From Nitrospirota bacterium (GTDB taxonomy: Bacteria; Nitrospirota; UBA9217): DNA of 64,000 nucleotides. A program made the translations under genes and the position numbers. How positions within the stretch are numbered: the first letter of the stretch is position 1; each line of letters starts with the position of its first letter. This document shows positions 1 through 64,000 of the stretch, piece by piece. Location of the stretch: NCBI GenBank assembly GCA_035490495.1, contig DATHDE010000201.1, positions 1,088-65,087 on the forward strand, given 5' to 3'. The notes beneath the pieces are model-generated. The model was not told the origin of the DNA. It saw only the letters and a program-made list of their open reading frames with translations, and did no database searches.

Positions 1-159
1 CTTCCCCACTCCTCCTTTGCCGGACATGATCAGCAGTCTGCAGTCAACCCCCTGGAGGTTCTTACTGATCCGGTCATATTCCCTGCTTTGTTCTCCGAGC
101 ACAGTGATACCTGACGCCGATGTACATCCTGAGGCCTCTTTCTTCTGTTCACGAGTCAT
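1..159 (-). CDS. Mrp/ApbC/NBP35-family P-loop ATPase, 5' fragment (gene continues past the left edge)
   Basis: Absent from the ORF track because there is no stop in the window. A reverse-strand ATG at 157-159 is preceded by GGAGAGGAG. The translation MTREQKKEASGCTSASGITVLGEQSREYDRISKNLQGVDCRLLIMSGKGGVGK ends in the SGKGGVGK Walker A typical of Mrp/MinD-type ATPases. Confidence 0.6.
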   Translation of the reverse strand, partial: MTREQKKEASGCTSASGITVLGEQSREYDRISKNLQGVDCRLLIMSGKGGVGK

Positions 160-216
160 ACGTGGTTGCTCCTCTCCGGGTTGTCGTATACAGTGATGGC
201 GATCTCTGCTTGGAAC

Positions 217-232
217 TGCAAATGAAATACCA
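217..232 (-). promoter_or_regulatory. Candidate sigma54 (-24/-12) promoter for the Mrp-like gene
   Basis: The reverse strand reads TGGTATTTCATTTGCA. GG and GC are separated by exactly 10 nt, as in the consensus TGGCAC-N5-TTGCW, with 9 of 12 specified positions matching. It lies about 58 nt upstream of the ATG at 159. Confidence 0.45.
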
Positions 233-307
233 GGGGGCCGCACGACAGGATGTCTTGTCTATTCCAAGGGATAAGGCGGGAATGGTTCTGATGTGTGACT
301 GTCTGTT

Positions 308-354
308 ATTGCATATCTGCAATACATTGCAATGGTAGCATGCAGTATTGCAAT
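308..354. promoter_or_regulatory. Cluster of three ATTGCA/TGCAAT palindromes (candidate enhancer/UAS)
   Basis: ATTGCAtatcTGCAAT at 308-323, ATTGCAAT at 326-333 and ATTGCAAT at 347-354; the last two are 21 bp apart. The cluster lies about 90-140 bp upstream of the candidate -24/-12 element. Confidence 0.35.
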
Positions 355-395
355 GCACACCGTACGCAACAAGAGAAGCACGCTGCCGGCCGCAA

Positions 396-1748
396 TCATC
401 CGCTCGTGATCCCGAGCTTTTTCATCTTCCGCCAGAGCGTGCTCGTATCAATACCGAGGTCCTTCGCGGTCCTGATCCGGTGATTGTTGTTGCGGGAAAG
501 TGCCTGCCGGATAAGTGCGGACTCCGTGGCGTCCGTTCGGTTGCGCAGCGAGGTATCCTCGCGTGCAGGCCGGTCCGGCGCAGCGTCCCGCAGTTCCCGG
601 GGCAAATGTTCGATGCCCAGCTTCCTGCCGCGGCACATGACGAACGCGTGTTCCAGGAGGTTTTCGAGTTCTCGTATATTTCCGGGGAAATCGTAGGTCA
701 TGAAGAACCTGAGCAGATCGTCCGAAATGCCCGTGACGTTCTTGCCGTGCGAGGCGGCAAACTTCCCGATAAAGTGTTCCACGAGGAAGGGGATATCCTC
801 CTTCCGGTGCCGCAGCGGCGGCAACGTGAGCTTCACGATGTTAAGCCGGTAGTACAGGTCTTTGCGGAATACCCTTCTGTCAACCATTTCCGCGAGGTCC
901 TGGTTCGTTGCAGCGATGATCCGTACATCGGCTTTCACGGAGCTGGTCGCGCCCAGCGGTTCAAATTCCTTTTCCTGCAGCACGCGAAGAAGTTTAACCT
1001 GGACGGCAAGGGGGATATCACTTACTTCGTCGAGAAACATCGTGCCTCCCGCAGCGATTGCGAAGCGGCCCGGCTTGTCGCGTTTTGCGTCTGTAAACGC
1101 TCCCCGCTTGTATCCGAAGAGCTCCGACTCCAGCAGACTGTCGGGAAGCGCTCCACCGTTCACCGCCACAAAAGGCTCTTTTCTCCTCGCGCTCAGGTTG
1201 TGAATGGCGCGGGCAAACAGCTCCTTCCCTGTGCCGCTTTCCCCCTGAATCAGGACCGTGCTGTCACTGCCGGCAATATCCGGCATGATGTCGAAGATGA
1301 GGCGTAGTGCACGGCTTTTTCCTATGATGTCCTCGAATGAGTAGCGCCGGCTGATTTCCTTCTTCAGAGCCTCCAGGGCGGAAAGATCGCGGAATGTTTC
1401 TACCCCGCCGATGATATTGCGTTTTTCATCTTTCAAGACCGCGGTGCTGATGGACACCGGAATTTTTCTTCCCTCGCGGTTTAAAATGTTTACGGACTGA
1501 TCGATGATCTCCCTGCCGGTCCGGAGCGTTTTTCCCAGGGCGCACGCAGACTGGCAGATGTCCGCATGAAGGATATCAAAGCACTTCTGTCCCACGGCGC
1601 GCAGCGCCGGAATCCCGGTAATCCTCTCGGCTGCCCGGTTAAAGGATGTGATGTTCCAGTCATTGTCCACGGTGAAAACGCCGTCTGCGATGCTGTCGAG
1701 GATAACACGGGTGGCAACGGTATGCGTTATTTTGCGGGGATCAGTCAT
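396..1748 (-). CDS. Sigma54-dependent transcriptional activator (PAS + AAA+ + Fis-type HTH), NtrC family
   Basis: 450 aa. PAS-like N-terminus (SIADGVFTVDNDWNITSFNRAAERITG), Walker A GESGTGKE, GAFTDA loop (a GAFTGA variant) and a C-terminal HTH (RTAKDLGIDTSTLWRKMKKLGI). Confidence 0.9.
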   Translation of the reverse strand: MTDPRKITHTVATRVILDSIADGVFTVDNDWNITSFNRAAERITGIPALRAVGQKCFDILHADICQSACALGKTLRTGREIIDQSVNILNREGRKIPVSISTAVLKDEKRNIIGGVETFRDLSALEALKKEISRRYSFEDIIGKSRALRLIFDIMPDIAGSDSTVLIQGESGTGKELFARAIHNLSARRKEPFVAVNGGALPDSLLESELFGYKRGAFTDAKRDKPGRFAIAAGGTMFLDEVSDIPLAVQVKLLRVLQEKEFEPLGATSSVKADVRIIAATNQDLAEMVDRRVFRKDLYYRLNIVKLTLPPLRHRKEDIPFLVEHFIGKFAASHGKNVTGISDDLLRFFMTYDFPGNIRELENLLEHAFVMCRGRKLGIEHLPRELRDAAPDRPAREDTSLRNRTDATESALIRQALSRNNNHRIRTAKDLGIDTSTLWRKMKKLGITSG

Positions 1749-1784
1749 TCAATCCGACCTGGCACCGGGGATGGGCGCAGCTGC

Positions 1785-1806
1785 TTTTGTGTGCATATAC
1801 ACAAAA
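1785..1806. promoter_or_regulatory. Inverted repeat TTTTGTGT-N6-ACACAAAA upstream of the activator gene
   Basis: Perfect 8-bp arms at 1785-1792 and 1799-1806, about 40 nt upstream of the ATG at 1748. Operator-like, but no regulator can be assigned. Confidence 0.25.
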
Positions 1807-1951
1807 TAGTAATGATCCCGTCCTGCGATGTCAAGGGTTTTTTATGAACGTTTTTTTGTCTCTTCCAAACCTTTCGGCGGAACGATACCGTCAAATATTT
1901 CAATGACAACAGCATCGAGGATATGCGGCCTCGGGGAGCTCGGTGCCAGAA

Positions 1952-2623
1952 TCATTCGGCCGTCGGGGTGTCCATTTTGACGATATTCTGTTTTATGGCA
2001 AACTTAACGATGTCGAATCGGGAGTGAAGTCCCAGTTTGGCGCAGATGTTTTCCTGGTGTGCCACCGCAGTCCTGACTGAAATCTTGAGCATCTCGGCGA
2101 TTTCCTTGTGGGTATAGCCTTCGGCAATCAGTTTCAGAACTTCTTTTTCCCGGTCAGTCAGCCTGTCATACGGATCTTCCGAAGGTTCTCCTTTATGGCC
2201 GAGATACCCTTCCACGATGCTTGACGCTACCGTATGGTGAAGATACATTTCTCCCGCAGCAATGGCGTGAATTGCGGTGATCAGATCCGTTGTCACCGCT
2301 TTTTTCAAAATGTATCCCGAGGCGCCGGCCTTGAGAAAACGCCTGACGTAGAGCTGGTCCTCATACTGTGTCAGTACGAGTATTTTGATGTTCGGGTCCG
2401 CTTTCTTAATCTTGATCGTTGCTTCCAGCCCGCCGAGTTTCGGCATGGCGATGTCCATAAGGATAACGTCCGGTTTGAGCCGCTCCGCAGCCTCAATTGC
2501 CTCTCCACCGTCGGCAGCTTCGCCGACAACTTCGAAGTCGTCGCAAATCCTTAAAAAAGCCGCAAGTCCCGCCCGCACGAGCGTATGGTCGTCGGCGATC
2601 AGTATCCTGATTTTTTTTGTCAT
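1952..2623 (-). CDS. NarL/LuxR-family response regulator (REC + LuxR HTH), paralog 1
   Basis: 223 aa. REC motifs (ILIADDH, DVILMDIAMPKLGG) and a LuxR-type HTH (LTDREKEVLKLIAEGYTHKEIAEMLKISVRTAVAH). The start abuts the kinase stop. Confidence 0.9.
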   Translation of the reverse strand: MTKKIRILIADDHTLVRAGLAAFLRICDDFEVVGEAADGGEAIEAAERLKPDVILMDIAMPKLGGLEATIKIKKADPNIKILVLTQYEDQLYVRRFLKAGASGYILKKAVTTDLITAIHAIAAGEMYLHHTVASSIVEGYLGHKGEPSEDPYDRLTDREKEVLKLIAEGYTHKEIAEMLKISVRTAVAHQENICAKLGLHSRFDIVKFAIKQNIVKMDTPTAE

Positions 2624-4429
2624 TTAGGCCTCGTTCAGGGGTACTTTGAGAAATACTGACGTTCCTGTCCCCGGCGACGAGCATACCGTCAGCTGACCCT
2701 TCAGCAATGCCGCACGCTCTTTCATGCCGAGAATGCCCAGTCCCCTGCCGCTCGTTGTGTCGTTCAGCACGGTCTTTGTATCGAACCCATCCCCGTCGTC
2801 CTCGATGCTCATCGTAAAATATTTACCGTCGTCCTTCATAAAGACAAATACCTGGTGCGCATTTGAATGCCGGGCAATATTTGTCGTGGCCTCCTGCACG
2901 AGCCGGAACAGCGTTATCTGAAAATCCGGCGCTAAATACCGGTCAGAGAGTTCTTTCATGTTCAGATGGCATTTGATGCCCCTGGTCTTAAGGTTCCGGT
3001 CGAGGATCCAGACAATCGAAGCTTCGAAGCCCAGATCGTCGAGAACCGTCGGCCGGAGATTTTGTATAAGATTGTTCGTCTCATTGATGATCTTTGTAAT
3101 GTGATCATAGAGTTCGGATATCTTCTTCGGCGAGATCATGTCCGGTCTGATCTTGCAGACGCCGATTTCCATCAGGACCGCTGAAAGCGCCTGAAGCGAC
3201 TCGTCGTGCAGTTCTCGTGCGATCCTCTTGCGTTCATCCTCCTGTGTCGTGATGACTTTTTTCAGCAGCGTCTGGATGGCAAGCTGCTTTTCTTCAATGA
3301 GCTTGGTGCGGTCATAAACGCGTTGTTCCAGGTCCTCGCTGTACTGCTGAATGCTCTTGAGCGACATGGCCAGTTTTGCCCGCGTATCGTCGAAGCTTTT
3401 CGCAAGCGTGCCGATCTCATCCTTGCTTCGTATCGCCACGGGTTCCGAAAGATCGCCCCGCCCGATGCGCTCCGTCGCCCGGATCAGTTCCTGGACCGGT
3501 TTCACGATCCTCCTGCTCATGCCCAGTGCCAGCAGAAAAGCAGTCGCGAGCGCGACAAAGACAAGGATGATGAAATCTTTTTCCAGCTGCGCCGTGGAAA
3601 CGAGAACGCTTTTTTCGGGTTCCTTCCGCGCAACGACCCATGCGGCGTTCGACAGCGGAGCCAGTGCAATAATGTCATTTGTCTTTCCATCCGGTTTTGG
3701 CTGCCCCTCGTGGCACCGATGACACGTGCCGATGAAACTTTTCCTGCCCGCAATGGAGTTGATATATAATGCCCTGTGTTCCAGAGGCGGCTCCGCAATG
3801 CCCGCATGATTGGCTGCAATGACAACGCCGTGTTCGTCGATAAGCTCGATCTCGATGTCCTTCTCGCGCGGGCTGGTCGTAATCAACTGGGCGATCCGCA
3901 GGCTGGCCGGATTGATGATCCCCCCTGCAGCACCGACGATTTCCCCAAAGCGGCCCTTCAACGGGACAACGACAAAGAGGACCCGTTTTTTTACGGGAGC
4001 CAGCGTAAATACGTTCGAGACCATCGGCTTCATTTCGTGGATGGCCCTGCTGACGGCAGGCACGTTCATCAGATTCACCATACCGCTTGCCTGATACGGA
4101 TAGATCTGGACGATGCTTCCCTGTTTGTCCAGAAGAAATACTCCATCCGAAAAAACTGAATATTGGTAGGCGACTTTAAGCGCTTCCCGCTCCGGGGCAT
4201 CATTCCTGTCCTTAAAATCGATTTTCCCGGAGAGGGAGATATCATACAGGCGCGCAAGATTGTTTTGAAGAAGATTGTCAATGTTTCCTGCAATCACTTC
4301 CGCTGCGGCAAGCCGTTCTTCATAAGCCTTTTTGACGCTGTCCCGTATGCGCAGATAATTGATAAATCCGAGACAAACCACGAGGATGAGGTTGCATGCG
4401 AAGATGGTTGTAAAAATTCTTTTTAACAT
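2624..4429 (-). CDS. Sensor histidine kinase (periplasmic Cache-like domain, HAMP, HisKA_3, HATPase_c), paralog 1
   Basis: I placed the start at the internal ATG (MLKRIFTTIFACNLILV, a TM helix); the ORF track extends to 4660. H-box RIARELHDESLQ, G-box GRGLGILGMKERA. The periplasmic domain contains CHRCH at nt 3710-3724. Confidence 0.85.
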   Translation of the reverse strand: MLKRIFTTIFACNLILVVCLGFINYLRIRDSVKKAYEERLAAAEVIAGNIDNLLQNNLARLYDISLSGKIDFKDRNDAPEREALKVAYQYSVFSDGVFLLDKQGSIVQIYPYQASGMVNLMNVPAVSRAIHEMKPMVSNVFTLAPVKKRVLFVVVPLKGRFGEIVGAAGGIINPASLRIAQLITTSPREKDIEIELIDEHGVVIAANHAGIAEPPLEHRALYINSIAGRKSFIGTCHRCHEGQPKPDGKTNDIIALAPLSNAAWVVARKEPEKSVLVSTAQLEKDFIILVFVALATAFLLALGMSRRIVKPVQELIRATERIGRGDLSEPVAIRSKDEIGTLAKSFDDTRAKLAMSLKSIQQYSEDLEQRVYDRTKLIEEKQLAIQTLLKKVITTQEDERKRIARELHDESLQALSAVLMEIGVCKIRPDMISPKKISELYDHITKIINETNNLIQNLRPTVLDDLGFEASIVWILDRNLKTRGIKCHLNMKELSDRYLAPDFQITLFRLVQEATTNIARHSNAHQVFVFMKDDGKYFTMSIEDDGDGFDTKTVLNDTTSGRGLGILGMKERAALLKGQLTVCSSPGTGTSVFLKVPLNEA

Positions 4430-4695
4430 ACGGCATCGTGCGCTGCACACGGGAAGGGATACGACCGGATGTCCCGGATGAGACCAGGGATGCGCCGAAC
4501 ATACGTACAGGACACTCGCCCCTAGTATAGCACAATCTCGGCAGGATCCTTTTTTCGTGCCGGATGCCTTCGGCCGCTCTTCGCCCATGATGAGGAACAG
4601 GCATGAATAGACAAGGCAGGGCGTTTTCCCGCTGCTGCCGTGAGGGAAAACGCCGAACATGCGGTTAGCGAGTCGTCGAGGCCGTTCGACGAACG

Positions 4696-5457
4696 TCAGG
4701 ATCGGACGCGGCTTTCCTGCGGCCGGGGCTCGGTCGTTCGATGGCCCTGTTGGTCGTGTTTGAACAAGTCTTCCACGCTGACCCCTTCGATAGCCGCCAG
4801 TTCCACAGGATGTTCGTGCAGCATGCGCTCGCGGGAAATCTTGCCGGTAAAGATAACCGTATCCAGGGGGAACACTTCGGGACTGAATATGGCGTTATAG
4901 ATATGCCAGGTTGCAATCACCAGGAACGCAAGCAGGGCTTCATTCGAGTGCGCCGTTTTGGCTGCGGGGATCACCTCGCCCGGGAACAGCTGCGAAGAGA
5001 GCACGGGAAACCAGAGGATGAAGCCCGTAGCTACCATCAGGCATCCGCCGAGGACAACACCCCAATATTCGAATTTCTGACGATAGTCGTAGCGGTCGCA
5101 CCGTGCAGGATGATCCGCGAGACCGAAGTAAAAGAATATGTTCCTGATGGCGTCCTGATAATCCTTGATGGTCACCAGCATCGACGGCTGCCATTTTCTG
5201 AACAGGATGCCGGTAGCCGCCACCATGACATGAACCGTCAAAAAAACCGTGAAGAGAATTCCCAGGTAGCGATGGATGAGGCGTGTTGTATCCACCCCGC
5301 CGAGCGAGATGATGATCCATTGTGAAATACTGGAGTCATGGAACTTTTGTGACAGGCCGGTGATCACGAGAAGGGCGAATACGATCGCATTCAGGTGGTG
5401 TTCTGCCATGCGGTACACGCCGAATCGCTTGATATATGTCTCTTTGCCGGTGTTCAT
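4696..5457 (-). CDS. b-type cytochrome membrane subunit (FdnI/HydC, Ni/Fe-hydrogenase cytochrome b family), paralog 1
   Basis: About 253 aa from MNTGKETYIKRFGVYRMAEHHLNAIVF. Four predicted TM helices with conserved His residues. Paralogous to 15646-16377. Confidence 0.75.
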   Translation of the reverse strand: MNTGKETYIKRFGVYRMAEHHLNAIVFALLVITGLSQKFHDSSISQWIIISLGGVDTTRLIHRYLGILFTVFLTVHVMVAATGILFRKWQPSMLVTIKDYQDAIRNIFFYFGLADHPARCDRYDYRQKFEYWGVVLGGCLMVATGFILWFPVLSSQLFPGEVIPAAKTAHSNEALLAFLVIATWHIYNAIFSPEVFPLDTVIFTGKISRERMLHEHPVELAAIEGVSVEDLFKHDQQGHRTTEPRPQESRVRS

Positions 5458-5476
5458 TGCGCACCTCCTTTGTTTG

Positions 5477-6937
5477 CTAGCGCAACATCGTATAGCGCCA
5501 TACGTGCAGAAGCATCTGCAGGACAAGTCCTACGAGCATGAACGGGATGAGAATGTGGTAGATCAGTTTGATGATGAATACGAGCGGCGCGTTTTTCAGG
5601 CTCGGCTCGTAATGGGAGAGCCAGGCATCGGGGAACGACTCGGTGGCTCCCGCATGACATTGCCGGCATTGTTTCACGAGCCGCGCCTTGACCAGATTCG
5701 TGCCCGGGCCCTTTGTGCTGGTGATGTCATGCACGCCGTGACAATCGATGCACGTGGCAAGGGCTTTTCTCATTGCGACTGCTGCCGCGCCCCGTTTGTC
5801 CTTCTGCTGGCGGTAGAGCGTGATGGTAAGGCCGTGGAAGTCGTCCAGATAGGAATTGACCACGCCGGGATAGAGCCCGTATTTTTTCATGAGCGTTTTA
5901 TTGGCGTGGCACTGGCCGCAGATATCGGGGACCTTCTCGCGGTAGTCCATGGTACGGGGATCCTGGATGGCATGCGCGGAATGGCAGTCGATGCAGACAG
6001 GGACGTCCGTATTGTGTTCGTTGACCAGCGCCTTGCCGTGAATGCTTGACGCATAGGTAGCATACACCGCGCCATGGCATTTTTTGCAGGTGTGCGCCGT
6101 CTGCGTTTTATCCGTCTGGACCGGGGAGACGAGGTGACTGCCGTGGCAGTCGGTGCATACAGGCGCTTTGAGATTCCCCTGGCTCAGCATGGAATAGTGG
6201 ATGCTGTCGAGGGATTTCGAATACTTGTCGAAATGACAGCGCCTGCACGCGTCGGCATTCGCCAGGGAGAGTTCGCGTGCACTGCGGAATTCGCGCTTCG
6301 GGTGTTCTGCGGAAGAGAAGCCGAAATGGCAGTCAAAGCAACTGAGCTTTCCGTGCACCGATGCATCAAGACCGGCGCTGTCCACCCTGAGCGAAACGGG
6401 TTCGCTGTTCATCATCACAGCGGTCAGTGCATGTTCATGGCATCCGAGACAGTAGCGTCTTTCGCCTGCAACGGTTTTCCCTCCTGCGATGGGAGTAACC
6501 GAGTGGGCATTGTGGCATCTCGTACAAACGGGCGCACTGCTCTCTTTGGTAAGCACTGCGGCATGTATGGGCTTGGCCTTCAGCGAATCAGCTGAATGGC
6601 ACCGGCGGCACATCACCGCGGCCCGCAGCGCATACTGCTCCCGTGAAACAAAAACCTTTCCCTGCCCGCCCTGGTGGTTGTCCGCCGTGTAATCGGTGTG
6701 GCAGGCTGAGCAGCCAAGGGGGGCGTGCACGGACGCCTTGAATGCCGTGGCGTTGACGTATGCTTCCAGGGTCTCGTTCGTTCGCAATGATACGCTCAGC
6801 CCCTTCTGCCCGTGACACGACAGGCACGAGAGCGATTCTTCGGATAATTCCCCTGCCGGTGCGTTCGTACCTGAGCCCGGGAAAAAGCTCAAACACCAGA
6901 GCAGGGCTGCTCCCCATCGTATGATTTTTTGTATCAT
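5477..6937 (-). CDS. Multiheme c-type cytochrome (13 CXXCH), C-terminal membrane anchor, paralog 1
   Basis: Start taken at MIQKIIRWGAALLWCLSFF (signal-like). I counted 13 CXXCH motifs. C-terminal hydrophobic helix (LIYHILIPFMLVGLVLQMLL). Confidence 0.85.
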   Translation of the reverse strand: MIQKIIRWGAALLWCLSFFPGSGTNAPAGELSEESLSCLSCHGQKGLSVSLRTNETLEAYVNATAFKASVHAPLGCSACHTDYTADNHQGGQGKVFVSREQYALRAAVMCRRCHSADSLKAKPIHAAVLTKESSAPVCTRCHNAHSVTPIAGGKTVAGERRYCLGCHEHALTAVMMNSEPVSLRVDSAGLDASVHGKLSCFDCHFGFSSAEHPKREFRSARELSLANADACRRCHFDKYSKSLDSIHYSMLSQGNLKAPVCTDCHGSHLVSPVQTDKTQTAHTCKKCHGAVYATYASSIHGKALVNEHNTDVPVCIDCHSAHAIQDPRTMDYREKVPDICGQCHANKTLMKKYGLYPGVVNSYLDDFHGLTITLYRQQKDKRGAAAVAMRKALATCIDCHGVHDITSTKGPGTNLVKARLVKQCRQCHAGATESFPDAWLSHYEPSLKNAPLVFIIKLIYHILIPFMLVGLVLQMLLHVWRYTMLR

Positions 6938-7051
6938 GTTCGTTTCTCCCGCAGTACTGCACCGTGACTCTGCTGCGATGTAGGCGCAGGAAGGTGCGGT
7001 CAGAAGCACGCCTTCATACACTCCGCCATTCGAACGCAATCGCCTTCCTGC

Positions 7052-7426
7052 TCAACGAGCCTCATCCTTTTTTCTTTTTCCACCCTTCCTCTTGCTGATG
7101 AAAAATGCATGCAGCGGCCTCCAGCCGAAGAAGGCGCTCTTTCCTGCAGCGTCGGCTATCCGCTGTCCTGCACGTTTGCCGATGCCGGCGATCTTTTTCG
7201 CGAGGAAGCTTATGGTCATAATAATTCCCACGAGCGGCAGAAACATCGCATACATCACACCCAGCAGCGGCCCCGACAAAAGCATCACCGAACTCGGCGC
7301 TTTAATGAAGCCGGTCGCGCTGTCGCCAGGCAGAACATCATCCTTTTCCAGCTCAACCCGTTCACCTGTATTCATATTCCAGTAGGTGCCTGGTCCTGCT
7401 TTCTGTTCTCCTTTCCATAACAACAT
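7052..7426 (-). CDS. Small membrane protein, FGWRP-motif family (copy 1)
   Basis: 124 aa from an ATG preceded by GAGGTG. Contains GTYWNMNTGERVELEKDDVLPGD, one or two TM segments, FFGWRP and a Lys/Arg-rich tail. Paralog of 10226-10591. Confidence 0.6.
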   Translation of the reverse strand: MLLWKGEQKAGPGTYWNMNTGERVELEKDDVLPGDSATGFIKAPSSVMLLSGPLLGVMYAMFLPLVGIIMTISFLAKKIAGIGKRAGQRIADAAGKSAFFGWRPLHAFFISKRKGGKRKKDEAR

Positions 7427-7751
7427 GGAGATCACCTCGCTTTCTCGGTTCGTTTTGTTTCACTGTTCAAGCTCAGCTTAGCAGAGAAAAAAAAGGAAAG
7501 ATATTGGATGCTTATCCGAACGCCGCAGAAATAGCATCCAAAACAGTAATAATTCTTGTACGAGTTCCAGGCGGATTGAAATACAAGTGGATAAAGTATA
7601 TTGTTACGTTGTCTGGGGGGTAAATTTGCCTAGGCCTTTTGTTGCATGTATCATCATGCTATTTTCTTTAAAAAAACAAAATGTTCAGCACGATTAGAAG
7701 ATGGCAGAAATAGGAAATAGCCGGAACAAATCGAAGGAAAAGGTATCATGA

Positions 7752-8384
7752 TCAGATGATAAGCATCGACCTCTCACCGTTCACATATCGTCTGGCTATG
7801 AGCAGCAGTTTAAGATAGTATTCGTCAAGACAGGGCACAAAGTCTTGTTTAGACACGGTTGCTGATTCGGTTCGTCCATCTGGTTTCAGGAGCATCTGCT
7901 CCAAAACAGGCAAAGCGCCTGATAAAAGAGCTATTCCCTTTTCGACATCCATCTCAATAACCCCGTCCAGTTCCTCGCGCTGCAGTTTCAATGCATGAGA
8001 TTCCACGTGCGCCGGAAGGAGGAATACATCCTGAAATTCATACTCGCGTACGCCCTCGGCGAAACAGTACACGAATATCCGTTTCCCGACCGGGATGAGG
8101 TCAGAGAACTGCACTTCGAGACCCAGTTCCTCCCTGATCTCGCGCGGGGCGGCGTCCTCTACCTGTTCACCCGAGGCATAATGTCCGCCTACGCTCACGT
8201 CATACCTAGCGGGAGCGATTTTTTTATCACGGGACCGTTTCTGGAAAAGTACCGTGCCCTTGAGCCGGTTCACGATCAGACAATGAAAGGCGCCGTGCCA
8301 GACACCGGTCCGGTGCGCCTCGTCCCGCGATATCGTTTCACCGGTTTTTTCACCCCGGCAATCAAGTATATCGAAAAACTCCAC
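7752..8384 (-). CDS. Nudix hydrolase
   Basis: 210 aa with a Nudix box, GGHYASGEQVEDAAPREIREELGL. Confidence 0.8.
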   Translation of the reverse strand: MEFFDILDCRGEKTGETISRDEAHRTGVWHGAFHCLIVNRLKGTVLFQKRSRDKKIAPARYDVSVGGHYASGEQVEDAAPREIREELGLEVQFSDLIPVGKRIFVYCFAEGVREYEFQDVFLLPAHVESHALKLQREELDGVIEMDVEKGIALLSGALPVLEQMLLKPDGRTESATVSKQDFVPCLDEYYLKLLLIARRYVNGERSMLII

Positions 8385-8490
8385 GAAAAGGCTCCTGTCT
8401 TGTTTCGAGAATTATACGCTGAATGCTTTTTTGTGGCAACAGGTTCGCCATTTCTAGTATACTGGACGACAGCCTGCTTGCCCTTGGCCT

Positions 8491-9483
8491 ATGAGCCTTT
8501 CAAGCCTTTATAATTCCTACCCGGGCCTGTATATCGCCCAGTCCTTTCTCCACTCGTTGACGACCGCGCTGATCGTGGATGCGGCCATCCGCGTCTGGAA
8601 AATCGAGCATCCTGCGATGCGCCAGAAATTCCGCTTCTTTATCATCTTCTTCCCCGTCGTTTCCTATCCCCTCTACCAACTCGTCAATCCGGACCGCGGC
8701 TCGTTGTCATTCAGGCTGGGTGCTCTTTTCGACTCGTCCCGCTGGTTGAACCTCGAACTGCTGTCGGGAGTTTCGGCCGGCATAATTTTTATCGTTCTTC
8801 TCGCGCTGACCACACTGCTGTTTTTTTCGCAGGAGCTGGTTCCCGTAGTGCAACACGCGCTGCAGTCCAGACGCGAGGAGCTGTTAGGAGAGAAGCTCTC
8901 CGAGGATTCTCCGGTCATGCGGGCGCTGACCGCCTTCACCGATGTCAAACCTGATGTATTTATCATTCAGGATGACGATCTTGTGCTCTTTGTCACGACC
9001 GGGAAAAAACCCGCCCTCTATCTTTCGACGGGATCAATGCGGGCGCTCAGTGAGGACGAACTGCATACGGCAATCGCGCATGAGCTTGCTCATATTGAGC
9101 GCAACAAGAGACCGCTGCTGGTCATCACTTTTCTTCTCAGGGTTCTGCAGTTTTTCAATATCGTTTCCCTTATAGAATTCCGGAGAATCGTGCAGGAAGA
9201 AGAAATCATCTGCGATGACACCGCCGTTACCCAGACCGGCAAGCCGCAGGCACTGGCCGCCACGCTGCGCAAATTCCACCCGGAAAATGACGGCGAGGCG
9301 GACCCCCAGCCGAACGCAGCGATAAACACCCGTGAGCGGATGGAGCAGTACGGCCATTCTCTGTTGATCGAAAGCCGCATTACACGCCTGGAAACCTATG
9401 ACGAGCATCCCCGCACAGGGGGCGTGATCCCCCTGCTCATCACCATGGCTGCGGCTGTTGCACTTAACTACTCGATAGTCTGA
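8491..9483 (+). CDS. M56 (BlaR1-like)/M48-type membrane zinc metallopeptidase
   Basis: 330 aa with multiple TM helices and an HEXXH site (AIAHELAHIERNK). Confidence 0.7.
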   Translation: MSLSSLYNSYPGLYIAQSFLHSLTTALIVDAAIRVWKIEHPAMRQKFRFFIIFFPVVSYPLYQLVNPDRGSLSFRLGALFDSSRWLNLELLSGVSAGIIFIVLLALTTLLFFSQELVPVVQHALQSRREELLGEKLSEDSPVMRALTAFTDVKPDVFIIQDDDLVLFVTTGKKPALYLSTGSMRALSEDELHTAIAHELAHIERNKRPLLVITFLLRVLQFFNIVSLIEFRRIVQEEEIICDDTAVTQTGKPQALAATLRKFHPENDGEADPQPNAAINTRERMEQYGHSLLIESRITRLETYDEHPRTGGVIPLLITMAAAVALNYSIV

Positions 9484-9495
9484 GGGGAACCATAC

Positions 9496-10026
9496 ATGCG
9501 CGACCGTATCTATAGCGTCATACTCTTCTTCGTAGCAGTAGCGGTCCTGATAGGCATTTTGAAAGTATTAAATTGGGTTCCGGCGGCGATGCAGGAAGGC
9601 CTCCCGAGCAAATACGCATCCCTTGAAGAAGTAAAGTCGCGGCTGAACCTCCATGCCGTTTATTCTCCCTCATACTATCCCCAGGGTCTCCGCTGGCCCC
9701 CGGTCCTGATCATGGCGCAGACAAAACCGAACCTGCTGATCCTCCAGGAATATACGCAGCAGAACAGCAACTCCATTTCGCTCATCATTGCGCAAACATC
9801 GGGAAATGCAGCCCTCCCCGATCTGCCGGTCAAAATGTCCAAAAAAACCGAAGAAGTTCCCTTTGATCTTAAAGGACGCAGTGCAATGCTTGAAGTAGGG
9901 ATATGCAAGCCGTCAGGGCAATGCAGCCGCGTTACCTGGGAAGAAGGGAATTTTCGCATCATGCTGATCATGACCGCGCCCCCTTCTGAAGCAGTGAAGC
10001 TTGCAGACAGCATGATTGCAAGCTGA
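9496..10026 (+). CDS. Membrane-anchored hypothetical protein (possibly DUF4367-like)
   Basis: 176 aa with an N-terminal TM helix (IYSVILFFVAVAVLIGIL). Lies 13 nt after the peptidase gene. The domain call is from memory only. Confidence 0.45.
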   Translation: MRDRIYSVILFFVAVAVLIGILKVLNWVPAAMQEGLPSKYASLEEVKSRLNLHAVYSPSYYPQGLRWPPVLIMAQTKPNLLILQEYTQQNSNSISLIIAQTSGNAALPDLPVKMSKKTEEVPFDLKGRSAMLEVGICKPSGQCSRVTWEEGNFRIMLIMTAPPSEAVKLADSMIAS

Positions 10027-10225
10027 GGCAGAACAACAAAAGTAGTATTTTTTTTCTTCTTTTGTCCCTCCTCATCTTTTTTTCATTCAGAACATTTACC
10101 CCCGTTATCTAAGAGTTAATGCCGATGGAGTTAGGAAGTTCTGCTGATATACAAAAAAATGACTGTTTGATAAGGTTACTTAACGCAAGTAAGGAAGGCA
10201 TTTGAACGAAAGGAGGCATCACGAC

Positions 10226-10591
10226 ATGTTTACGCTATCAGGTGGACAGAAAGCTGCTGAGGGAACCTACTGGGACATCAGCTCGGGACAGCGGATCGAC
10301 ATGGATCAGGAAGGCGTCTTGCCGGGAGATCAGAACGCAAAATATATTAAAGCATCACCCGGACTGATATTGGTGACCGGCCCCTTTCTCGGCCTCATCT
10401 ACATCATTGCCCTTCCAATCATGGGTGTTGTTACAGCAATGTCACTCATCGTTCAGAAAGTATTGAGCGTCATCTCCCATCTTGTCCGGAATATGGTCTC
10501 CTTCGGATGGAGACCGTCGGAGTCGTATCTTTCGGGAAGTAATAGAAAAAAGGACGACCCGGGACGCAAAGATTCGTCCGGAAGGCATTAA
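10226..10591 (+). CDS. Small membrane protein, FGWRP-motif family (copy 2)
   Basis: ATG at 10226 lies 9 nt after AGGAGG; the ORF track starts at a TTG at 10202. Contains GTYWDISSGQRIDMDQEGVLPGD, a TM region, SFGWRP and a basic tail. Confidence 0.6.
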   Translation: MFTLSGGQKAAEGTYWDISSGQRIDMDQEGVLPGDQNAKYIKASPGLILVTGPFLGLIYIIALPIMGVVTAMSLIVQKVLSVISHLVRNMVSFGWRPSESYLSGSNRKKDDPGRKDSSGRH

Positions 10592-10644
10592 TATAAACTT
10601 TCCCTGCGGCAGACCGCGGGGTATGCAAGTGAATCCTCATCCCT

Positions 10645-10671
10645 CCCCTTCTCCCTCAAGGGGGAGAGGGG
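10645..10671 (+). other. GC-rich hairpin downstream of FGWRP copy 2 (no U-tract)
   Basis: CCCC(T)TCTCCC / GGGAGAGGGG: a 10-bp stem with one bulge and a 6-nt loop. Confidence 0.35.
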
Positions 10672-10895
10672 TAGCAGCGACTCCGCTGCACGCGACGGGA
10701 TATCTTACAATCGAATGAATACAGGAAGCCGGGTGTTCGCAAAAACTGTCTTTCGAACGGATGGCGGTCACGATTGAAATCCGCGCTGAGAAGCCTGACG
10801 TGGTCGGGGATTCCGGCATCCATCATAAGCAATCCATCTGGTAAAAACACGACGTCCCTCCGGGGGATAAATAACAGAGAAAGGAGGACCGCTGT

Positions 10896-11294
10896 ATGCA
10901 CACGATGTTTGATTTTACAACTCACGTAAAGGGAGTTGAATATCTTCTGTCTCTCGCCCTGATTGCCGGATATCTGATCGTCTGGGAGGCGCTCAAACCC
11001 AGCCCGTTCCGCGCAATCAAAGAGACGAGCAGGGATGACCTGGCGCATCTGAAGCTGGCCGGCATGCCGGGCACCATGAAACAGATCGGCCGCATTGTTT
11101 CCGCCCCATTCGTCGGCGTGTTCTATATCTTCATGCTTCCTTTCACCCTGGTCGGCGCGATCGCCTACGCCGCATACACAGCGATGGCGGGCAAAGGAGA
11201 AGCCTTCTCCTGGAGACCAGCCGAGGCATATCTTGCGGGTCGGAAGAAGACCAAGAAAAACGATGCGGCCGGAACCGCATCGGAGAAGAAATAA
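10896..11294 (+). CDS. Small membrane protein, divergent FSWRP-motif relative (copy 3)
   Basis: 132 aa. AGGAGG lies 8 nt upstream. Two TM helices and a C-terminal AFSWRPAEAYLAGRKKTKK resembling copies 1 and 2. Confidence 0.55.
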   Translation: MHTMFDFTTHVKGVEYLLSLALIAGYLIVWEALKPSPFRAIKETSRDDLAHLKLAGMPGTMKQIGRIVSAPFVGVFYIFMLPFTLVGAIAYAAYTAMAGKGEAFSWRPAEAYLAGRKKTKKNDAAGTASEKK

Positions 11295-11304
11295 CCTGCA
11301 GCCA

Positions 11305-11341
11305 GGGGAGAAGCGCGAAGGACGGGAGAGCGCTTCTCCCC
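11305..11341 (+). other. Perfect 12-bp intercistronic hairpin before the cytochrome gene
   Basis: GGGGAGAAGCGC-13 nt-GCGCTTCTCCCC, followed by TGATTGCAACC (a poor U-tract), then GAGGAGG and the ATG at 11370. Confidence 0.4.
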
Positions 11342-11369
11342 TGATTGCAACCGAGGAGGATTAAGCAGA

Positions 11370-11843
11370 ATGAAAATCTTGGCAGCCTCATTCATAGCCT
11401 GGTGCTGCATGCTGCTGTTCACGGCCGCCGGACATGCAGCCGACAATACGCCGCGGGGGATCATCAAGCTGGACAGCATTGCCAAGTTCTACCTGCCGGT
11501 TCGTTTCGACCACGCCAAGCACGCAGCCATTGCCGGCGACTGCGGCAAATGCCATCACCAGCACGGCAACAGCGCGAGCCTCCCCTGCCGCGAATGTCAT
11601 AATCTCACGGTATCGACGTTCAAGGGATCGAAAAAAGCGTCATTCATGGCGTGCAAAAACTGCCACGGCGCCTCCGATCCTGCGGCCCCGGGAATGCCCG
11701 GGCTCAAGGTTGCGTACCACCGTCAGTGTTTTCAATGCCACCGCGGCATGGGGGGAGTTGGAGAAAACCCCCAAGGCTGTACACAGATCTGCCATGGGAA
11801 GAACGATCAGCAGGCAAAGCGCGGAACGAAGTCCGCTCAATAA
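11370..11843 (+). CDS. Periplasmic c3-like multiheme cytochrome c (4 CXXCH + 1 CX3CH)
   Basis: 157 aa. Signal peptide MKILAASFIAWCCMLLFTAAGHA. Heme motifs CGKCH, CRECH, CKNCH, CFQCH and CTQICH. Confidence 0.8.
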   Translation: MKILAASFIAWCCMLLFTAAGHAADNTPRGIIKLDSIAKFYLPVRFDHAKHAAIAGDCGKCHHQHGNSASLPCRECHNLTVSTFKGSKKASFMACKNCHGASDPAAPGMPGLKVAYHRQCFQCHRGMGGVGENPQGCTQICHGKNDQQAKRGTKSAQ

Positions 11844-11888
11844 TGCATGTTGCACCGTGCTATCTGGACTGAGGAGGAATAATCCAAT

Positions 11889-12878
11889 ATGGAGAAGAAC
11901 GATAGCAAGCCCCAGGAGCCCGGACAGACGAAACCGGACTTCGACGAACCGGGCGACAGTTTAAACTTCACAAGAAGAAGGTTCATGGGGACGATGGCCG
12001 CAATCGGCGGCGCCGTCCTTGCATCGAAGTCAACAAATGCTGACGCAAAGGAGTTCGAGGGCTCGAAAGACCGGTATGGAGTATTATACGATCTGTCGAT
12101 GTGCGTCGGGTGCCGCAGCTGTGAAAAGGCCTGCAACGAGGAAAACAAGCTGGGAGCGCCGAGCAAGCCTTTTGATGATCCTTCCGTGTTCGAGGAGCAG
12201 CGCCGCCCCATGGTCAATGCCTACACCGTGGTGAACCGCTATGCGAATCCCAAGGACCCGTCGCAGCCGCTCTTCCGCAAGATTCAGTGCAATCATTGCA
12301 ACGAACCTGCCTGTGCCACGGCCTGCCCCGTCCACGCCTACACCAAGAATCCGGAAGGGCCGGTCACGTACGATGTGAGCCTCTGCTTCGGATGCAGGTA
12401 CTGCATGACCGCGTGCCCCTACTACGTTCCTGCGTACGACTACAACAGCGCCCTCGAACCGCGCATCTCGAAATGCACGATGTGCTATCATCGGGTGAAG
12501 GAAGGCAAGCCCACGGCATGCTCCGAGATCTGCCCCACAGGCGCCCTCACCTTCGGGAAACGGGAGGACTTGATTAAACTCGCACGAGAGCGTATGATGA
12601 AAAACCCCGGCAAGTACGTGGAACATATCTTCGGCGAACATGAGGCAGGGGGATCGAGCTGGCTGTACATCTCCAGCGTCCCCTTCGAGACCTACGGATT
12701 TCCGACGGACATTCAGAAAGCGCCGCTGCTCGAAAATACCAAGGGGTTCCTCGCAAGCGTTCCGCTTGTATTCACGATCTGGCCGGCGCTGTTCGGCATG
12801 CTCTATTCCGCGACCAAGCATCGTGACAGCTCCGACGAGGGGAGCGGAGATCACGGGAAACAGGAGGATAAAAAATGA
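11889..12878 (+). CDS. Tat-exported 4x[4Fe-4S] ferredoxin-like subunit (HybA/NrfC/PsrB-type)
   Basis: 329 aa. Twin-arginine signal (TRRRFMGTMAAIGGAVLA) and four Cys clusters (CVGCRSCEKAC, CNHCNEPACATACP, CFGCRYCMTACP, CTMC...CSEICP). C-terminal hydrophobic helix. Confidence 0.85.
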   Translation: MEKNDSKPQEPGQTKPDFDEPGDSLNFTRRRFMGTMAAIGGAVLASKSTNADAKEFEGSKDRYGVLYDLSMCVGCRSCEKACNEENKLGAPSKPFDDPSVFEEQRRPMVNAYTVVNRYANPKDPSQPLFRKIQCNHCNEPACATACPVHAYTKNPEGPVTYDVSLCFGCRYCMTACPYYVPAYDYNSALEPRISKCTMCYHRVKEGKPTACSEICPTGALTFGKREDLIKLARERMMKNPGKYVEHIFGEHEAGGSSWLYISSVPFETYGFPTDIQKAPLLENTKGFLASVPLVFTIWPALFGMLYSATKHRDSSDEGSGDHGKQEDKK

Positions 12879-14116
12879 GCAACGACAGCATGGCCAAATC
12901 GGATAACTTCCGGTACGGCTTTCTCGAGAAACTGCGGATGGGCATGTCCTGGGAGGAATACCGGCGGAGCCTCCTGACACCGTTCAATATCATTGCTGCC
13001 ATCATCCTGAGCATCGGCCTGCCCCTGATCGTGCTGCGCTTCGTCAAGGGTCTCGCCTATGTAACACACGCATCAAATGAATATCCCTGGGGCCTGTTCC
13101 TCGGCTGGGGGCTGTTCGGCGGTGTGCCGCTCTCGGCCACGGGCTTTGTCATGGCCACGGCATACTATATCTTCGGTTTCAAGGCATACCACCCCCTGGT
13201 GCGTCTCAGCGTGCTGACGGGCCTTTTGGGGTACTTCTTCGCCGTCATCTATCTCCTGATCGATCTGGGAAGACCCTGGCGCATCTACTTCCCGATGTTC
13301 ATCGGTTACGGCACGGCATCGGTCCTGTTCCTTGTTGCCTGGCACGTTGCGACGTACCTCACGGTCCAGATCGTCGAGTTCAGCCCGGCAATTCTTGAGT
13401 GGCTCAAATCGAGGCGCGTGCGGAGGTGGGCGCTGATGATCACGATCGGCATGACCATCTCGGGCATCATCCTGTCGACGCTTCATCAATCCGCCCTGGG
13501 CGCCATGTTCCTGCTTGCGCCCGGCAAGCTCCATCCGCTTTGGTTTTCGACGTACATCCCCGTCATGTCTCTCTGTTCGAGCGTCTATGCGGCGCTCTGC
13601 ATGATCATCGTGGTGAGCACGCTCTCAGCGCGGTATTTGCGCAACCGGGCGGACGCGACCTTCCTCGGCAACCTCGACCGGCTGACCCTGGGGCTCGGCA
13701 AGGGTGCCGTGGTCGGCATCTACGTGTACTTTGCGCTCAGGATGATCGCGATCGCGCATGACGACAACTGGGCGCTCCTTGGAACGCCGTACGGCTACTG
13801 GTACCTCGTCGAAGTGCTCGGGTTCGTGCTCCTGCCCGCGATCATCATGAGCAGCGGGGTGAAAACCGAGCGTGCAGCCTTCATCCGTTTCGGCGCTTTT
13901 CTCGGTGTCATCGGCGTCCTGTTAAACAGGATCAACGTTTCCATCGTGGCGTTCAACTGGAACCTGCCGGGGCATTTGCACCACATCATTCCGCCGTGGC
14001 GGGAAGTTGCAATCGTAGCCGCGGTCGCAACACTGCATATCCTTGTCTTCCGGTGGATCGTAAACCGCATGCCGGTCATTCGGGAGGATGAGACTTATCA
14101 CGAACTGCACTCATAA
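12875..14116 (+). CDS. NrfD/PsrC/HybB-family polytopic membrane quinone-interacting subunit
   Basis: 413 aa with about 10 TM helices. ATGA start/stop overlap with the FeS gene. Family assigned from context and topology. Confidence 0.7.
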   Translation: MSNDSMAKSDNFRYGFLEKLRMGMSWEEYRRSLLTPFNIIAAIILSIGLPLIVLRFVKGLAYVTHASNEYPWGLFLGWGLFGGVPLSATGFVMATAYYIFGFKAYHPLVRLSVLTGLLGYFFAVIYLLIDLGRPWRIYFPMFIGYGTASVLFLVAWHVATYLTVQIVEFSPAILEWLKSRRVRRWALMITIGMTISGIILSTLHQSALGAMFLLAPGKLHPLWFSTYIPVMSLCSSVYAALCMIIVVSTLSARYLRNRADATFLGNLDRLTLGLGKGAVVGIYVYFALRMIAIAHDDNWALLGTPYGYWYLVEVLGFVLLPAIIMSSGVKTERAAFIRFGAFLGVIGVLLNRINVSIVAFNWNLPGHLHHIIPPWREVAIVAAVATLHILVFRWIVNRMPVIREDETYHELHS

Positions 14117-14188
14117 AGGCAACGGTGCGGGTGCGATGGACCGGATCGCGCCCGCGCCACGATCCTCGATCAGCGTGAAGGTGCCGCG

Positions 14189-15634
14189 ATGAATGTTAAG
14201 AATGTCATATTCCTGTGCGCGCTCCTGCCGCTTTTGAGCATGCTCCTGCCGCTTCCGGGCGGTGCTGCTGCCGAAACGATATCCAATCAAAACGATGCCT
14301 GCCTCGCCTGCCATGCGAAGCAGGATATCGTCATTTCGTTCCAGAACAACGAATCGCTGTCGGGTCATGTCGATGTTGAAAAGCTGAAAGCCTCGGCCCA
14401 CGGTGAGCTGGCCTGCTCTGCCTGCCACATCGAATTCGCCTCCGCTCAGCATCCGAAAAGAATTTTCAGGAGCCGCGAACAGTTCACGGTACGGGCGTCG
14501 CTCGTCTGCAGGCGCTGTCACAGCGACGAACAGCTGAAGGCACGGCCGGTCCACGTCGAACTGCTCGAACGCCAGAAAGCCGGCGCTCCCGCTGTCTGCG
14601 CTGACTGCCATGGCGCGCATTCGGTCATTCGAGTCACCCGGAGAAAGTCACTCAACGACGACGCGAAAAGCTGCCTCAGTTGCCATCGACGTCCCATCCG
14701 CATCGCCTTCCAGAAAGGCGAAGCCCAGTCGTATATCGTGGATGCGACGGTCCTGGAGGGATCGGTCCACAACAAACTTTCATGCGCAGACTGCCACTAC
14801 GGGTTTTCACGGGATGAACATCCGAAGCGCCAGTTCCGTTCTCCGCGCGACATGACCATCGCTTCGGCCGAGTCCTGCCGCAGGTGCCACTTTGACAAAT
14901 ACTCAAAGTTCCAGGACAGCATCCACTACACGAAGCTGAGCCAGGGCTTTCTCAAGGCCCCGGTTTGCACGGATTGTCACGGCCATCATTCCATCTCTTC
15001 CATTTCAAAGGAGAGGATCGTCAGCGCCAACCGCTGCCGCAAGTGCCATCCCGACATATACGACACGTATGCGAAAAGCGTTCACGGCAACGCACTGGTG
15101 AATGAATTCAACCAGGACGTTCCCGTGTGCGTTGACTGTCATACGACGCATGACATACAGAATCCCCACAGCCTGGAATTCCGGGAACGCGTACCTCAGA
15201 TGTGCAGCTCGTGCCATGCAAATAAGGGGATTATGGGGAAATACGGACTGTCCACGGATGTCATGAAGACCTATCTGTCCGATTTCCACGGTGTCACGCT
15301 CGGCTTTTACATAAAGCAGAAGAATCTGCTCCCTGCGCAGGCAAAGGGGATCGCTGTCTGCACCGACTGCCATGGAACGCACAATATCACGAGCACGGTG
15401 AGCCCGGATGCTACGACCGTCAAGGCCAATCTGGTACAACGTTGCCGGAAATGCCATGCAAATGCAACGGAAAATTTCCCCGATGCGTGGATATCGCATT
15501 ACAAACCAAGTCTTAAGCGGGCGCCCCTGTTGTTTGTCATTACGATCCTGTATAAGTTCTTGACTCCCCTCATCATCTTAGGATTGGTTTTGCAGATCTT
15601 GCTGCACATCTGGCGCTATGCAGTGAGCAGGTGA
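14189..15634 (+). CDS. Multiheme c-type cytochrome (13 CXXCH), C-terminal membrane anchor, paralog 2
   Basis: 481 aa with a signal peptide, 13 CXXCH motifs and a C-terminal helix (LIILGLVLQILLHIW). Homologous along its length to 5477-6937. Confidence 0.85.
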   Translation: MNVKNVIFLCALLPLLSMLLPLPGGAAAETISNQNDACLACHAKQDIVISFQNNESLSGHVDVEKLKASAHGELACSACHIEFASAQHPKRIFRSREQFTVRASLVCRRCHSDEQLKARPVHVELLERQKAGAPAVCADCHGAHSVIRVTRRKSLNDDAKSCLSCHRRPIRIAFQKGEAQSYIVDATVLEGSVHNKLSCADCHYGFSRDEHPKRQFRSPRDMTIASAESCRRCHFDKYSKFQDSIHYTKLSQGFLKAPVCTDCHGHHSISSISKERIVSANRCRKCHPDIYDTYAKSVHGNALVNEFNQDVPVCVDCHTTHDIQNPHSLEFRERVPQMCSSCHANKGIMGKYGLSTDVMKTYLSDFHGVTLGFYIKQKNLLPAQAKGIAVCTDCHGTHNITSTVSPDATTVKANLVQRCRKCHANATENFPDAWISHYKPSLKRAPLLFVITILYKFLTPLIILGLVLQILLHIWRYAVSR

Positions 15635-15645
15635 AGGAGATGCAC

Positions 15646-16377
15646 ATGGCAAAACCACTGGATGAACACGATAGAATCAAATTCAGGCGCTTCGGTCCGT
15701 ACCGGATCATCGAACACTGGCTCCATGCGGTTATATTCTGCCTCCTCGTTGTCACCGGGCTCGCACAGAAGTACCATGCCTATGATTTTTCCCAGTGGAT
15801 TGTCTATCGCCTGGGCGGCATCGATTCAGCGCGTCTCACCCACCGCATTGCAGGCTTCCTTCTTATCATTCTCGTTGTAGAACACATCGCTATAGCGGTG
15901 TTCGGCATCGCCAAGCGGCGCTGGCAGGCATCCATGCTGATTCAGATCAAGGACTACCGGGATGTCATCACGAACCTCAAGTATTATTTCGGCGTCAAGA
16001 ACCATCCGGCCGCATGCGACCGCTTCGACTACAAGCAGAAATTCGACTACTGGGGGGTGCTCGTCAGCAATACCGTCATGATCGTCACCGGCATTGTGCT
16101 CATGTTTCCTATTGTCACGACAAAATTCCTGTACGGCGAGATCGTGCCTGCAGCGAACGTGATCCATACGAACCAGTCCCTGCTCATCATTCTCGTTATT
16201 GCGATCTGGCACATTTACAATTCCATTTTCAGCCCTGAAATATTCCCGCTCGACACCAGCATTCTGAGCGGCTATATCTCCCGGGAACGTATGCAGCATG
16301 AACATCCGCTGGAACTGGAGCGACGCGAACGTGAGGAGCGCAAGGCACTGAGGGCAGCGCGCCAGAAACACGACTGA
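15646..16377 (+). CDS. b-type cytochrome membrane subunit (FdnI/HydC family), paralog 2
   Basis: ATG lies 6 nt after AAGGAG; the ORF track starts at a GTG at 15631, overlapping the upstream stop. Strong similarity to 4696-5457 (e.g. IWHIYNSIFSPEIFPLDT vs TWHIYNAIFSPEVFPLDT). Confidence 0.75.
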   Translation: MAKPLDEHDRIKFRRFGPYRIIEHWLHAVIFCLLVVTGLAQKYHAYDFSQWIVYRLGGIDSARLTHRIAGFLLIILVVEHIAIAVFGIAKRRWQASMLIQIKDYRDVITNLKYYFGVKNHPAACDRFDYKQKFDYWGVLVSNTVMIVTGIVLMFPIVTTKFLYGEIVPAANVIHTNQSLLIILVIAIWHIYNSIFSPEIFPLDTSILSGYISRERMQHEHPLELERREREERKALRAARQKHD

Positions 16378-16480
16378 CTTTCGTGCTGCCCGGCTTCCCC
16401 GCCCTGTTCGTGCTTTTCAAACACTCGCCGATGGGGTATACTGAATAGGTTGCGACGTCTGATCAGAACACCGGCCCTTC

Positions 16481-18322
16481 ATGCAAAAAAAGCTCATCAT
16501 CGCCCTTATTCTCTATGTCGTGGTCATTTCCATCGGTCTCGGCATCGTGAGCACGATTGCGGTACAGGATGTCATCGAACGGTCCCTTCAAAAGAGCCTT
16601 ACGTCAGCGAACACGATCGCAAACCAGCTCGATTTTCTCCTGCAGACGAACATCAGCAGGCTCTACGACATATCCCTCTCCGGCAAAGTTGACTTTCGGG
16701 AACGCAACTGGGCGCCCGCGCGCCGTTTGATCGAATCCATTTACCAGTATTCAATTTTCACCGAAGGCGTCTTCCTGCTCGACAAGCACGGCAATACACT
16801 CATGTCGTACCCCGCGCGCGATTACAACCGTGAGAACCTGCTGTTTATCCCCTGGGTGAGCCGGGTCCTTTCCGAAGGAAGGCCGATCATTTCGAATGTC
16901 TACACGATCGAACCTATCAAAAAGCCCCTCATCTTCGTGCTTGTCCCTCTTCGCAATACGTCAGGCGATATCGTCGGCGCAGCCGGCGGCGCCATCAACC
17001 CCACGAACTCTGTCATGAGTCGCATTCTCCGCGGGGTGAAGGCGGACACAGGCAACTATTATCTCGAGATCATCGACTCCAACGAAGTAGTGGTCGCCTC
17101 GGACAAGAACAGCCGCATCCTGACGCACCATGACCACGACGGCTCTCTGGGTAAAATGATCAAGGACGGTGCGTCGGGCATCAGGAACTGCGGCCACGGA
17201 TTTTCCCACGATACGCCCGACAACAAAACGCAGGACATGCTGGCCATCGTGCCTCTCCAATCGGTGTCCTGGGCCGTGGTGTTCGGCCAGGCAAAGGATG
17301 AAATCTATCTTCCCGCCCAGCACTTGAAGTATCACTTTTTGCTCATTGCCCTTATATTCATCGGAACAGCGCTCATCTTCTCACTCGGCATCAGCCGCAA
17401 CATCGTAAGCCCCATCCGGTCTCTCATCTCCGCCGCGTACCGCATCGGCCAGGGCAATCTCAACGAACCTGTGGGGAATGTGGGCAGCGATGAAATAGCG
17501 GCTCTGGGCCGCAGTGTCGATGCCATGCGCGAACGGCTCGCCAAATCCCTCGAAAGCATCCAGCGTTACAATGCCGAACTTGAGGAGCGCGTGCTGCATC
17601 GGACCCGTGAACTCGAGGAGAAACAGCAGGCGAACGCATCGCTGCTGAAAAAACTGATCACCTCGCAGGAAGACGAGCGCAAAAGAATCGCCCGGGAGCT
17701 CCATGATGAGTCCCTCCAGACGCTTTCCGCAATCCTGATGAATATCGAGATGTGCAGGCTGCATCCTGATCTGATCAATGTCGATCGGGTTACGATCATC
17801 CGGGACACGGTCAGCCGGGTCATCAACGAGATGCAGAAAGTCGTGCAGAATCTGCGGCCGACGGTCCTCGACGACCTCGGATTCGAAGCTGCGGTTGTCT
17901 GGCTTGTGGACAATAACCTCCGCAACAAGGGCATTCACTGCCATTTGAACATCTTCGAACTGGCGGAGGAGCAGCTCGGCCCGGAGTTGCAGATTACGCT
18001 GTTTCGAGTGATCCAGGAAATGACGACGAATATCGCGCGCCATGCTGGCGCCAGGAATGCTTCCCTCTACATGAAAACCGATAACCAGACGTTCACACTT
18101 CTTATCGAGGATGACGGGTCGGGTTTCGATACCAAGACGGTGTTCGGCAGCCTGCAAAGCGGGCGAGGTCTGGGTCTCCTCGGCATGAGGGAGCGCGTGG
18201 CTCAGGTAAACGGAAGCCTGGATATCTGCTCCGCACCGGGTGAAGGTACCATTGTGCGCTGCACTGTCCCGATTTCACAGGAGAATGCATATGGGGATAA
18301 AAACACGGATCGTAATAGCTGA
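16481..18322 (+). CDS. Sensor histidine kinase (Cache-like, HAMP, HisKA_3, HATPase_c), paralog 2
   Basis: 613 aa. H-box RIARELHDESLQ, G-box GRGLGLLGMRERV. The position equivalent to CHRCH in paralog 1 reads CGHGFSH. Confidence 0.85.
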   Translation: MQKKLIIALILYVVVISIGLGIVSTIAVQDVIERSLQKSLTSANTIANQLDFLLQTNISRLYDISLSGKVDFRERNWAPARRLIESIYQYSIFTEGVFLLDKHGNTLMSYPARDYNRENLLFIPWVSRVLSEGRPIISNVYTIEPIKKPLIFVLVPLRNTSGDIVGAAGGAINPTNSVMSRILRGVKADTGNYYLEIIDSNEVVVASDKNSRILTHHDHDGSLGKMIKDGASGIRNCGHGFSHDTPDNKTQDMLAIVPLQSVSWAVVFGQAKDEIYLPAQHLKYHFLLIALIFIGTALIFSLGISRNIVSPIRSLISAAYRIGQGNLNEPVGNVGSDEIAALGRSVDAMRERLAKSLESIQRYNAELEERVLHRTRELEEKQQANASLLKKLITSQEDERKRIARELHDESLQTLSAILMNIEMCRLHPDLINVDRVTIIRDTVSRVINEMQKVVQNLRPTVLDDLGFEAAVVWLVDNNLRNKGIHCHLNIFELAEEQLGPELQITLFRVIQEMTTNIARHAGARNASLYMKTDNQTFTLLIEDDGSGFDTKTVFGSLQSGRGLGLLGMRERVAQVNGSLDICSAPGEGTIVRCTVPISQENAYGDKNTDRNS

Positions 18323-18953
18323 CGACCATGCGCTTGTACGCCAGGGCATTGTTGCTTTTCTGAAGATGACCGATACGTATGAAGTCGTTGCCGAGGCTTC
18401 GGACGGGGTGGAAGCCATCGAAGCGGTCAATAAATGGAAGCCCGACATCGTCATCATGGACATTTCCATGCCGAAGCTGGGGGGTCTGGAAGCGACCGTG
18501 GAAATTAAGAAAAACTTTCCGTCGGTGAAGATCCTCGTACTGACGCAGTACGAGGATATGATGTACATCCGCCGTTTTTTCAAGGCGGGAGCCTCGGGGT
18601 ATCTCGTCAAGAAGGCGGTTGGCGTGGATTTGCTCACGGCCCTGGAGGCCATCATGTCAGGTAAAATGTATGTCCACCCATCCATTGCAACATGCGTCGT
18701 CGACGGATATCTCGGTATCAACAAGGGCGAACCCGCCGAGGATCCCTATGACACGCTGACGGATCGTGAAAAGCAGGTGTTGAAACTCATCGCGGAGGGA
18801 TATACACAGAAGGAAACTGCAGACATCCTGGCAATCAGCACAAAAACAGTCATCACTCATCAGACGAATCTGAGCGAAAAGCTGAACATCCGCACACGCG
18901 CAGGCCTGATCAAGTTCGCGATACAGAAAGGAATCATCAAGATCGATTCGTAA
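18291..18953 (+). CDS. NarL/LuxR-family response regulator, paralog 2
   Basis: Start taken at MGIKTRIVIADDH, 7 nt after AGGAG, giving a 32-nt overlap with the kinase. REC plus LuxR HTH (LTDREKQVLKLIAEGYTQKETADILAISTKTVITH). Confidence 0.9.
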   Translation: MGIKTRIVIADDHALVRQGIVAFLKMTDTYEVVAEASDGVEAIEAVNKWKPDIVIMDISMPKLGGLEATVEIKKNFPSVKILVLTQYEDMMYIRRFFKAGASGYLVKKAVGVDLLTALEAIMSGKMYVHPSIATCVVDGYLGINKGEPAEDPYDTLTDREKQVLKLIAEGYTQKETADILAISTKTVITHQTNLSEKLNIRTRAGLIKFAIQKGIIKIDS

Positions 18954-19044
18954 TTACGGCGGGAGCGCCGCGTTATCGGAAGGAGTGACAAATACGGAGG
19001 AAGCACCGCAACCGCACTGCTGCGCCTCCCCCAGCCTGATCGTT

Positions 19045-19329
19045 TCAGATTTTACCGTCCACCATTTCCCGCATTTCCTTGCCTGCCTTGAAAAAGGGAA
19101 CTTTCTTGGGAGGAACCTGGACGGTCTCACCGGTTTTGGGATTTCTTCCTTCTTTTGCCCGGCGGAAGCGGACGCGGAAGCTTCCGAATCCACGGATTTC
19201 AACCTTGTCCTCCCGGGACAAGGCGTCTTTAATGCCGTCCAGCACAGTGTTTACAACGGTCTCCACTTGTTTTCTGGTCAATCCCGGCTTCTTTTCCGCA
19301 ATCTTATCCACCAGCTCCGCCTTTGTCAT
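19045..19329 (-). CDS. ihfB: Integration host factor beta subunit / HU-family DNA-binding protein
   Basis: 94 aa. Contains IRGFGSFRVRFRRAKEGRNPKTGETVQVPPKKVPFFKAGKEM. Position downstream of rpsA matches the E. coli cmk-rpsA-ihfB order. Confidence 0.8.
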   Translation of the reverse strand: MTKAELVDKIAEKKPGLTRKQVETVVNTVLDGIKDALSREDKVEIRGFGSFRVRFRRAKEGRNPKTGETVQVPPKKVPFFKAGKEMREMVDGKI

Positions 19330-19441
19330 GCACTTTCCTCCTCGATGAATAACAAAGTACCGATCACTACAGGCAACAGCCAGGGTCCGCAGTTTTCCCC
19401 TTGGGATGCACCCCGCCGGCTGCTACGGCATTTTTTATCAC

Positions 19442-20341
19442 TCAACGGTACTGCAGAGAGATCGATTCCCTGTTCATCCCCCTGACGAGCACCTCGCTGA
19501 TCCATGCAGCGGATTCTTCCTTCAGATATTCCAGAAACGGCAGTTTCTTCTTTTTTTCCACGATACGGGGTTTGCCCTTGATGCCGGCCAGCCGTCCGGC
19601 CAGCTGCACACTGTCGTCGAGATCACCCAGTTGATCGACGAGCCTGTAGGAAAGTGCCTGCCGGCCCGTGAATATGCGTCCATCCGCAAGCGCTGCTACA
19701 TCACCCCGCGGGATACCTCGTCCTTCCGCCACGGCGTCGATGAACTGCCCGTGCACGTCGTCGATGACGTCTTGAAGCAGTTTTCGTTCGGCATCCGTCA
19801 TTTCGCGGAACGGCGATCCGATGTCTTTGTACGCACCGGCTTTCACGACCATGCCTTTGATGCCGATCTTCTCCAGAAGCTTCTCGATGCTCGCAAACTC
19901 CATCTTTACGCCGATGCTGCCGGTGAGCGTTCCGGGATTTGCTACGATTTTATCTGCAGCCGCCGCGATGTAATATCCGCCGGATGCAGCCACGGAGCCC
20001 ATGGAAACGACAACTTTTTTCCCTTCCCGCTTCGCGTTCCTGACTGCATTGAAAATTTCCTGGGAAGGCACAACGCCGCCGCCCGGGCTGTCGATTCTGA
20101 GGACAATCGCCTTGATGGAGCCGTCCTCAGCATAGTCGTTCACCTCCGTCACCACCGCATCAGAGGAGGCAAGCATTCCCTCGATTTTCACGAGTGCTAC
20201 ATTACCGCCGCCAACCACGGACAGGGACGCGGCCGGCCTTTTCGTTCCGGCGAGAAATGATGCAACCGACAGCGTAATAAAGAAAAGAACGCCCAGCGCC
20301 GCGGCCGTAATGATAACGGCCAGGAGAGGGTTTCGTTTCAT
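19442..20341 (-). CDS. sppA: Signal peptide peptidase SppA (36K type)
   Basis: 299 aa with an N-terminal TM helix; contains SPGGGV and the MGSVAASGGYYIA serine-protease motif. Confidence 0.8.
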   Translation of the reverse strand: MKRNPLLAVIITAAALGVLFFITLSVASFLAGTKRPAASLSVVGGGNVALVKIEGMLASSDAVVTEVNDYAEDGSIKAIVLRIDSPGGGVVPSQEIFNAVRNAKREGKKVVVSMGSVAASGGYYIAAAADKIVANPGTLTGSIGVKMEFASIEKLLEKIGIKGMVVKAGAYKDIGSPFREMTDAERKLLQDVIDDVHGQFIDAVAEGRGIPRGDVAALADGRIFTGRQALSYRLVDQLGDLDDSVQLAGRLAGIKGKPRIVEKKKKLPFLEYLKEESAAWISEVLVRGMNRESISLQYR

Positions 20342-20347
20342 GCTGCT

Positions 20348-22042
20348 TCAGCTCCGTTCCTTGAGCAGTGCGCCGATGGTCGTATCCGGTTTCTGCTGCT
20401 GGTTCATATAATCACGGAGCGAAGAACGGTCCTGGCCCTTGATGTAGGCTTTGATTGAAAGCGCAATTTTTCGATCGCCTTTGTCGACTTTAATGACGCG
20501 CGCCGTGATTTCATCGCCTTCCTTGTTGTCGGCGGAATCCTTCGGTATCTCCGACGTCGGAATGAGGCCTTCGATGCCCAGCTCCAGTTCCACGAACAAA
20601 CCGAAATCGGCCTTTTTCGAAACTTTGACTTTCTCATCCTGTCCGACTTTATACCGGTCGGGGATGGCCTTCTCCCACGGATCGGGCTCCAGCTGCTTGA
20701 GCCCCAGGGAAATGCGCTCTTTGGCGGGATCGATCGCAAGGACGACGGCTTTTGTCTGCTGGCCTTTTTTCAGCATTTCCGACGGGTGCCTGATGTGCTT
20801 GGTCCATGACAGATCGGAAACGTGAATCAGGCCGTCAATACCCTCTTCAATGCCCAGGAACGCCCCGAAGTCAGTTATCGTTTTCACTTTGCCTTCAACA
20901 TGCGATCCCACGGGATACCGCTCGCCGATGGTGGACCAGGGATTGGGCGTAAGCTGCTTCAAGCCGAGGGAGATGCGTTTCGACGCCGGATCCACGGACA
21001 GGACGCTCGCTTCGATCGTGTCGCCAACGGCGAGGACTTTCGAAGGGTGTTTGATTTTGGCGGTCCAGGACATTTCCGATACATGGACAAGCCCTTCCAC
21101 GCCCTGCTCCAGTTCCACGAAGGCGCCGTATTCCGCAAGGCTCACCACCTTGCCCTTCACGCGGCTGTGTACGGGATACTTTTCCCCGACCGACAGCCAG
21201 GGGTCCGCCGTCTTCTGCTTCATGCCGAGAGACACTTTCTGCTTTTCCCGGTCATATTTCAACACTACGACATCAAGCCGTTCCCCGACCTTGACCGCTT
21301 CCGAAGGGTGGTTGATCCTGCCCCAGGAGATATCGGTAATGTGCATCAATCCGTCTATACCGCCGAGATCGATGAATGCGCCGTAGTCCGTGATATTTTT
21401 TACCGTGCCGCTGACGATCTGCCCTTCGACGAGAGATGAAAGCGTTGCCTCTTTCTTTTCGTTCTGCTGCTGTTCGAGAATGACCCTTCGCGAGAGGACA
21501 ATATTTCCCCGCCCGGAGTTCATCTTGATGATTTTCAGATCCAGCGTCCGGCCGACATACTGACCGAGTGCATGAACCGGTTTGATATCGATCTGGGATC
21601 CCGGAAGAAAAGCCGTCACGCCGCCGATATCCACGGACAGTCCGCCCTTGATCGCCGCCGTGACCTTCCCTTTGATGACCGCACCCGTATCGTAGGCCTT
21701 GTTCAGGTCATCCCAGACCTGAAGCTTCTTGGCCTTGTCGCGCGACAGCATGATATTGCCGTTTGAGTCCTCAGCCTGTTCGAGAAGGACTTCCAGCTCA
21801 TCACCAGGCTTGATTGTTTTGAGCTCTTCGATGGTGAACTGGTCCACGGGGATGATCCCGTCCGATTTGTACCCGACGTCGAGCATGACAAAATCGTTGC
21901 GAATCTGCAGCACCCGTCCCCGCACAACGGTCCCTGACTTGAATTGCTTCAGGGACTGGTTGTACAGCTGTTCGAACTCTGTCTCCTGCCCTGCTGCAGC
22001 GTTGTTTTCTTCATGCTCAAAGTCATCCCGATGATCACCCAT
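20348..22042 (-). CDS. rpsA: 30S ribosomal protein S1
   Basis: 564 aa with repeated S1 domains (GxVxGxVxxItxfGAFvdl pattern, about 6 copies). Confidence 0.95.
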   Translation of the reverse strand: MGDHRDDFEHEENNAAAGQETEFEQLYNQSLKQFKSGTVVRGRVLQIRNDFVMLDVGYKSDGIIPVDQFTIEELKTIKPGDELEVLLEQAEDSNGNIMLSRDKAKKLQVWDDLNKAYDTGAVIKGKVTAAIKGGLSVDIGGVTAFLPGSQIDIKPVHALGQYVGRTLDLKIIKMNSGRGNIVLSRRVILEQQQNEKKEATLSSLVEGQIVSGTVKNITDYGAFIDLGGIDGLMHITDISWGRINHPSEAVKVGERLDVVVLKYDREKQKVSLGMKQKTADPWLSVGEKYPVHSRVKGKVVSLAEYGAFVELEQGVEGLVHVSEMSWTAKIKHPSKVLAVGDTIEASVLSVDPASKRISLGLKQLTPNPWSTIGERYPVGSHVEGKVKTITDFGAFLGIEEGIDGLIHVSDLSWTKHIRHPSEMLKKGQQTKAVVLAIDPAKERISLGLKQLEPDPWEKAIPDRYKVGQDEKVKVSKKADFGLFVELELGIEGLIPTSEIPKDSADNKEGDEITARVIKVDKGDRKIALSIKAYIKGQDRSSLRDYMNQQQKPDTTIGALLKERS

Positions 22043-22076
22043 GAAACTTCACAGCCTCCCGTTTCTGCGCTCCCGC

Positions 22077-22961
22077 TCAGGCTCCGTCGCTCTGACCGGA
22101 TCCGTCTGTTGTCCGACGATTCGATGCCTTGTCGAGTTGTTGTAATTTTTCGATAACGCCTTCCACGACCCAGTCAGGCGTGGACGCTCCTGCAGTCACA
22201 CCGACGGATTCAACCGAAGCGAGCCATTCGGGCCGTATTTCACCAGCCACCTCGATGTGATATGCCGGCTTTCCGGTTTCCCGGCAAAGGGTAGCGAGCC
22301 TCGTCGTGTTGGCGCTGTTTCGGCCCCCGACGACGATCATCACATCGACCTGTTCCGCCAGAACGCGGGCTGCGTCCTGTCGCTCCTTCGTCGAGCTGCA
22401 GATCGTATTGAATACTTTCAGTTCCTTGGAAATGCGCAATAATGTTAGCACAATTTCGGAAAAATTTCCATATGATTGCGTCGTTTGAGCCACGATGCCG
22501 ATCCGGGACTTCAGCGTCAGGATTTCCACATCCTGGGGTGTCTCAACAACAACGGCATGGTCTCCGGCGTATCCCAGAATACTCTGGACTTCAGGGTGTT
22601 TCTTTTCGCCGACCACGACGACCTGGTACCCCTCATCATGCAGTGTTTTCGCGTCCCGCTGAGCCTTGCCCACAAAGGGACAGGTAAGATCGATGATCTT
22701 GAGGCCTTTATCGCGGGCCTGTGCCAGTACCTGCGGCGGGACACCATGGGAGCGTATGATGAGAGAGTCGCCCGGTTTGAGTGATGCGAAGTCCTCAACC
22801 GTTTCAACCCCCTCGCTTCTGAGGCGCTCCACCTCCTGAGGGTTGTGAATGAGGGGGCCGAGGCAGTAGACCCGTCCCTTGCCGACCGCCTGAAAGGCCG
22901 TATTGATTGCGCGTTTGACGCCGAAACAGAATCCTGCCCTGTCAGCCAGATGGATCTTCAT
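22077..22961 (-). CDS. ispH: 4-hydroxy-3-methylbut-2-enyl diphosphate reductase
   Basis: 294 aa. Contains RAGFCFGVKRAI, GPLIHNPQEV and TCPFV, typical of LytB/IspH. Confidence 0.9.
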   Translation of the reverse strand: MKIHLADRAGFCFGVKRAINTAFQAVGKGRVYCLGPLIHNPQEVERLRSEGVETVEDFASLKPGDSLIIRSHGVPPQVLAQARDKGLKIIDLTCPFVGKAQRDAKTLHDEGYQVVVVGEKKHPEVQSILGYAGDHAVVVETPQDVEILTLKSRIGIVAQTTQSYGNFSEIVLTLLRISKELKVFNTICSSTKERQDAARVLAEQVDVMIVVGGRNSANTTRLATLCRETGKPAYHIEVAGEIRPEWLASVESVGVTAGASTPDWVVEGVIEKLQQLDKASNRRTTDGSGQSDGA

Positions 22962-23665
22962 ACGGCATGTTTACCCGTTTCTTGAATGATAGCAATCATT
23001 TTTTCCAGAACACCGTTGATATCAAGGCCCGAGGAATCGATCGTAACGGCGTCAGGAGCAGGTTTGAGCGGAGCGATCGTTCGGCCGCTGTCCTGCAGGT
23101 CCCGCTCGCGTATTTCGTTTGTGATGCGGGAAAGATCAACATCCATTCCCTTGGCCTTCAATTCAAGATAGCGGCGGCGGCCCCGTTCTTCTGCATTTGC
23201 GGTGAGATAAATTTTCACCTCAGCGTCCGGAAAGACCACCGTGCCGATGTCGCGTCCGTCCATCACCACGCCGCCGTTCCTGCCCAGCTCGCGCTGGAGC
23301 ACAAGCAGCCGGCTGCGCACCGCAGGCGACTTCGAGACAGCAGATGCCATCATGCCCATTTCAGGAGTGCGAATCTCGTTTGTCACATCACGGCCGTCGA
23401 CGCTGAAGCTCGGTACGCCGTTGCGATGGCCGATCTTCACCTCGGTGCGCGCACACAACGCCGTGAGCGCCTCCTCCTGTTCAGGATCGACATGCTCCTC
23501 CCGCGCTTTCCAGCCGAGGGCGCGGTACATGGCACCCGTGTCGATGTACACATATCCGAGTTTTTCAGCGAGCATGCGCGCCGTCGTGCTTTTTCCCGCA
23601 CCCGACGGTCCGTCAATGGCTATAATCAACCCGTTTGTCCTCTGCATACGGTGGCTGCCCTGCAA
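22958..23665 (-). CDS. cmk: Cytidylate kinase
   Basis: P-loop IAIDGPSGAGKST. The true start may be the ATG at 23647. Confidence 0.9.
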   Translation of the reverse strand: MQGSHRMQRTNGLIIAIDGPSGAGKSTTARMLAEKLGYVYIDTGAMYRALGWKAREEHVDPEQEEALTALCARTEVKIGHRNGVPSFSVDGRDVTNEIRTPEMGMMASAVSKSPAVRSRLLVLQRELGRNGGVVMDGRDIGTVVFPDAEVKIYLTANAEERGRRRYLELKAKGMDVDLSRITNEIRERDLQDSGRTIAPLKPAPDAVTIDSSGLDINGVLEKMIAIIQETGKHAV

Positions 23666-23718
23666 TCGATCAGTAAGGTGTGCGGGCCCGACTCCTGATT
23701 CCGTTCATTCTCCGCTGC

Positions 23719-25026
23719 TCAGTGCGGACCCGCCGCCTGCCGCAGCAGTTGTTCAAATCCGGGGAACGATGTCTCGATCCACTGCGCATCACGAATGACG
23801 GTCTCCCCTGCCGCCGCGAGGCCGGCCACGGCCAGCGACATGGCGATGCGGTGATCTCCATGGCTTTCACAGACTGCTGCGTGAAGCGATTCCCTTCCCT
23901 GGATTTCCATACCGTCAGGGTGCTCGTTGATCAGGACGCCCATCTTGCGGAGCTCCGCTGCCATGGCTGCTATCCGGTCCGATTCCTTGACCCGGAGTTC
24001 GGCCGCATCCCTGATCACTGTCGTTCCCTCTGCACAGGATGCGGCAACAGCCAGGACGGGAATTTCATCGATTGCGCGCGGGATCAGGCTTCCCCCGATC
24101 TCCGCTGCATGGAGCTTGCGATAACGCACCCGGATATCCGCAACCGGCTCGCCTGCCTGATCCCGGAGCCCTTCGAAGGCGATATCTGCTCCCATTTGCC
24201 TCAGGATGTCAATGACGCCGGTGCGCGTAGGGTTCACGCCCACGTTCCGGATCGTCAAATCCGACGCGGGCACAATGCATGCCGCGGCAAGGAAGAAGGC
24301 CGCAGAGGACATGTCTGCGGGGATGTTGACAGCAGACGACGCTCGGAGCGGCTGGCGGCCCCGCAGGGCCACGCGATTGCCCTCCTCCTCGACCTTCACC
24401 CCGAAAAACCGGAACAGACGCTCTGTATGGTCCCGTGATTTGGAAGGTTCCGAAACGATTGTTGTTCCGTCCGCATACAGGCCGGCAAGAAGAACAGCGG
24501 ATTTCACCTGCGCGCTTGCAACGGGGCTGGTGAAGTCCATCGCCCGCGTCTTTTTCCCCGCGCCGCGAATTGCCAGCGGCGCCAGTTTGCCTCCGCCGCG
24601 CCCATCAATCTGTGCACCCATGCGGCGCAGGGGATCGACAATCCGCGCCATGGGCCTTTTTCGCAGGTACTGGTCACCCGTGAGGATGGAGAAAAAGTCC
24701 TGCCCTGCAAGAAGGCCGGCAAGCAGACGCAGGCCTGTGCCTGAATTGCCCAGGTCAAGGAGGCCGTCCGGCTCGGTGAGCCCGTCCAACCCCCTGCCGT
24801 GCACTACCATACGGTCTGATCCCAGGCCCTCGATGCCGATGCCGAGGGATTGCATGGCTCGCGCCGTATTGAGCGTGTCCTCGCCGGGAAGAAACCCGTT
24901 GATGACCGTGTAGCCCTCGGCAATGGATGCGAACATGACGGAGCGGTGAGAGATCGATTTGTCGCCGGGCAGGTAAAGCTCGCCCCTGAGCCCCGGCGAC
25001 GGAACGACCCTGAGTTCCGCCATCAT
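23719..25026 (-). CDS. aroA: 3-phosphoshikimate 1-carboxyvinyltransferase (EPSP synthase)
   Basis: 435 aa. Contains LPGDKSISHR and LGNSGTGLRLL. Confidence 0.95.
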   Translation of the reverse strand: MMAELRVVPSPGLRGELYLPGDKSISHRSVMFASIAEGYTVINGFLPGEDTLNTARAMQSLGIGIEGLGSDRMVVHGRGLDGLTEPDGLLDLGNSGTGLRLLAGLLAGQDFFSILTGDQYLRKRPMARIVDPLRRMGAQIDGRGGGKLAPLAIRGAGKKTRAMDFTSPVASAQVKSAVLLAGLYADGTTIVSEPSKSRDHTERLFRFFGVKVEEEGNRVALRGRQPLRASSAVNIPADMSSAAFFLAAACIVPASDLTIRNVGVNPTRTGVIDILRQMGADIAFEGLRDQAGEPVADIRVRYRKLHAAEIGGSLIPRAIDEIPVLAVAASCAEGTTVIRDAAELRVKESDRIAAMAAELRKMGVLINEHPDGMEIQGRESLHAAVCESHGDHRIAMSLAVAGLAAAGETVIRDAQWIETSFPGFEQLLRQAAGPH

Positions 25027-25883
25027 TCAAGCCCCCTGCGCACGTCACTCGCCTCTTTCAGGTGCTTCTCCAGCCGTTTTCCATCTCCTGATTCGATGTC
25101 CTGCTTCAGCCGGTTCAGTGATCGCAGGTACCGGTCTATCATTTCCACGAGGTGCGGTCTGTTCATGAGGCAGATGTCCCTCCACATCTCGGGAGAACTC
25201 GCAGCAATGCGCGTGAAGTCCCTGAATCCCGCGCCGGAGAACTGCAGATACCCTTCCGTGCCCGTGTTCAGTTCGGCTACCGCCGTCATCATGCCGAATG
25301 CCGCCACGTGCGGCAGATGGCTCACCGCGGCGAATACCCGGTCGTGCAGGTCGGCGTCCATGGTCGAGACGATGGCGCCCGCTGCGTCCCAGAGTTCGCG
25401 CATGCTTTCCAGCGCGCTCCGGTCCGTGCGCGCCGTGGGTGTCAGAATGCAGCGCTTGTTCTGAAACAGGGTTTCCGACGCTTCCGCCACTCCCGACTTC
25501 TCCCTGCCGGCAATGGGATGTCCGGGGACGAAATGGACGCCCGCCGGGATATTGTTTTCAACGATGCCGATGAGCGCGCCCTTGACGCTTCCCACGTCCG
25601 TAACGATTGCTCCCGCCTTCAGTGCGGGGCCGATCTCACGGACAATGTACTCGAACGCGGCCACGGGCGAGGCAAGCACGACAAGATCTGCCTGTTCTGA
25701 TGCGTGCCGCATCCCCTGGCCCATTTCGTCGATTACGCCGAGTCTGAGCGCCTGTTCGAGCGTCTCCCTGCTTCTGCCCGCGCCGACAATGCGTCCGGCA
25801 AGGCCCTTCGCCCTCATGACCTTGGCGATCGATCCTCCGATCAGACCGACACCTATGATGGTAACGTTTTTAAAATAAATCAT
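25023..25883 (-). CDS. tyrA: Prephenate dehydrogenase
   Basis: 286 aa. Rossmann motif IIGVGLIGGSIA and HPIAGRE. 4-nt overlap with aroA. Confidence 0.85.
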   Translation of the reverse strand: MIYFKNVTIIGVGLIGGSIAKVMRAKGLAGRIVGAGRSRETLEQALRLGVIDEMGQGMRHASEQADLVVLASPVAAFEYIVREIGPALKAGAIVTDVGSVKGALIGIVENNIPAGVHFVPGHPIAGREKSGVAEASETLFQNKRCILTPTARTDRSALESMRELWDAAGAIVSTMDADLHDRVFAAVSHLPHVAAFGMMTAVAELNTGTEGYLQFSGAGFRDFTRIAASSPEMWRDICLMNRPHLVEMIDRYLRSLNRLKQDIESGDGKRLEKHLKEASDVRRGLE

Positions 25884-26045
25884 GCCTGTTTGGAGCGCTC
25901 ACGCGGGTTGACCGCATCAACCTGCTGCGAGCGATACCGGTCAAGAAGCGAGCCACGCATCGGCCGGCCGACGCGAGTCGTGAGATGAACGAAGCCGTCC
26001 GGCAGTATTCTTGTCACGGGGAAATTCCCGGAGTGTACGGAGGCC

Positions 26046-27059
26046 TTACAATTCCCTTCCCACGGCCTCGGCAATGAGACGCATCTCCTTCATCAGCTGC
26101 TTGAATGCAGCAGGCTTGAGCGACTGTTCACCATCGCACAGCGCCTCCTCGGGATTCGCGTGAACTTCGATCAGGAGGCCGTCCGCGCCCGCGGCAATGG
26201 CCGCTTTTGCCATCGGTGCAACAAGATCGCGCTTTCCGACGGCGTGGCTCGGATCAACAATAACGGGGAGGTGCGTGAGCTTCTTCAGGACTGGCACAGC
26301 CGAGAGGTCGAGGGTGTTTCTCGTCTCCGTTTCATACGTACGGATGCCCCGCTCGCACAGGATAACGTGGTGGTTGCCGCCGGACATGATGTATTCGGCT
26401 GACATGAGCCATTCCTTGATCGTTGCCGATATGCCGCGCTTGAGGAGTATGGGCTTCTTGCACAATCCTACTTCCTTCAGGAGGCGGAAGTTCTGCATAT
26501 TCCGCGCACCGATCTGGAGCACATCAGCGTATTTGGCGATAAGTTCGATATCCCGGGGATCCATTACCTCAGTAACGATCGGCAGTCCGGTCCGTTCCCT
26601 GGCTTCGGCAAGATAGGAGAGCCCCTCTCCTTCGAGTCCCTGAAAAGCATAGGGAGAGGTGCGCGGCTTGAAGGCGCCGCCCCGGATGAACTGCGCGCCG
26701 CCGTCTTTCACGCCCTTGGCGATTTCGACCATGAGGGTCCTGTTCTCAACGGCGCAGGGGCCGGCAATAACGGCAATCCTCCTGCCGCCGATTGACGCAC
26801 CCGCCACGGCAATGACCGTATCCTCCTTGCGGAACTCCCGGCTCGCGAGTTTGAACGGCTTCAGGATGGGAAGCACCTTCTCGACACCCGGGATGGCTTC
26901 GAGCGGCACGCTCTGCAGGATTGCTTCATCGCCGATTGCGCCGATGATGGTCCGCTCCGTTCCCTTGGACACATGCGCCTGCAGGCCCAGGTCCTTGATC
27001 TTTTTTATAATGTGGTCGACTTCTTCTTCAGACGCTTCCGGTTTTACGACGATAATCAT
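26046..27059 (-). CDS. 3-deoxy-7-phosphoheptulonate (DAHP) synthase, class I-beta with N-terminal regulatory domain
   Basis: 337 aa. Ferredoxin-like N-terminus ([25 protein letters not shown]) followed by a KDO8P/DAHPS-type barrel (GPCAVE, KPRTSPY, VDPSH). Confidence 0.85.
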
Positions 27060-27093
27060 GGGTAACCTCTCCTGACGCCGGTAAGAAACATGT

Positions 27094-28185
27094 CTACGCT
27101 TGTACGATCTTTTCCAGTTCTACGATAAAGCGCTTGTTTTCCTCGGGCAGGCCGATGGTGACACGCAGATATTTCGGCCCCATCGGCCGGATGATCACGC
27201 CCTGTTTCAGCAGGGCTGCGTACACGGCCTTTCCTTCAAGCGCTGTTTCAAAAAAAATGAAATTCGTTTCCGTGGGAACATATTTTATGCCGAACTGTCC
27301 GAAAGACTGATAGAGGAACTGCTTGCCTTCGTTGTTGATGGCGACCGATTTTTCCACGTGTTTGCGGTCACCCAGGGCAGCCAGTGCTCCAACCTGCGCC
27401 GGCGCGTTCGTATTGAAGGGTTGTCTCACCTTGTTCATGGTTTCAGCGATCTCGGGTTTTGTCATGCCGTATCCGATGCGCAGCCCCGCCAGACCATAAA
27501 TCTTCGAAAACGTGCGGAGTACGAGCACGTTTTTCCCTGCGTTCAGATAATCGAGGCCGTCCGGATACTCGGCATGCGTCACGTATTCGAAATACGCTTC
27601 ATCGAGCACCACGAGAACCTGTTCGGGAACCCGCTCCAGAAATCTGTTCATTTCCGTTACCGTATTCATGGTCCCGGTAGGGTTGTTCGGGTTGCAAATG
27701 AAAATAATCTTGGTTTTCTGCGTGATCCGGTCCGCCATGGCGTCGAGGTCGTGGCGCAGCTCCCTGCAAGGGACAATGACATTCGTTCCGCCAGCAGCCT
27801 GCGTGATCATTTTATAAACGACAAAGGACGGATCAGCCGAAATCACTTCATCGCCGGACTGCACATAGGTGCGGACGGCGAGTTCGATGAGTTCGTTCGA
27901 GCCGTTCCCCAGAATGATTTGTGACAATCCGATGTCGTATTTTTTTGCGAGCGCCTGGGACAGGTAATAACCGCTGCCGTCGGGATACCGGTTCTGGTCA
28001 TCAAGCACCTTTTTCATGGCGGCAACGGCTTTGGGCGACGGCCCAAGCGGATTTTCATTGGAAGCAAGTTTGATGCTGTTGGTGATCCCCAGTTCCCGTT
28101 CCAGTTCCTCGATGGGCTTGCCCGGCACATAGGGGCTGATGCTGTTGATGTTGTCCGCTGCAGTGATCATACGTGGTTTCCTCAC
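27094..28185 (-). CDS. hisC: Histidinol-phosphate/aromatic aminotransferase (class II PLP)
   Basis: 363 aa. Contains [12 protein letters not shown] and the [18 protein letters not shown]-lysine motif. Confidence 0.85.
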
Positions 28186-28249
28186 AAATTATATTTTTCA
28201 GCGCTTTCTCGCGCTGGGGTTCTTCGGGCTTTACTCTCCGCGGACTGTT

Positions 28250-29323
28250 CTAGGAGGACCGGGGGTAGGAGCCGAGGACCTTCAGGAACATGCAGTCAAC
28301 CTTGAGGCGCTCGATGGCCGCGGCTACCTTCTCGTCTTCGATATGGCCTTCCATGTCGAGGAAGAATACGTAGTCCCATATCTTTCTTCCAGACGGCCGC
28401 GCATCGAGCCGGTTCAGATTGATGCCTTTTGCGGCAAAGGGTGCCAGCATGTCATATAAGGCTCCGACCCGGTCCTTGATCGAAAACATGATCGATGTCT
28501 TGTCGCGGCCGGTCCTTCCGGGCGATTTCGGCGCTATGACGAGAAAGCGCGTGAAGTTGTTCGGGTTGTCTTCGATTCTGCGGGCCACCATCTGTAGGCC
28601 GTAGAGCATGGACGCCATTTCGCTTGCAATCGCACCGATGGAGGAGTCCCCGGAAGCCATTTCCGCGGCGCGTGCCGTACTCGGGGCGTCCATGATCGGG
28701 ATTCCTGCAAGGTTTTTTTCCAGCCAGAGGCGGCACTGGCCCGGGACCTGCGGGTGGGTGTAGATCTTTTTTACATCCTCGATTCTTCCCGTTTTGTTCA
28801 TGAGATTCTGCGACACTTCGAGCAGGATTTCGGCGTATATCTTGAGGTCGGAATCGATGAACATGTCGAGGGTGTAGTTGACCACGCCTTCCGTTGAATT
28901 CTCAATGGGGACGACTCCGAAATTGGCCCGCCCCCGCTCCACTTCGCCGAAGATATCCCTGATGCTCTCGGTGGGGACATACTGCGCCGCGTAGCCGAAC
29001 TGCTGCATGCCTGCCTGATGGGTAAAGGTGGCGCGCGGCCCCAGGTAAGCAACTTTCAACGGCTTTTCCAGGGAAAGCGATGAGGACAGGATTTCATGAT
29101 ATACGGCCCTGAGCGTATCCTGGGGAAAGGGGCCGGAATTCCGCTTCGCCAGGCGTTCGAGGATTTCACGTTCACGCGACGGAGAATGAAAGTCAAGTTT
29201 CTCCGTTTTTTTGATGTTGCCGACCTCGATAACCACACGGGCGCGTTCGTTCAGCAGATCCACGAGCTGGTCGTCGATTTCATCGATTTTTTTTCGCAGT
29301 TCTTGAATTTTCTGTATCGACAT
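28250..29323 (-). CDS. pheA: Bifunctional chorismate mutase / prephenate dehydratase (P-protein)
   Basis: 357 aa. CM helix region (LRKKIDEIDDQLVDLLNERA), PDT domain and C-terminal ACT domain (TSIMFSIKDRVGALYDML). Confidence 0.9.
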   Translation of the reverse strand: MSIQKIQELRKKIDEIDDQLVDLLNERARVVIEVGNIKKTEKLDFHSPSREREILERLAKRNSGPFPQDTLRAVYHEILSSSLSLEKPLKVAYLGPRATFTHQAGMQQFGYAAQYVPTESIRDIFGEVERGRANFGVVPIENSTEGVVNYTLDMFIDSDLKIYAEILLEVSQNLMNKTGRIEDVKKIYTHPQVPGQCRLWLEKNLAGIPIMDAPSTARAAEMASGDSSIGAIASEMASMLYGLQMVARRIEDNPNNFTRFLVIAPKSPGRTGRDKTSIMFSIKDRVGALYDMLAPFAAKGINLNRLDARPSGRKIWDYVFFLDMEGHIEDEKVAAAIERLKVDCMFLKVLGSYPRSS

Positions 29324-29355
29324 GAAAGAAATGCCTTGCCGGTGCGGGATTGTGA

Positions 29356-29384
29356 ATTATAGTTGATTAGTCGGGCAGTTGCAA
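29356..29384 (-). promoter_or_regulatory. Candidate sigma70 promoter of the pheA operon
   Basis: The reverse strand reads TTGCAA-17 nt-TATAAT. The -10 element ends about 32 nt upstream of the pheA ATG. Confidence 0.5.
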
Positions 29385-29691
29385 GGACTTTTTGGCGTAA
29401 ACCGGGAAAGACGCAGGGCCATTCTGGCAAGGAACCCGGAACAGAGAATCCGGATGCATATGGGATTACGTTTTTGTTCTGATGACGGATAAATATCCTT
29501 TTCACGAACTCGGTGAAACGGTTTTCCTCCACACTGATGAACGACAGCAATGATATCGCGACAGCATGCAACTCGGTATCCAGGGCTGTGGTAAAAAAGC
29601 GTTTAAGGTGGAAGAACTCGGAAAGAGAATCCTGATGTACCACGAGGGCGCCAATCCATCCGCGCTATGTAGTGTTCCTGGTTCACCACGG

Positions 29692-29728
29692 CAGAACAAA
29701 AACGGCGGACCGATGACCGGTCCGCCGT
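29692..29728 (-). terminator. Rho-independent terminator of the flavocytochrome gene
   Basis: The reverse strand reads ACGGCGGACCG-GTCAT-CGGTCCGCCGT followed by TTTTGTTCTGC: a perfect 11-bp stem starting 17 nt after the stop. Confidence 0.8.
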
Positions 29729-29744
29729 CATGCCGTCATGATGA

Positions 29745-31535
29745 TTACTTCGCCAGTTTTGCCGCATTCTCGCCGGCTATTCTCCCAAACGTGATTGTCT
29801 GGGATATTGAATTGCCGCCCAGCCGATTCGCGCCGTGCACCCCGCCCGTTCCTTCTCCAGCTGCAAAGAGTCCGGGAATGGGCTTTCCATCCTTCGCGAT
29901 CACCTGGGAGTCCGCATTGATCTTCAGTCCGCCCATGGTGTAATGCACGCCTGGCAGTACTTCGATTGCGTGGAACCCCGGCGTCCTGATTGGCCGGGGC
30001 AGGTCAGGACGCTTGAAAACAGAATCGTTTTTTTCATCGTACGCCTTATTATATGCGTTGATTGTCGCTTCAAGCTGGCTCGCGGGCACTTTTATTTTCT
30101 CTGCAAGTTCGGCAATCGTATTTCCCGAAACAACAAGACCGAGATGAAAATAGCCATCGATCTGTTTCAGGCTCTTGCGGATGCCTTCATCAAACACGAG
30201 GTAGGCGGATTTTCCCGTCTGTGCAAGAATAGCCGCAGACGCAGCATCTCTGGTCGTGAGCTCGTTGACGAAGCGACTGCCTTCGTGATTCACGAGTACG
30301 GCACCGTTGCCCCGCACCGCTTCCGTGATAAGAATGCGGCTGCCTGCCGCCACGGTGGGATGAATCTGTATTTCTTTCATGTCAATGAGATACCCGCCTG
30401 CTGCAGCGCCGAGGTCCATTCCGTCCCCCGTCGCTCCCGGCTGGTTCGAGGTTGTCATGCCTTTGTAGGAGGGCTGATAGTAAGCCACCCGCTCGGGATT
30501 GGCTGAAAAACCTCCGGCACTGATGATAACAGCTTTGGCGTCGATCCGGTAGAGCCTGCTGTGTTTGCCGTCGACGAGCACGCCGGTTACGCGCCCCTTG
30601 CCGTCTTCGATGATCTTCACGACCCTGCTGTTCACCCGTATATCGATCTTCCGGTCATCGGCATTCTTCTTGAGGACCTGGGTGATATGTGCGCCAACAG
30701 CAGCACCGCCGCTTGGCCGGTGTGTCCTGTTTACGCTCGCTCCGCCCATCCGCCCCACATCGCTCAGATCTGCTCCCAAGGCCGTGAGCCAGTCCACAGA
30801 GGCGGCTGAATTCCTGGACAGGATCTTCACGAGTTCAGCATCATTGATGTTCTTGCCGCCTTTCATGGTATCGTCATACATGAGGTCCACGGTATCTTTA
30901 ATTCCCTTTTCCTTCTGGAACCTCGTTTCCGCGGCATTCATTCCCCCGGCCGCAAGCTGGCTGTTGCCGCCGGTTATGGGCATTTTTTCGAGTACGATGA
31001 CCTTTGCGCCTTTGTCATGGGCTGTGATCGCGGCAGTCAGTCCGGTTGCACCCGCTCCGATAACGACGATATCTGCCTTTGCGATCTCGATCTTATCAGG
31101 GATCTTGTCCACAACAGCGACAGCTGCCGGGGGTAATTGAGCGGCCACGGCGCCCTGGGGAATTTTCAGGTTGAAATTGTGGCAATTGAGGCAGTAGGTC
31201 CACGATGCTGTATGGCCATGGTGGCAGGTGGTGCAGCTTATGGTTCCGAGATGGGATTTGTGCGGATTGATCTCGTGTTTGGATTTTTCCGCCATTGCCG
31301 AGAGCGTGCCGTGGCACTGAATACACTTCGCATTGACCATGGTTTCGCTGTCATCCATCACGGTCTTCTCTCCGTGACACGTGGCGCACTCGATCGCTTT
31401 TGCTTTGTGCGCACCCGCAAGGAACGCATCACGCGTCTGCGCTCCTTTGCCGGGATCCGCGTCCGCCAAAAGATTCGATGCAGACAAAAAAACCACCATG
31501 AACAGCAGACTTGCCATTCCCTTCGTCTTTTTCAT
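29745..31535 (-). CDS. Periplasmic flavocytochrome c (tetraheme domain + FAD-dependent fumarate-reductase-like domain)
   Basis: 596 aa. Signal peptide, four CXXCH motifs (CATCH, CIQCH, CTTCH, CLNCH), FAD dinucleotide fold VVIGAGATGLTAA and a C-terminal GLFAAGE...GANRLGGNS motif. Confidence 0.85.
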   Translation of the reverse strand: MKKTKGMASLLFMVVFLSASNLLADADPGKGAQTRDAFLAGAHKAKAIECATCHGEKTVMDDSETMVNAKCIQCHGTLSAMAEKSKHEINPHKSHLGTISCTTCHHGHTASWTYCLNCHNFNLKIPQGAVAAQLPPAAVAVVDKIPDKIEIAKADIVVIGAGATGLTAAITAHDKGAKVIVLEKMPITGGNSQLAAGGMNAAETRFQKEKGIKDTVDLMYDDTMKGGKNINDAELVKILSRNSAASVDWLTALGADLSDVGRMGGASVNRTHRPSGGAAVGAHITQVLKKNADDRKIDIRVNSRVVKIIEDGKGRVTGVLVDGKHSRLYRIDAKAVIISAGGFSANPERVAYYQPSYKGMTTSNQPGATGDGMDLGAAAGGYLIDMKEIQIHPTVAAGSRILITEAVRGNGAVLVNHEGSRFVNELTTRDAASAAILAQTGKSAYLVFDEGIRKSLKQIDGYFHLGLVVSGNTIAELAEKIKVPASQLEATINAYNKAYDEKNDSVFKRPDLPRPIRTPGFHAIEVLPGVHYTMGGLKINADSQVIAKDGKPIPGLFAAGEGTGGVHGANRLGGNSISQTITFGRIAGENAAKLAK

Positions 31536-31740
31536 CCTGCCCCTCCTTTTCCCTGGCTGTCGATAGTTAAATCTCGCAGTGTTCCGGCTGTCGGCCGGCG
31601 ATTATTTCATGGAGGTCGTTGCTCTCGTCTGCGAAAATGAAAATCGGGAACTCATTCATTCCAATCTTTCAGGCTGCTTTCCTTCCCAACTCCTTGATAG
31701 TTAAAGGGATGCGCGTGTTCCTGACATTCCCTATTCCGCC

Positions 31741-32658
31741 TCATTGTTTTACAAACACCAGATTGCAGATCCTGTTCTCTATCCGCTTGCCCGTTCCCCG
31801 CGAATCTCGGAAGTTAGCCGATACATGATATGAATACGGCGTGCTTTTCCTCGCACGCCCGATGTTGTATTTCATGTCGCCCGTGAGTCCGTTTGCTGTC
31901 AATACCGTACTGCCGTCGCCGTTGATTTTCCCTTCGAGCGTAAGAGAGGGAGCTTCTCCCTTGGTGCCGTACTGTCCAGACAAATTCCCCTCCTTCACAA
32001 CGGCAAAGAATTCCAGCGTGTACCCCATTGCGCCATCCGTATGTTGCGGGCAGACGATAGTAACACTCCACGTTCCATCGAACCGGCCTCTCTCCCGGTC
32101 CGCTCCATCAGCGATTGCCTTTCCCAGCAGGAGTGCAACCTCCCTGGACAGGGGAATGTCGACGGAAGCAACGGCGAACACGGACCCTGTGCCTGCAGCA
32201 ATAAGGCGGGCATTAACCTTTACGCTGGTGTTCAGGTCGGTAATCGTACCTGTCGTGAGTGCGTCGACACCGAGAATCTTTCCGAACTGTGACGCGGTTT
32301 TTTCGTCGATCATGCCCGAAGCGCTGAGCTTTTGTTCATCCATCATTTTTTGCATCAATCGGCGTTCCACGATCTGAAATTTCCCCGTCCGGAACAGACG
32401 GGTGGTCAGCTCCTCAGCCAAATACCTTCCCAGGTCAGTCACTTTCCCCTCAAGCGTAGTAAACTCTATCACGGCAATCTTTGCGGTCTTCTGCACGGTG
32501 AGGCTGTTCGTAATCTGCTCAGTCAGGGCGTCAAGTTGTCGATCCAGATCTCTCGAGGACGCCCGTTGCACCGGGGCTGCGGTATGCTCCTGCTGATCGA
32601 CGGTTGCGCATGCTGCTGTGCCTATCATGAGTACCAGAGCCAACAGAGTGTGTTTCAT
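31741..32658 (-). CDS. Lipoprotein with an FlgO/LpoB/CsgG-like N-terminal domain and a C-terminal domain of unknown function
   Basis: Start taken at MKHTLLALVLMIGTAAC (lipobox). The KIAVIEFTTLEGKVTDLGRYLAEELTTRL segment resembles that fold family. Weak call. Confidence 0.4.
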   Translation of the reverse strand: MKHTLLALVLMIGTAACATVDQQEHTAAPVQRASSRDLDRQLDALTEQITNSLTVQKTAKIAVIEFTTLEGKVTDLGRYLAEELTTRLFRTGKFQIVERRLMQKMMDEQKLSASGMIDEKTASQFGKILGVDALTTGTITDLNTSVKVNARLIAAGTGSVFAVASVDIPLSREVALLLGKAIADGADRERGRFDGTWSVTIVCPQHTDGAMGYTLEFFAVVKEGNLSGQYGTKGEAPSLTLEGKINGDGSTVLTANGLTGDMKYNIGRARKSTPYSYHVSANFRDSRGTGKRIENRICNLVFVKQ

Positions 32659-32729
32659 GTTTCCTCCACGCTGCAATTGACCGATACATCGGGAATCGGA
32701 ACGGACTCAGTGGAGCAGCTGCTGCAGGA

Positions 32730-33266
32730 TCACTTCTTTCCAGCGTCTCTGGTCCGCAAGTACCGCTCCACGTCATGGGACCACGCTTCATACCCTCTGA
32801 CGTTTAAATGCACGCCATCATCGGACAGATATCCCTTTTTCACCTTTCCTGCTGCATCAACGAAAGACCGGTGGACGTTGAGATAGTCGGCGCCGAACTC
32901 CCGGGCGAGCCGCTCCAGACGGCCGTTGGCCTCATCAATGACACTGCTGCCTATCCACTCGAGTTCGACGGGCAGAATGCTCTGGATAACTAACTGTGCT
33001 TTTTTGTACCAGGTCGTGAAATTCCTGACGATTTCATGATAGGGTTCGAATATATGGTATTGTCCGTTCGCAATATCATTGATTCCGGTCATGAGAAATA
33101 TGAAGTCAGGATCATGGACCTGCAACCGTATGTGCTCCCGCCTCGCCAGCAGCCCCTCCACTGTTTCTCCGGAAATACCGAGGTTCGATACCTCATGATC
33201 AGAAAAGCGTCGCTGCCAGTCATACCACTGGGTAAGCGAATCACCGATGAAAACGAGTTTCGTCAT
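32730..33266 (-). CDS. SGNH/GDSL hydrolase
   Basis: Start taken at MTKLVFIGDSLT (GDS block); this avoids overlap with the upstream gene. C-terminal DGVHLN (DxxH) block. Confidence 0.75.
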   Translation of the reverse strand: MTKLVFIGDSLTQWYDWQRRFSDHEVSNLGISGETVEGLLARREHIRLQVHDPDFIFLMTGINDIANGQYHIFEPYHEIVRNFTTWYKKAQLVIQSILPVELEWIGSSVIDEANGRLERLAREFGADYLNVHRSFVDAAGKVKKGYLSDDGVHLNVRGYEAWSHDVERYLRTRDAGKK

Positions 33267-33298
33267 GGTTTGTTGTCTTGCCTGCATATGCATATGGT

Positions 33299-33943
33299 TC
33301 ATGAGACCGATTGCGGATGTACGCCGATGCTCGCGAGCTCTTTGTCGTGTCGCCTTGAAATCATCAGCTGTGCCGTAATAGCGCCGCTGAAGGCCATGAA
33401 CATGTCCCATTGCGTGTCCCAGGGGTCTCCCTGCGTGCCGAGGAAGTCATCCGCGCGCTGCCCCATGATGAGAGCAGCCCACCACTCGATGAACTCGTAG
33501 CAGGCGCTGATGGCCAGGCAAATGCAAACGACGAGAAAGAACAGCATCTTGCCCACGCGCAGCGTCGTCACGCGCAGGAGTATCTCGCGCGCGGCTACCG
33601 CGGGCACAAACCCCTGGGCAAAGTGACCGAGCCGGTCAAAATGGTTTCTCTGAAGATCGAACAGGGATTGCACCCAGGCGCCGGCAGGCACGCGCGCATA
33701 GGTGTAATATCCTCCTACAATGAGAATGAGGGCATGCAGGAAAATAAGACGGTAGAGAAGCCGTGTAAGAGGAAAACTCGCAAATGTGGCAACCAGGACT
33801 GCGATGACTATGATTACAGGCAATACCTCGAGCAGCCACGTTGTCCTGTCAAAAGGCCGGATGGAGGTGAGAACAAGGCAAAGAACGGCGATGCTCATCA
33901 GGATGAGCAGTTCCCTTGATTTCACGGAAGATCCTTTCCCCAA
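33299..33943 (-). CDS. Inner-membrane protein, DUF2238/YjdF-like
   Basis: About 200 aa and polytopic. Contains GTQGDPWDTQWDMF, which resembles the YjdF family (recalled from memory). The start is uncertain: TTG at 33943, or GTG at 33925, or ATG at 33898. Confidence 0.5.
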   Translation of the reverse strand: MGKGSSVKSRELLILMSIAVLCLVLTSIRPFDRTTWLLEVLPVIIVIAVLVATFASFPLTRLLYRLIFLHALILIVGGYYTYARVPAGAWVQSLFDLQRNHFDRLGHFAQGFVPAVAAREILLRVTTLRVGKMLFFLVVCICLAISACYEFIEWWAALIMGQRADDFLGTQGDPWDTQWDMFMAFSGAITAQLMISRRHDKELASIGVHPQSVS

Positions 33944-34037
33944 GTCGTCATTCCCGTCGTGAACGTTCGATGGCTTGTTTCAGCATCTCAACGGAAGGGG
34001 CATTCGCGAGCCGCCCGGACTCGTCCCGGTACACCCT

Positions 34038-34265
34038 TCAGGTGATGCCAGGAGTCGTACTACCGCTTTCAAAGGCGTCCTGGCCGTTGATCCAGATGGA
34101 AGGTGAGCCGAGAATATTGCGGCTTATCGCATCTTCGTAATAAAGCGTATGGTACTCGACCTCTGCAGACACGCCGGCACTGACCAGAGCCTTGTTGAGA
34201 TTCTCGTGGAGGTCGTGGTAAGAGCCGCAAAGTTCGGAGACAAAGACGTCGATTTTCATTTGCAC
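34038..34265 (-). CDS. Small thioredoxin-fold protein (single Cys), ORF ends at a TGA
   Basis: 75 aa: MQMKIDVFVSELCGSYHDLHENLNKALVSAGVSAEVEY...GSPSIWINGQD. The beta-alpha-beta pattern resembles MTH895/DUF2703-type small thioredoxins. See the finding on read-through. Confidence 0.5.
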   Translation of the reverse strand: MQMKIDVFVSELCGSYHDLHENLNKALVSAGVSAEVEYHTLYYEDAISRNILGSPSIWINGQDAFESGSTTPGIT

Positions 34266-34447
34266 ATGATTGACACTGCTTTAAAGTACGTTACGAGCCG
34301 GCAACGTGCAATTGAGTCAAGGCTGGTAACCACGGGTCCGGCGAGGCCGGGCACACAGATGAACGATGATGAGCTTCAAGCTGCGATGTTGTATCCGCGT
34401 TCATCCGTGGTTACAAATTCCATTGGCCTGAGGCATTGCCTCATGAA

Positions 34448-34762
34448 TTATTTTTTTTCGAGAATATCGTTGACCCACGACATGGCGGCTGAAACATTGG
34501 GGAATCCGATCGTGCTGGTCAGGAGAATGATGGCATGCCGGATTTCATCCGGCTTCGCCCCCGCCTCAAGGGCCCGACGGGCATGGGAATGCACCGATCC
34601 TTCGGAGCGCGATGTCGCAGCAGCAGCCAGCTGTATGAGCCGCGCCGTCTTTTCATTCAGAGGTCCAGCGGCCTTGGCTGCTTTGCCCAAGTTTTCCACG
34701 GCCTTCATGTACGCGGCATACTTCTTCTGAATTCCCATGTATTGTTTCGGCAATCTCGGCAT
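34448..34762 (-). CDS. Carboxymuconolactone decarboxylase/AhpD-like family protein (Cys-less variant)
   Basis: 104 aa. Contains LIQLAAAATSRSEGSVHSHARRALEAGAKPDEIRHAI. The positions of the usual CxxC read SEGS (codons TCC and TCG). Confidence 0.65.
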   Translation of the reverse strand: MPRLPKQYMGIQKKYAAYMKAVENLGKAAKAAGPLNEKTARLIQLAAAATSRSEGSVHSHARRALEAGAKPDEIRHAIILLTSTIGFPNVSAAMSWVNDILEKK

Positions 34763-34845
34763 TGTATCCTCCTCGCTGTTTTTTCCAAGTGTAAGTGAAA
34801 GACCGCGTTAAGTCAAGCAATCACGAGAATCCCGTCAGCGGGAAA

Positions 34846-34878
34846 GAAAATAAAAAAGCGGCGGAATCTATCCGCCGC
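34846..34878 (-). terminator. Rho-independent terminator after rpmA
   Basis: The reverse strand reads GCGGCGGA-TAGAT-TCCGCCGC followed by TTTTTTATTTTC. Confidence 0.85.
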
Positions 34879-34907
34879 TTGGTTGATAACGGTTGCTCAA
34901 CCGGCTG

Positions 34908-35168
34908 CTATGATGCCGCCGCGTACACGCTCACCTGTTTGCGCGTCTTGTCCTTGCGCTCGAATTTCACGACGCCGTTTATCTTTGCAAACAGCGTGTC
35001 ATCGCAGCCTTTGCCCACGTTCGTGCCCGGATGGAACCTCGTCCCCCGCTGCCGTACGATGATCGTGCCTGCGAGCACTTTCTCGCCGTCATACCGTTTC
35101 ACGCCCAGATACTGCGGATTGCTGTCCCTGCCGTTTCTCGAACTGCCAACACCCTTTTTATGAGCCAT
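34908..35168 (-). CDS. rpmA: 50S ribosomal protein L27
   Basis: 86 aa starting [24 protein letters not shown]. Confidence 0.95.
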
Positions 35169-35195
35169 TTCCCGTCCTCCGAATGCACATCACGC

Positions 35196-35507
35196 TTACG
35201 CGATGATTTCCTTTACTTTAATTGCCGTGTAGTTCTGGCGATGCCCCGTGGTCTTGCGGAAACCCTTGCGCCGACGGTGTTTGAAGATCAGAAGCTTCTC
35301 TCCCCTGCCTTCCCCGACGACCTCGGCCGTGACTTTTGCAGACGCGATAGTAGGTTTGCCGACAGATACTTTTTCGCCGTCCGCGATCATATAAACATCT
35401 TTCAATTCAACGGTATCACCCGTTTTTGCGTCAAGGCTCTCCACTCTGATCACGTCGCCGGGCGCCACTTTGTACTGTTTTCCCCCGGTTGCTATAACTG
35501 CGTACAT
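35196..35507 (-). CDS. rplU: 50S ribosomal protein L21
   Basis: 103 aa starting MYAVIATGGKQYKV. Canonical rplU-rpmA pair. Confidence 0.95.
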   Translation of the reverse strand: MYAVIATGGKQYKVAPGDVIRVESLDAKTGDTVELKDVYMIADGEKVSVGKPTIASAKVTAEVVGEGRGEKLLIFKHRRRKGFRKTTGHRQNYTAIKVKEIIA

Positions 35508-35666
35508 ATGCTGAAACCTCCTTCAGATTCAAGCCATCATGAGCAATTCGGTATTAAGAGCGCATAAAATACCATGTAACTCTTGGAGTTGTCAAGGGAA
35601 AAAAGGGCTTTCCCGTCTGAACTTTTCTTTCCCTCCGTTTGACACCGCGGCAGGCAGGCTGCTACA

Positions 35667-36530
35667 ATGCGGCACAAAACCAGCATGTCTTATTATTATG
35701 AGTACTCCATAAACGTGTCACCCCCCTTCCGGGACGCCCTCATTAAAAATCTTTACGATGCTGGCAGTCTCGGCATCATCGAAGAGGACGACAGGATTCG
35801 TGCTTATTTCCCGGCGGGATCTGACATGCGCAAGATAGAACAGGACCTCGCCGTTTCTCAGGCACTCATGGAAGCATCGTCACAGCACGGCGCATTCGCT
35901 TTTCAACGAACGCTCATCCCTGACCGGGACTGGAACGAAACATGGAAGCAGGGGTTTCATGCTATCGATGTCGGAGACCGCTTTACGATCCTTCCTCCCT
36001 GGGAGCAGAAAAAAACAGGTCGCATCAACCTCGTCATCGACCCTGCCATGGCTTTCGGCACGGGCCACCATGAAACAACCCGTTCGTGCCTTCTGCTCAT
36101 CGAAAAATATGCAGACAGAACCGGCAAGGAGCATTTTCTCGATATCGGCACGGGCACGGGAATCCTCGCAATTGCAGCTGCCAAACTTGGTTTTCACCAC
36201 GTGACAGGAATCGATACGGACATCCTCGCCGTGGAAGCAGCGAGGGAAAACATCGTGATAAACTCCACCCCGGACATCTGTATTCAAATGGGAAGTCTTA
36301 CGATATCAAACGGGGAGTTCGATGTCATTGTTGCAAACATCATTTCAGGCGTCCTGGTGATGCTGGCACCGGCCATTGCGTCGCATTTAAGGTTGAAAGG
36401 TTTCTGCATACTCTCCGGAATTCTTCATGGTCAGGATGATGAAGTGGTTGAAGCCATGCGAAAGGCAGGACTCGGGCTCGTAGAGCGATGGCCCGACGGG
36501 AAGTGGATTTCACTCGTCGTCACGAGGTAA
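35667..36530 (+). CDS. prmA: Ribosomal protein L11 methyltransferase
   Basis: 287 aa. Contains FGTGHHETT and the SAM motif LDIGTGTGILAIAAAKLG. The start may be the ATG at 35685. Confidence 0.85.
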   Translation: MRHKTSMSYYYEYSINVSPPFRDALIKNLYDAGSLGIIEEDDRIRAYFPAGSDMRKIEQDLAVSQALMEASSQHGAFAFQRTLIPDRDWNETWKQGFHAIDVGDRFTILPPWEQKKTGRINLVIDPAMAFGTGHHETTRSCLLLIEKYADRTGKEHFLDIGTGTGILAIAAAKLGFHHVTGIDTDILAVEAARENIVINSTPDICIQMGSLTISNGEFDVIVANIISGVLVMLAPAIASHLRLKGFCILSGILHGQDDEVVEAMRKAGLGLVERWPDGKWISLVVTR

Positions 36531-36594
36531 TGCAGGGGATTCCCTGCTGCATTTATCAATTTACATCGGAAGCGACATTGGCTATAATAGCTCC

Positions 36595-37527
36595 GTGATT
36601 ATTCCCGGCAGAACGAACTCCATCCCAATCATTTCAGCAGTCCTGCTGTTCTTATCGTTCTCTGCCTCCTCAGCACAGGCAACGCAGCAATATGCGGTGG
36701 AAACAGGTCTCGACTGTAAGCAGTGCCACGTTCACGCCCTGGGCGGCGAACCGCTTACAGAGGAGGGCACCCGCTTCCTCGCCGGGCTGAAGGCATCAGG
36801 CCGTTATCGTTCTCTGTCTACTACACAGCATATGGTGCGGCTCACAATCGGTTATTTCCATATGCTTGCGGCTATTATCTGGTTCGGTGCCATCCTCTAT
36901 GTCCACGTCCTTCTGAAACCCGCCTACGCCTCCAAAGGCCTGCCGCGGGGCGAACTCAGGCTCGGCTTCTTATCCATGATCGTGGTCGCCATTACCGGCG
37001 TGCTGCTGACCATCGCGCGCATTCCCTCGTGGTCTGCGTTCTACACAACGCGGTTCGGCATCCTCCTGGGGATCAAAATTTGCCTGTATCTCGTTATGCT
37101 GACAAGCGCCCTCATTGTGGCGTTTTTTATCGGCCCCCGCCTCAAGCGCGGGCTGCAGGCAGCTGCCGAGATTCCGGCATCCGGCCTGTTTACCAAAGAA
37201 CTTCTGAGCCGCTTTAACGGCAAGGAAGGCAGACCCGCCTTCCTCGCCTACAAGGGGATTGTCTATGACGTGACCAAAAGCAGGTACTGGAAAAACGGGC
37301 AGCACATGATGAAACACGCCGCAGGCACAGATCTGTCGGAATTCCTCGGCAGCGCACCCCATGGCGAAGACAAAGTACTTCTCATGCAGCGGGTCGGCAC
37401 GCTGGCCGCTGACAATCAGCCGTTAAAGCGCCCCTTTCACGAGCGTCTTTTTTATTTCTTCGCCTACATGAATCTCGCCCTCGTATTTGTCGTTACGTTC
37501 ATCATCGCGCTCTGGCGCTGGTGGTAG
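36595..37527 (+). CDS. Membrane fusion protein: N-terminal CXXCH heme-c module + CopD-like TM domain + cytochrome b5-like heme/steroid-binding domain
   Basis: 310 aa with a GTG start. Signal peptide, CKQCH, about four TM helices (HMLAAIIWFGAILYVHVLL...), then FTKELLSRFNGKEGRPAFLAYKGIVYDVTKSRYW..HAAGTDLSEFL and a terminal TM helix. Confidence 0.6.
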   Translation: MIIPGRTNSIPIISAVLLFLSFSASSAQATQQYAVETGLDCKQCHVHALGGEPLTEEGTRFLAGLKASGRYRSLSTTQHMVRLTIGYFHMLAAIIWFGAILYVHVLLKPAYASKGLPRGELRLGFLSMIVVAITGVLLTIARIPSWSAFYTTRFGILLGIKICLYLVMLTSALIVAFFIGPRLKRGLQAAAEIPASGLFTKELLSRFNGKEGRPAFLAYKGIVYDVTKSRYWKNGQHMMKHAAGTDLSEFLGSAPHGEDKVLLMQRVGTLAADNQPLKRPFHERLFYFFAYMNLALVFVVTFIIALWRWW

Positions 37528-37677
37528 TGTCTCCCCGTCTCCGCGCTTCACGGCTCTTCAAGTATGATGTTTGTCATACCCTTCCCTGCAGGTACGTGGT
37601 ATTCTTTCTTCGACTGAAACATCGCAAATATGAATCATCCCGCGATTCTCTATCTCTCTTTCTGAACAGGAGGATGT

Positions 37678-37992
37678 ATGGAAACCCTGGATATCAAGAA
37701 ACTGATCAAATTTTATCCTGACAGGATCTCGCGCGAAATGTTGTCCGACAAGCCTGAAATGCGTATCGCGCTCATGTGCCTGACCGCAGGACAGAAGCTC
37801 GACCCTCATAAGGCGCCTTTGCGGCTCATGATGTATTGTGTGCAGGGGAAGGGTACGTTCACGGTGGGAGATGAAAAAATAGCGGCAGACGAGAAAACCT
37901 GCATCCTCTGCGAGCCGAATGTGCCCCATGGTTTTGCAGCCGACAAAGGGGAAAACCTCGTTGTCATGGCCGTGGTCACACCTGTGGACTAA
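37678..37992 (+). CDS. Cupin-domain protein
   Basis: 104 aa. Contains GQKLDPHKAP...YCVQGKGTF and PNVPHGF, a two-motif cupin pattern. Confidence 0.65.
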   Translation: METLDIKKLIKFYPDRISREMLSDKPEMRIALMCLTAGQKLDPHKAPLRLMMYCVQGKGTFTVGDEKIAADEKTCILCEPNVPHGFAADKGENLVVMAVVTPVD

Positions 37993-38139
37993 GCGGGGAC
38001 ATTTTGACAGGCGTTATTTTTTTATCCGATTCTGTCCTGTTATCCTGTCAAATTGCTCATTTGTTATTCAGTTCAGTTTTCCCGATTCACTACCCGCTGA
38101 AGCCGCATACCTTGGTCGTGTCCCGGCATATCAGAAAAA

Positions 38140-38168
38140 TTGCCTTTTGACTCCCGCCTTGTTATAAT
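38140..38168 (+). promoter_or_regulatory. Candidate sigma70 promoter upstream of the REC/radical-SAM pair
   Basis: TTGCCT-17 nt-TATAAT, about 70 nt upstream of the ATG at 38237. Confidence 0.4.
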
Positions 38169-38236
38169 GTCGCGGCATTCAGACGGGAGTTCTTTCCCGT
38201 TGTTCCATACAAGGCAGCGGGAGCTGACGCATTCTC

Positions 38237-38638
38237 ATGGGAACGATCCTTCTGATCGACGACAACGCGGCTTTTTTGAAAACCCTAGCGGAGTATGTAA
38301 GCGAACAGTATCCCCACCTCTCGATCCAGGCGTGCATCGATCCGATCAAATGCCTCTCCGCAATCAGCAGCGACCTTGATCTCCTCCTTGTGGATCTCGA
38401 AATGCCGGGCCTTGACGGGGCAAAGGTGCTCAAGTATGCCGTGTCAAGGGGAGTAAGCAAGAACCGGATCATCATCCTGTCGGGCCGCGACGCCGAGTAC
38501 CTGCATAAACGGTTTCCCATAGGCAGCTGCCTCGCCGTGCTGAATAAATACGAAGCAGAACAGCGAAAGGTCCTCGACATGGTATTCAAATCGCTGGAAT
38601 ACAAGAAGAACGCAAAAGGGGATTCCGGACAGCAATGA
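38237..38638 (+). CDS. Stand-alone CheY-like receiver (REC) protein
   Basis: 133 aa. Contains ILLIDDN, LLLVDLEMPGLDG, IIILSG and VLNKY. No output domain. Confidence 0.8.
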   Translation: MGTILLIDDNAAFLKTLAEYVSEQYPHLSIQACIDPIKCLSAISSDLDLLLVDLEMPGLDGAKVLKYAVSRGVSKNRIIILSGRDAEYLHKRFPIGSCLAVLNKYEAEQRKVLDMVFKSLEYKKNAKGDSGQQ

Positions 38639-40089
38639 AAGCAAAAAAAACCATCATACTCATCCATCCGCTCGGGGAAAACTGGACCTCGGGAGAGCAG
38701 GATCTGTCCCACATCGTCAATATCATGCCGCCCATGGGGCTGCTCTCGCTCGCAGCATGGATGGAGAAACACGGCCACCGGTCTGACATCCACGACTGCT
38801 ATGCGTTCCCCGGCAGGGATGAACGGATCTTTTCCTACATTAAAGATCGTAAACCGGAATACATCGGCTTTTCCACGACAACGTCGAGCTTTCTCGATGC
38901 CGTACGGCTCGCTGAGCGCGCCAAGGAAATCCATCCCGGCATCAGAACCGTGTTCGGCGGCGTCCACATGTCGGGGCTTCGCGAACGCCTTCTCCGCGAT
39001 TACCCCATTATCGATTTCGGGGTTGTGGGCGAGGGGGAGCAGACCCTGCTCGAACTCGTTGAGTCCGACGGCCAGAATCCGGAATCAATAGAAGGACTCG
39101 TATTTCGAAAAAACGGCGAGGTCGTGTTCACGGGATTCCGCAAGAAGCTCATCGATCTTGACACCCTTCCCTTCCCCGCTTATGAGAAACTGGAAGGTTT
39201 CCCCCAGAGCTACAAGCTTCCCATCTTCAGTTACCCCAAAGCCCCCAATACGACGGTCATCACGAGCCGCGGCTGTCCGTATACGTGCTCCTACTGCGAC
39301 CGTTCGGTGTTCCGCCGCACGTACCGCTACAATTCACCCGAGTACATGCTGGAACTGATCACGCACTTGCACAAACGCTTCAATATAAAACACGTAAACA
39401 TTTACGATGACACATTCACGCTGAAACGCGAGCGCGTGCTGAAGTTCTGCGAACTCAAGATCAAATCAGGGCTGAAGATGACGTTCAACTGCGCGGCCCG
39501 TACGGAGCAGCTCGATGAAGAAATGCTTCGCATGATGAAACGCGCGGGGTGCTGGATGATCAGCCTCGGCATCGAGACAGGCGATCCCGACCTGCTCAAA
39601 CGCCACAGGTCGTACCTGCCCACGGCAAAAATGGACAATCCGCTCGAGAACATCCGGGCCATGGTTCACCTGATAAAAAAATCCGGCATCCGCGCCAAGG
39701 GGCTTTTCATGATGGGCCTTCCCGGTGAGACTGAAGCCAGCATCGACAAGAGCATGGAGTATGTTTTCAGTCTTCCCCTCGACGAGTTCAATCTCGCCAA
39801 ACTGACCCCGTTCCCCGGCGCCCCCATCTACGGCGACATCCGCGAGCACGGGACGTTCGACGAAGACTGGACGCAGATGAACGCGCTCAATTTCATGTTC
39901 ATCCCCCGTGGTTTTACCCGGGAACGGCTCGAGGAGCGCTACCGCGAGTTTTATCGCCGATATTTCACGAGACCTCAGATCCTGCTGAAATACACTGCGA
40001 TGATCTGGAAGTCCCCCGACTCATGGAAGCGCTTTTGGATGGATCTGCCGCGGTTCCTGCGGTTCCGGAAAAATTACGAAAAGCGTTGA
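38635..40089 (+). CDS. B12-binding-domain radical SAM enzyme (class B)
   Basis: 484 aa. N-terminal cobalamin-binding-like domain (IMPPMGLLSLAAWMEKHGH, IGFSTTTSSF) and the radical-SAM cluster motif CPYTCSYC. ATGA overlap with the REC gene. Confidence 0.8.
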   Translation: MKAKKTIILIHPLGENWTSGEQDLSHIVNIMPPMGLLSLAAWMEKHGHRSDIHDCYAFPGRDERIFSYIKDRKPEYIGFSTTTSSFLDAVRLAERAKEIHPGIRTVFGGVHMSGLRERLLRDYPIIDFGVVGEGEQTLLELVESDGQNPESIEGLVFRKNGEVVFTGFRKKLIDLDTLPFPAYEKLEGFPQSYKLPIFSYPKAPNTTVITSRGCPYTCSYCDRSVFRRTYRYNSPEYMLELITHLHKRFNIKHVNIYDDTFTLKRERVLKFCELKIKSGLKMTFNCAARTEQLDEEMLRMMKRAGCWMISLGIETGDPDLLKRHRSYLPTAKMDNPLENIRAMVHLIKKSGIRAKGLFMMGLPGETEASIDKSMEYVFSLPLDEFNLAKLTPFPGAPIYGDIREHGTFDEDWTQMNALNFMFIPRGFTRERLEERYREFYRRYFTRPQILLKYTAMIWKSPDSWKRFWMDLPRFLRFRKNYEKR

Positions 40090-41279
40090 CGTTGACCTGC
40101 CGCCCCCTGGCTGCTCAATGCTTCCCCGGGCACCAGCAGGGGCTCCAGCCTGTCGATACGGAAATGCTGCAGAAATTTGATGAATGCATGCGAATGCAGG
40201 GGATCGTTGTCCATGCCGAAAAGATGGGTGCGGCACCGGCAGTCAGACGATCCAAATCCGTCAATGCGCTGGTCTGCTATCGTGCTCAGCGCTTCCGCGA
40301 GAGCGCATTCCAGATCGTCCTTTGTCCTGACGGGGATGACCGCGTGGACATCGGCTGCCTGACGGAGATAGTCGATGTGCCAATGGTTTTTTTTGATCAA
40401 CCTTCTGTGCCGCTCGAGTCGCTTCGCAAGATGTTCACGCGCCGAACCGACGTAGAGATAGTACCCTTTTCTGAACCTGGTTTCGCCCAGATTTCCCACG
40501 GCAACGGTACGATTTTTCCTCAGGCGCATAACAAAAATATAACTCCCCCGGTCGTGCGCTTCACGTTCAACAATATGCCAGGGGATGACGGCCTCCTTGA
40601 CCCTGCCCGGTTCTAATTGCCTTGTCCACGCTACGGATACCGCCCGGACCATGACGTCGTCTTTTACCGAAAGCAGGGTCTGCGCAAAAACGAGGTCCGT
40701 ATGGTATTCGGGAAGAAAATATTCGGCATGAGGCCAGTGGATGAGGAAAATCACGGCCGTTTGCAGACCGGCCCGCGAAAGCGCCGCCAGTTTCTGAAGA
40801 TGTCGTGTCCCGCGCAGCGTGACAGCATCCGGAAACATCGCTAGGCGGTTGCCTGCCAGCGTGCAGGACTTGATTTCGACGATGACGCTGCTCGCCCCTT
40901 TTTTCAGGAGAAAGTCGAACCTGCTGGCGCCGTATTTTTTCTCCTGTTGCACGATTGATGCGCCTTCCAGGCCAGGGATGCTCCCCTGATCCAGAAGGTG
41001 TCTGGCAACAAGGTTGTTCACCTGCGTGTGGATCATGACCGGAATGCCGTCCCGCTCTACAGCTGCAACTATGAAGTCCGTGCGCCCCTCGAACCCGGCA
41101 TCGTGCGGGACGAGATACAAGACCGCCCCGGGAAAGAGCAGCTCCCACAGCCTGCCGGGATTCGGAAGGTAGGCGTTCACGCATTTCCCATCCACAAGGC
41201 ATCGTGCAATAAACCGATTCTGCCGCTCGAGAAATCTCCCCGGAACAATGTTTGGAAAAAAATGCGGTTTATCTTTCAT
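40074..41279 (-). CDS. SfsA-like nuclease-fold domain fused to a DUF123 (GIY-YIG-like) domain
   Basis: 401 aa. N-terminus resembles SfsA (GRFLERQNRFIARCLVDGKCVNAYLPNPGRLWELL). C-terminus has GYYLYVGSA...HWHIDYL, recalled as the DUF123 signature. Confidence 0.6.
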   Translation of the reverse strand: MKDKPHFFPNIVPGRFLERQNRFIARCLVDGKCVNAYLPNPGRLWELLFPGAVLYLVPHDAGFEGRTDFIVAAVERDGIPVMIHTQVNNLVARHLLDQGSIPGLEGASIVQQEKKYGASRFDFLLKKGASSVIVEIKSCTLAGNRLAMFPDAVTLRGTRHLQKLAALSRAGLQTAVIFLIHWPHAEYFLPEYHTDLVFAQTLLSVKDDVMVRAVSVAWTRQLEPGRVKEAVIPWHIVEREAHDRGSYIFVMRLRKNRTVAVGNLGETRFRKGYYLYVGSAREHLAKRLERHRRLIKKNHWHIDYLRQAADVHAVIPVRTKDDLECALAEALSTIADQRIDGFGSSDCRCRTHLFGMDNDPLHSHAFIKFLQHFRIDRLEPLLVPGEALSSQGAAGQRQRFS

Positions 41280-41437
41280 GCATGCATAGTACCTAATGAA
41301 AAACCGCCTGTCATTATTTTCCCGGCGGTCGCAGCACGTTTTTCAGCGTACGTGTTGTTCTTTGTTCTTTATGGTATACTTGTTTATCTCCAATGAAAAA
41401 TCGTGACGACCAGCACATATTCGATTAAAAAAATCTT

Positions 41438-41466
41438 TTGACAAAAAAAAGGTGCAGTACTAATAT
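41438..41466 (+). promoter_or_regulatory. Candidate sigma70 promoter of the peroxiredoxin-Rrf2-cydAB cluster
   Basis: TTGACA-17 nt-TAATAT, about 50 nt upstream of the ATG at 41517, which is preceded by GGAGG. Confidence 0.55.
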
Positions 41467-41516
41467 AGGGTCCACAATATCCCGTATGAACACCGCAAGA
41501 AGAAGGAGGAATTGTT

Positions 41517-42128
41517 ATGTCGAATGATGCTTGCTGTCTCCATGTTGGCCAGAATGTTCCTGAATTTAAACTGGATACTTTTGAACCTACCAAATCGGAC
41601 TTCGGCGAAATAAGCCTGTCCGGTTTAAAATCCGCGAAGAAATGGACGGTCCTTTTCTTCTATCCGGCTGACTTCACGTTTGTCTGCGCAACTGAATTTG
41701 CAGCGCTGGCCGAGCAATATGACGAATTTAAAAAACTCGGCGCCGAAGTCATCACGATCAGCACAGACACGAAATTCACCCACCTCGCCTGGCAGCGTGA
41801 TGAAAAAATGCTCGAAAAGGCAAAATACCCCATGGGCTCAGACACTACCGGAGCTGTCTCGCGGATGTTTGGAGTTTATGACGAGGCATCCGGACTCGCC
41901 CTGCGCGGTGCGTTCATCATCAGCCCGGACGGCATGCTCATGAACACGGAAGTGAATTTTTACAACCTGGGCCGGAACATCGAGGAACTTTTGAGAAAAC
42001 TCAAGGCAAACATCCATCTTGCAGCCAATCCCACGGAGGTCTGCCCCGCCCAGTGGCGACAAGAAGGCGACAAGACGCTGAAACCGTCCGCAAAAATCGT
42101 CGGGAAAATATACGAGGCATTGAAATAA
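41517..42128 (+). CDS. Peroxiredoxin (AhpC/Prx1-type 2-Cys)
   Basis: 203 aa. Contains FFYPADFTFVCATEF (peroxidatic Cys) and a C-terminal EVCPAQW (resolving Cys). Confidence 0.9.
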   Translation: MSNDACCLHVGQNVPEFKLDTFEPTKSDFGEISLSGLKSAKKWTVLFFYPADFTFVCATEFAALAEQYDEFKKLGAEVITISTDTKFTHLAWQRDEKMLEKAKYPMGSDTTGAVSRMFGVYDEASGLALRGAFIISPDGMLMNTEVNFYNLGRNIEELLRKLKANIHLAANPTEVCPAQWRQEGDKTLKPSAKIVGKIYEALK

Positions 42129-42131
42129 CAT

Positions 42132-42530
42132 ATGCTGATCACCCGGGAAACCGACTATGCTGTCCGCACGGTGCTGTATCTCGCAAAAGAGAACGACCGG
42201 ATGGTCAATGTCTCGGAGATATCGCGTGCAATGCACATCCCCAAGAGTTTTCTTGCAAAAATACTTCAGCGGCTCGTGCTGCGGGGCATGGTGAAGTCGG
42301 CACGCGGGATCAAAGGCGGCTTTCAGCTCGCTAAGCGGCCTGCCGACATTTCACTGTTGAATATCATGGAAGCTATCCAGGGACCGGCCGGCATCAATCT
42401 CTGCGCGGTTGACGGCAAGAAGTGCCGTATGAGTTCCACATGCTGCGTGCATCCGATCTGGGTCGACATCAGACATGATATTGAAAAACGCCTGCAGAAG
42501 CAAACCATTGCCGGTCTGCTGCAGGCGTGA
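42132..42530 (+). CDS. Rrf2-family transcriptional regulator (IscR/NsrR-like, Cys-cluster bearing)
   Basis: 132 aa. Starts MLITRETDYAVRTVLYLA, with a wHTH and the Cys motif CAVDGKKCRMSSTCC. Confidence 0.85.
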   Translation: MLITRETDYAVRTVLYLAKENDRMVNVSEISRAMHIPKSFLAKILQRLVLRGMVKSARGIKGGFQLAKRPADISLLNIMEAIQGPAGINLCAVDGKKCRMSSTCCVHPIWVDIRHDIEKRLQKQTIAGLLQA

Positions 42531-42599
42531 TTTTTTTGCATTAAAAAACAAGGATATTGTTTATCCTTTTTTATACATTTGAGGAACGGAGGCCCCTGC

Positions 42600-43937
42600 A
42601 TGGATACCCTGGCGTTAAGCAGGCTTCAATTCGCAGTCACAAGCATGTTCCACTGGATTTTTGTTCCCCTGACTCTCGGACTTTCTGTGCTGACTGCCTA
42701 CATGGAAACGAAATACGTCAGGACCGCAGACACGACCTATCTCCGGATGACAAAATTCTGGGGCAAACTGTTCCTCATCAACTTTGCGCTCGGTATTGTT
42801 ACCGGCCTTACCATGGAATTTCAGTTTGGCATGAACTGGGCCGAGTATTCGAAATACGTGGGCGACATCTTCGGAGCGCCGCTCGCTATTGAAGCGACCC
42901 TTGCGTTCTTCCTCGAATCCGTTTTCATCGGTGTATGGATTTTCGGATGGAATAAAGTATCAAAAGCAACCCATGCTCTTGCCATCTGGATCGTGGCCCT
43001 GGCAACGAATCTCTCGGCCCTGTGGATACTACTTGCAAACGGCTGGATGCAGAAACCCGTGGGGTACGTCCTGAGGAACAACCGGGCTGAGATGACCGAT
43101 TTCGGTGCGCTGCTTACGAACGATTACGGACTGCTCAAGTTCGGCCATACCCTCTCCTCGGGATATGTCGTAGCTGCATTTTTTGTCATGGCCATATCTG
43201 CGTACCATTTGCTCAGAAAAAACAATGTCGATTTCTTCCAGCGCTCTTTCAAAATGGCGGCGATTTTCGGACTCGCGTCGTCCCTGCTCGTTGCAGTAAT
43301 CGGGGATATCAATGCGGCAGAGATCGCACGCAACCAGCCGACAAAGTTCGCTGCCATGGAATCGCTCTGGGAAACGCAGAAGGGTGTTGGGTTCAACCTG
43401 ATCGTCATCCCCGACACTGCACGGGAATGCAATGCGGTCGAGGGCCCTTGCGTCCCGCGCCTGCTGAGCTATCTCGCGTTTCACAATCCTGACGCGGAGA
43501 TCAAGGGGCTGAAGGCATTTCCCGCAGAAGAAAGGCCGCCGGTCTGGCCAGTCTTCGCTGGCTTCCGCGTCATGGTATTGATAGGCGGCCTTCTCCTGCT
43601 GCTCTCTGTTTTCGGTGTCTTCTATTCCCTTCGCGGTACACTGGAACAGCACCGCCTTTTCCTGCTTCTCGTGCTCTACGCCCTTCCCCTTCCCTACATT
43701 GCTGGACAGCTGGGATGGATTGTTGCGGAAATCGGCCGCCAGCCGTGGATTGTCTACGGCGTTCTGAAAACATCACAGGCTGTTTCCCGGTCAGTCAGCG
43801 CCGTGCAGGTCGTTATTTCGCTGCTCGGTTTCACGGTCTTGTACAGCGGACTGGGCATCGTGGATGTCTACCTTCTGACGAAATTTGCCCGGAAAGGTCC
43901 TGAAGACGCTGGTTCTGCCGCCATTCCGACACGCTAG
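42600..43937 (+). CDS. cydA: Cytochrome bd quinol oxidase subunit I
   Basis: Start taken at MDTLALSRLQFAVTSMFHWIFVPLT. Contains GWIVAEIGRQPW (the Q-loop-distal motif). Confidence 0.9.
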   Translation: MDTLALSRLQFAVTSMFHWIFVPLTLGLSVLTAYMETKYVRTADTTYLRMTKFWGKLFLINFALGIVTGLTMEFQFGMNWAEYSKYVGDIFGAPLAIEATLAFFLESVFIGVWIFGWNKVSKATHALAIWIVALATNLSALWILLANGWMQKPVGYVLRNNRAEMTDFGALLTNDYGLLKFGHTLSSGYVVAAFFVMAISAYHLLRKNNVDFFQRSFKMAAIFGLASSLLVAVIGDINAAEIARNQPTKFAAMESLWETQKGVGFNLIVIPDTARECNAVEGPCVPRLLSYLAFHNPDAEIKGLKAFPAEERPPVWPVFAGFRVMVLIGGLLLLLSVFGVFYSLRGTLEQHRLFLLLVLYALPLPYIAGQLGWIVAEIGRQPWIVYGVLKTSQAVSRSVSAVQVVISLLGFTVLYSGLGIVDVYLLTKFARKGPEDAGSAAIPTR

Positions 43938-43947
43938 GAGAACTCAC

Positions 43948-44976
43948 ATGGAACTGCAAATCATCTGGTTCGTACTCTGGTCTGTTCTGTGGGCTGTCTA
44001 TTTCATGCTTGACGGGTTTGTGTTCGGGACCGGTATGCTGCATTACTATCTCGGCACGACCGATCAGGAGAGAAAAATTCTGATCAATACCGTGGGGCCG
44101 GTGTGGGACGGCAACGAGGTGTGGCTCGTGACGGCGGGAGGCGCAACGTTCGCCGCATTCCCTACAACCTATGCGCTGATGTTCAGCTACCTGTATTCGG
44201 CGCTCTTGCTGCTCCTCTTCTCGCTCATCATCCGCGGTGTGTCTCTGGAATTCCGCGGAAAACTTCATGGTCCTTCCTGGAAAAAAATCTGGGACCTCGG
44301 CATATTCGTCGGCAGCGCGCTCCCCGCGCTCCTGTTCGGCGTGGCGTTCGGCAACATCTTCAGCGGACTCCCCATGGACGCAGCGGGATATCATGGATCA
44401 CTGCTGTCGCTGCTGAACCCTTACGGCCTCGTGAGCGGCGTGGTCTTTGTTATACTCTTTCTCGTGCACGGCAGCCTGTATGCCGCTGTAAAAACCGAAG
44501 GTCGCGTTCGCGAACGGGCAATCGAAGTCGCGGAAGGTGTCTGGGCCGCTGAACTGCTGATTACGTCGGCATTTCTCATCGCAACTGTTATCTCCACGAA
44601 CTTATACGAAAACTACCGCTCGCTCCCCCTGCTTATGGTTGTTCCCGCGCTTGCTGTGGTTTCGCTCGTCATGATCAAAATATTTCTTTCAGCGGGCAAA
44701 GCGCTGTCCGCCTTTGCTTCGTCCTGCGTGCTCATTGTGCTCATTATTAGCACCGGTCTCATCGGACTGTTTCCGAATCTGATCCCGTCGAGCACGAACG
44801 CTCTCTACAGTCTGACTATTTACAATTCCTCCTCCAGTGCCTATACGCTCAAGATCATGACCGTCGTCGCGCTGGTCTTTGTCCCGATTGTGATCGCCTA
44901 TAAAATCTGGGTCTACCGTGTATTCCGTTCTCGGGTAACTGCTGATGAGGTGATGAAAAACGAGGAAGCATATTAG
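43948..44976 (+). CDS. cydB: Cytochrome bd quinol oxidase subunit II
   Basis: Start taken at MELQIIWFVLWSVLWAVYFMLDGFVFG, after AGGAG. Contains WDGNEVWL. Confidence 0.9.
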   Translation: MELQIIWFVLWSVLWAVYFMLDGFVFGTGMLHYYLGTTDQERKILINTVGPVWDGNEVWLVTAGGATFAAFPTTYALMFSYLYSALLLLLFSLIIRGVSLEFRGKLHGPSWKKIWDLGIFVGSALPALLFGVAFGNIFSGLPMDAAGYHGSLLSLLNPYGLVSGVVFVILFLVHGSLYAAVKTEGRVRERAIEVAEGVWAAELLITSAFLIATVISTNLYENYRSLPLLMVVPALAVVSLVMIKIFLSAGKALSAFASSCVLIVLIISTGLIGLFPNLIPSSTNALYSLTIYNSSSSAYTLKIMTVVALVFVPIVIAYKIWVYRVFRSRVTADEVMKNEEAY

Positions 44977-45114
44977 CAGCTCGTGCTACTGAGGATTGCA
45001 CCTGGGGATCGTCCGATCTGTACGATAACGGAGCGTCCTCCACATCGGGGCAGGCGGGGTAAGCACTGATCAGTCCCCTGACTGAACAGGGATGGGGGCT
45101 GCTCCTGGCATCTC

Positions 45115-45153
45115 AAAAAAAACCGGCCACGGGTCCATCAGTGGCCGGTTTTT
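45115..45153. terminator. Bidirectional rho-independent terminator between cydB and the yidB-like gene
   Basis: AAAAAAAA-CCGGCCAC-10 nt-GTGGCCGG-TTTTT. Confidence 0.8.
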
Positions 45154-45177
45154 CGTCACTCTCTCTTTGGTTGCGCT

Positions 45178-45591
45178 TCATTTCCCGAGGAACTGGTTTT
45201 TCAGCATGTTCAGTGTTTCTGCAAGTGCGCCGCTTTCCGGAAGTTTCCCGTTCGGCGTCAGTTTATCGATGACTTCGGGAAGCAGCACCGTCATTTTTTT
45301 AGAAATTTCATCCGTAGATATCCCCGCCTTCTGGGCAAGCTGCTGAAGAATGCCGCTCCCCAGCACCTGCTGTATTTTATCCTGGCTGATCGGCAGGTTC
45401 GCGCCGGTACCGATCCATGAGTTGATGATATCACCGAACCCCTTGTCCTTGAATTGCTGTACAATGCCCTGGAGCCCGCCGTGGTCAGCACTGGTCAAAA
45501 GATGTTCAATGCTTGACAGCACATTTCCCTGCATATTACTCCCGGCCAATGCATTTTTTATGCTGCCTGATATTTCATCCAGCAAACCCAT
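45178..45591 (-). CDS. YidB/DUF937-family protein
   Basis: Start taken at MGLLDEISG, after AAGGCGG; the ORF track extends to 45651. Contains GGLQGIVQQFKDKGFGDIINSWIGTGANLPIS and LPEVIDKLTPNGKLP. Confidence 0.7.
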   Translation of the reverse strand: MGLLDEISGSIKNALAGSNMQGNVLSSIEHLLTSADHGGLQGIVQQFKDKGFGDIINSWIGTGANLPISQDKIQQVLGSGILQQLAQKAGISTDEISKKMTVLLPEVIDKLTPNGKLPESGALAETLNMLKNQFLGK

Positions 45592-45699
45592 AGCAACCGC
45601 CTTTCCGACAGATACTGATGAAAATCCTGATGTGATTTTCAGATCTGCCATTAAACAATAGTATCATCGTTGATTAGATCTCAGCCCTTGAACCAGGTG

Positions 45700-46839
45700 C
45701 TAGCGTTTTGTCATTGTTTCGAAGACAGCATTAATCCGACGGTTCTTCGCCCTGCCCTCGGCTGTTGCATTGCTTGCCACGGGCTGCGATGAACCGAAAC
45801 CCTTCGCAGACAGACGGCCGGGAGCTATGCCGAATTTTTCCACGAGATAGGCTTTCACGCTCTCAGCGCGCTTCAGGGACAGCTGCTGGTTGTACTCTTC
45901 CTTGCCGACATTGTCCGTGTGACCCTCGATCACCGCGGACGTTTCCGGATAGGTTTTCATGAAATCAGCTACTTTTTTGATCTGCACATCATACTGAGGT
46001 TTGATAACTGCCTTGCTGGTATCGAATTCGATTTGCAGGGCGATACTGACTTTCTCGGGCGCCTTTTCGACTGTTTTTGCCACGATAGGACAGCCGTCCT
46101 TGTCGACCTTCGCGCCTTTGGGCGTATCAGGACAGCGGTCAAGGTAATCAGGAACGCCGTCGCCGTCGCTGTCCACCGGGCATCCGTCTTTGTCGACTTT
46201 CACGCCTTTGGGCGTATCAGGGCAGCGGTCGAGGGCGTCCGGCACTCCATCTCCGTCTGCATCAGCAATTTGCACAGGAGCTGCAGCGGGAGCAGGTGCG
46301 GGCCTTCCACCTCCGAAAAAGAAGGTGACCCCGATCGTGTATTCCCAATCCGAACGGCCACCATCAAATACGAGAAGATGCCGGATGTCCGCTCTCAATG
46401 CCAGCGCCTCACTGAGAAAATATTTGACCCCGCCACCGTAGTTCAACAGGAAGTCGTTTCCGTCGCGGCCGGTGTTATCCGGATAATCCGCGTTTGTTCC
46501 CCCGATTCCGGCTGCAAGAAAGGGCACAAGCTTATCCTTTGGCCGGAAATGATACAATGCATCCAGGCGGTATCCGTACACCTTTACGTCGCCGCTGCCG
46601 CGGTCAAATTTCGTTTTTACGTAGTCAAAAGCGCCTTCAACACCCCACCGGTCGGTTAGATCATACCCGACCCTGAATCCGGCAACCGGCCTGTCTTTCA
46701 GGTTCATATCATGGTCGAAAACATACCATCCGAAAAACGGCGACACCGATACACGGCCGGGCGTTATTTCAGCAAAACCCGGTGCGGCAAATATTCCAGC
46801 TATCACCATGGTGAATAGTATCAGCAGCGTTCTTTTCAT
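45700..46839 (-). CDS. OmpA-family outer-membrane protein (beta-barrel + TSP3-type Asp-rich repeats + OmpA_C peptidoglycan-binding domain)
   Basis: About 379 aa with a signal peptide. Has DGDGVPDxLDRCPDTPKG repeats and a C-terminal OmpA-like domain (IEGHTDNVG...NRRI). Confidence 0.85.
   Translation of the reverse strand: MKRTLLILFTMVIAGIFAAPGFAEITPGRVSVSPFFGWYVFDHDMNLKDRPVAGFRVGYDLTDRWGVEGAFDYVKTKFDRGSGDVKVYGYRLDALYHFRPKDKLVPFLAAGIGGTNADYPDNTGRDGNDFLLNYGGGVKYFLSEALALRADIRHLLVFDGGRSDWEYTIGVTFFFGGGRPAPAPAAAPVQIADADGDGVPDALDRCPDTPKGVKVDKDGCPVDSDGDGVPDYLDRCPDTPKGAKVDKDGCPIVAKTVEKAPEKVSIALQIEFDTSKAVIKPQYDVQIKKVADFMKTYPETSAVIEGHTDNVGKEEYNQQLSLKRAESVKAYLVEKFGIAPGRLSAKGFGSSQPVASNATAEGRAKNRRINAVFETMTKR
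46091..46270. repeat. 2 x 90-nt tandem repeat inside the ompA-like gene
   Basis: Units at 46091-46180 and 46181-46270 share GCCTTTGGGCGTATCAGG(A/G)CAGCGGTC. They encode the duplicated DGDGVPDxLDRCPDTPKGxKVDKDGCP segment. Confidence 0.8.
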
Positions 46840-47672
46840 GCACATTCTCCCTCGTCAAGTTGTTCTTCATTTGTTTTACTCTTCTTCCGACTACCCTATT
46901 TCCACTCAGCACCTCCTTTGGAGTCCGGGATATCCGAGGGGATGATATTTCCCCGCCTTTTTCGTCAATACAATATGCGGCCCATACATCAGGCTCCCCC
47001 TGCAGCCACAATCTATCAGGAGAAAAACAATCGTGCTGACTGTTATATGCATTTAAGCATATGCTATCGGATGCAGGTGCACCCGTCATAACGATGATGG
47101 TCAATGACTGTATGGTTGTTCTGGTGCGAAATGGTAGATTGGGAAAGCAACTTAAATATTTATAGCACAGAATATTGGCAAGTCAAGGAGTGTTCGAGCA
47201 GAATTGCGGCACCCTTCAGACAGAAGATCTCCTGTTTCCCTCACTTATTATTTCATTATAACCAATGCCCTGAAAATTGTCTCTTGTGAACGTGTTGTTG
47301 GCGATGAAAGCAATGAGAAACAGGACAACTGCACCCGCACCTGCGGAGATAAAGGCAGGCAGTTAACCAAGACTATGAATTCCCCCCTCTGACACCGCTC
47401 AAAGCGATTGATCCGCACTGTGAATCGAGCGTTTTCGCATAGAAGATAAGAATGCCTGACGCCTCGAACGATCCTGCGAGGAGCGGCAGGCCGGGAGGTT
47501 CGAAGAAGCCGCCTTCAATATTACGAAATTCTTATTTTTGTTAAAGAAATCCGCCGATTCTACCGATAACATGATAAGAGTAGCACACCACGACCAGGTA
47601 TTTCGGAGGCGTGCAGCACTTTCGTCCACCTCTATACGTCCGGAAAGCAATACGTCTGAAGAGGAACCGCCT

Positions 47673-49712
47673 ATGACCGTAACATGCCCAAAAAACCCAC
47701 GATGGGTGTCCACACTTCTCCGCATCTGTATCCTGCTGGCCGTCGCATGCAGCCACCCTCTCTTTGCTGCGACGGATACCGCCGTGACTTCCTCTTCGGA
47801 TCTCCTGGATCTCAGCATCGAGGAGCTCAGCACCATCCAGATAACGACCGTGACCGGGGCTTCAAAATACGAACAAAAAGTGACGGAAGCTCCCTCGTCA
47901 ATCAGTATTATCACGTCTGACGACATACGAAAATTCGGATACCGCACCCTGGCGGACGTGCTGCGAAGCGTCAGAAGCTTCTATGTGACCTATGACCGGA
48001 ACTATTCCTACTATGGCGTGCGCGGTTTCAGCCGTCCCGGCGACTTCAATACGCGCGTTCTTCTTCTCGTGGACGGCCACCGGATCAATGACAATGTGTA
48101 CGATCAGGCCCCGCTCGGCACGGAGTTTCTGCTGGACATGGACCTGGTCAACCGTATCGAGGTCATTCGCGGCCCCGGATCCTCGCTCTACGGCAGCAAT
48201 GCATTCTTCGGCGTGATCAACATCATCACGAAAAGCGGTGGCGCCGTTCAGGGAACGGAACTGGCTGCCTCCGCAGCGAGCCTCGACACCTATGCGGGCC
48301 GGATCAGCTACGGTACAAGCGGTCCCGGTGGTTTCAACATGCTGCTGTCCGGCTCCGGATACGACAGCAAAGGCAACGCACACCTTTCCTACCCTGAGTT
48401 TGCAGGGATCAACAACGGCAGAGCCGACCACCGGGACAACGATCGCTCTCATAATTTCTTCTCCAAGATATCATACCGCGACTTCTCATTTGAAGGCGCC
48501 TACGGATATCGTGAAAAAGGCGTGCCCACGGCATCCTACGGTTCTGTCTTCAATGCACCGGACAACAGAACCATCGATGAAAATATGTATCTGGATGCAG
48601 CGTACCGCCATGTGTTCGCCGATGGTATTTCCGTGGTTGCAAAACTATCCTATGACGAAAAGAACTACTGGGAGGATTACCTGATGGATTATCCTCCTCC
48701 CACCCGCAACAGAGACACGGCGTTCGGCAAGTGGTGGACCGCCGAAGCGCAGGCCACAGGACTGTTTTTCCAGCGGCATAAAGTGTCGGCAGGCGCTGAA
48801 TACAAGGACAATATCCAGCAGGATCAAAGCAACTTTGATATTGATCCCCCTTTCACCTACCTCGATGACAGGCGAAGATCGAGGCTTCATGCCTTCTACG
48901 TTGAGGATGAATATCGCATTTCGGACCGTCTGCTCGCGAATGTCGGCCTTCGCTATGACCACTACAGCTCGTTCGGCGACACCACGAATCCGCGTCTTGC
49001 ACTGATATATGCTCCGGCCAGGACAACCATTTTCAAACTCCTCTACGGCACGGCCTTCCGTGCCCCCAATGTCTTCGAGCTTTACTACAATGACGGGATC
49101 ACAGCGAAGTCCAACCCGAATCTCAAACCCGAAAAAATCAAGACGTATGAACTCGTTTATGAACAATATCTCGGACCGTCTATCCGCACGTCCGTGAGCG
49201 GCTTTTCCTACCGGATCGAGAATCTGATCACCTCGGTGACGGACCCTGGCGACGGAATGTCCCAATTCCAGAATAGTAACAGGACCGAAACCCGGGGCAT
49301 CGAGATGGAGCTGGAGGGTAAATGGCAGAACGGTATACGGGGACGCGCGAGCTATTCGGTTCAGAAGGCAAAAGATATGAACACCGGCGAAGTCCTCACG
49401 AATTCACCGGAACAGCTGGGGAAGGTTAACATCATCGTCCCGCTCATCAAGGAGCGTGTTTTTCTGGATCCGGAATACCAGTATATGAGCAGTCGCAAAA
49501 CTGTGGGCAACAGCCGGGAGGGAGCATTTTCAATCGTCAATGTGACGCTCTACGGCCGCGATATGCTCAAGCATCTCGATATTGCATTCAGCGTTTATAA
49601 CGTGTTTGACACAAAATACGGAGATCCCGGTGCAGGTCCGCCGCAGCACGTCCAGGATGTAATTCCACAGGACGGCCGGCTTTTCCGCATCAAGCTTACC
49701 TATGTCTTCTAG
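47673..49712 (+). CDS. TonB-dependent outer-membrane receptor
   Basis: Start taken at MTVTCPKNPRWVSTLLRICILLAVA (signal). Plug domain (EELSTIQITTVTGASKYEQKVTEAPSSISIIT) and a terminal beta-strand ending in F. Confidence 0.85.
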   Translation: MTVTCPKNPRWVSTLLRICILLAVACSHPLFAATDTAVTSSSDLLDLSIEELSTIQITTVTGASKYEQKVTEAPSSISIITSDDIRKFGYRTLADVLRSVRSFYVTYDRNYSYYGVRGFSRPGDFNTRVLLLVDGHRINDNVYDQAPLGTEFLLDMDLVNRIEVIRGPGSSLYGSNAFFGVINIITKSGGAVQGTELAASAASLDTYAGRISYGTSGPGGFNMLLSGSGYDSKGNAHLSYPEFAGINNGRADHRDNDRSHNFFSKISYRDFSFEGAYGYREKGVPTASYGSVFNAPDNRTIDENMYLDAAYRHVFADGISVVAKLSYDEKNYWEDYLMDYPPPTRNRDTAFGKWWTAEAQATGLFFQRHKVSAGAEYKDNIQQDQSNFDIDPPFTYLDDRRRSRLHAFYVEDEYRISDRLLANVGLRYDHYSSFGDTTNPRLALIYAPARTTIFKLLYGTAFRAPNVFELYYNDGITAKSNPNLKPEKIKTYELVYEQYLGPSIRTSVSGFSYRIENLITSVTDPGDGMSQFQNSNRTETRGIEMELEGKWQNGIRGRASYSVQKAKDMNTGEVLTNSPEQLGKVNIIVPLIKERVFLDPEYQYMSSRKTVGNSREGAFSIVNVTLYGRDMLKHLDIAFSVYNVFDTKYGDPGAGPPQHVQDVIPQDGRLFRIKLTYVF

Positions 49713-50310
49713 AATACCATTGAAAGCCGGGGACAGCAAACTTCCTCGCGGCCGCTCACTCCTCCTGGTTTTGGCGTGGCTGTGTTCGTGTCTGTTCGCA
49801 GCCAGCCATGCCGCGGCGCAGCCGCCCAAGCCGACGGAGTACCAGATCAAGGCGGCATTCTTGTATAATTTCGCCAAATTCGTCGACTGGCCTGAGGACT
49901 CCTTCCACAGTGAGACTGCACCCTTCGTGTTCGGAATCCTCGGCGACGACCCGTTCGGGGATGATGTGGACGCCTTAACCATGAAAACGATCAACAGCCG
50001 TGCTGTAAAGATCCGCCGCATGGGCGATGTGCGCGAAGCCCGCGCATGCCATGTACTGTTCATCAGTTCGTCCGAGGAGGAGCATATTGAACAGATACTG
50101 CGCGTGATGCAGACATCCCGGACGCTCCTGGTGAGCGACATCAGCAATTTCGCCGCACAAGGCGGCATGATTAATTTCATTGTTAAAGACAACAATGTCC
50201 GGTTCGTCATCAACAGGGCTGCCATGGTGAAGGCCGGTATCAATCTCCATTCGCGTCTGCTCAAAATGGCTGTCATGGTATACGATAGTCAGGATCATAC
50301 GGCCAATTGA
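49702..50310 (+). CDS. YfiR/DUF4154-family periplasmic protein
   Basis: 202 aa with a signal peptide. Contains EYQIKAAFLYNFAKFVDWP, typical of YfiR-like proteins. 11-nt overlap with the receptor gene. Confidence 0.7.
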   Translation: MSSRIPLKAGDSKLPRGRSLLLVLAWLCSCLFAASHAAAQPPKPTEYQIKAAFLYNFAKFVDWPEDSFHSETAPFVFGILGDDPFGDDVDALTMKTINSRAVKIRRMGDVREARACHVLFISSSEEEHIEQILRVMQTSRTLLVSDISNFAAQGGMINFIVKDNNVRFVINRAAMVKAGINLHSRLLKMAVMVYDSQDHTAN

Positions 50311-50311
50311 T

Positions 50312-52273
50312 ATGCTGATCGCAAAATCAACCTCCATCAAAAGAAAACTGCTTTCCATCGGTTTGGTAACAAGCGGTATTGCCCTGCTGTCCGCCTGCGT
50401 CGTATTTATTTTCCATGAAGCCTGGTCGTTTCATTCCTCCCGGCTGGATGAACTCACCGTCCAGGCAGACATGATCGGCAGCAACAGCACGGTTGCCCTG
50501 TCTTTCAACAACAGGCGGGATGCCGAAGAGATCCTGAATGCTCTGGTCGCGGCGCCAAGCATTGTCCAGGCCGTCATCTACCGGAAGGACGGCAATCTGT
50601 TTGCCGTATATCACCGGCGCGGAACGATAGATCTGCCTGCACCCCTGACAGCGCCGTCGGCAGGGCATTCGTTTGGTGTGAATCAGGTGATCCTTGTCCG
50701 GCCGATCCTGCTTGACCACGAACGGATTGGCAGTATTTACATCCGCTCCGATCTGCGGGATATTTATGCACGCATGTTCTGGCTTGCCGGCATTGCTGTC
50801 CTCGCCTTCGTCCTGTCGCTGTTGCTTGCGTACTTCCTTCTTTCACGTCTGCAGAAAATGATCACGGCACCTATGCTCGAGCTGGTCAACCTCACCAGGG
50901 CTGTCTCGCTGGGGAAGGACTACTCCCTTCGCAGCACCGAGGTCCGGGATGATGAAATGGGCAGTCTGGCCACCGGTTTGAATGAAATGCTGACGCAGAT
51001 CCAGCTCCGCGACGAAGAGCTGAAATCCCAGCAGGAGCACCTTGAGGAAAAAGTTGCGGTGCGTACAGCCGAACTCGCGATGGCGAACGACCGGCTGCAA
51101 AAGGAACTCGAGCAGCGAAAACGCACGGAGGACCAGCTGCGGCATTCCCAGCGGCTCGAGGCCGTCGGACGACTCTCAGGCGGCGTGGCACATGATTTCA
51201 ACAATATCTTGACCGCCATTATCGGCTACGCCAGTCTGCTGCAGATGAAAATGAGCGCCGATGACCCCATGCGTCATCATGTTGATGAGATCCTCGCTTC
51301 TGCCTCCCGTGCAGCGCATCTCACCCAGAGTCTGCTCGCCTTCAGCAGAAAACAGGTCATGAACCCCAAACCTGTGGATATCACCCTGGTCATCGAGCGT
51401 ATCAGCAAGCTCCTGCAGCGCCTGATCGGAGAAGATGTCGTCCTGGAGCGCAAATTGTTCGGCGAACAGCTCATTGCTGTTGTGGACAGCGGGCAGCTGG
51501 AACAGGTTCTCATGAACCTTTCGACCAATGCACGTGATGCAATGCCGGACGGCGGCCGCCTGACTATCGAAACGGAGCGCCACGAGCTCTCGGACCAGTT
51601 CATTGCTTCTCACGAATATATGAAGCCAGGTCCCTACGCCGTGGTCACGGTTTCAGATACTGGCTCCGGCATGGACGAAGATACGGCATCACGGATTTTC
51701 GAGCCTTTCTTTACGACCAAGGATGTGGGGAAAGGAACGGGACTTGGTCTTTCCATCGTGCACGGGATCATAAAACAGCATGAAGGTTATATTAATGTTT
51801 ACACGGAACCGGGACGGGGCACCACCTTCCGCATGTATCTCCCCTTGGTCAGGGCGACGGTGGCGAACGACGTGATTGCGCCGGTGCAGGAGATGAAAAA
51901 AGGCACGGAAACCATCCTCCTGGCGGAAGATGATGCCGTGATCCGGCGCCTGACGCGGGCAGTGCTCGAGGAAGCCGGCTATACCATCATCGAATGCGCG
52001 GACGGACAGGATGCGATCGACAAGATCAGGCAGCACCGCGATTCAATCAGGCTGCTCCTGCTGGATATGATCATGCCGAAGAAAAACGGGAAGGAAGTAT
52101 ACGAGGAAACGAGGGCCCTGCTGCCCGGAGTAAAGACGTTGTTCGTAAGCGGCTACACCGCCGATATCATCCAATCGAAGGGTCTCCTGTACGACGGTCA
52201 GGAGATGATTTCCAAACCCCTGTCGCCGGCAGATCTCCTCTTAAAAATACGTTTGCTGCTCGATTCTGCATAG
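50312..52273 (+). CDS. Hybrid sensor histidine kinase (CHASE8-like periplasmic domain, HAMP, HisKA, HATPase_c, REC)
   Basis: 653 aa. Two TM helices flank a domain of about 140 aa. H-box GGVAHDFNNIL, G-box GTGLGLSIV and a C-terminal REC (ILLAEDD...LLLLDMIMPKKNG). Confidence 0.85.
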   Translation: MLIAKSTSIKRKLLSIGLVTSGIALLSACVVFIFHEAWSFHSSRLDELTVQADMIGSNSTVALSFNNRRDAEEILNALVAAPSIVQAVIYRKDGNLFAVYHRRGTIDLPAPLTAPSAGHSFGVNQVILVRPILLDHERIGSIYIRSDLRDIYARMFWLAGIAVLAFVLSLLLAYFLLSRLQKMITAPMLELVNLTRAVSLGKDYSLRSTEVRDDEMGSLATGLNEMLTQIQLRDEELKSQQEHLEEKVAVRTAELAMANDRLQKELEQRKRTEDQLRHSQRLEAVGRLSGGVAHDFNNILTAIIGYASLLQMKMSADDPMRHHVDEILASASRAAHLTQSLLAFSRKQVMNPKPVDITLVIERISKLLQRLIGEDVVLERKLFGEQLIAVVDSGQLEQVLMNLSTNARDAMPDGGRLTIETERHELSDQFIASHEYMKPGPYAVVTVSDTGSGMDEDTASRIFEPFFTTKDVGKGTGLGLSIVHGIIKQHEGYINVYTEPGRGTTFRMYLPLVRATVANDVIAPVQEMKKGTETILLAEDDAVIRRLTRAVLEEAGYTIIECADGQDAIDKIRQHRDSIRLLLLDMIMPKKNGKEVYEETRALLPGVKTLFVSGYTADIIQSKGLLYDGQEMISKPLSPADLLLKIRLLLDSA

Positions 52274-52316
52274 AAGTGCGGCTCGTGCTCGCCGAACGTT
52301 GCTGCTGCATGATGAT

Positions 52317-53216
52317 TCACCTTTCATCCCGGTCCTCCGCCTTTGCCACGATCCAGTATACGAATCCGATCACCAGGATCGCCGCAATGAGATAATAGAC
52401 TGACTCGGGCTTTTCATGCCTCAGTGTGGCGATCATGGTCTCCCGGATCATGGTTACCAGCGCCACGCCGACGAACACGCTGATGTGGAACTTCCCCCCC
52501 TTGAGATGAGATATCTCCGTGTTGATCAGCTCGATCATGAGCCAGAGAAGGAGCATGGATCCGAGTGAAGAAATAATACCGCTCTCGATGCCGCTGGCAA
52601 ACATTCCCATGACATCCTGGATGAACAGCCATACTACGCCGAGCGTCAGTCCAATCAGGGCGAGCACCAGCATGAGGTTCGCCGTATGGGAGAACCGCTC
52701 CGAGAACGAGATAAGAGCGCTTCGGACCTTGTACACCGGGGAATAAACGCGCATCTCCTCTTCAATGTAGGAACTGGTTATGACGTCCAGGCTGATGTCG
52801 AGGATCTTGCCGAGCGATATGATCCTGCTCGTGGTTTCCGCCTTATCTTCTTCCTGCAGCTGCAGGATGCCGGTGCACGCGTTTCTGACGAGATTGATGG
52901 AGCGGTTCATATAGTGAGTGTCAACGTTGTGTTTGACATGGGTCGCGCCGATCCTGATCAGTTTTTCATAATAGCGGTTATCGTATTTTCCGGCAAACAG
53001 CCCGAGAAACCACTCCCGCTGCGACTGGAAGACGTGTGTTTTGCGGGATTCCTCGTTAAAGAACTGGGCAGCGCCCTTGGTTCCGACGATCCAGAGGCTC
53101 AAGGTTCCCATGATTTCATCGGCGTGCTCTTCCATGAGCTGGCGCAGCCCCGCGAGCCTTTTTTCATCCTCTTCCGTGAACCGGTAGTCATGTTTGATGT
53201 CTTTGAAGGATCTCAT
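52317..53216 (-). CDS. Protoglobin/globin-coupled-sensor domain fused to a PsiE-like membrane domain
   Basis: 299 aa. N-terminus has FTEEDEKRLAGLRQLMEEHADEI...REWFLGLFAGKYDNRYYEKLIRIGATHVKHNV (sensor-globin pattern). C-terminus has about four TM helices with LWLMIELINTEISHLKG, resembling PsiE. Confidence 0.55.
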   Translation of the reverse strand: MRSFKDIKHDYRFTEEDEKRLAGLRQLMEEHADEIMGTLSLWIVGTKGAAQFFNEESRKTHVFQSQREWFLGLFAGKYDNRYYEKLIRIGATHVKHNVDTHYMNRSINLVRNACTGILQLQEEDKAETTSRIISLGKILDISLDVITSSYIEEEMRVYSPVYKVRSALISFSERFSHTANLMLVLALIGLTLGVVWLFIQDVMGMFASGIESGIISSLGSMLLLWLMIELINTEISHLKGGKFHISVFVGVALVTMIRETMIATLRHEKPESVYYLIAAILVIGFVYWIVAKAEDRDER

Positions 53217-53250
53217 ATCTCCATCCTGCCTGCTCGATCATGTCATTGTT

Positions 53251-54411
53251 TCATTGATCCGGCTGCTTCCGGCGTCCCGCTCCGCTTCGCCGGTCTTTTC
53301 CCGATCTCCGCTCCGGACCGCTGTACTCCGGATCCCGGAATTTTCTGCGTTCGGACGCGATGCGCCGATCGCTCACCGTGCGTCGGTCTCTCCGTATCTT
53401 TTCGAAAAGATCGTCGAACAAGATCGTTCTTTTCTCGGCAAGAATGCCGAGGTACGGTGTTCCGCTTTTCGTCACTGATGCATGCAAGTCCAGACGGATA
53501 TCGGAAACAAGTGAGACAAGGGCGTTCTCCGCATGCAGAAAAAGTTCCAGTTCTTTTTCGAAGACCCGGGACGGCATGCCCCGGTATTCTTTCATCAGCG
53601 CATCGAGTGAAGCCACGATGCTTCCTGTGTGGTCAACCAGGGTCTGGTACAGTCTCTTTAAAGCATCCACATCCTTCTTCACGTAAGCGGAAAGTTCACT
53701 CAGCAGGGTTGCAACATCGTTTTGAACGGTTTCGAGCTGCTGCCGCGTGATCTCACCGCGGTGGAGGGCGTCTTTCATCTGGTCCTTGAACTGCGTCTTG
53801 ATTTCTGCGGCCAGCCTCGCCTCCTCGTTTTCGGTGAGATTCCGGTCTCCGAGAATATCGAGCGACATGCGGCAGATGCGGTTGATCTTTGCAAGATTTT
53901 CCCTGAGGTAATCGATGATGCTGACCAGTTCCTCGGATATCGTCATCCAGATTCTGGTCATGCGCTCGATCGACGCCTTTCGGTCCTCCATCATGTCGAG
54001 AAGTCTCGTAACCCGGACCGAATGCTCCTTCTTCGGATCAAGGGTGTGCAATTCCTCTTCTGCCGCTTTCACGAAGGACGAGGGCTTCTTGAAATCGAGC
54101 GGTTTCAGGAAACGGACGTTGTATTTGTACAGTTCCACTGATGTTATCACGGCCTGGTTCAGAAAGCCGGAATGACCGAGGACAGCGTAGAAAAGACGTT
54201 CGCGGTGATCGATCGTTTCAGCGGTTACATTTTTTCTTCTTTCAAAATCGGCGTAATCGGCGAGAAGTTTTTGATAGGGCTCCATGTCCTTCGCATGGGA
54301 AACACCATCCTGTTTCGGACTCTCGAGAAACTCCCGCAATTCCGCCTTTGACGGATACAGCTCTTCATTTGATCCGAACCGTATGCCGAAGAGGGTCTCA
54401 TTCGTGCTCAT
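53251..54411 (-). CDS. Hypothetical all-helical protein with a C-terminal Arg-rich (D/E)RR repeat tail
   Basis: Start taken at MSTNETLFGI; the ORF track extends to 54441. I recognised no family. The tail reads RRDRRTVSDRRIASERRKFRDPEYSGPERRSGKDRRSGAGRRK. Confidence 0.5.
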   Translation of the reverse strand: MSTNETLFGIRFGSNEELYPSKAELREFLESPKQDGVSHAKDMEPYQKLLADYADFERRKNVTAETIDHRERLFYAVLGHSGFLNQAVITSVELYKYNVRFLKPLDFKKPSSFVKAAEEELHTLDPKKEHSVRVTRLLDMMEDRKASIERMTRIWMTISEELVSIIDYLRENLAKINRICRMSLDILGDRNLTENEEARLAAEIKTQFKDQMKDALHRGEITRQQLETVQNDVATLLSELSAYVKKDVDALKRLYQTLVDHTGSIVASLDALMKEYRGMPSRVFEKELELFLHAENALVSLVSDIRLDLHASVTKSGTPYLGILAEKRTILFDDLFEKIRRDRRTVSDRRIASERRKFRDPEYSGPERRSGKDRRSGAGRRKQPDQ

Positions 54412-54722
54412 GAATATAGTGCTCCTCCGTCTGTCAGCCATTTAGTATAGCATAGGTCACGTTTGGAGGGAATCATCTTTTTTAATACAGGAAATTGACC
54501 TGGGCGGATCAACCGGATGCAGCGGAAATTATAAGAATGGCTGGGTGCGGCACTTGCTTGTCGGCCCACGTGCCGACAGCAGCGTATGCAGACGCACCGC
54601 TGCCTGGTGTCACCGGCATCGATCAATCCGATATGGCGGATAGAGTGATCCGGGAACACTCCTGGTGCGTTGACGACGGATGCCGTTTTCCGCGGTACGG
54701 CATTCATGACAACCGTTTCTCC

Positions 54723-54764
54723 CCGCTGTGCATCTTCGCTGCACGGCGCCTTCCTGCACAGCGG
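54723..54764 (-). terminator. Stem-loop immediately after rubredoxin (no U-tract)
   Basis: CCGCTGTGCA-22 nt-TGCACAGCGG: perfect 10-bp arms starting 3 nt after the stop codon. Confidence 0.3.
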
Positions 54765-54766
54765 TA

Positions 54767-54925
54767 TCAAATTTTCACAAAAGAATCCTTCGTAGCTCCG
54801 CAAACAGGGCAGGTCCAGGTGTCGGGTATGTTTTCGAACGCCGTCCCGGGTGCGATCCCGCCGTCAGGGTCTCCTACTGCTGGATCATAAATCCAATTAC
54901 AAATCATACATTGCCATTTATCCAT
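54767..54925 (-). CDS. Rubredoxin
   Basis: 52 aa from the internal ATG, after AGGAG: [49 protein letters not shown]. Two CxxC pairs. Confidence 0.9.
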
Positions 54926-55071
54926 GCATGTTCTCCTTTTGAGTTGGATTTCGTATGCTGCGTCGCCTTTGCATCGAAATGTCCACAGCAGCATTTTTTG
55001 CTGTTTACCGGCATGCATACAGGTAAAACTATATCACACCATGATGCTTCTTGCACACAACACTATGGCCT

Positions 55072-56178
55072 CTAAGCCAGTCGTTTTTTGAACCTGACAG
55101 CGCTCATGGTGAAAACGGTCAGGCCGATGATCATCAATGCTGCCATCTGCGGCCAGAGCGCGCCGAACCCGTTGCCCTTGAGGAATATGCCGCGGATAAT
55201 GACCAGGAAATACCGAAGCGGATTGGCATACGTAACGATCCGGAAAACCGCCGGCATATTCTCGATGGGAAACATGAAGCCCGATAGCAGAACCGCAGGC
55301 ATAAAAAACAGGAACGTTGCCATCAGCGCCTGTTGAAGCGATTTGGCAATGGTCGAAATGAAAAGCCCCAGCCCGAGTACGGACAGAAGATAGATTGCCG
55401 TCGACAGGGGAAGAAGCCAGAGCGGTCCGTTAACCGGGATCTTGAAGATAAGGACACCAAGAAGGGTTATCAGAACCATGTCGAAAAAAGCGATGATCGC
55501 AAAAGGTATGGTCTTTCCCAAAATCAATTCGGCGGGCCGGAGCGGCGTGACCATGAGCTGCTCCATGGTGCCCATTTCCCGCTCCCTGACCACTGCCATA
55601 GATGTGAGCAACAGCGATGTAAGCATGATGACCATGGCGATCACACCCGGCACGTTGTAATTCTTGCTTTTCAGGTCGGGATTATACCATGCGCGCAGTC
55701 TGACGTCGACGATTCCCGCAGATGACGGCGTCATATCCCGGGCATATTGCATGACAATCCGGTTGGTATAATCGAGGGCGACCGTGGTTGTGTTGGAGTC
55801 GGTGCCGTCCGCGAGCACCTGGATGGATACGGGTGCACCCCTGCGAAGATCGGAACCGAACTTGTTGTCGATCCTGAGCGCGACCGTAACTTCTGCGCGA
55901 TCCAGCAAATCAGTAACCACCGCGGGGCTGTCCGGTACGGCGACGATCTTGAAGTAACCGGAAGCCTCGAATCTCCTTACGAGCTCCCTGCTTTCGAACG
56001 ATTTGTCGAGATCGATGACTGCGGTAGGGATATTGTTCACATCCGTTGTCACGGCGAATCCGAACACGACGGTCTGAACGAGGGGAATGACGAATACAAT
56101 CGCCTTCATGCGGACATCCCTGAATATCTGGATGAATTCCTTGACGACCATCTGTTTGATGCGTTCAATACTGAACAT
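55072..56178 (-). CDS. ABC-2 type transporter permease (YbhR-like)
   Basis: 368 aa. N-terminal TM helix, a large periplasmic loop and five C-terminal TM helices. Confidence 0.8.
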   Translation of the reverse strand: MFSIERIKQMVVKEFIQIFRDVRMKAIVFVIPLVQTVVFGFAVTTDVNNIPTAVIDLDKSFESRELVRRFEASGYFKIVAVPDSPAVVTDLLDRAEVTVALRIDNKFGSDLRRGAPVSIQVLADGTDSNTTTVALDYTNRIVMQYARDMTPSSAGIVDVRLRAWYNPDLKSKNYNVPGVIAMVIMLTSLLLTSMAVVREREMGTMEQLMVTPLRPAELILGKTIPFAIIAFFDMVLITLLGVLIFKIPVNGPLWLLPLSTAIYLLSVLGLGLFISTIAKSLQQALMATFLFFMPAVLLSGFMFPIENMPAVFRIVTYANPLRYFLVIIRGIFLKGNGFGALWPQMAALMIIGLTVFTMSAVRFKKRLA

Positions 56179-56299
56179 GTCGTTCTCCGCCGGGAAGCAG
56201 CAACGCTGCGAGGGGCAGGGATCCGGCCCCCCTTTCTTTCCGATTTACTTCATAACTCTGCATACAACACGCTGCGCGCCATGCTGACTGGCCCTGCTC

Positions 56300-57409
56300 C
56301 TACACAATCTTTTTTCTGAATTTCCTGTTCGCAATCGCGAATACGAGTGCGCCGTATATCACGAGAAACAGGGCATCCCACGCCAGAATGCTGAACGGAT
56401 TGCCTTTGAGAAATATCCCCTTGAGGATGACGATAAAATACCTCGCCGGCACGATCCGCGAAATGACCTGGAGCGGGACCGGCATGTTCATGATGGCGAA
56501 CATGAATCCGGAAAAAAGGAACGCCGGCAGAAAAGTGGCGACCATCGCCATCTGGCTCGCCACCAGCTGCGACTTTGCGACGATGGAGATGAGCATCCCG
56601 AGTCCCAATACGCCGAATAAGAACACGCACGAAAGGACCGCGAGCATGAACAGACTTCCCCGGAACGGGATGTCGAACACAAAGACCGCCATCAGCACGG
56701 TCAGGATCATGTCGATAAATCCTATGAAAAAATACGGGGCCATTTTGCCGAGTATGAGCTCAACGGTCTTGACGGGCGTCGAAATGAGCTGTTCCATCGT
56801 CCCGCGCTCCCATTCCCGTGCAAACGTGAGCGACGTGAGGAGGGCTGCAATCACCATCATGATGACCGCGATCAGGCCCGGAATGATGAAGTTCCTTGAT
56901 TTGAGCTCCGGGTTGTACCATACCCGAATCCGGGGATCAACGCGAAGGAGCGAACTCCTTCCTGCGATCCGCCGGCCTGCGATCTCCGTAAGCGCGGAGA
57001 GATATCCGATCGCTATGGCTGCCGTGTTTGAATCGCTGCCGTCCACAATGACCTGAAGCGGGGCCGTATTCCCCCTGCCCGCATGTTTAGCGAAATCCCG
57101 CGGAATAGATACAGCGACCCGGGCCAGCCCCCGATCGAGATAACGGTCGATTTCCCGCTGTGAATCGGCGTATCTCACGACGGTAAAGTATCCGGATGCG
57201 GTGAATTCCTCGATCAGCGCCCTGCTCGTGCTGCTCCGGTCTGCATCATACACAATCGTCGTGAGATTATTGACATCAAGAGTAATTGCATAGCCGAAGA
57301 TAACGAGAAGCAGCACCGGCATCACAAATGCCAGGGCGAGGCTCAGGGGATCGCGCCATATTTGAAGCGTCTCTTTACGCGCGACTGCTTTTATGCGGAT
57401 GAATTTCAT
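56300..57409 (-). CDS. ABC-2 type transporter permease (YbhS-like)
   Basis: Start taken at MKFIRIKAVARKETLQIWRDP. Paralogous to 55072-56178. Confidence 0.8.
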   Translation of the reverse strand: MKFIRIKAVARKETLQIWRDPLSLALAFVMPVLLLVIFGYAITLDVNNLTTIVYDADRSSTSRALIEEFTASGYFTVVRYADSQREIDRYLDRGLARVAVSIPRDFAKHAGRGNTAPLQVIVDGSDSNTAAIAIGYLSALTEIAGRRIAGRSSLLRVDPRIRVWYNPELKSRNFIIPGLIAVIMMVIAALLTSLTFAREWERGTMEQLISTPVKTVELILGKMAPYFFIGFIDMILTVLMAVFVFDIPFRGSLFMLAVLSCVFLFGVLGLGMLISIVAKSQLVASQMAMVATFLPAFLFSGFMFAIMNMPVPLQVISRIVPARYFIVILKGIFLKGNPFSILAWDALFLVIYGALVFAIANRKFRKKIV

Positions 57410-57615
57410 AGTAGCATAACGGGTTCTGTTGCTCAGAGCACACGGACAATAAATTTGCCGCAAAGTTCACAGCGAGGCAGCGGCACGATGGTAACAGCAA
57501 GAGGGAGTGTTCCGCGTCCCCGGTGGATACAACTGCCTTTTACAAATCCGGTGCCTGCGCACCGCTCTCTGCTGTCCGCTTTGCCCGGTGCGACGAAATC
57601 GCCCCGTTTCTCTTC

Positions 57616-58539
57616 CTAGGACACTTCTATCAACGTTACGAACACATCTTCCAGCGACGGTTCTATTTCCGATATTTTTCCTGCGCCTATTCCAGCATCC
57701 TGTAATATTCCCTGAATACGAGTGATTGCGGCCTCACTGTCGTCAACGGTGGCGTGGAGAAGGCTGCCGAATACCGCTGTTTCAATTCCCTGCTTGCCGA
57801 GCGCATCCATTGCGCCGATCAACGGCTCGGCCTCGATTTCGAGGACATGGCGCTTCATGAAGTTGGTCCTCAGTTCGGAAGGCGTCCCCTCGGCGACGAT
57901 TTTTCCGCGATAAATCAGGGCGAGCCGGTCGCAATAATCCGCCTCATCCATGTAATGGGTCGTGACGAACACGGACGTTCCCGTCCTGGCCATTTCCGAG
58001 ATCAGGCCCCAGAAGTTCCTTCGCGAAATAGGGTCAACGCCCGAGGTCGGTTCATCGAGGAAGAGAATCTGCGGCTCGTGCAGAATCGCGCACCCGAGGG
58101 CGAGCCTTTGCTTGTAGCCGCCGGGAAGCGTTCTCGTCAGCGCCGTTCTCCTGTCCCGAAGATCCGCCATTGCAAGGGCCCATTCCTTGCGGGCGTTCTT
58201 CTTCGATTCCGGCACGCTGTAAATACCGCTGAAGAAATTGATGTTCTCTTCAACCGTCAGGTCGTCGTACAGGGAAAACTTCTGGGACATGTAGCCGATG
58301 GTCTGTTTTATTTCCTCGGACTGGCTGATAATGTCGAATCCCCCCACGCTGCCGCTCCCGGACGTGGGCAGGAGAAGGCCGCAGAGCATACGGATGGTGG
58401 TCGATTTGCCCGCGCCGTTCGGCCCCAGGAAGCCGAATATCCGCCCCTTTTCGATTTCGAGGCTGATGTGATCAACAGCCGTAAAATCGCCGAAGGTTCT
58501 TGTCAGGCCATGTATCTTAACAGCAAACCGGGTTTCCAT
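57616..58539 (-). CDS. ABC transporter ATP-binding protein
   Basis: 307 aa. Walker A GPNGAGKST, signature LPGGYKQRL, Walker B ILFLDEPT. Confidence 0.9.
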   Translation of the reverse strand: METRFAVKIHGLTRTFGDFTAVDHISLEIEKGRIFGFLGPNGAGKSTTIRMLCGLLLPTSGSGSVGGFDIISQSEEIKQTIGYMSQKFSLYDDLTVEENINFFSGIYSVPESKKNARKEWALAMADLRDRRTALTRTLPGGYKQRLALGCAILHEPQILFLDEPTSGVDPISRRNFWGLISEMARTGTSVFVTTHYMDEADYCDRLALIYRGKIVAEGTPSELRTNFMKRHVLEIEAEPLIGAMDALGKQGIETAVFGSLLHATVDDSEAAITRIQGILQDAGIGAGKISEIEPSLEDVFVTLIEVS

Positions 58540-58574
58540 AGTGTAGTACTTCGCACGCTGTTCTTTATTCTTGG

Positions 58575-59513
58575 CTACTTTTCGACGAGCGAGATGAACA
58601 CATCCTCGAGTGAAGGAAGTATTTCACGCACATCTTTGATCTCGACTCCCGCTTTTTTCACGGCATCCAGGACAGACGCCCGCACCGCGTGCCGTTCCAG
58701 CGCAACATGCAGCCGGTCGCCGTACAAGCTTACCGAGAACACGCCCGGGATGTGTTGTACGGCATCACTGGCAAAGCGCGGATGTTCCGGCCAGAGTTCA
58801 AGCATCGTTCTGTCGAACGAACTTCTGATCTTCTTCGGCACATCCTCAACGAGGATACGCCCCCTGTGCATCAAACCTATTCTGGTACAGCGCTCAGCCT
58901 CGTCGAGATAGGCGGTTGACACGAAAATCGTCACGCCATCCTTGAGCAGGTCGTAGAGAATGCGCCAGAAGTCGCGGCGCGATACAGGATCGACGCCGTT
59001 CGTGGGTTCGTCGAGAATTAAAACTTCCGGCGTATGAATAAGTGCACAGGCGAGTCCCAGTTTCTGTTTCATGCCGCCCGACAGCTTTCCTGCAAGCCTG
59101 TTTTTAAATGGCGTGAGATTGCTGAACCCGAGAAGGCGTTCAATTCGCGCGGGGCGTTCCTTGCTCGACACAGCGAAGATATCGGCGTAGAAGAGTATAT
59201 TTTCCATCACGGTCAGGTCTTCGTACAGCCCGAACCGCTGCGACATGTAACCGACTTTTTCGCTGATCTTTCCCGCATCACGGACAAGGGAGTCTCCGAA
59301 GATCCACCCATCTCCCGATGTCGGATCCATGATGGCGGCAAGCATCCGCATGGTCGTGCTTTTTCCCGCACCATCGGGCCCCACAAGGCCGTACAGCTCC
59401 CCCTTGTTGACAGCGAGATTCAATCTGTCAACGGCACGAATCGAACCGAACGTTTTACTCAAATCGGATGTTTTTATGGCCGCATCAGCCGACATGGAAG
59501 GCCTTCCGGTCAC
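58575..59513 (-). CDS. ABC transporter ATP-binding protein
   Basis: 312 aa. Walker A GPDGAGKST, signature LSGGMKQKL, Walker B VLILDEPT. Confidence 0.9.
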   Translation of the reverse strand: MTGRPSMSADAAIKTSDLSKTFGSIRAVDRLNLAVNKGELYGLVGPDGAGKSTTMRMLAAIMDPTSGDGWIFGDSLVRDAGKISEKVGYMSQRFGLYEDLTVMENILFYADIFAVSSKERPARIERLLGFSNLTPFKNRLAGKLSGGMKQKLGLACALIHTPEVLILDEPTNGVDPVSRRDFWRILYDLLKDGVTIFVSTAYLDEAERCTRIGLMHRGRILVEDVPKKIRSSFDRTMLELWPEHPRFASDAVQHIPGVFSVSLYGDRLHVALERHAVRASVLDAVKKAGVEIKDVREILPSLEDVFISLVEK

Positions 59514-60377
59514 CTATTTTTGCCCTGTGCTTCTCACTTCCGGCTCCGGACTCCCGACGCGTATTCGTACATCCGCCGGCATGCCGGGCTTCAGTTCATT
59601 ATTCTGGTTCTTAACACTCACCTTGACACCAAATACGAGCTTGACGCGCTCTTCCCTGGTCTGGACGTTCTTCGGCGTAAACTCAGCATCAGACGCGATA
59701 TAGGTCACGACGCCTTCATATTGTTTCCCGGGGAAGGTGTCGACCGATATATCGGCCTTTTGTCCGAGCTTGACCAGCCCGAGTTTGTCCTCCTTGACAT
59801 ACACCTTGACCCAGGGATTCTCGAGGTCTCCGATCGTGAAGATCGGCGTTCCGGCCCCCACTGTTTCTCCCTGTTCGACGTTCTTCCTGAGAACAATGCC
59901 GTTCAAGGGGGCTTGTATCACGCTGTCGCCCAGCCGGACCTGGGCTGTCCTGAGCGCGGCATGATATAACTGGAGCTGCGAATCAGCCTCTTCAAATGCG
60001 GTCCTTGCAGCATCCATCTGCTGCGGAGAGACAGCTTCATCCTTATACAGTTTTGCAAACCGCTCAAAATCGTTTTTGGCTTTCTCTCTCCGCGCCTCTG
60101 CATTCCTGACATTTGCACTGCTTTGGTGAACGATGGTTTCAAACTCGGCGCCGTCCAGTTCGGCTATCCGCTCCCCCGTGCGAACCGATCTGCCTTCATC
60201 GGTATGAAGCGCTTTCACCCTTCCCGGCACTTTAAAGGCAACGTTTACTTCCGTCACCTCGACATTTCCCGACAGAATCATATTGCCCTGGTCGCGGCTG
60301 TTGCTGAAATGATAATACGCAGCACTAACCACGGCAGTGGCTGCAATGACCCCGATGAATATCAACCGTTTTTTCAT
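59514..60377 (-). CDS. HlyD/YbhG-family membrane fusion (periplasmic adaptor) protein
   Basis: Start taken at MKKRLIFIGVIAATAVV. Coiled-coil hairpin and beta-barrel motifs (GMPADVRI). Confidence 0.8.
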   Translation of the reverse strand: MKKRLIFIGVIAATAVVSAAYYHFSNSRDQGNMILSGNVEVTEVNVAFKVPGRVKALHTDEGRSVRTGERIAELDGAEFETIVHQSSANVRNAEARREKAKNDFERFAKLYKDEAVSPQQMDAARTAFEEADSQLQLYHAALRTAQVRLGDSVIQAPLNGIVLRKNVEQGETVGAGTPIFTIGDLENPWVKVYVKEDKLGLVKLGQKADISVDTFPGKQYEGVVTYIASDAEFTPKNVQTREERVKLVFGVKVSVKNQNNELKPGMPADVRIRVGSPEPEVRSTGQK

Positions 60378-60434
60378 GTGATCCCCCCGGTTCGCTCCGC
60401 GACTAAAAGCACGGACTGAGAACGGCATGCATAT

Positions 60435-61022
60435 TCACGCCGCTATGCAGACTTCAAAGATCTTCCACATTTTGCGGCCTTCCGCAATAAGAGAAAACGA
60501 GAAACCGCTCAACGACCATCTGAACATCAGCCCCTGCACCATGCCGATGAACATGAGGGACATCGTTTTTGCGTCCAGCCCCCGGCGGAGAGAGCCCGCT
60601 TTCTGCGCCTTTTTCATGAAGGCCGCCAGGGTCGAGGAAAATGCATACATATTTTCGAGAAGCTTTTCCCTGAATTTTTCGGAAGTATGCAGCTCATCGG
60701 AAAACATAAACCTGAGGATGCCGCTGTTTCTGGCCATAAGGTCAAGCTGAAGTTCATAGAACTTTCTTAATTTTTCCAAAGGAGCGCCCTTGCCCGAAAG
60801 CGCGCGGTCTATATTATCGGAAATTCTTCCCTTTACGTATGCCATTGCCTCGCTGATAATGGCTTCTTTGTTCCTGAAATGACGATAGAGATTTCCTTCC
60901 GATATTCCTGCTTCCCGTGCAAGAGCCGCCGTGGTCAGTCCGCCGACACCGCTGCGGCTGATGACTGCGAAGGCCGCCTGGACGATTAGATCACGCCTGA
61001 TTTCACCCCGCAATTTCTTCAT
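60435..61022 (-). CDS. TetR-family transcriptional regulator
   Basis: Start taken at MKKLRGEIRRDLIVQAAFAVISRSGVGGLTTAALAREAGISEGNLYRHF (TetR HTH). First gene of the exporter operon. Confidence 0.85.
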   Translation of the reverse strand: MKKLRGEIRRDLIVQAAFAVISRSGVGGLTTAALAREAGISEGNLYRHFRNKEAIISEAMAYVKGRISDNIDRALSGKGAPLEKLRKFYELQLDLMARNSGILRFMFSDELHTSEKFREKLLENMYAFSSTLAAFMKKAQKAGSLRRGLDAKTMSLMFIGMVQGLMFRWSLSGFSFSLIAEGRKMWKIFEVCIAA

Positions 61023-61147
61023 GGTGCCTCCGGCACTCGCGCATTTTTGCAAGTGAGCGTTTATTTACATTATATCCCTGCGCCGCATATTGTCAAGGCT
61101 GTTTTATCTTGTGCATCGTTACGTATTTTCGCTATAATCATCCGTGT

Positions 61148-61705
61148 ATGCGGCAGATTGCGCATTTCATTCCGCGTTTCCGAGCACGCTGTTTCCGGGG
61201 AACCGGCATTGCTCTGCTTGCCGTTTTCCTGCTTTTTCCCCTTCCTGCATCGTCCGAAACGGTCCTGCACGAGGCAAAAGTCGTTGCCGTCGTCGATGGC
61301 GATACGGTAAAGCTCCTGCTCAACGGGGAAAAACGAACGTCGCGCCTCATCGGAATCGATGCCCCGGAAATGGGTCAGGTCCCCTGGGGCAGGAAATCCC
61401 GCGAGCACCTTCGGGCCTTGCTCAAGCAGTCGGCGTGGCGTGTTTCAGTGGAAATGGACGTGGAACAAACAGACAGATTTCGCCGCAGCCTTGTTTATCT
61501 CTGGCTCCAGAACGGCGAGATGGTGAACGAGCGGATGCTTCTGGACGGCTATGCGTTTCGCTTCACCATGAAGCCGAATACGCGGTACTCTGAGCGCTTC
61601 AAAAAAGCCCAACGGACTGCACGAGAAAAGAAACTGGGCGTATGGGGGCCGGACGGGCCGAAGGAACGGCCCGTTGATTATAAAAAGGATCATCCGCATA
61701 AATAA
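61148..61705 (+). CDS. Secreted thermonuclease (staphylococcal nuclease, SNase) family protein
   Basis: Start taken at MRQIAHF... (signal-like). Contains VVDGDTVKLL...RLIGIDAPE and LGVWG. Confidence 0.75.
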   Translation: MRQIAHFIPRFRARCFRGTGIALLAVFLLFPLPASSETVLHEAKVVAVVDGDTVKLLLNGEKRTSRLIGIDAPEMGQVPWGRKSREHLRALLKQSAWRVSVEMDVEQTDRFRRSLVYLWLQNGEMVNERMLLDGYAFRFTMKPNTRYSERFKKAQRTAREKKLGVWGPDGPKERPVDYKKDHPHK

Positions 61706-61751
61706 TTCGACCGGTCACGGGCGTTTCCTCCAACAGGAGAACAGATAGTCC

Positions 61752-62231
61752 ATGGTTCCTAACGAAAACAGGGACAGGGCGGATATACCATTTCCGCCGC
61801 CGCTCATTTTTTTTGCCGTCCTTGCGCTCGGCTCCGGGCTTGAGTATGTCTTCCCTACGCGGCCGATCCATTCTCCCCGGGCCGGCTGCATCATCACGGG
61901 ATTGCTGCTGGCAGTTGGAGCGGGAATCCTTGCCGCAGCCGCATTCGCTGCCCTCTTGCGCAACAAAACGACGTTCAATCCGTCAAAACCGACCACCACG
62001 ATCGTCCGCAGCGGACCGTTCCGTTTTTCCCGGAATCCCCTGTATCTTGCATTGGTGCTTCTGCACGCCGGCATTGCCGCCGGCTGCTGCTCCCTCTGGC
62101 TGTTCTGTTCATCGCTTGTTCTTCTGCTCATTCTTGATGTTGTTGTGGTCCGGCGGGAGGAGGACTATCTCAGCCGGAAGTTCGGTGAAACATACCTCAT
62201 GTACAAGGCAACGGTCAGGCGCTGGCTTTGA
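61752..62231 (+). CDS. Isoprenylcysteine carboxyl / phospholipid methyltransferase-family membrane protein
   Basis: 159 aa with four TM helices. Contains GPFRFSRNPLYLALVLLHAG and REEDYLSRKFGETY. Confidence 0.75.
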   Translation: MVPNENRDRADIPFPPPLIFFAVLALGSGLEYVFPTRPIHSPRAGCIITGLLLAVGAGILAAAAFAALLRNKTTFNPSKPTTTIVRSGPFRFSRNPLYLALVLLHAGIAAGCCSLWLFCSSLVLLLILDVVVVRREEDYLSRKFGETYLMYKATVRRWL

Positions 62232-62252
62232 CCGGTCATCCGGAGGTTTTCG

Positions 62253-62615
62253 ATGAGTTCATTCCTGAGAAGCTTGGTGCTCGTATCTGTTTTCACATCT
62301 ATTGCCGCGTCACGCCTGGCCGGCGAAGAGCTGAAGCAGGATCATTTCTGGTACCGTATTGAAGTCCAGACAGGCGATTCCACGTACCAGTGCATAGGCA
62401 GTTCTGCTTCTGACGAGAAGGAGCTCTCCCGGCAGATTAAGGAGGGTGCGGCCGTCCTTCTCGATGACGCTGCCTACATCGACTCGAACGGCAGAATCAA
62501 ATCCTGGAAGGACTGGGACGCCAAGGCCTCGCCGCGGCTCTATGTGAACAGCCGCTATATCATACTCGTCAATCCGCTCAAAGGTGACCCGAGAAATCCA
62601 GGATCGAAAAAATGA
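62253..62615 (+). CDS. Secreted hypothetical protein
   Basis: 120 aa with a signal peptide (MSSFLRSLVLVSVFTSIAAS). No recognisable family. Confidence 0.45.
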   Translation: MSSFLRSLVLVSVFTSIAASRLAGEELKQDHFWYRIEVQTGDSTYQCIGSSASDEKELSRQIKEGAAVLLDDAAYIDSNGRIKSWKDWDAKASPRLYVNSRYIILVNPLKGDPRNPGSKK

Positions 62616-62687
62616 GAATGCGCTTCTGCAATAATGCGCCGGAGTATTTTTGATCTCCCATTCCACGCAGTTCCGGAGGTGACCATC

Positions 62688-62957
62688 ATGCAGTCTGTTA
62701 TCGCCAACATCGGATGGGCAATACTTTTTTCCCTGATCGGCGGCATAGTCGGCCTGTGCCTGATCCTCGCTGCCGTGCGGGTGATTCCGCACATTATCGA
62801 CCGCCTGACGCCCAACATGGACGAGGACAAGGAGATCGCGAGGGGCAATCAGGCTGTTGCCGAATATTTCGGCAGGGTCGTTTCCGCCACGATCATTGCC
62901 GTGGGCATCGTGATCGCAGCAGCCATTCTTGCCGGCATAGTTGCCGCCTTGTACTGA
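62688..62957 (+). CDS. DUF350-family small membrane protein
   Basis: ATG after GGAGG. 89 aa with two or three TM helices. Contains DEDKEIARGNQAVA, typical of DUF350 (from memory). Confidence 0.6.
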   Translation: MQSVIANIGWAILFSLIGGIVGLCLILAAVRVIPHIIDRLTPNMDEDKEIARGNQAVAEYFGRVVSATIIAVGIVIAAAILAGIVAALY

Positions 62958-62976
62958 CAGGAGCGTGCGGTACGCC

Positions 62977-64000
62977 ATGCGATTTCGTGCAAGATTCATA
63001 GTCTGCCTGTTCATCCTCTGCATACTGCCCGCAGCGCTCCATGCCCGCGGCGGCGGAGGCTGCCTGGCGAAAGGGACACCGGTCCTTGCGCCGGGAGGTG
63101 CGGTGCCTGTTGAGCTCCTGCGCGCGGGAGACGTTGTCTTTGGCGCGGTCCGGAATGAACTTGTTCCCGTGACCGTACAGGCTGTTTTCCAGGTGGAATC
63201 CGGCGCTGTATACGATATTACCGTGAACGGGACAAGTCTTATTCTTACGGCAGAACATCCCGTGGCAGTAGCACCCGGGGTATTCCGCACCGTTTCTTCT
63301 CTCAAACAGGGCGACACCGTCCTGTCCGGGTCGGACGGCCGTCTGCATCGTGAAACAATCGGGCGGATACAGCGTCTGCCACGTGCCGGCCCGGCATATA
63401 ATATTCTCGTATCCCCTGCCGGGACGTACCTTGCCAATAACATTCTCGTGCACAATAAAGGCTGTTTTCTGCCGGAGACGCTGATCCGTCTCGCTGACGG
63501 CACGGATACACCGATCTCCAGCATACGGCCACACGATCAGCTTTTGGCTTTTACGCCTGATGGCGGCATTGTTCATGCATCCGTGCGCAGGGTGCTGACT
63601 CACGAGGTGAATGAGTACCGGATCGTGAGAACAGCCGATCGGGAGTTTCATGTCACGCCTGAACACCCTTTTTATACGGGTTCAGGAACGTTCAGGACGC
63701 TCGAAGCCCTTGGACCGGGAGACGAAATTTTCATGTTCGACGGGGCGGGCCTGAGCAGTGCAAAAATCGAGAGCATCGAGACTGTCCGGGCCAGAACCGC
63801 CGTATACAATATAGAGACCGATGCGCCCAATACCTTTTTTGCAGACGGGGCAGCCGTCCACAACAAGGGGGGAGGCGGCTGCTTTCCCGCAGGCACGCTC
63901 ATAACAACGCCTCGGGGCGATGTTCCTATTGAACGGCTGTCTGCAGGTGACACCGTAACCGGCATTGACAGGATCGGCCGACTCGTTCCGGTCGTGATAC
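62977..64000 (+). CDS. Secreted protein made of tandem Hint (bacterial intein-like) domains, 5' part (continues past the right edge)
   Basis: Absent from the ORF track because there is no stop in the window. My translation gives a signal peptide MRFRARFIVCLFILCILPAALHA and then three successive units. Each starts GG(G)C(L/F)xxGT, has a TxEHP block (LTAEHP, VTPEHP) and ends VHNK. The unit-initial Cys codons are at 63061, 63463 and 63880. Confidence 0.7.
   Translation, partial: MRFRARFIVCLFILCILPAALHARGGGGCLAKGTPVLAPGGAVPVELLRAGDVVFGAVRNELVPVTVQAVFQVESGAVYDITVNGTSLILTAEHPVAVAPGVFRTVSSLKQGDTVLSGSDGRLHRETIGRIQRLPRAGPAYNILVSPAGTYLANNILVHNKGCFLPETLIRLADGTDTPISSIRPHDQLLAFTPDGGIVHASVRRVLTHEVNEYRIVRTADREFHVTPEHPFYTGSGTFRTLEALGPGDEIFMFDGAGLSSAKIESIETVRARTAVYNIETDAPNTFFADGAAVHNKGGGGCFPAGTLITTPRGDVPIERLSAGDTVTGIDRIGRLVPVVI

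Follow-up and report, generated by a model that had tools for sequence, protein, structure and literature searches.

Gene content of the locus

The window, the whole stretch of 64,000 nucleotides analysed here, carries two old, diverged copies of one cassette, placed back to back in the genome of an uncultured member of the Nitrospirota (Table 1). Common to both arms are genes for a small membrane protein with an FGWRP motif, for cytochromes c (13-haem) and b (FdnI-type) and for a two-component pair of HisKA_3 kinase and NarL-type regulator. The original prediction of two similar cassettes reflects a real feature of the window: the ten arm genes and the four further right-arm genes are present where it had placed them, the peptides that it quoted occur in the sequence, and Pfam matches and CXXCH counts agree with the gene content it described. 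Some genes probably start downstream of the first codon of the longest ORF. This is the case in the left arm for the genes of the 13-haem cytochrome c (~6937, since the protein aligns with its homologues from MIQKII on), cytochrome b (~5457) and the kinase (~4429). In the right arm, the probable starts are 10226 for the small protein, 15646 for cytochrome b and 18291 for the regulator.

Table 1. Genes and sequence elements of the two cassettes and of the region between them
Feature	Position	Strand	Evidence and remarks
Left NarL/LuxR-family response regulator	1952-2623	-	Response_reg 4.8e-28, GerE 3.4e-17 (Pfam)
Left sensor kinase	2624-4429 (ORF to 4660)	-	HAMP, HisKA_3, HATPase_c (Pfam); homology from Met78
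Left FdnI-type dihaem cytochrome b	4696-5457 (ORF to 5526)	-	Ni_hydr_CYTB 1.2e-13 (Pfam)
Left 13-haem cytochrome c	5477-6937 (ORF to 7039)	-	13 CXXCH; signal peptide; C-terminal anchor helix
Left FGWRP small protein, type A	7052-7426	-	34% identity to right copy; GTYW, FGWRP, Lys-rich tail
NUDIX hydrolase (centre)	7752-8384	-	NUDIX 5.4e-12 (Pfam)
M56/M48-type membrane zinc metalloprotease (centre, heads cassette)	8491-9483	+	Peptidase_M56 3.4e-10; HEXXH
C3u, conserved protein (centre)	9496-10026	+	Directly after M56 in 55 loci
Promoter dyad, 20 bp	10127-10152	+	Top PWM match in whole 64 kb
Right FGWRP small protein, type A	10226-10591	+	100% identical to P0121, 121 aa
FGWRP small protein, type B	10896-11294	+	HmcD-like N-terminal TM helix, second TM helix, FSWRP motif
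Intercistronic hairpin, small protein B/pentahaem gene	11297-11349	+	20-nt arms, 90% complementary
Periplasmic c3/HmcA-C-terminal-like cytochrome, probably pentahaem	11370-11843	+	4 CXXCH + 1 CX3CH
HmcB-like Tat-exported protein	11889-12878	+	NF045715 HmcB 401.8 bits; four predicted [4Fe-4S]; C-terminal TM helix
HmcC-like NrfD-family integral membrane subunit	12875-14116	+	NF045714 HmcC 411 bits; NrfD 9.8e-16 (Pfam)
Right 13-haem cytochrome c	14189-15634	+	13 CXXCH; signal peptide; C-terminal anchor helix
Right FdnI-type dihaem cytochrome b	15646-16377 (ORF from 15631)	+	Ni_hydr_CYTB 1.9e-12 (Pfam); 4 TM helices; gene call
Right sensor kinase	16481-18322	+	dCache_1, HAMP, HisKA_3, HATPase_c (Pfam)
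Right NarL/LuxR-family response regulator	18291-18953 (ORF from 18240)	+	Response_reg, GerE (Pfam); gene call, 220 aa

Distribution and composition of the cassette

Relatives of the cassette are found in at least 197 species genomes. At a threshold of E < 1e-50, it has matches in more than 3,000 protein clusters. Its typical hosts are uncultured Nitrospirota (Thermodesulfovibrionia-like) and Deferrimicrobia/'Deltaproteobacteria', and every genome carrying the cassette is a MAG. The five-gene order recurs in related genomes, in 80 of the 80 inspected loci where contigs allow, and the succession of cytochrome c, cytochrome b, kinase and regulator is kept in all 80. The composition of the unit had to be revised, however. 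The full long order (M56, C3u, FGWRP A, FGWRP B, pentahaem cytochrome, HmcB-like, HmcC-like, 13-haem cytochrome c, cytochrome b, kinase, regulator) is present in about 60 of the 80 surveyed genomes. In the window, this canonical long operon is made up of the right arm plus the genes for M56 and C3u, which are two of the three at the centre. The four right-arm genes taken for extra ones thus represent the majority state among the surveyed loci. The left arm is a short form, which in three further genomes (L082, L083 and L085) has its own M56 and C3u genes within unrelated flanks. Rather than five genes, the unit comprises seven (M56, C3u, small protein A, cytochromes c and b, kinase, regulator) or eleven. 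Beside the cassette, the related loci have in common neither an outer-membrane conduit nor a terminal reductase or hydrogenase.

Age of the duplication

Identity between left and right proteins amounts to 61% for the regulators, 55% for the cytochromes b, 51% for the cytochromes c, 45% for the kinases and 34% for the small proteins, in keeping with the earlier description of homologous but clearly diverged paralogues. At the DNA level, the arms align in two stretches only, at 64-65% identity. Their resemblance is due neither to coincidence nor to misassembly. The four large left-arm proteins share 62-84% identity with short-type orthologues elsewhere vs 45-61% with their right-arm paralogues; for the regulator, these values are 84% (orthologue L070) and 61%. 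Because the left proteins are closer to foreign orthologues than to their neighbours in the same genome, the duplication must be old. The tree is consistent with this, as the short-type 13-haem cytochromes, including that of the left arm, form their own clade. Furthermore, at least two other species have kept both cassette types, arranged otherwise. The relative arrangement of the two clusters varies from tandem (L003) to convergent (L060, L037, L057) and, in the window, divergent.

Two arms with one gene order, read outward from a centre on opposite strands, could also have come from a recent inverted segmental duplication, or from an assembly artefact yielding two mirrored copies. The low protein and DNA identities, the reciprocal comparison with other species, the separate short-type clade and the differing arrangements make such an origin extremely improbable, and we consider it ruled out. 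The cassettes are ancient paralogues, and the mirror-image duplication of the original prediction is not supported.

The 13-haem cytochrome c and its cytochrome b partner

The cytochrome c of each arm has exactly 13 CXXCH motifs and one C-terminal TM helix. In the alignment of homologues, the right protein displays exactly 13 further invariant His residues. As a distal His is thus available for every haem, the protein looks like an all-bis-His electron wire rather than an enzyme. The anchor helix spans residues 450-468 and beyond, and at least 90% of 67 sequences retain its H473, which is part of a near-invariant H473-x-W-R motif. Among PDB sequences, both 13-haem proteins best match 28pb_A (E = 2.6e-5 with a profile, and 1.5e-4), a chain of 278 aa with seven visible CXXCH motifs that is probably the CbcA structure cited in a review as '2BPB'. 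The match is confined to the N-terminal ~140 residues, i.e. to four to five haems. The AF2 model of the 13-haem protein is poor (pLDDT 66.7), and a structural search with this low-quality model gave no match.

The gene for cytochrome b directly follows that for cytochrome c. This protein has four TM helices and belongs to the PF01292 superfamily. Four His residues of the right copy, H29, H71, H179 and H194, are invariant across 74 sequences and align with H18, H57, H155 and H169 of FdnI (1kqf_C).

The Hmc-like module of the long form

The c3-like cytochrome of 157 aa has four CXXCH motifs and one CX3CH motif in 56 of 56 homologues, along with five further conserved His residues, and it probably carries five haems. 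It matches HmcA at positions 487-539 of 541 only (3.4e-13, 49 bits vs a cut-off of 400). The HmcB-like protein, with 16 conserved Cys residues and an RRRF Tat motif, and the HmcC-like protein both score below the equivalog level (401.8 bits vs a cut-off of 420 for NF045715, and 411.4 vs 550 for NF045714), although they are closely related to HmcB and HmcC. The same holds for small protein B, whose N-terminal 30 residues match HmcD (NF045712) in six of six sequences, all below the 34-bit cut-off, with E-values of 2.6e-3 for the window's protein and 3e-7 to 1.7e-4 for five orthologues. In fact, all NCBIfam matches of the cassette cytochromes and Hmc-like subunits fall short of the curated cut-offs. 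Neither a 16-haem HmcA, a NarI-type HmcE nor a cytoplasmic CCG-domain HmcF is encoded in the window's cluster or in the 80 related loci, whose only cytochrome b is of the FdnI type.

The gene for small protein B lies directly 5' of the pentahaem gene in 54 loci. The stable hairpin predicted between the two in the window (dG -37 kcal/mol, z -5.9) has counterparts elsewhere: more than half of 37 homologous spacers fold with z < -2, and their sequences are unrelated.

M56, C3u and the FGWRP proteins

The M56 and C3u genes between the arms are part of the conserved cassette rather than a neutral spacer. M56 precedes both long and short clusters, whose flanking genes are otherwise unrelated, and its HEXXH motif is kept in 49 of 49 homologues. 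C3u, which has no Pfam match, consists of one N-terminal TM helix and a domain of ~150 residues with two conserved Cys. In contrast, a NUDIX gene precedes M56 in only about 12 of 80 loci and is absent from the three short-type loci with M56 and C3u mentioned above; it is probably a frequent neighbour outside the system.

As for the small proteins, GTYW, FGWRP and the Lys-rich tail are invariant in type A. AF2 predicts for the right copy an N-terminal four-stranded beta domain (pLDDT ~90) followed by a long helix. The first of the supposedly extra genes codes for a third paralogue of this family, in which the motif reads FSWRP, so that the right arm has two small proteins.

Sensor kinases and a candidate operator

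A HisKA_3 kinase and a NarL/GerE response regulator are the regulators in all loci. The left kinase has a TM helix, a periplasmic Cache-like domain with a CHRCH motif, a second TM helix, and HAMP, HisKA_3 and HATPase_c domains, which places its CXXCH between the two TM helices. A CXXCH at the equivalent position occurs in 46 of 69 kinases of the family, including 34 of 55 of the long type and nine of 10 of the short type. The right kinase has NCGHGFSH where the haem motif was, and CXXCH is absent from it and from its closest orthologues (L002, L004-L007). The motif thus appears ancestral, kept in the left arm and lost in the right one. Sensor domains with a CXXCH-bound periplasmic c-haem in a PAS/Cache-like region occur in the Geobacter chemoreceptors GSU0582 and GSU0935. 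The Cache-like domain of the ancestral kinase would similarly bind a c-haem, and the kinase therefore probably senses the periplasmic redox state.

The promoter region of the right arm contains a dyad with consensus AATAGGAA-N4-TTCCAATT, the window copy being TTAGGAAGTTCTGCTGAT; the left arm lacks it. This dyad was found in 46 of 54 homologous upstream regions (above the 99th percentile of shuffles). Of 78 strong PWM matches in 1.27 Mb, 67 lie upstream of a cassette on the correct strand, and the dyad is also the top match in three loci kept out of training. In 42 of 77 sites, the distance from the dyad centre to the start of a -10-like box is exactly 31 nt, which implies a transcription start ~43 nt downstream of the dyad. 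The regulator presumably binds this element, and it probably activates the operon from a 20-bp site centred near -43.

With a haem motif in the left sensor only and a dyad at the right promoter only, the sensors and the promoters have both diverged, which points to different induction conditions for the two copies. The proposal of two differentially regulated routes is thus plausible.

Proposed function

We propose, with a probability of about 0.6, that the two anciently diverged cassettes encode CbcBA-like bc conduits that link the periplasm with the menaquinone pool, to which the long form adds an Hmc/Nhc-like module. The 13-haem cytochrome, tied to the membrane by its C-terminal helix, would pair with the four-helix dihaem cytochrome b, and this bc module would carry electrons across the membrane between menaquinone and periplasmic cytochromes. 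By analogy with FdnI, its quinone site would face the cytoplasm. In the long form, the pentahaem cytochrome, the four-cluster FeS protein, the NrfD-type subunit and the HmcD-like small protein would constitute a second quinone-reactive module, facing the periplasm. Each cassette would be run by its own HisKA_3 kinase and LuxR-type regulator. That the subunits form a complex and that the cassette reacts with quinones we infer from sequence. The roles of M56, C3u and the FGWRP proteins fall outside this model.

As to the direction of electron flow, an alternative reading is inward uptake. The 13-haem/b pair could operate in the manner of FdnHI and deliver electrons from a periplasmic or extracellular donor of low potential to menaquinone at the cytoplasmic face, thereby generating proton-motive force. 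The FdnI-like geometry of the haem ligands fits this possibility, as do the E. coli formate dehydrogenase-N, which transfers periplasmic electrons to menaquinone, and the reverse, proton-motive-force-linked operation of CbcBA proposed in the syntrophic sulfate reducers Seep-SRB2. However, no sequence feature fixes the direction, and the homologous architecture of Geobacter oxidises menaquinol; we therefore regard inward uptake as a possible but clearly less probable mode. It is unlikely that the long operon is orthologous to the Hmc (or Nhc) complex of sulfate respiration, in which the 13-haem/b pair replaces HmcA and HmcE and electrons from periplasmic hydrogenase or formate dehydrogenase enter the membrane via cytochrome c3. 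Although the HmcB- and HmcC-like scores, the HmcD-like helix and the c3-like cytochrome recall this complex, and the names of some hosts point to sulfur-cycling lineages (Ca. Sulfobium, Dissulfurispiraceae), all scores stay below the equivalog cut-offs, HmcA, HmcE and HmcF are missing as described above, and the cytochrome b is of the PF01292/FdnI type. Moreover, the short form has no Hmc-like genes at all, and the cassette is also found in Deferrimicrobia, described as non-sulfate-reducing.

M56/BlaR1-type proteases act as signal transducers. The constant linkage of M56 and C3u to the cassette, the two conserved periplasmic Cys of C3u and the haem motif of the kinase might accordingly suggest a signalling or stress device, in which these proteins, the FGWRP proteins and the two-component system sense periplasmic redox stress and the cytochromes serve as input or electron sink. 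A device with up to 18 c-haems and two b-haems, two quinone-type membrane subunits and four FeS clusters would be a very costly sensor. In addition, the conserved promoter lies 3' of C3u, which makes M56-C3u a separate transcription unit, and no BlaI-type repressor or sigma factor is encoded at the window's locus or the surveyed ones. We thus find a primarily signalling role very unlikely.

The bc-conduit model can be extended, in a rather unlikely form, to a self-contained, cytochrome-only proton-motive redox loop encoded by the long operon. The 13-haem wire and the FdnI-type cytochrome b would lead electrons from a periplasmic or extracellular pool of low potential to the quinone site at the cytoplasmic face. 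On the periplasmic side, menaquinol would be re-oxidised by the NrfD/FeS/pentahaem module, which would pass the electrons to a periplasmic pool of higher potential. The haem-Cache kinase would set expression according to the periplasmic potential, and M56, C3u and the FGWRP proteins would form an assembly or regulatory layer. If so, energy would be conserved from electron transfer between two periplasmic pools without a dedicated substrate enzyme.

Soils, aquifers and sediments abound in Thermodesulfovibrionia-like Nitrospirota and Deferrimicrobia, of which hardly any have been brought into culture; inferences on their membrane electron transport draw on distant models. The cassette appears to be a widespread and hitherto uncharacterised respiratory module. 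As it is widespread and unites CbcBA-like and Hmc-like modules with a probable redox sensor of its own and a recognisable candidate operator, it is a concrete, testable candidate for a link between the quinone pool and periplasmic or extracellular partners. The two diverged copies in one genome offer a natural experiment on how conduits are tuned to different conditions.

Comparison with known systems

No characterised complex matches the cassette, in line with the original prediction. The long form resembles the Hmc/Nhc complexes of Desulfovibrio by its c3-type cytochrome, its NrfD-type subunit, its small HmcD-like helix and a Tat-exported FeS protein with four clusters and a TM anchor. It differs in its cytochrome, with about five haems instead of 16 or nine, in the lack of HmcE and HmcF, in sub-equivalog scores and in gene order, the HmcD-like gene coming first and being fused to an FSWRP module. 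A small multihaem cytochrome c, a four-cluster FeS protein and an NrfD-like subunit also make up periplasm-facing quinone-reactive modules in NrfBCD, Geobacter Cbc4 (CbcSTU) and Qrc. However, CbcS is a membrane-anchored tetrahaem protein of the NapC/NirT type, whereas the cassette cytochrome is soluble and c3-like; Qrc has the molybdopterin-like QrcB; and, unlike in these systems, the module of the cassette is co-transcribed with a bc module.

With E. coli formate dehydrogenase-N (FdnH anchor and FdnI), the cassette shares the four haem-ligand His in the same helices and a periplasmic electron-transfer subunit held by one C-terminal TM helix. The 13-haem cytochrome takes the place of the FeS subunit FdnH, and the cytochromes b score 63.1 and 51.9 bits against TIGR01583 (FdnI; cut-off 115.85). 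None of the surveyed loci encodes a molybdopterin catalytic subunit, nor FdnG or FdnH beside cytochrome b. Geobacter CbcL (Cbc1) likewise combines a HydC/FdnI-type dihaem cytochrome b with a multihaem cytochrome c on the periplasmic side, but as one fused polypeptide with nine haems and six TM helices, compared with two proteins, 13 haems and 4+1 TM helices here.

The Geobacter Cbc analogy drawn at the outset fits best for CbcBA, the low-potential inner-membrane bc complex of G. sulfurreducens (GSU0593-0594), which by its architecture is the closest functional analogue of the cassette core. In both, the gene for a multihaem cytochrome c lies directly upstream of that for a 4-TM, PF01292-type dihaem cytochrome b, a C-terminal TM helix with a conserved His holds the c subunit in the membrane, and a dedicated regulator is encoded alongside. 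Nevertheless, the c subunit has 13 haems vs seven in CbcA, and its similarity to the probable CbcA structure is limited to the N-terminal ~140 residues; the cytochrome b has all four FdnI-type His, whereas CbcB has three by its description and receives the fourth from its c subunit; and, in place of the divergently encoded, sigma54-dependent BccR, there is a HisKA_3/NarL pair. To this core the cassette adds the FGWRP proteins, M56 and C3u and, in its long form, the Hmc-like module.

Two ancient copies of one cassette

The left (minus-strand) and right (plus-strand) arms of the window are an ancient short and an ancient long paralogue of a widespread cassette, each encoding a sensor-regulator pair of its own, and they lie here in divergent orientation. 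The gene content was read correctly in the original prediction, as ORF listing, translation and Pfam searches give five matching gene types per arm (see the table). Homologue alignments and an independent gene call place several true starts 3' of the longest-ORF starts. No Rfam match was obtained anywhere in the 64-kb window.

Features of the two arms, of the centre between them and of other parts of the window
Feature	Position	Strand	Basis
NarL/GerE regulator, left	1952-2623	-	ORF listing and translation, Pfam
HAMP-HisKA_3-HATPase kinase, left	2624-4660	-	ORF listing and Pfam
PF01292 cytochrome b, left	4696-5526	-	ORF listing and Pfam
Cytochrome c with 13 CXXCH (c13), left	5477-7039	-	ORF listing and translation
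127-aa FGWRP membrane protein, left	7052-7435	-	ORF listing and translation
NUDIX gene, centre	7752-8384	-	Pfam
M56/M48 membrane metalloprotease, centre	8491-9483	+	Pfam
C3u, single-TM protein, centre	9496-10026	+	no Pfam match
Small protein of FGWRP type (small A), right	10202-10591	+	ORF listing and translation
Four more right-arm genes, between small protein and cytochrome c	10896-14116	+	ORF listing
Small B (one of the four)	10896-11294	+	
c5, probable pentahaem cytochrome (one of the four)	11370-11843	+	
HmcB-like (one of the four)	11889-12878	+	
HmcC-like (one of the four)	12875-14116	+	
Cytochrome c, right	14189-15634	+	same gene type as left copy
Cytochrome b, right	15631-16377	+	same gene type as left copy
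Kinase, right	16481-18322	+	same gene type as left copy
Regulator, right	18240-18953	+	same gene type as left copy
Hairpin between small B and c5 genes	11297-11349	+	
Sigma54-dependent activator with PAS	396-1748	-	
Flavocytochrome c	29745-31535	-	
CopD-like/cytochrome b5-like fusion	36595-37527	+	

The paralogues had been described as homologous but diverged, and they are: BLASTP identities between left and right are 61% for the regulator, 45% for the kinase, 55% for cytochrome b, 51% for cytochrome c and 34% for the small protein, so the copies are not near-identical, and at the DNA level only two stretches can be aligned, at 64-65% identity. Neither chance nor an assembly error (collapse or duplication) therefore explains the similarity of the arms. 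When 82 c13 proteins were placed in a neighbour-joining tree, those of the short type grouped in a separate clade. The left-arm c13 is sister to that of L070, the short cluster of the metagenome-assembled genome (MAG) MFD05764 bin136, and the c13 of L002, the long cluster of the same MAG, groups with the right-arm protein. Left-arm c13, cytochrome b, kinase and regulator share 62-84% identity with short-type orthologues versus 45-61% with their right-arm paralogues, which indicates from sequence comparison that the entire cassette was duplicated before these species split.

Both copies are retained in at least three species, and their relative placement varies. They are in tandem at locus L003, divergent in the window and convergent at L037, L057 and L060; judging from their repeated contig ends, the L070 and L002 copies are in tandem as well. 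The mirror image that gave the original prediction its headline is thus one arrangement among several rather than a structural feature.

Recurrence in other genomes

The source of the window is a Nitrospirota MAG. The c13 family, to which both copies belong, consists of proteins about 482 aa long. Its matches fall into more than 3,000 clusters (90% identity) at E <= 1e-50, none of which carries an informative name. When one genome per species was scanned, 197 genomes had a relative, and we inspected the best 80 loci. By label, 59 of these 80 are of Nitrospirota lineage, the rest being mostly 'Deltaproteobacteria', Deferrimicrobia or unclassified MAGs. The full long cassette is also found in two MAGs labelled Actinomycetota (L050 and L081). 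As their c13 proteins group with 'Deltaproteobacteria'/Deferrimicrobia sequences, mis-binning seems likelier than transfer.

To establish gene orders, we used the window proteins as queries against the ORFs of all 80 loci. The dominant order, found in about 60 of them, is (NUDIX<) M56> C3u> small A> small B> c5> HmcB-like> HmcC-like> c13> b> kinase> regulator>, which corresponds to the centre of the window followed by the right arm. About 11 of the 80 have the short form, (small A) c13 b kinase regulator. Three more genomes, found with a left-arm protein, have M56> C3u> small A> c13> b> kinase> regulator> between unrelated flanks. The proposal of a five-gene cassette thus holds in that the gene order recurs in related genomes, but the conserved unit is larger, the short form having seven genes and the long one eleven, since the M56-C3u pair heads the short form amid unrelated flanks. 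C3u always lies directly 3' of the M56 protease gene, and its predicted periplasmic domain has a WPP motif and two strongly conserved Cys residues (G.C.....CS). No BlaI-type partner accompanies the protease.

When the other ORFs of the 80 loci were clustered, no outer-membrane conduit, reductase or hydrogenase was conserved beside the cassette, and only housekeeping synteny confined to close relatives emerged. As for the rest of the window, it encodes a flavocytochrome c with an N-terminal tetrahaem c3-type domain (4 CXXCH) and a FAD_binding_2 domain. This protein is similar to periplasmic reductases of the fumarate/urocanate type and may be a periplasmic electron acceptor enzyme of this genome. 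Another gene codes for an unusual protein in which a CopD-like membrane domain is fused to a cytochrome b5-like haem-binding domain, with one CXXCH.

The 13-haem cytochrome and cytochrome b

The c13 protein has a signal peptide and 13 invariant CXXCH motifs. Exactly 13 other His residues are invariant (H71, H88, H122, H144, H194, H211, H246, H267, H299, H321, H367, H398 and H437), which provides a candidate distal His for each haem and argues for an electron wire rather than a catalytic haem protein. A C-terminal TM helix follows, whose cytoplasmic end carries a near-invariant H473-x-W475-R476. The AF2 model of c13, built from a 67-sequence alignment, reached a pLDDT of only 66.7 and a pTM of only 0.43; we did not retain it as evidence for the fold, and Foldseek found no PDB match to it with E < 0.1.

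Cytochrome b has four TM helices and the invariant His residues H29, H71, H179 and H194, which align with the FdnI ligands H18, H57, H155 and H169 (1kqf_C). In Fdn-N, haem bP lies toward the periplasm and the quinone site is next to haem bC, on the cytoplasmic side. By analogy, haem bP of the cassette cytochrome b would face the periplasmic c13, with a quinone site near haem bC at the cytoplasmic side. Given this Fdn-N-like placement, electron transfer through the c13-b pair would be transmembrane and electrogenic.

The Hmc-like module and the small proteins

The four genes specific to the long form start with that of small B, the third member of the small-protein family, which is 31% identical to the others and carries FSWRP. 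Its first 30 residues are HmcD-like (NF045712, the NCBIfam HmcD model: E 2.6e-3 for the window protein, 3e-7 to 1.7e-4 for five orthologues, all matches being under the cut-off). This HmcD-like helix is followed by a second TM helix and an FGWRP-type motif as in small A. The c5 protein has a signal peptide and matches the C-terminal end of HmcA. Four CXXCH and one CX3CH are present in 56/56 homologues, together with five more conserved His residues, so that c5 is probably pentahaem. The HmcB-like protein scores 401.8 bits versus a cut-off of 420 and carries a Tat motif; its 16 conserved Cys residues would ligate four [4Fe-4S] clusters. The HmcC-like protein belongs to the NrfD family (411 bits versus a cut-off of 550). 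The module belongs to the NrfD/FeS type; in the Psr, ACIII and Qrc families of this type, quinone sites usually lie close to the periplasmic face.

Between the small B and c5 genes lies a hairpin with 20-nt arms and no T-run (dG about -37 kcal/mol, z -5.9). Among 37 homologous spacers, over half fold far better than their shuffles in spite of differing sequences, which suggests a conserved intercistronic element for processing or stability.

Small A has no Pfam family and is represented by only 79 clusters among 5.8 billion proteins. Its acidic N-terminus of about 45 residues has an invariant GTYW...G.R...LPG. The AF2 model is good over residues 1-80 and has a four-strand beta domain in the N-terminal region (pLDDT ~90), for which Foldseek returned only insignificant matches to beta fragments. 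Then come one TM helix and the tail SFGWRPxEAYLxGKKKK, predicted to be cytoplasmic by the positive-inside rule. In some genomes the A-B pair is amplified up to three times. Two to three tandem copies are found at L003, L005, L006 and L070, and in L003 each pair has one promoter element (the dyad described below) at its A gene. The same dyad is repeated at the contig ends of L070, which suggests that the assembly broke at the A-B repeats.

Divergence in sensor motif and promoter element

A CXXCH motif, mostly CH[RQV]CH, is present at about residue 235 in 46 of 69 kinases of the family (34/55 in long clusters, 9/10 in short ones). As it sits between two TM helices, just C-terminal to a dCache_1 match, it is predicted to be periplasmic. 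The left kinase retains CHRCH, and the right one and its closest orthologues (L002, L004-L007) have kept only the first Cys.

The stretch from C3u to the first small gene was analysed by k-mer enrichment and then with an iterated position weight matrix (PWM), which brought out a 20-bp dyad, AATAGGAA-N4-TTCCAATT, upstream of the small gene. In 46 of 54 regions it scores higher than the 99th percentile of shuffles. Over 1.27 Mb of loci, 67 of the 78 strong matches are on the same strand as a small-protein or c13 gene and <=400 bp upstream of it, and in three loci outside the training set the dyad is the top match, between C3u and small A. In 42 of 77 sites the distance from the dyad centre to the start of a -10-like hexamer is exactly 31 nt, which sets this centre near -43, the typical position of class II, lux-box-type activator sites. 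As the cassette regulator has a LuxR/GerE HTH domain, the obvious inference is that it would activate its own operon via the dyad. The best match in the whole 64 kb, at 10127-10152, lies 5' of the right small A gene. The PWM scan of the 64 kb yielded none for the left arm, upstream of which there is only a generic sigma70-like match (7624-7595). These differences in sensor motif and promoter element support a functional divergence of the two copies.

We also asked whether a NarL-type heptamer (TACCCC) accounts for the exact 10-mer ATTTACCCCC that both upstream regions contain, and discarded it as operator for want of conservation in relatives. The 10-mer occurs only twice in the 64 kb, at 7616-7625 (-) and 10094-10103 (+), one copy lying upstream of each arm and both being oriented alike with respect to the operon; given its lack of conservation, it may be due to chance or lineage-specific. 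A gene for a sigma54-dependent activator (Sigma54_activat, HTH_8) adjoins that of the left-arm regulator. Similar genes are near the cassette in only 4/80 loci, although CbcBA of Geobacter has a sigma54 regulator.

Comparison with known systems

The likeness to the Geobacter Cbc complexes that had been pointed out is apt, as the c13-b pair has the architecture of CbcBA. In G. sulfurreducens, this complex is described as having a 7-haem c subunit with a His-containing C-terminal TM helix and a 4-TM, dihaem b subunit with three His; the genes are in the order c then b, and the regulator is BccR (sigma54). The c13-b pair differs in haem number, in the four His of its b subunit and in regulator type. 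In sequence searches, 28pb_A was the only PDB match of the c13 profile better than 1e-4 and the top PDB match of the left paralogue. This 278-aa chain was deposited as "Cytochrome c", and seven CXXCH are visible in the alignments; the c13 match spans the first ~140 residues only (four to five haems). We suspect that 28pb is the CbcA crystal structure cited as "PDB 2BPB" in a 2026 review. Among other Cbc systems, CbcL is a fused b-c protein, Cbc4 combines a NapC-like tetrahaem protein, an FeS protein and a membrane subunit, and Cbc5 (CbcEDC, Geobacter) consists of the 12-haem c CbcC, the 2-haem HAMP protein CbcD and the membrane protein CbcE.

As for Hmc proper, it was rejected as a description of the cassette, which is missing HmcA, HmcE and HmcF and has sub-threshold scores. 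We take its Hmc-like genes to resemble the reduced Nhc type.

A literature search on 13-haem cytochromes, Nitrospirota, Sulfobium and Deferrimicrobium found no description or named complex for the cassette. A paper on MBNT15/Deferrimicrobium reports broadly similar unnamed clusters of a multihaem c and a 4-TM cytochrome b, as well as unnamed FeS/NrfD and cytochrome c clusters, both as putative quinol:acceptor reductases. The cassette is thus a widespread, uncharacterised system with CbcBA-like and Hmc-like parts.

Follow-up and report, generated by a model that had tools for sequence, protein, structure and literature searches.

The Kinase Gene and Its Neighbours

The gene under study lies on the minus strand of a 64,000-nucleotide stretch of DNA from a Nitrospirota bacterium (the window), where it occupies positions 2624..4429 and encodes a kinase of 601 aa (HK1). 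From its translation, Pfam searches and homologues of the same length, its architecture was assigned as a first transmembrane helix (TM1), a dCache_1-like sensor, a second transmembrane helix (TM2), HAMP (304-353), HisKA_3 (399-463) and HATPase_c (505-599). The open frame extends as far as 4660, beyond the ATG at 4429, yet this ATG is the likely start since the alignment of homologues 599-606 aa long begins at residue 1. The striking feature of HK1 is the motif CHRCH (C236-H237-R238-C239-H240; 3710..3724, minus strand), which on the grounds of sequence and conservation is a putative site of covalent haem c attachment. Read from 3724 to 3710 on the minus strand, the codons tgt cat cgg tgc cac give C-H-R-C-H within the context FIGTCHRCHEGQPKPDGKTNDIIALAPL, and the motif was therefore found exactly where an earlier note on this DNA had placed it. 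C236 and C239 are the only two cysteines in the periplasmic stretch 24-285. CXXCH arises in 36 of 200,000 shuffles of that stretch; its presence in HK1 is not due to chance, as it is conserved in homologues.

The start of a NarL/LuxR-type response regulator gene (1952..2623, minus strand), assigned by Pfam Response_reg and GerE and by synteny, adjoins the stop of HK1. A kinase with HisKA_3 and HATPase_c next to a regulator with Response_reg and GerE places the pair among the HisKA_3/NarL-type two-component systems. Directly upstream of HK1 is a gene for an FdnI/HydC-like cytochrome b (Ni_hydr_CYTB, PF01292, and synteny; 4696..5526, minus strand), for which the coordinates are open-frame bounds with an uncertain true start and the formate dehydrogenase gamma-like match in NCBIfam falls below the cut-off. 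Further upstream, a multihaem cytochrome c was recognized by Cytochrome_C7, Paired_CXXCH_1 and Cytochrom_c3_2 and by synteny (5477..7039, minus strand, open-frame bounds). The 266-nt gap between the cytochrome b gene and HK1 counts against HK1 as a regulator of these cytochromes.

The order cytochrome c, cytochrome b, kinase, regulator was present for all three homologues that were looked up (41-55% identity). In tblastn searches with the window proteins, which covered 20 sampled genomes of the phylum, 19 had this order of multihaem cytochrome c, cytochrome b, kinase and NarL-type regulator; the regulator followed the kinase in all 20, and a pair encoding FeS and NrfD proteins stood directly before the cytochrome c in 13. 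In three of four Chloroflexota loci the kinase adjoins c-type cytochromes with cytochrome b or NrfD, and in the fourth it adjoins Hdr/Mvh-like genes instead. The linkage to cytochrome genes that had been pointed out earlier for HK1 is thus a conserved one. The membrane-anchored multihaem cytochrome c and the FdnI-like cytochrome b may form a quinol:cytochrome module like CbcL/CbcBA, a likeness to CbcBA that was drawn from gene arrangement. The synteny suggests that HK1 may control the neighbouring cytochromes.

Topology and Fold of the Sensor

TM1 (aa 5-23; 4361..4417, minus strand) is a signal anchor that follows the N-terminal MLKR, with a Kyte-Doolittle peak of 2.51 (19-residue window) and a helix in the AlphaFold2 (AF2) model. 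TM2 (aa 286-304; 3518..3574, minus strand) has a hydropathy peak of 2.78 and runs into the HAMP domain, which begins at 304. Since CHRCH lies between the two helices and HAMP follows TM2, the motif is predicted to be extracytoplasmic, in agreement with the periplasmic location that had been proposed for it.

The AF2 model of HK1 was built from 104 sequences, with haem not included, and has a mean pLDDT of 82.6. By this model, Foldseek and profile searches, the extracytoplasmic part (aa 24-285; 3575..4360, minus strand) was assigned as a double Cache made up of a stalk helix, a distal module and a proximal module. In the model the stalk helix spans 2-66, the distal PAS-like module about 78-172 and the proximal module about 185-275. 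From its modelled secondary structure, the membrane-proximal module (aa 185-275; 3605..3877, minus strand) consists of b193-198, b203-206, a216-228, b232-237, a loop, b251-258 and b264-271, after which TM2 begins. CHRCH straddles the boundary between b232-237 and the loop, which is the beta3-beta4 connection of this module and was modelled with low confidence and without a helix. The only low-confidence segment of at least three residues, 240-248, lies just C-terminal to the motif, as is expected because the segment would need its cofactor. Counting against a haem is the position of C236 at the end of a beta-strand, as opposed to the usual helical turn.

Foldseek searches against the PDB matched the sensor to the dCache domains of Mlp24, PctA, mmHK1S-Z3, KinD and Tlp3 (TMt ~0.6-0.76) and the kinase core to DesK. 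A sensor-only profile of 22 distant members matched KinD (6e-11) and PctA/B/C, with E-values from 6e-11 to 1e-6; none of these KinD/PctA-type matches extended beyond profile position 204; the motif region lies after that point, and no solved dCache structure aligned with it. HK1 alone gave no match to Pfam dCache_1 (PF02743) at E <= 0.1, which counts against a dCache assignment, and the same model is matched by almost all close homologues, by 56 of 66 distant members and by HK2, a second kinase encoded in the window. With the segment modelled as a double Cache, the earlier suggestion of a Cache-like domain is borne out at the level of structure prediction, and the sensor is, as modelled, a double Cache of the dCache_1 type.

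Conservation of the Motif

A search with the HK1 sensor region found 120 homologues at 37-66% identity, and CXXCH is kept in 119 of them, so the alignment of orthologues proposed in the earlier note gave a clear answer that also held for most distant relatives. The source names of these close homologues point to Nitrospirota/Thermodesulfovibrionales. Nearly all of the 119 have the form CHRCH, and the lone exception among the 120 reads CHRCK. In an alignment of 103 homologues C236, H237 and C239 are 100% conserved, while R238 and H240 are each found in 102.

More distant relatives were sought with HMMER among 1.84 billion 50%-identity representatives, yielding 440 matches at E <= 0.001. Of 150 such representatives among the matches listed, 92 have the motif. 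An alignment was made of 129 sequences, comprising HK1, HK2 and 127 representatives of at least 340 aa, and C..C[H/K] stands at the homologous column in 92 of the 129 (23-40% identity to HK1), nearly always as C-H-x-C-H. Over an alignment with 66 distant members the sensor has just four invariant columns, G201, C236, C239 and H240, and conservation at H218 and H237 reaches 90% or more. The distant members are kinases with dCache_1, HAMP, in some cases GAF, HisKA_3 and HATPase domains. Those with a source name come from Chloroflexota/Dehalococcoidia metagenome-assembled genomes and have generic protein names. Within the phylum of the window the HK1 family was found in 47 of 201 sampled genomes, usually as a single copy. 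Among relatives encoded elsewhere in the phylum, the 29 best-matching all contain CXXCH, 27 as CHxCH and two as CYSCH.

A Paralogue Without the Motif

HK2 (613 aa; 16481..18322, plus strand) was identified by translation, Pfam and alignment as a paralogue of HK1 with the same architecture and 45% identity over the full length. Upstream of both HK1 and HK2 stands a pair of genes, paralogous between the two loci, for multihaem cytochrome c and FdnI-like cytochrome b, and downstream of both a NarL-type regulator. The aligned segment of HK2 reads NCGHGFSH, with CGHGF opposite CHRCH, and CXXCH is absent from this place, as had been noted before.

A maximum-likelihood tree of 84 sensor regions divides into one half with HK1 and homologues with Nitrospirota source names, and another with representatives whose named members come from Chloroflexota. 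Motif-bearers dominate both halves, and thus both sides of the deepest split. The motif state changes at least 5-7 times on the tree, and these changes are best read as losses; as judged from the sequences, CXXCH is ancestral in the family, with several losses. HK2 belongs to a clade (support 100) of six motif-less proteins that have C-[GSR]-H-G-[FYL] or similar, and this clade is nested among motif-bearers within the HK1 half. Given this nested, supported position, HK2 is a derived, conserved motif-less type and not a decayed copy. Membership of such a clade also makes it plausible that HK2 has another input, as the earlier note had supposed. In two sampled genomes the HK2-like motif-less type is the sole copy of the family. 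The motif-less clades lost C239 and H240 jointly, and the beta3-beta4 connection of relatives that lack the motif is shorter by only about 4 residues. The pairing of motif-bearing and motif-less paralogues in one genome offers a natural experimental control.

Further column analysis was directed at the residues that might line a haem pocket. H218 (3776..3778, minus strand), in a D-H motif where the proximal-module helix begins, is by its conservation a candidate distal ligand, with an uncertain assignment. It is found in 95% of motif-bearing representatives vs 81% of motif-less ones, and R or Y stands in its place in 14 of the 29 best-matching relatives encoded elsewhere in the phylum. Since many motif-bearers have another residue in place of H218 and motif-less relatives tend to keep it, H218 was downgraded as a universal distal ligand. 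No consistent distal ligand among motif-bearers emerged from the column analysis, which counts against the binding of haem. The columns that do track the motif are D217 and R/K269, and their linkage to it suggests a co-evolving pocket. Position 269 is Lys in HK1 (K269; 3623..3625, minus strand) and Arg in 75% of motif-bearers vs 9% of motif-less proteins. This motif-linked column makes K269 a candidate haem-propionate partner, and its linkage is compatible with a haem pocket containing such a partner.

Proposed Haem Attachment and Signalling

Cytochrome c maturation systems recognise their substrates by an exported CXXCH. The genome of the window encodes ResB (324.6 bits) beside a CcsA-like gene on contig C266, which constitutes System II, and the window itself encodes many multihaem cytochromes. 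HK1 thus has the three properties of a c-type haem-binding protein that were looked for, namely CXXCH, a predicted location on the extracytoplasmic side and a maturation system in the same genome.

Taken as a whole, the sequence evidence makes it probable that HK1 is a two-pass HisKA_3/NarL-type kinase that carries one covalent haem c on its dCache domain and is tied to the quinol:cytochrome module. C236 and C239 in the proximal Cache module would receive the haem from System II (ResB/CcsA), and H240 would be the proximal ligand of the iron. Candidates for the distal ligand would be H218 or the near-invariant H237 of the partner subunit. A change in the oxidation state of the haem, or a small ligand at its distal face, would alter the proximal module, and the alteration would reach the kinase core by way of TM2 and HAMP; the core would then phosphorylate the adjacent NarL-type regulator. 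Because the kinase almost always follows the cytochrome module, the likeliest signal would be the redox poise of the extracytoplasmic chain or acceptor.

A bolder proposal, put forward here only tentatively, is that these sensors (dCache_heme) represent a second, independent origin of covalent haem c in the Cache superfamily, that the haem, in the membrane-proximal module, exchanges electrons directly with the quinol oxidoreductase formed by the co-encoded membrane-anchored multihaem cytochrome c and cytochrome b, and that H237 is a distal ligand across the dimer or a gate. If this were true, the respiratory module would itself signal how heavily it is loaded with electrons to a NarL-type regulator.

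Chief among the rivals to a haem is that CHxCH binds a metal (Zn, Cu, Ni or Fe) through Cys and His or forms a CXXC thiol/disulfide switch, so that the kinase would sense periplasmic metal or thiol redox. In keeping with this, the first X is His in ~96% of motif-bearers, which is atypical for CXXCH and is the case in 0 of the 13 CXXCH of the neighbouring cytochrome; haem motifs tolerate almost any XX. The lack of a clear distal haem ligand in the column analyses points the same way. However, the His after the second Cys is invariant, with Lys, the NrfA-type alternative, as its sole variant, and it disappears jointly with C239 in the motif-less clades. Adjacent C-H pairs would give a poor four-ligand metal geometry, and the linkage to cytochrome genes is persistent. 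Moreover, where cytochrome c maturation is active an exported CXXCH is normally a substrate for haem attachment, and the maturation system (ResB/CcsA) is present here, which together make a metal site or thiol switch quite improbable. It is harder still to credit that the motif is a cofactor-free structural feature and that an ordinary ligand is sensed by the membrane-distal Cache module. The distal residues R60, D63, S65, Y90, S91 and F93 are invariant in close homologues and common to HK2, and most characterised dCache domains are reported to bind ligands distally. Such a site can nevertheless coexist with a proximal haem, and neither the exact invariance of C..CH over 23-66% identity nor its coordinated loss in derived clades is easily explained by structure.

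A different possibility accepts the haem c but has it sense a gas or small ligand (NO, CO, O2, sulfide or nitrite) in place of the redox poise of the chain. The one characterised family of Cache domains with haem c is the single-Cache sCache_heme (described below), and its signalling proteins act as NO sensors; an open or weakly ligated distal site would fit the absence of a universal distal ligand. Redox coupling nonetheless accords better with the close and ancient synteny that ties the kinase to a quinol:multihaem cytochrome module, and no enzyme specific for NO, nitrite or sulfide was recognised in the cassette, which leaves gas sensing a somewhat unlikely alternative to the sensing of redox poise by HK1.

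No class of bacterial extracellular sensors is larger than the Cache domains, which, to our knowledge, were long regarded as cofactor-free. The HK1 locus points to probable haem-based sensors that form a family of their own, of considerable size and with a large Chloroflexota branch, in which an ordinary double Cache acquired a haem-attachment motif at a place topologically equivalent to that of sCache_heme. In our searches of the literature this probable haem-based dCache sensor family was not found described. The near-constant linkage of the family to quinol:multihaem cytochrome modules therefore makes it a testable candidate for extracytoplasmic redox sensing and for the choice of respiratory branch in anaerobes.

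Comparison with Known Systems

sCache_heme (PF11845, DUF3365/Tll0287-like), which includes GSU0582 and GSU0935, was presented as the first Cache with a covalent cofactor; its CXXCH lies in a short helix that is inserted between beta3 and beta4, its signalling members behave as NO sensors and it is rare or absent in Chloroflexota (doi 10.64898/2026.02.01.703092, 10.64898/2026.05.25.727664). Examples are GSU0582/GSU0935 of Geobacter sulfurreducens, Tll0287 of Thermosynechococcus and the CHH receptor of P. azotoformans (Deshpande et al., 2026, preprints). In common with HK1, this family has an extracytoplasmic Cache whose single CXXCH lies at the beta3-beta4 connection, and it is often fused via TM and HAMP to signalling outputs. 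The differences are nevertheless considerable. sCache_heme is a single Cache, whereas HK1 has a double Cache with two PAS-like modules on a long stalk helix. The signature of the HK1 family is C-H-x-C-H, while GSU0582 has CQSCH and one of the PF11845 genes in the genome of the window has CAACH. The HK1 family is also abundant in Chloroflexota, where sCache_heme is reported to be rare or absent.

Searches with profiles and structures gave the same picture. PF11845 did not match HK1 at E <= 0.1, and a six-frame search of the genome with this model at E <= 0.01 returned three other loci and not HK1. When the HK1 family was compared with one of these own-genome PF11845 loci by hhalign, only 18 residues around the motif were aligned, with 9% probability. 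No sCache_heme structure appeared among the Foldseek or profile matches of HK1. HK1 was therefore rejected as a member of sCache_heme on the basis of profiles, hhalign, structure matches and motif signature, and the shared beta3-beta4 position suggests a parallel solution. The Geobacter precedent invoked in the earlier note holds in so far as haem-c sensors do exist there; they belong, however, to the single-Cache PF11845 family, of which HK1 is not a member.

In the literature searched, sCache_heme (PF11845) was the only haem-c Cache family found, and no haem-bearing dCache was found. There is likewise no NCBIfam model for the sensor part of HK1. PcrS of perchlorate reducers, considered as a precedent, is unrelated. 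The fold of HK1 and homologous sequence are shared with the ligand-binding dCache_1 domains of KinD (B. subtilis), PctA/B/C (P. aeruginosa), Mlp24 (V. cholerae) and mmHK1S-Z3. A covalent cofactor is known in none of these, and the matches of known dCache_1 sequences to the HK1 family profile end before the part that bears CHxCH.

For the gene cassette, the closest parallels are the inner-membrane bc-type quinol:cytochrome oxidoreductase systems CbcL and CbcBA/BccR of Geobacter, in which a cytochrome b and a multihaem cytochrome c likewise stand beside a dedicated regulator. CbcBA, a bc-type cytochrome, is induced at falling redox potential through the adjacent response regulator BccR; the CbcBA paper does not name a sensor for BccR. 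BccR is a sigma-54 activator, whereas the regulator at the HK1 locus is of the NarL type and the kinase with the haem motif is encoded within the cassette itself.

Conserved Signature of the Motif-Less Kinases

The clade of kinases represented by HK2 (16481-18322, plus strand), the HK1 paralogue that lacks CXXCH, was found to carry its own conserved signature, C-[GSDR]-H-G-[FYLH]-S-[HQR], at the former putative haem site. In HK2 the signature aligns to this site at about residues 236-243, and it was also seen at two of the sampled loci from relatives (L078 and L079) and in the homologous proteins P0122, P0135, P0145, and P0148. Since C236 and a nearby His are kept in this clade, the sequences suggest that the site has a different conserved function, possibly metal binding, rather than having undergone simple decay. 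Moreover, an HK2-type kinase is the sole copy in two genomes of the phylum.

Gene Arrangement Around the Kinases

Loci L060-L079 from relatives were compared with window positions 10202-18953. The arrangement of FeS, NrfD, multihaem cytochrome c, cytochrome b, kinase, and regulator genes was found at 11 of the 18 motif-bearing loci sampled and at 13 of all 20. Within the window, it is the motif-less HK2 that is housed in the arrangement containing FeS and NrfD (10202-18953), while the HK1 arm is without these genes and has an M56-type peptidase nearby. A gene encoding PAS, sigma-54 activator, and Fis-HTH domains (396-1748, minus strand) lies immediately downstream of the NarL-type regulator; two of the 20 relatives (L061 and L074) likewise have sigma-54 activator homologues near the cassette.

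The HK1 open frame extends 77 codons 5′ of the likely start (4430-4660, minus strand), an extension for which no homologue support was found. From the stop of the cytochrome b gene (4696) to the HK1 ATG (4429) there is a spacer of 266 nt, and the kinase-regulator pair could have a promoter of its own there.

Relation to Known Haem Sites

Three true sCache_heme (PF11845) proteins are encoded elsewhere in the HK1 genome (contigs C142:5717-6214, C191:17966-18451, and C167:4974-5438; loci L011-L013); the haem-motif Cache sensors of this organism would therefore fall into two kinds that are not related. In one close homologue of HK1 (P0114, 611 aa), CHRCH is replaced by CHRCK at residue 236, which is the Lys-for-His variant known from the active-site haem of NrfA.

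What the first reader, a model, noticed from the sequence alone, without database searches (positions are those of the whole stretch)
10226..11294. Uncharacterised family of small membrane proteins (G-x-YW ... VLPGD ... F(G/S)WRP) leading both cytochrome operons
There are three copies: 7052-7426 (minus strand), 10226-10591 and 10896-11294. Copies 1 and 2 share GTYW(N/D)xxxGxR(V/I)...VLPGD...(F/Y)IKA, a GP(L/F)LG TM segment, FGWRP and a basic tail. Copy 3 keeps only the TM segment, FSWRPAEAYL and the basic tail. Each copy is the first gene of a multiheme cytochrome operon. I do not recognise the family. The position and conservation suggest an assembly factor, membrane tether or regulatory partner for the cytochrome/kinase module.
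Basis: seen in the sequence. Interest (0 to 1): 0.65.

Follow-up and report, generated by a model that had tools for sequence, protein, structure and literature searches.

The report
Unnamed small membrane proteins beside cytochromes
Three small genes at the head of two respiratory cytochrome operons belong to a real, widespread but unnamed family of membrane proteins that stays next to multihaem-cytochrome/cytochrome-b genes across several bacterial phyla, so they are most likely unrecognised accessory parts of these electron-transfer complexes.

Summary
Three ORFs (7052-7426 minus, 10226-10591 plus, 10896-11294 plus) are homologous. They have good ribosome-binding sites, and no fourth copy lies in the window.

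Copies 1 and 2 share a roughly 43-residue beta-strand N-domain, a 34-residue uncharged segment with an invariant central proline, an amphipathic helix, the FGWRP motif and a lysine-rich tail. Copy 3 keeps only the C-terminal module.

No Pfam, NCBIfam, PDB or fold match exists for the copy 1/2 type. An exhaustive profile search still finds 838 protein clusters.

Gene neighbourhood is conserved in MAGs of Nitrospirota, Deferrimicrobia, Gemmatimonadota and Vicinamibacteria. The family gene sits before, after or convergent to a 13-haem cytochrome and cytochrome b pair. One lineage fuses the N-domain and hydrophobic segment onto that cytochrome in place of its signal peptide. Another fuses a family member to a receiver domain.

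Best reading: small accessory subunits or assembly partners of the CbcAB-like and Hmc-like modules, with both soluble ends in the cytoplasm. A signalling role is a serious rival. Orphan copies and unrelated contexts remain unexplained, and AlphaFold does not support the proposed hairpin topology.

The parts
7052..7426 (-). Copy 1 (124 aa): beta N-domain, 34-aa uncharged segment, amphipathic helix, FGWRP, K/R-rich tail. First gene of the minus-strand operon.
   Evidence: profile E=1.6e-39
10226..10591 (+). Copy 2 (121 aa): same architecture as copy 1. First gene of the plus-strand gene string.
   Evidence: profile E=6.4e-41
10896..11294 (+). Copy 3 (132 aa): HmcD-like N-terminal transmembrane helix (residues 2-31), basic loop, then the shared hydrophobic segment, FSWRPAEAYL and basic tail.
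10602..10689 (+). Three stem-loops in the 304-nt spacer after copy 2 (10602-10621, 10646-10671, 10674-10689).
   Evidence: The spacer is only about 20-70 nt in most relatives.
11297..11349 (+). Strong hairpin between the copy 3 stop codon and the ribosome-binding site of the 4-haem cytochrome gene.
   Evidence: I4; -37.2 kcal/mol, z=-5.4. A comparable hairpin occurs in most related loci, with different sequence.
5477..6937 (-). 13-haem c-type cytochrome with a C-terminal membrane anchor (CbcA-like). The likely true start is ATG 6937.
   Evidence: Homologous to the cytochrome part of fusion P0174.
4696..5526 (-). Cytochrome b of the FdnI/HydC type (CbcB-like).
1952..4660 (-). HAMP/HisKA_3 sensor kinase (2624-4660, one CxxCH in its periplasmic domain) and a LuxR-type response regulator (1952-2623).
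8491..10026 (+). M56/M48-like membrane metallopeptidase (8491-9483) and a 176-aa single-TM protein (9496-10026). Both are conserved neighbours of the family.
11370..14116 (+). Hmc-like module: 4-haem cytochrome (11370-11843), HmcB-like FeS protein (11889-12878) and HmcC/NrfD-like membrane protein (12875-14116).
14189..16377 (+). Second 13-haem cytochrome (14189-15634) and cytochrome b (15631-16377).
16481..18953 (+). dCache/HAMP/HisKA_3 kinase (16481-18322) and LuxR-type response regulator (18240-18953).

Best explanation
Copies 1-3 are genuine small inner-membrane proteins of an unnamed family. They act as accessory subunits or assembly partners of the quinol-linked cytochrome modules encoded beside them.

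Proposed pairing (inferred):
- Copy 1 goes with the 13-haem cytochrome and cytochrome b pair of the minus-strand operon.
- Copies 2 and 3 form a cognate pair, probably a heterodimer through their homologous C-terminal modules. They serve the plus-strand Hmc-like (4-haem/FeS/NrfD) and 13-haem/cytochrome b modules.
- Copy 3 supplies an HmcD-like helix.

Proposed mechanism (inferred):
- The 34-residue proline-kinked hydrophobic segment enters and leaves the membrane on the cytoplasmic side. There it packs against the membrane helices of cytochrome b, NrfD or the cytochrome's C-terminal anchor.
- The amphipathic helix, the W-R-P..AY motif and the lysine-rich tail lie on the cytoplasmic membrane surface.
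- The small beta domain is a cytoplasmic docking knob.

Shown: homology, family size, conserved neighbourhood and the fusions. Inferred: physical association, the pairing scheme and the topology.
For: The family is real and under selection. There are 838 clusters at E<=1e-3 and 348 at E<=1e-10. G13, Y15, G56 and P64 are invariant across 78 sequences that are 20-53% identical to copy 2.

Synteny. The order M56 peptidase, 176-aa protein, copy 2, copy 3, 4-haem cytochrome, FeS, NrfD, 13-haem cytochrome, cytochrome b, kinase, regulator recurs in about 40 of 69 genome loci from Nitrospirota, Deferrimicrobia and Gemmatimonadota MAGs. The order copy-1 type, 13-haem cytochrome, cytochrome b occurs in L012, L014 and L031.

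Distant members (23-33% identity) still sit next to a multihaem cytochrome and cytochrome b pair, but in other arrangements:
- after cytochrome b in a Vicinamibacteria MAG (L084);
- convergent to the operon in L075, L077, L081 and L086.

Fusion. P0174 and P0157 carry the N-domain and hydrophobic segment exactly where the cytochrome's signal peptide should be. The cytochrome part is 32% identical to the window's 13-haem cytochrome, E=1e-72.

Copy 3. Its N-terminus matches NCBIfam HmcD in 35 of 42 homologues, best E=1.4e-6. The next three genes are HmcA-, HmcB- and HmcC-like (HmcB-like 401.8 bits, HmcC-like 411.4 bits).

Pairing. A copy-2-type gene is followed by a copy-3-type gene in 52 of 86 cases.

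Topology. The cytochrome fusion puts the N-domain in the cytoplasm. The positive C-flank (2.8 K/R against 0.5 D/E in 15 residues) and the receiver-domain fusion put the C-terminus in the cytoplasm.
Against: - There is no direct evidence of physical association or of expression.
- Of 86 copy-1/2-type genes in the fetched loci, 38 have no cytochrome homologue within 10 kb. Some of these are on short contigs.
- Orphan copy 2-copy 3 pairs exist (L005, L006, L055, L056, L060, L065, L066, L068).
- Distant members lie beside patatin genes (L072/L074) or a 929-aa unknown protein (L078).
- The sample of genome loci was drawn with one peptide pattern, V[ST]FGWRPxE[SA], so it is biased towards close relatives.
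- AlphaFold2 draws one straight helix through the conserved proline in copy 2 and in a tandem family member, which does not support the hairpin. pTM is low (0.39 and 0.31).
- The strong hairpin after copy 3 could mean the small genes are expressed separately from the cytochromes.
Confidence: 0.45

Rival explanations
1. The small proteins are signalling adaptors or feedback regulators of the co-encoded HisKA_3 kinase and LuxR regulator, possibly together with the M56/M48 peptidase and its 176-aa partner. They would report or modulate kinase activity from the cytoplasmic membrane face, as small membrane proteins such as MgrB or LiaF do for other kinases. They would not be structural parts of the cytochrome complex.
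For: - A HisKA_3 kinase and a LuxR regulator end both window operons, as they do in most related loci.
- 43 of 86 family genes have a homologue of them within 10 kb.
- In L075, L077, L081 and L086 the family gene is the immediate convergent neighbour of the regulator gene, not of the cytochrome genes.
- In L087 one paralogue is fused to a receiver domain. The fusion is seen on two independent contigs.
- The M56 peptidase and 176-aa protein are conserved next to the family (39 of 86). They lie inside the operon in L075, L081 and L086.
- The hairpin after copy 3 would allow expression separate from the cytochromes.
Against: - In the Vicinamibacteria locus L084 the family gene follows the multihaem cytochrome and cytochrome b, with a MerR-type gene and no kinase in view.
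- The cytochrome fusion and the HmcD-like head of copy 3 point to the redox complex itself.
- There is no sequence similarity to any known kinase modulator.
Confidence: 0.27
2. The family is a general membrane-organising or membrane-stress protein, a monotopic hairpin protein in the manner of stomatin or caveolin. It is merely co-regulated with membrane-heavy respiratory operons and has no specific cytochrome or kinase partner.
For: - The family occurs in varied contexts: patatin phospholipases (L072/L074), dynamin/CHAT proteins (L075, L081, L086), orphan pairs, and near glnA/PII genes (L026/L027).
- Many paralogues occur per genome: three copy 2-copy 3 pairs plus a copy-1 type in L014, and four to six in L087.
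- The 34-residue uncharged segment with an invariant central proline, and the interfacial W..P..AY motif, suit a monotopic membrane-surface protein.
Against: - Adjacency to a multihaem cytochrome and cytochrome b pair persists across four phyla and three gene arrangements.
- The fusion joins the family precisely to that cytochrome.
- AlphaFold2 does not predict a hairpin.
Confidence: 0.2
3. The ORFs are spurious or chance similarities in leader regions.
For: None beyond their small size and the absence of annotation.
Against: - Pairwise E=7e-30.
- 838 homologous clusters with conserved motifs down to about 20% identity to copy 2.
- Good ribosome-binding sites.
- A confident beta-domain and helix model, with pLDDT 84-92 over residues 1-80 apart from one block at 78.
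Confidence: 0.01

Closest known systems
HmcD (NCBIfam NF045712), the small hydrophobic protein encoded in the Desulfovibrio hmc operon. Its role there as a small membrane subunit is from my own knowledge.
   Same: Residues 2-31 of copy 3 match the HmcD model, and 35 of 42 homologues match it at E<=0.01. Copy 3 is encoded next to HmcA-, HmcB- and HmcC-like genes.
   Different: - All scores are below the curated cut-off (17.7 bits for copy 3, against 34).
- Copy 3 is 132 aa, while the model covers 38 positions.
- Copy 3 carries an extra 90-residue loop, hydrophobic segment, FSWRP motif and basic tail.
- The gene comes before the HmcA-like gene, not after hmcC.
- The HmcA-like protein has 4 haems. 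HmcA is named a hexadecahaem (16-haem) cytochrome in NCBIfam.
- HmcE and HmcF are replaced by a 13-haem cytochrome and an FdnI-type cytochrome b.
- Copies 1 and 2 have no HmcD-like part.
The Geobacter sulfurreducens cbcBA operon (CbcA multihaem cytochrome with a C-terminal anchor, plus CbcB dihaem cytochrome b). [quoted passage not shown]
   Same: - A membrane-anchored multihaem cytochrome c sits next to an FdnI/HydC-type cytochrome b.
- The pair lies in a regulated operon headed by small hypothetical genes.
- A sigma-54 activator gene lies nearby in the window (396-1748).
   Different: - The window cytochromes have 13 haems, not 7.
- Regulation here is by a HisKA_3 kinase and a LuxR regulator.
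- No -24/-12 promoter was found upstream of the small genes.
Small membrane modulators of sensor kinases (MgrB, SafA, LiaF). Comparison from my own knowledge.
   Same: Small membrane proteins encoded with, and probably controlled by, a two-component system. LiaS-type kinases are also HisKA_3.
   Different: No sequence or fold similarity. The family is tied more constantly to the cytochrome pair than to the kinase.
Monotopic hairpin proteins with a central proline (stomatin, caveolin). Comparison from my own knowledge.
   Same: An uncharged stretch with a median of 34 residues and an invariant proline at about position 21. Soluble parts on both sides are inferred to be cytoplasmic.
   Different: No homology. 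AlphaFold2 predicts a straight helix. In the fusion to the cytochrome the same segment must span the membrane.

Membership tests
HmcD (NCBIfam NF045712, equivalog) | Score at or above the curated cut-off of 34 bits. | tested here: not met
   Copy 3 scores 17.7 bits, E=0.0026. 35 of 42 homologues match at E<=0.01, best 1.4e-6, which still looks sub-threshold for a 38-position model; the bit scores of the homologues were not printed.
HmcD (NCBIfam NF045712, equivalog) | A very small protein consisting of one hydrophobic helix (the model has 38 positions). | tested here: not met
   Copy 3 is 132 aa with a second hydrophobic segment and a conserved tail.
HmcD (NCBIfam NF045712, equivalog) | Encoded in an hmcABCDEF operon. 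| tested here: inconclusive
   - HmcB-like 401.8 bits (cut-off 420).
- HmcC-like 411.4 bits (cut-off 550).
- HmcA-like only over a 4-haem C-terminal part (49 bits, cut-off 400).
- HmcE and HmcF were not searched for by name; none of the scanned proteins of the cluster matched an HmcE or HmcF model.
Pfam PF28260 (attached in the precomputed table to copy-3-type homologues) | Match to the Pfam model above its gathering score. | not testable with these tools
   24 of 73 copy-3 homologues carry PF28260.1 in the precomputed table. The local Pfam copy returns no PF28260 match for three proteins that carry it in that table, so it appears not to hold the model. No paper mentions it. None of the 168 copy-1/2-type hits carries it.
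Any curated family (Pfam-A, NCBIfam, PADLOC) for the copy 1/2 type | A significant profile match. | tested here: not met
   - No match for copies 1 and 2.
- No consistent match among 78 diverse members.
- PDB sequence search: best E=8.8.
- Foldseek against PDB: best E=0.17.
Small hypothetical proteins of the Geobacter cbcBA operon (GSU0597, GSU3489) | Sequence homology to GSU0597 or GSU3489. | not testable with these tools
Only the operon description was read.
Monotopic or re-entrant hairpin membrane proteins | A hydrophobic stretch of about 30 or more residues with a central helix breaker, and both ends on the same side. | tested here: inconclusive
   - For: median 34 uncharged residues with an invariant proline at position 21.
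- For: the N-terminus is cytoplasmic from the cytochrome fusion, and the C-terminus is cytoplasmic from charge bias and the receiver fusion.
- Against: AlphaFold2 gives straight helices.

The most novel reading that the evidence does not exclude
The family is a new class of cytoplasm-facing hairpin subunits embedded in quinol:multihaem-cytochrome modules. These subunits relay the state of the respiratory complex to the co-encoded two-component system, and perhaps to the M56 peptidase. In effect this would be a respiratory complex with a built-in signalling subunit. The receiver-domain fusion would be the fused form of that relay, and the cytochrome fusion the fused form of the anchoring.
Probability: 0.15. 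Interest if true: 0.75.

Novelty: new variant of a known kind. Interest (0 to 1): 0.5.

Why it matters
Inner-membrane quinol oxidoreductases of the Cbc and Hmc type control how anaerobes pass electrons to metals, electrodes and sulfur compounds. Their subunit composition is largely inferred from operons.

This family is consistently encoded with such modules in uncultured Nitrospirota, Deferrimicrobia, Gemmatimonadota and Acidobacteriota, yet no annotation database searched here names the copy-1/2 type. Recognising it would add a missing component to models of these complexes. It would give a sharper genomic marker for this type of cytochrome cluster. If the signalling reading is right, it would also show how cells sense the state of an electron-transfer module.

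The practical gain is modest until a cultivable host or a heterologous system is available.

Tried and rejected
- **Sigma-54 control.** A search for a -24/-12 promoter, prompted by the nearby sigma-54 activator and the Geobacter BccR analogy, found nothing upstream of copies 1-3. Window-wide there were 26 matches against 33 expected by chance.
- **RNA families.** No Rfam family lies in the region or the window, and there are no tRNAs.
- **Ribosome-arrest peptide.** I considered that W-R-P might be an arrest motif controlling the downstream gene. I rejected this because the motif lies 78 nt upstream of the hairpin, too far for a stalled ribosome to open it. The motif is also conserved as a protein feature in members that are not followed by other genes.
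- **Structural neighbours.** Foldseek against PDB gave only weak matches to beta-sandwich fragments of GH31 enzymes, best E=0.17.
- **Defence systems.** PADLOC gave no hit for window or distant members, despite the patatin/CHAT neighbours.
- **Plasmids.** tblastn found no homologue.
- **Metagenome locus scans.** Scans with the diverse alignments A2 and A4 failed because no stretch was conserved enough.
- **Cluster look-up.** It gave no organism names.
- **Literature.** Searches for HmcD and PF28260 gave nothing useful.
- **Hairpin topology.** AlphaFold2 on a tandem family member did not show a hairpin.
- **The 94-aa gene** heading the distant operons (L075, L086) is not a family member at the thresholds used (E<=1e-3 for L075; E<=1e-2 for L086).
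Full report
**1. What is in the sequence**

Copy 1 is 7052-7426 on the minus strand (124 aa). Copy 2 is 10226-10591 on the plus strand (121 aa). Copy 3 is 10896-11294 on the plus strand (132 aa). Each ATG follows a good ribosome-binding site. Alignment with homologues confirms these starts rather than the upstream TTG or GTG codons.

The similarity is not chance.
- Copy 1 vs copy 2: 34% identity over the full length, E=7e-30.
- Copy 3 vs copies 2 and 1: the alignment covers only the C-terminal ~65-75 residues, E=2e-10 and 3e-7.
- Profile against profile for the two subfamilies: 99.3% probability, E=1.5e-20, over 78 columns.
- A six-frame profile scan finds no fourth member in the window.

**2. 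Gene context in the window**

The minus strand reads:
- copy 1;
- a 13-haem cytochrome c with a C-terminal membrane anchor (its true start is probably ATG 6937);
- an FdnI/HydC-type cytochrome b;
- a HAMP/HisKA_3 kinase;
- a LuxR-type regulator.

The plus strand reads:
- an M56/M48-like peptidase and a 176-aa single-TM protein;
- copy 2, then copy 3;
- a 4-haem cytochrome, a FeS protein and an NrfD protein;
- a second 13-haem cytochrome and a second cytochrome b;
- a dCache/HAMP/HisKA_3 kinase and a LuxR regulator.

The FeS and NrfD proteins score 401.8 and 411.4 bits against NCBIfam HmcB and HmcC, just under the curated cut-offs. The 4-haem cytochrome matches the C-terminal end of HmcA. The plus strand therefore encodes an Hmc-like module followed by a CbcAB-like module. 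The statement that each copy is the first gene of an operon needs correcting, because copies 2 and 3 are the first and second genes of one string.

**3. Anatomy of the proteins**

Copies 1 and 2 consist of five parts.
- A beta domain of about 43 residues. AlphaFold2 gives four strands with pLDDT 84-89.
- An uncharged stretch with a median of 34 residues, carrying invariant G-P, G and a central L-P.
- An amphipathic basic helix.
- The motif (F)GWRPxEAYL.
- A lysine-rich tail that is predicted to be disordered.

More distant clades replace the tail by a helix of the form L..LE.EI..RR..GE.

Copy 3 lacks the beta domain. It starts instead with a very conserved helix, M.T(L/M)FDF.THVKGVEY...WEALKP.PF. 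This helix matches NCBIfam HmcD in 35 of 42 homologues, best E=1.4e-6; copy 3 itself scores 17.7 bits against a cut-off of 34.

Short forms of 80-100 aa consist of the C-terminal module alone. They take the place of copy 2 in some lineages. The conserved core of the family is therefore the hydrophobic segment, the W-R-P motif and the basic tail.

**4. Is the family known?**

No.
- Pfam-A, NCBIfam and PADLOC give nothing for copies 1 and 2.
- None of 78 diverse members has a consistent Pfam match.
- The PDB sequence search and Foldseek give nothing significant.
- Every source name is 'hypothetical protein', apart from one evidently wrong 'urea transporter'.
- Some copy-3-type homologues carry a precomputed Pfam accession, PF28260.1. 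The local library appears not to hold it and I could not identify it.

**5. How widespread is it?**

An exhaustive profile search of 1.84 billion representative proteins finds 838 clusters at E<=1e-3 and 348 at E<=1e-10. Named sources are all metagenome-assembled genomes. They come from Nitrospirota (Thermodesulfovibrionales, Dissulfurispiraceae), Deferrimicrobia and other 'Deltaproteobacteria', one Gemmatimonadota and one Vicinamibacteria. The window's closest relatives are Nitrospirota MAGs at 63-73% identity, so the window is probably from that phylum.

**6. Conserved neighbourhood**

In about 40 of 69 genome loci the whole string recurs: M56 peptidase, 176-aa protein, copy 2, copy 3, 4-haem cytochrome, FeS, NrfD, 13-haem cytochrome, cytochrome b, kinase, regulator. 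The arrangement copy-1 type, 13-haem cytochrome, cytochrome b, kinase, regulator occurs in L012 and L014, and its first three genes in L031.

Counts over 86 copy-1/2-type genes:

| Feature | Count out of 86 |
|---|---|
| Next gene is a copy-3 type | 52 |
| Next gene is the 13-haem cytochrome | 4 |
| Next gene is something else | 20 |
| Cytochrome or cytochrome b homologue within 10 kb | 48 |
| Kinase or regulator within 10 kb | 43 |
| Peptidase or 176-aa protein within 10 kb | 39 |

This sample is biased, because it was drawn with a single peptide pattern.

More telling are distant members at 23-33% identity.
- In a Vicinamibacteria MAG the order is MerR, multihaem cytochrome, cytochrome b, family member (L084).
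- In L075, L081 and L086 a family member lies convergent to an operon of a 94-aa gene, multihaem cytochrome, cytochrome b, M56 peptidase, 190-aa protein, kinase and regulator.
- In L077 a tandem-duplicated member lies convergent to multihaem cytochrome, cytochrome b, kinase and regulator.

The association with a multihaem cytochrome and cytochrome b pair thus survives three different gene arrangements and four phyla.

**7. Fusions**

- **Cytochrome fusion.** P0174 (602 aa, verified on its contig) and P0157 carry the beta domain and hydrophobic segment directly in front of ...VASASDALKSEEAGMCLGCH. That is exactly where the signal peptide of the cytochrome should be. The cytochrome part is 32% identical to the window's 13-haem cytochrome, E=1e-72.
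- **Receiver fusion.** P0212 is seen on two contigs. It lies inside the same conserved cluster, among four family paralogues. It carries the beta domain, a longer hydrophobic region of about 48 residues and a response-regulator receiver domain.
- **Tandem proteins.** Several proteins repeat the beta domain and hydrophobic segment twice.

**8. Topology (inferred)**

- The cytochrome fusion places the beta domain in the cytoplasm.
- The C-flank is positively charged: 2.8 K/R against 0.5 D/E in 15 residues. The tail is lysine-rich, and the receiver fusion also points the same way. All three place the C-terminus in the cytoplasm.
- In the tandem proteins all three soluble parts are net positive (counted by eye from the alignment).
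- A clade with 45-64 uncharged residues looks like a full two-helix hairpin.

The simplest model is that the 34-residue segment, with its invariant central proline, enters and leaves the membrane on the cytoplasmic side.

Against this, AlphaFold2 draws a straight helix through the proline in copy 2 and in a tandem protein (pTM 0.39 and 0.31). In the cytochrome fusion the same segment must span the membrane. This point is unresolved (notebook, 'unexplained').

**9. Function**

I rank three readings.

*(a) Accessory subunit or assembly partner of the adjacent redox modules (0.45).* Support:
- the persistent adjacency to the cytochrome pair;
- the fusion to that cytochrome;
- the HmcD-like head of copy 3, next to HmcA/B/C-like genes.

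A tidy but unproven scheme follows from this. Copy 1 would serve the minus-strand cytochrome pair. Copy 2 would serve the plus-strand pair. Copy 3 would serve the Hmc-like module. Copies 2 and 3 would dimerise through their shared module.

*(b) Signalling adaptor for the HisKA_3 kinase and LuxR regulator and/or the M56 peptidase (0.27).* Support:
- the receiver fusion;
- the position next to the regulator gene in convergent loci;
- the conserved peptidase pair.

*(c) General membrane-surface protein that is only co-regulated (0.20).* Support:
- orphan copy 2-copy 3 pairs;
- high paralogue numbers;
- distant members beside patatin, CHAT/dynamin or unknown genes.

Spurious ORFs are excluded.

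**10. RNA features**

A 20-bp-arm hairpin at 11297-11349 (-37.2 kcal/mol, z=-5.4) lies between the copy 3 stop codon and the ribosome-binding site of the 4-haem cytochrome gene. Most related loci have a comparably long hairpin at the same place, with unrelated sequence. That points to a function at the RNA level, either attenuation or stabilisation of the upstream small-gene segment. The 304-nt spacer between copies 2 and 3 holds three further stem-loops. It is peculiar to the window, since most relatives have about 20-70 nt there. No equivalent structure follows copy 1.

**11. Comparison with known systems**

The nearest known protein is HmcD, and only for the first 30 residues of copy 3. Membership fails on score, size and operon composition.

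The nearest known system is the Geobacter cbcBA operon. [quoted passage not shown] I could not test whether those two are homologous to this family.

Small kinase modulators and proline-kinked monotopic proteins are functional or architectural analogies only.

**12. Verdict**

The family is real, sizeable and unnamed, and it is tied to CbcAB-like and Hmc-like respiratory modules in uncultured anaerobes. It is best filed as a new variant of a known kind, namely small accessory membrane proteins of respiratory complexes. Interest is moderate at 0.5. The most novel reading still open is a respiratory complex with a built-in signalling subunit.

Noticed in passing
window 2624-4660 (-): The periplasmic Cache-like domain of this HisKA_3 kinase contains one c-type haem-binding motif (CHRCH). 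Its paralogue at 16481-18322 has none. The ORF as listed also starts too early; the first membrane helix begins near M78.
   Followed up: partly
window 11297-11349 (+); L001, L002, L007, L014, L017, L019, L023, L029, L050, L054, L059, L064, L070, L071: A long hairpin lies between the stop codon of the copy-3-type gene and the ribosome-binding site of the 4-haem cytochrome gene. Its position and strength are conserved but its sequence is not. It may be an attenuator or an mRNA stabiliser.
   Followed up: partly
window 10592-10895 (+): The spacer between copies 2 and 3 is 304 nt and holds three stem-loops. Most relatives have only about 20-70 nt here. It may be an inserted element or an extra regulatory region.
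   Followed up: no
window 7605-7625 and 7679-7703 (upstream of copy 1); 10073-10101 (upstream of copy 2): The two promoter regions share a 25-nt similarity and the motif WWTTTACCCCC, 100-195 nt upstream of the start codons. Similar motifs occur upstream of copy-2-type genes in L011, L019, L028, L042 and L053. This is a possible regulator-binding or promoter element.
   Followed up: partly
window 8491-10026 (+); L075, L081, L086, L087: An M56/M48-like membrane metallopeptidase (HELAH motif) and a 176-190-aa single-TM protein with no family assignment are conserved neighbours of the cytochrome/kinase cluster across phyla. In some loci they lie inside the operon, between cytochrome b and the kinase.
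   Followed up: partly
window 5477-7039 (-): The mechanical ORF starts 34 codons too early. The signal peptide begins at the ATG at 6937. This leaves about 115 nt between copy 1 and the cytochrome gene, with no notable structure.
   Followed up: yes
L087 6421-9641: This locus holds an array of four copy-1/2-type paralogues, one of them fused to a receiver domain. A copy-3-type gene and a further related 142-aa gene follow, all ahead of the same Hmc-like and cytochrome b cluster.
   Followed up: partly
L072/L074 and L075/L081/L086: Distant family members sit beside patatin-like phospholipase genes, or directly after CHAT and dynamin-like genes. PADLOC gave no hit for the two L072/L074 proteins and the L075 protein that were scanned.
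   Followed up: partly
window 396-1748 (-): A PAS/sigma-54 activator gene lies just downstream of the minus-strand operon. No -24/-12 promoter was found upstream of the small genes.
   Followed up: partly
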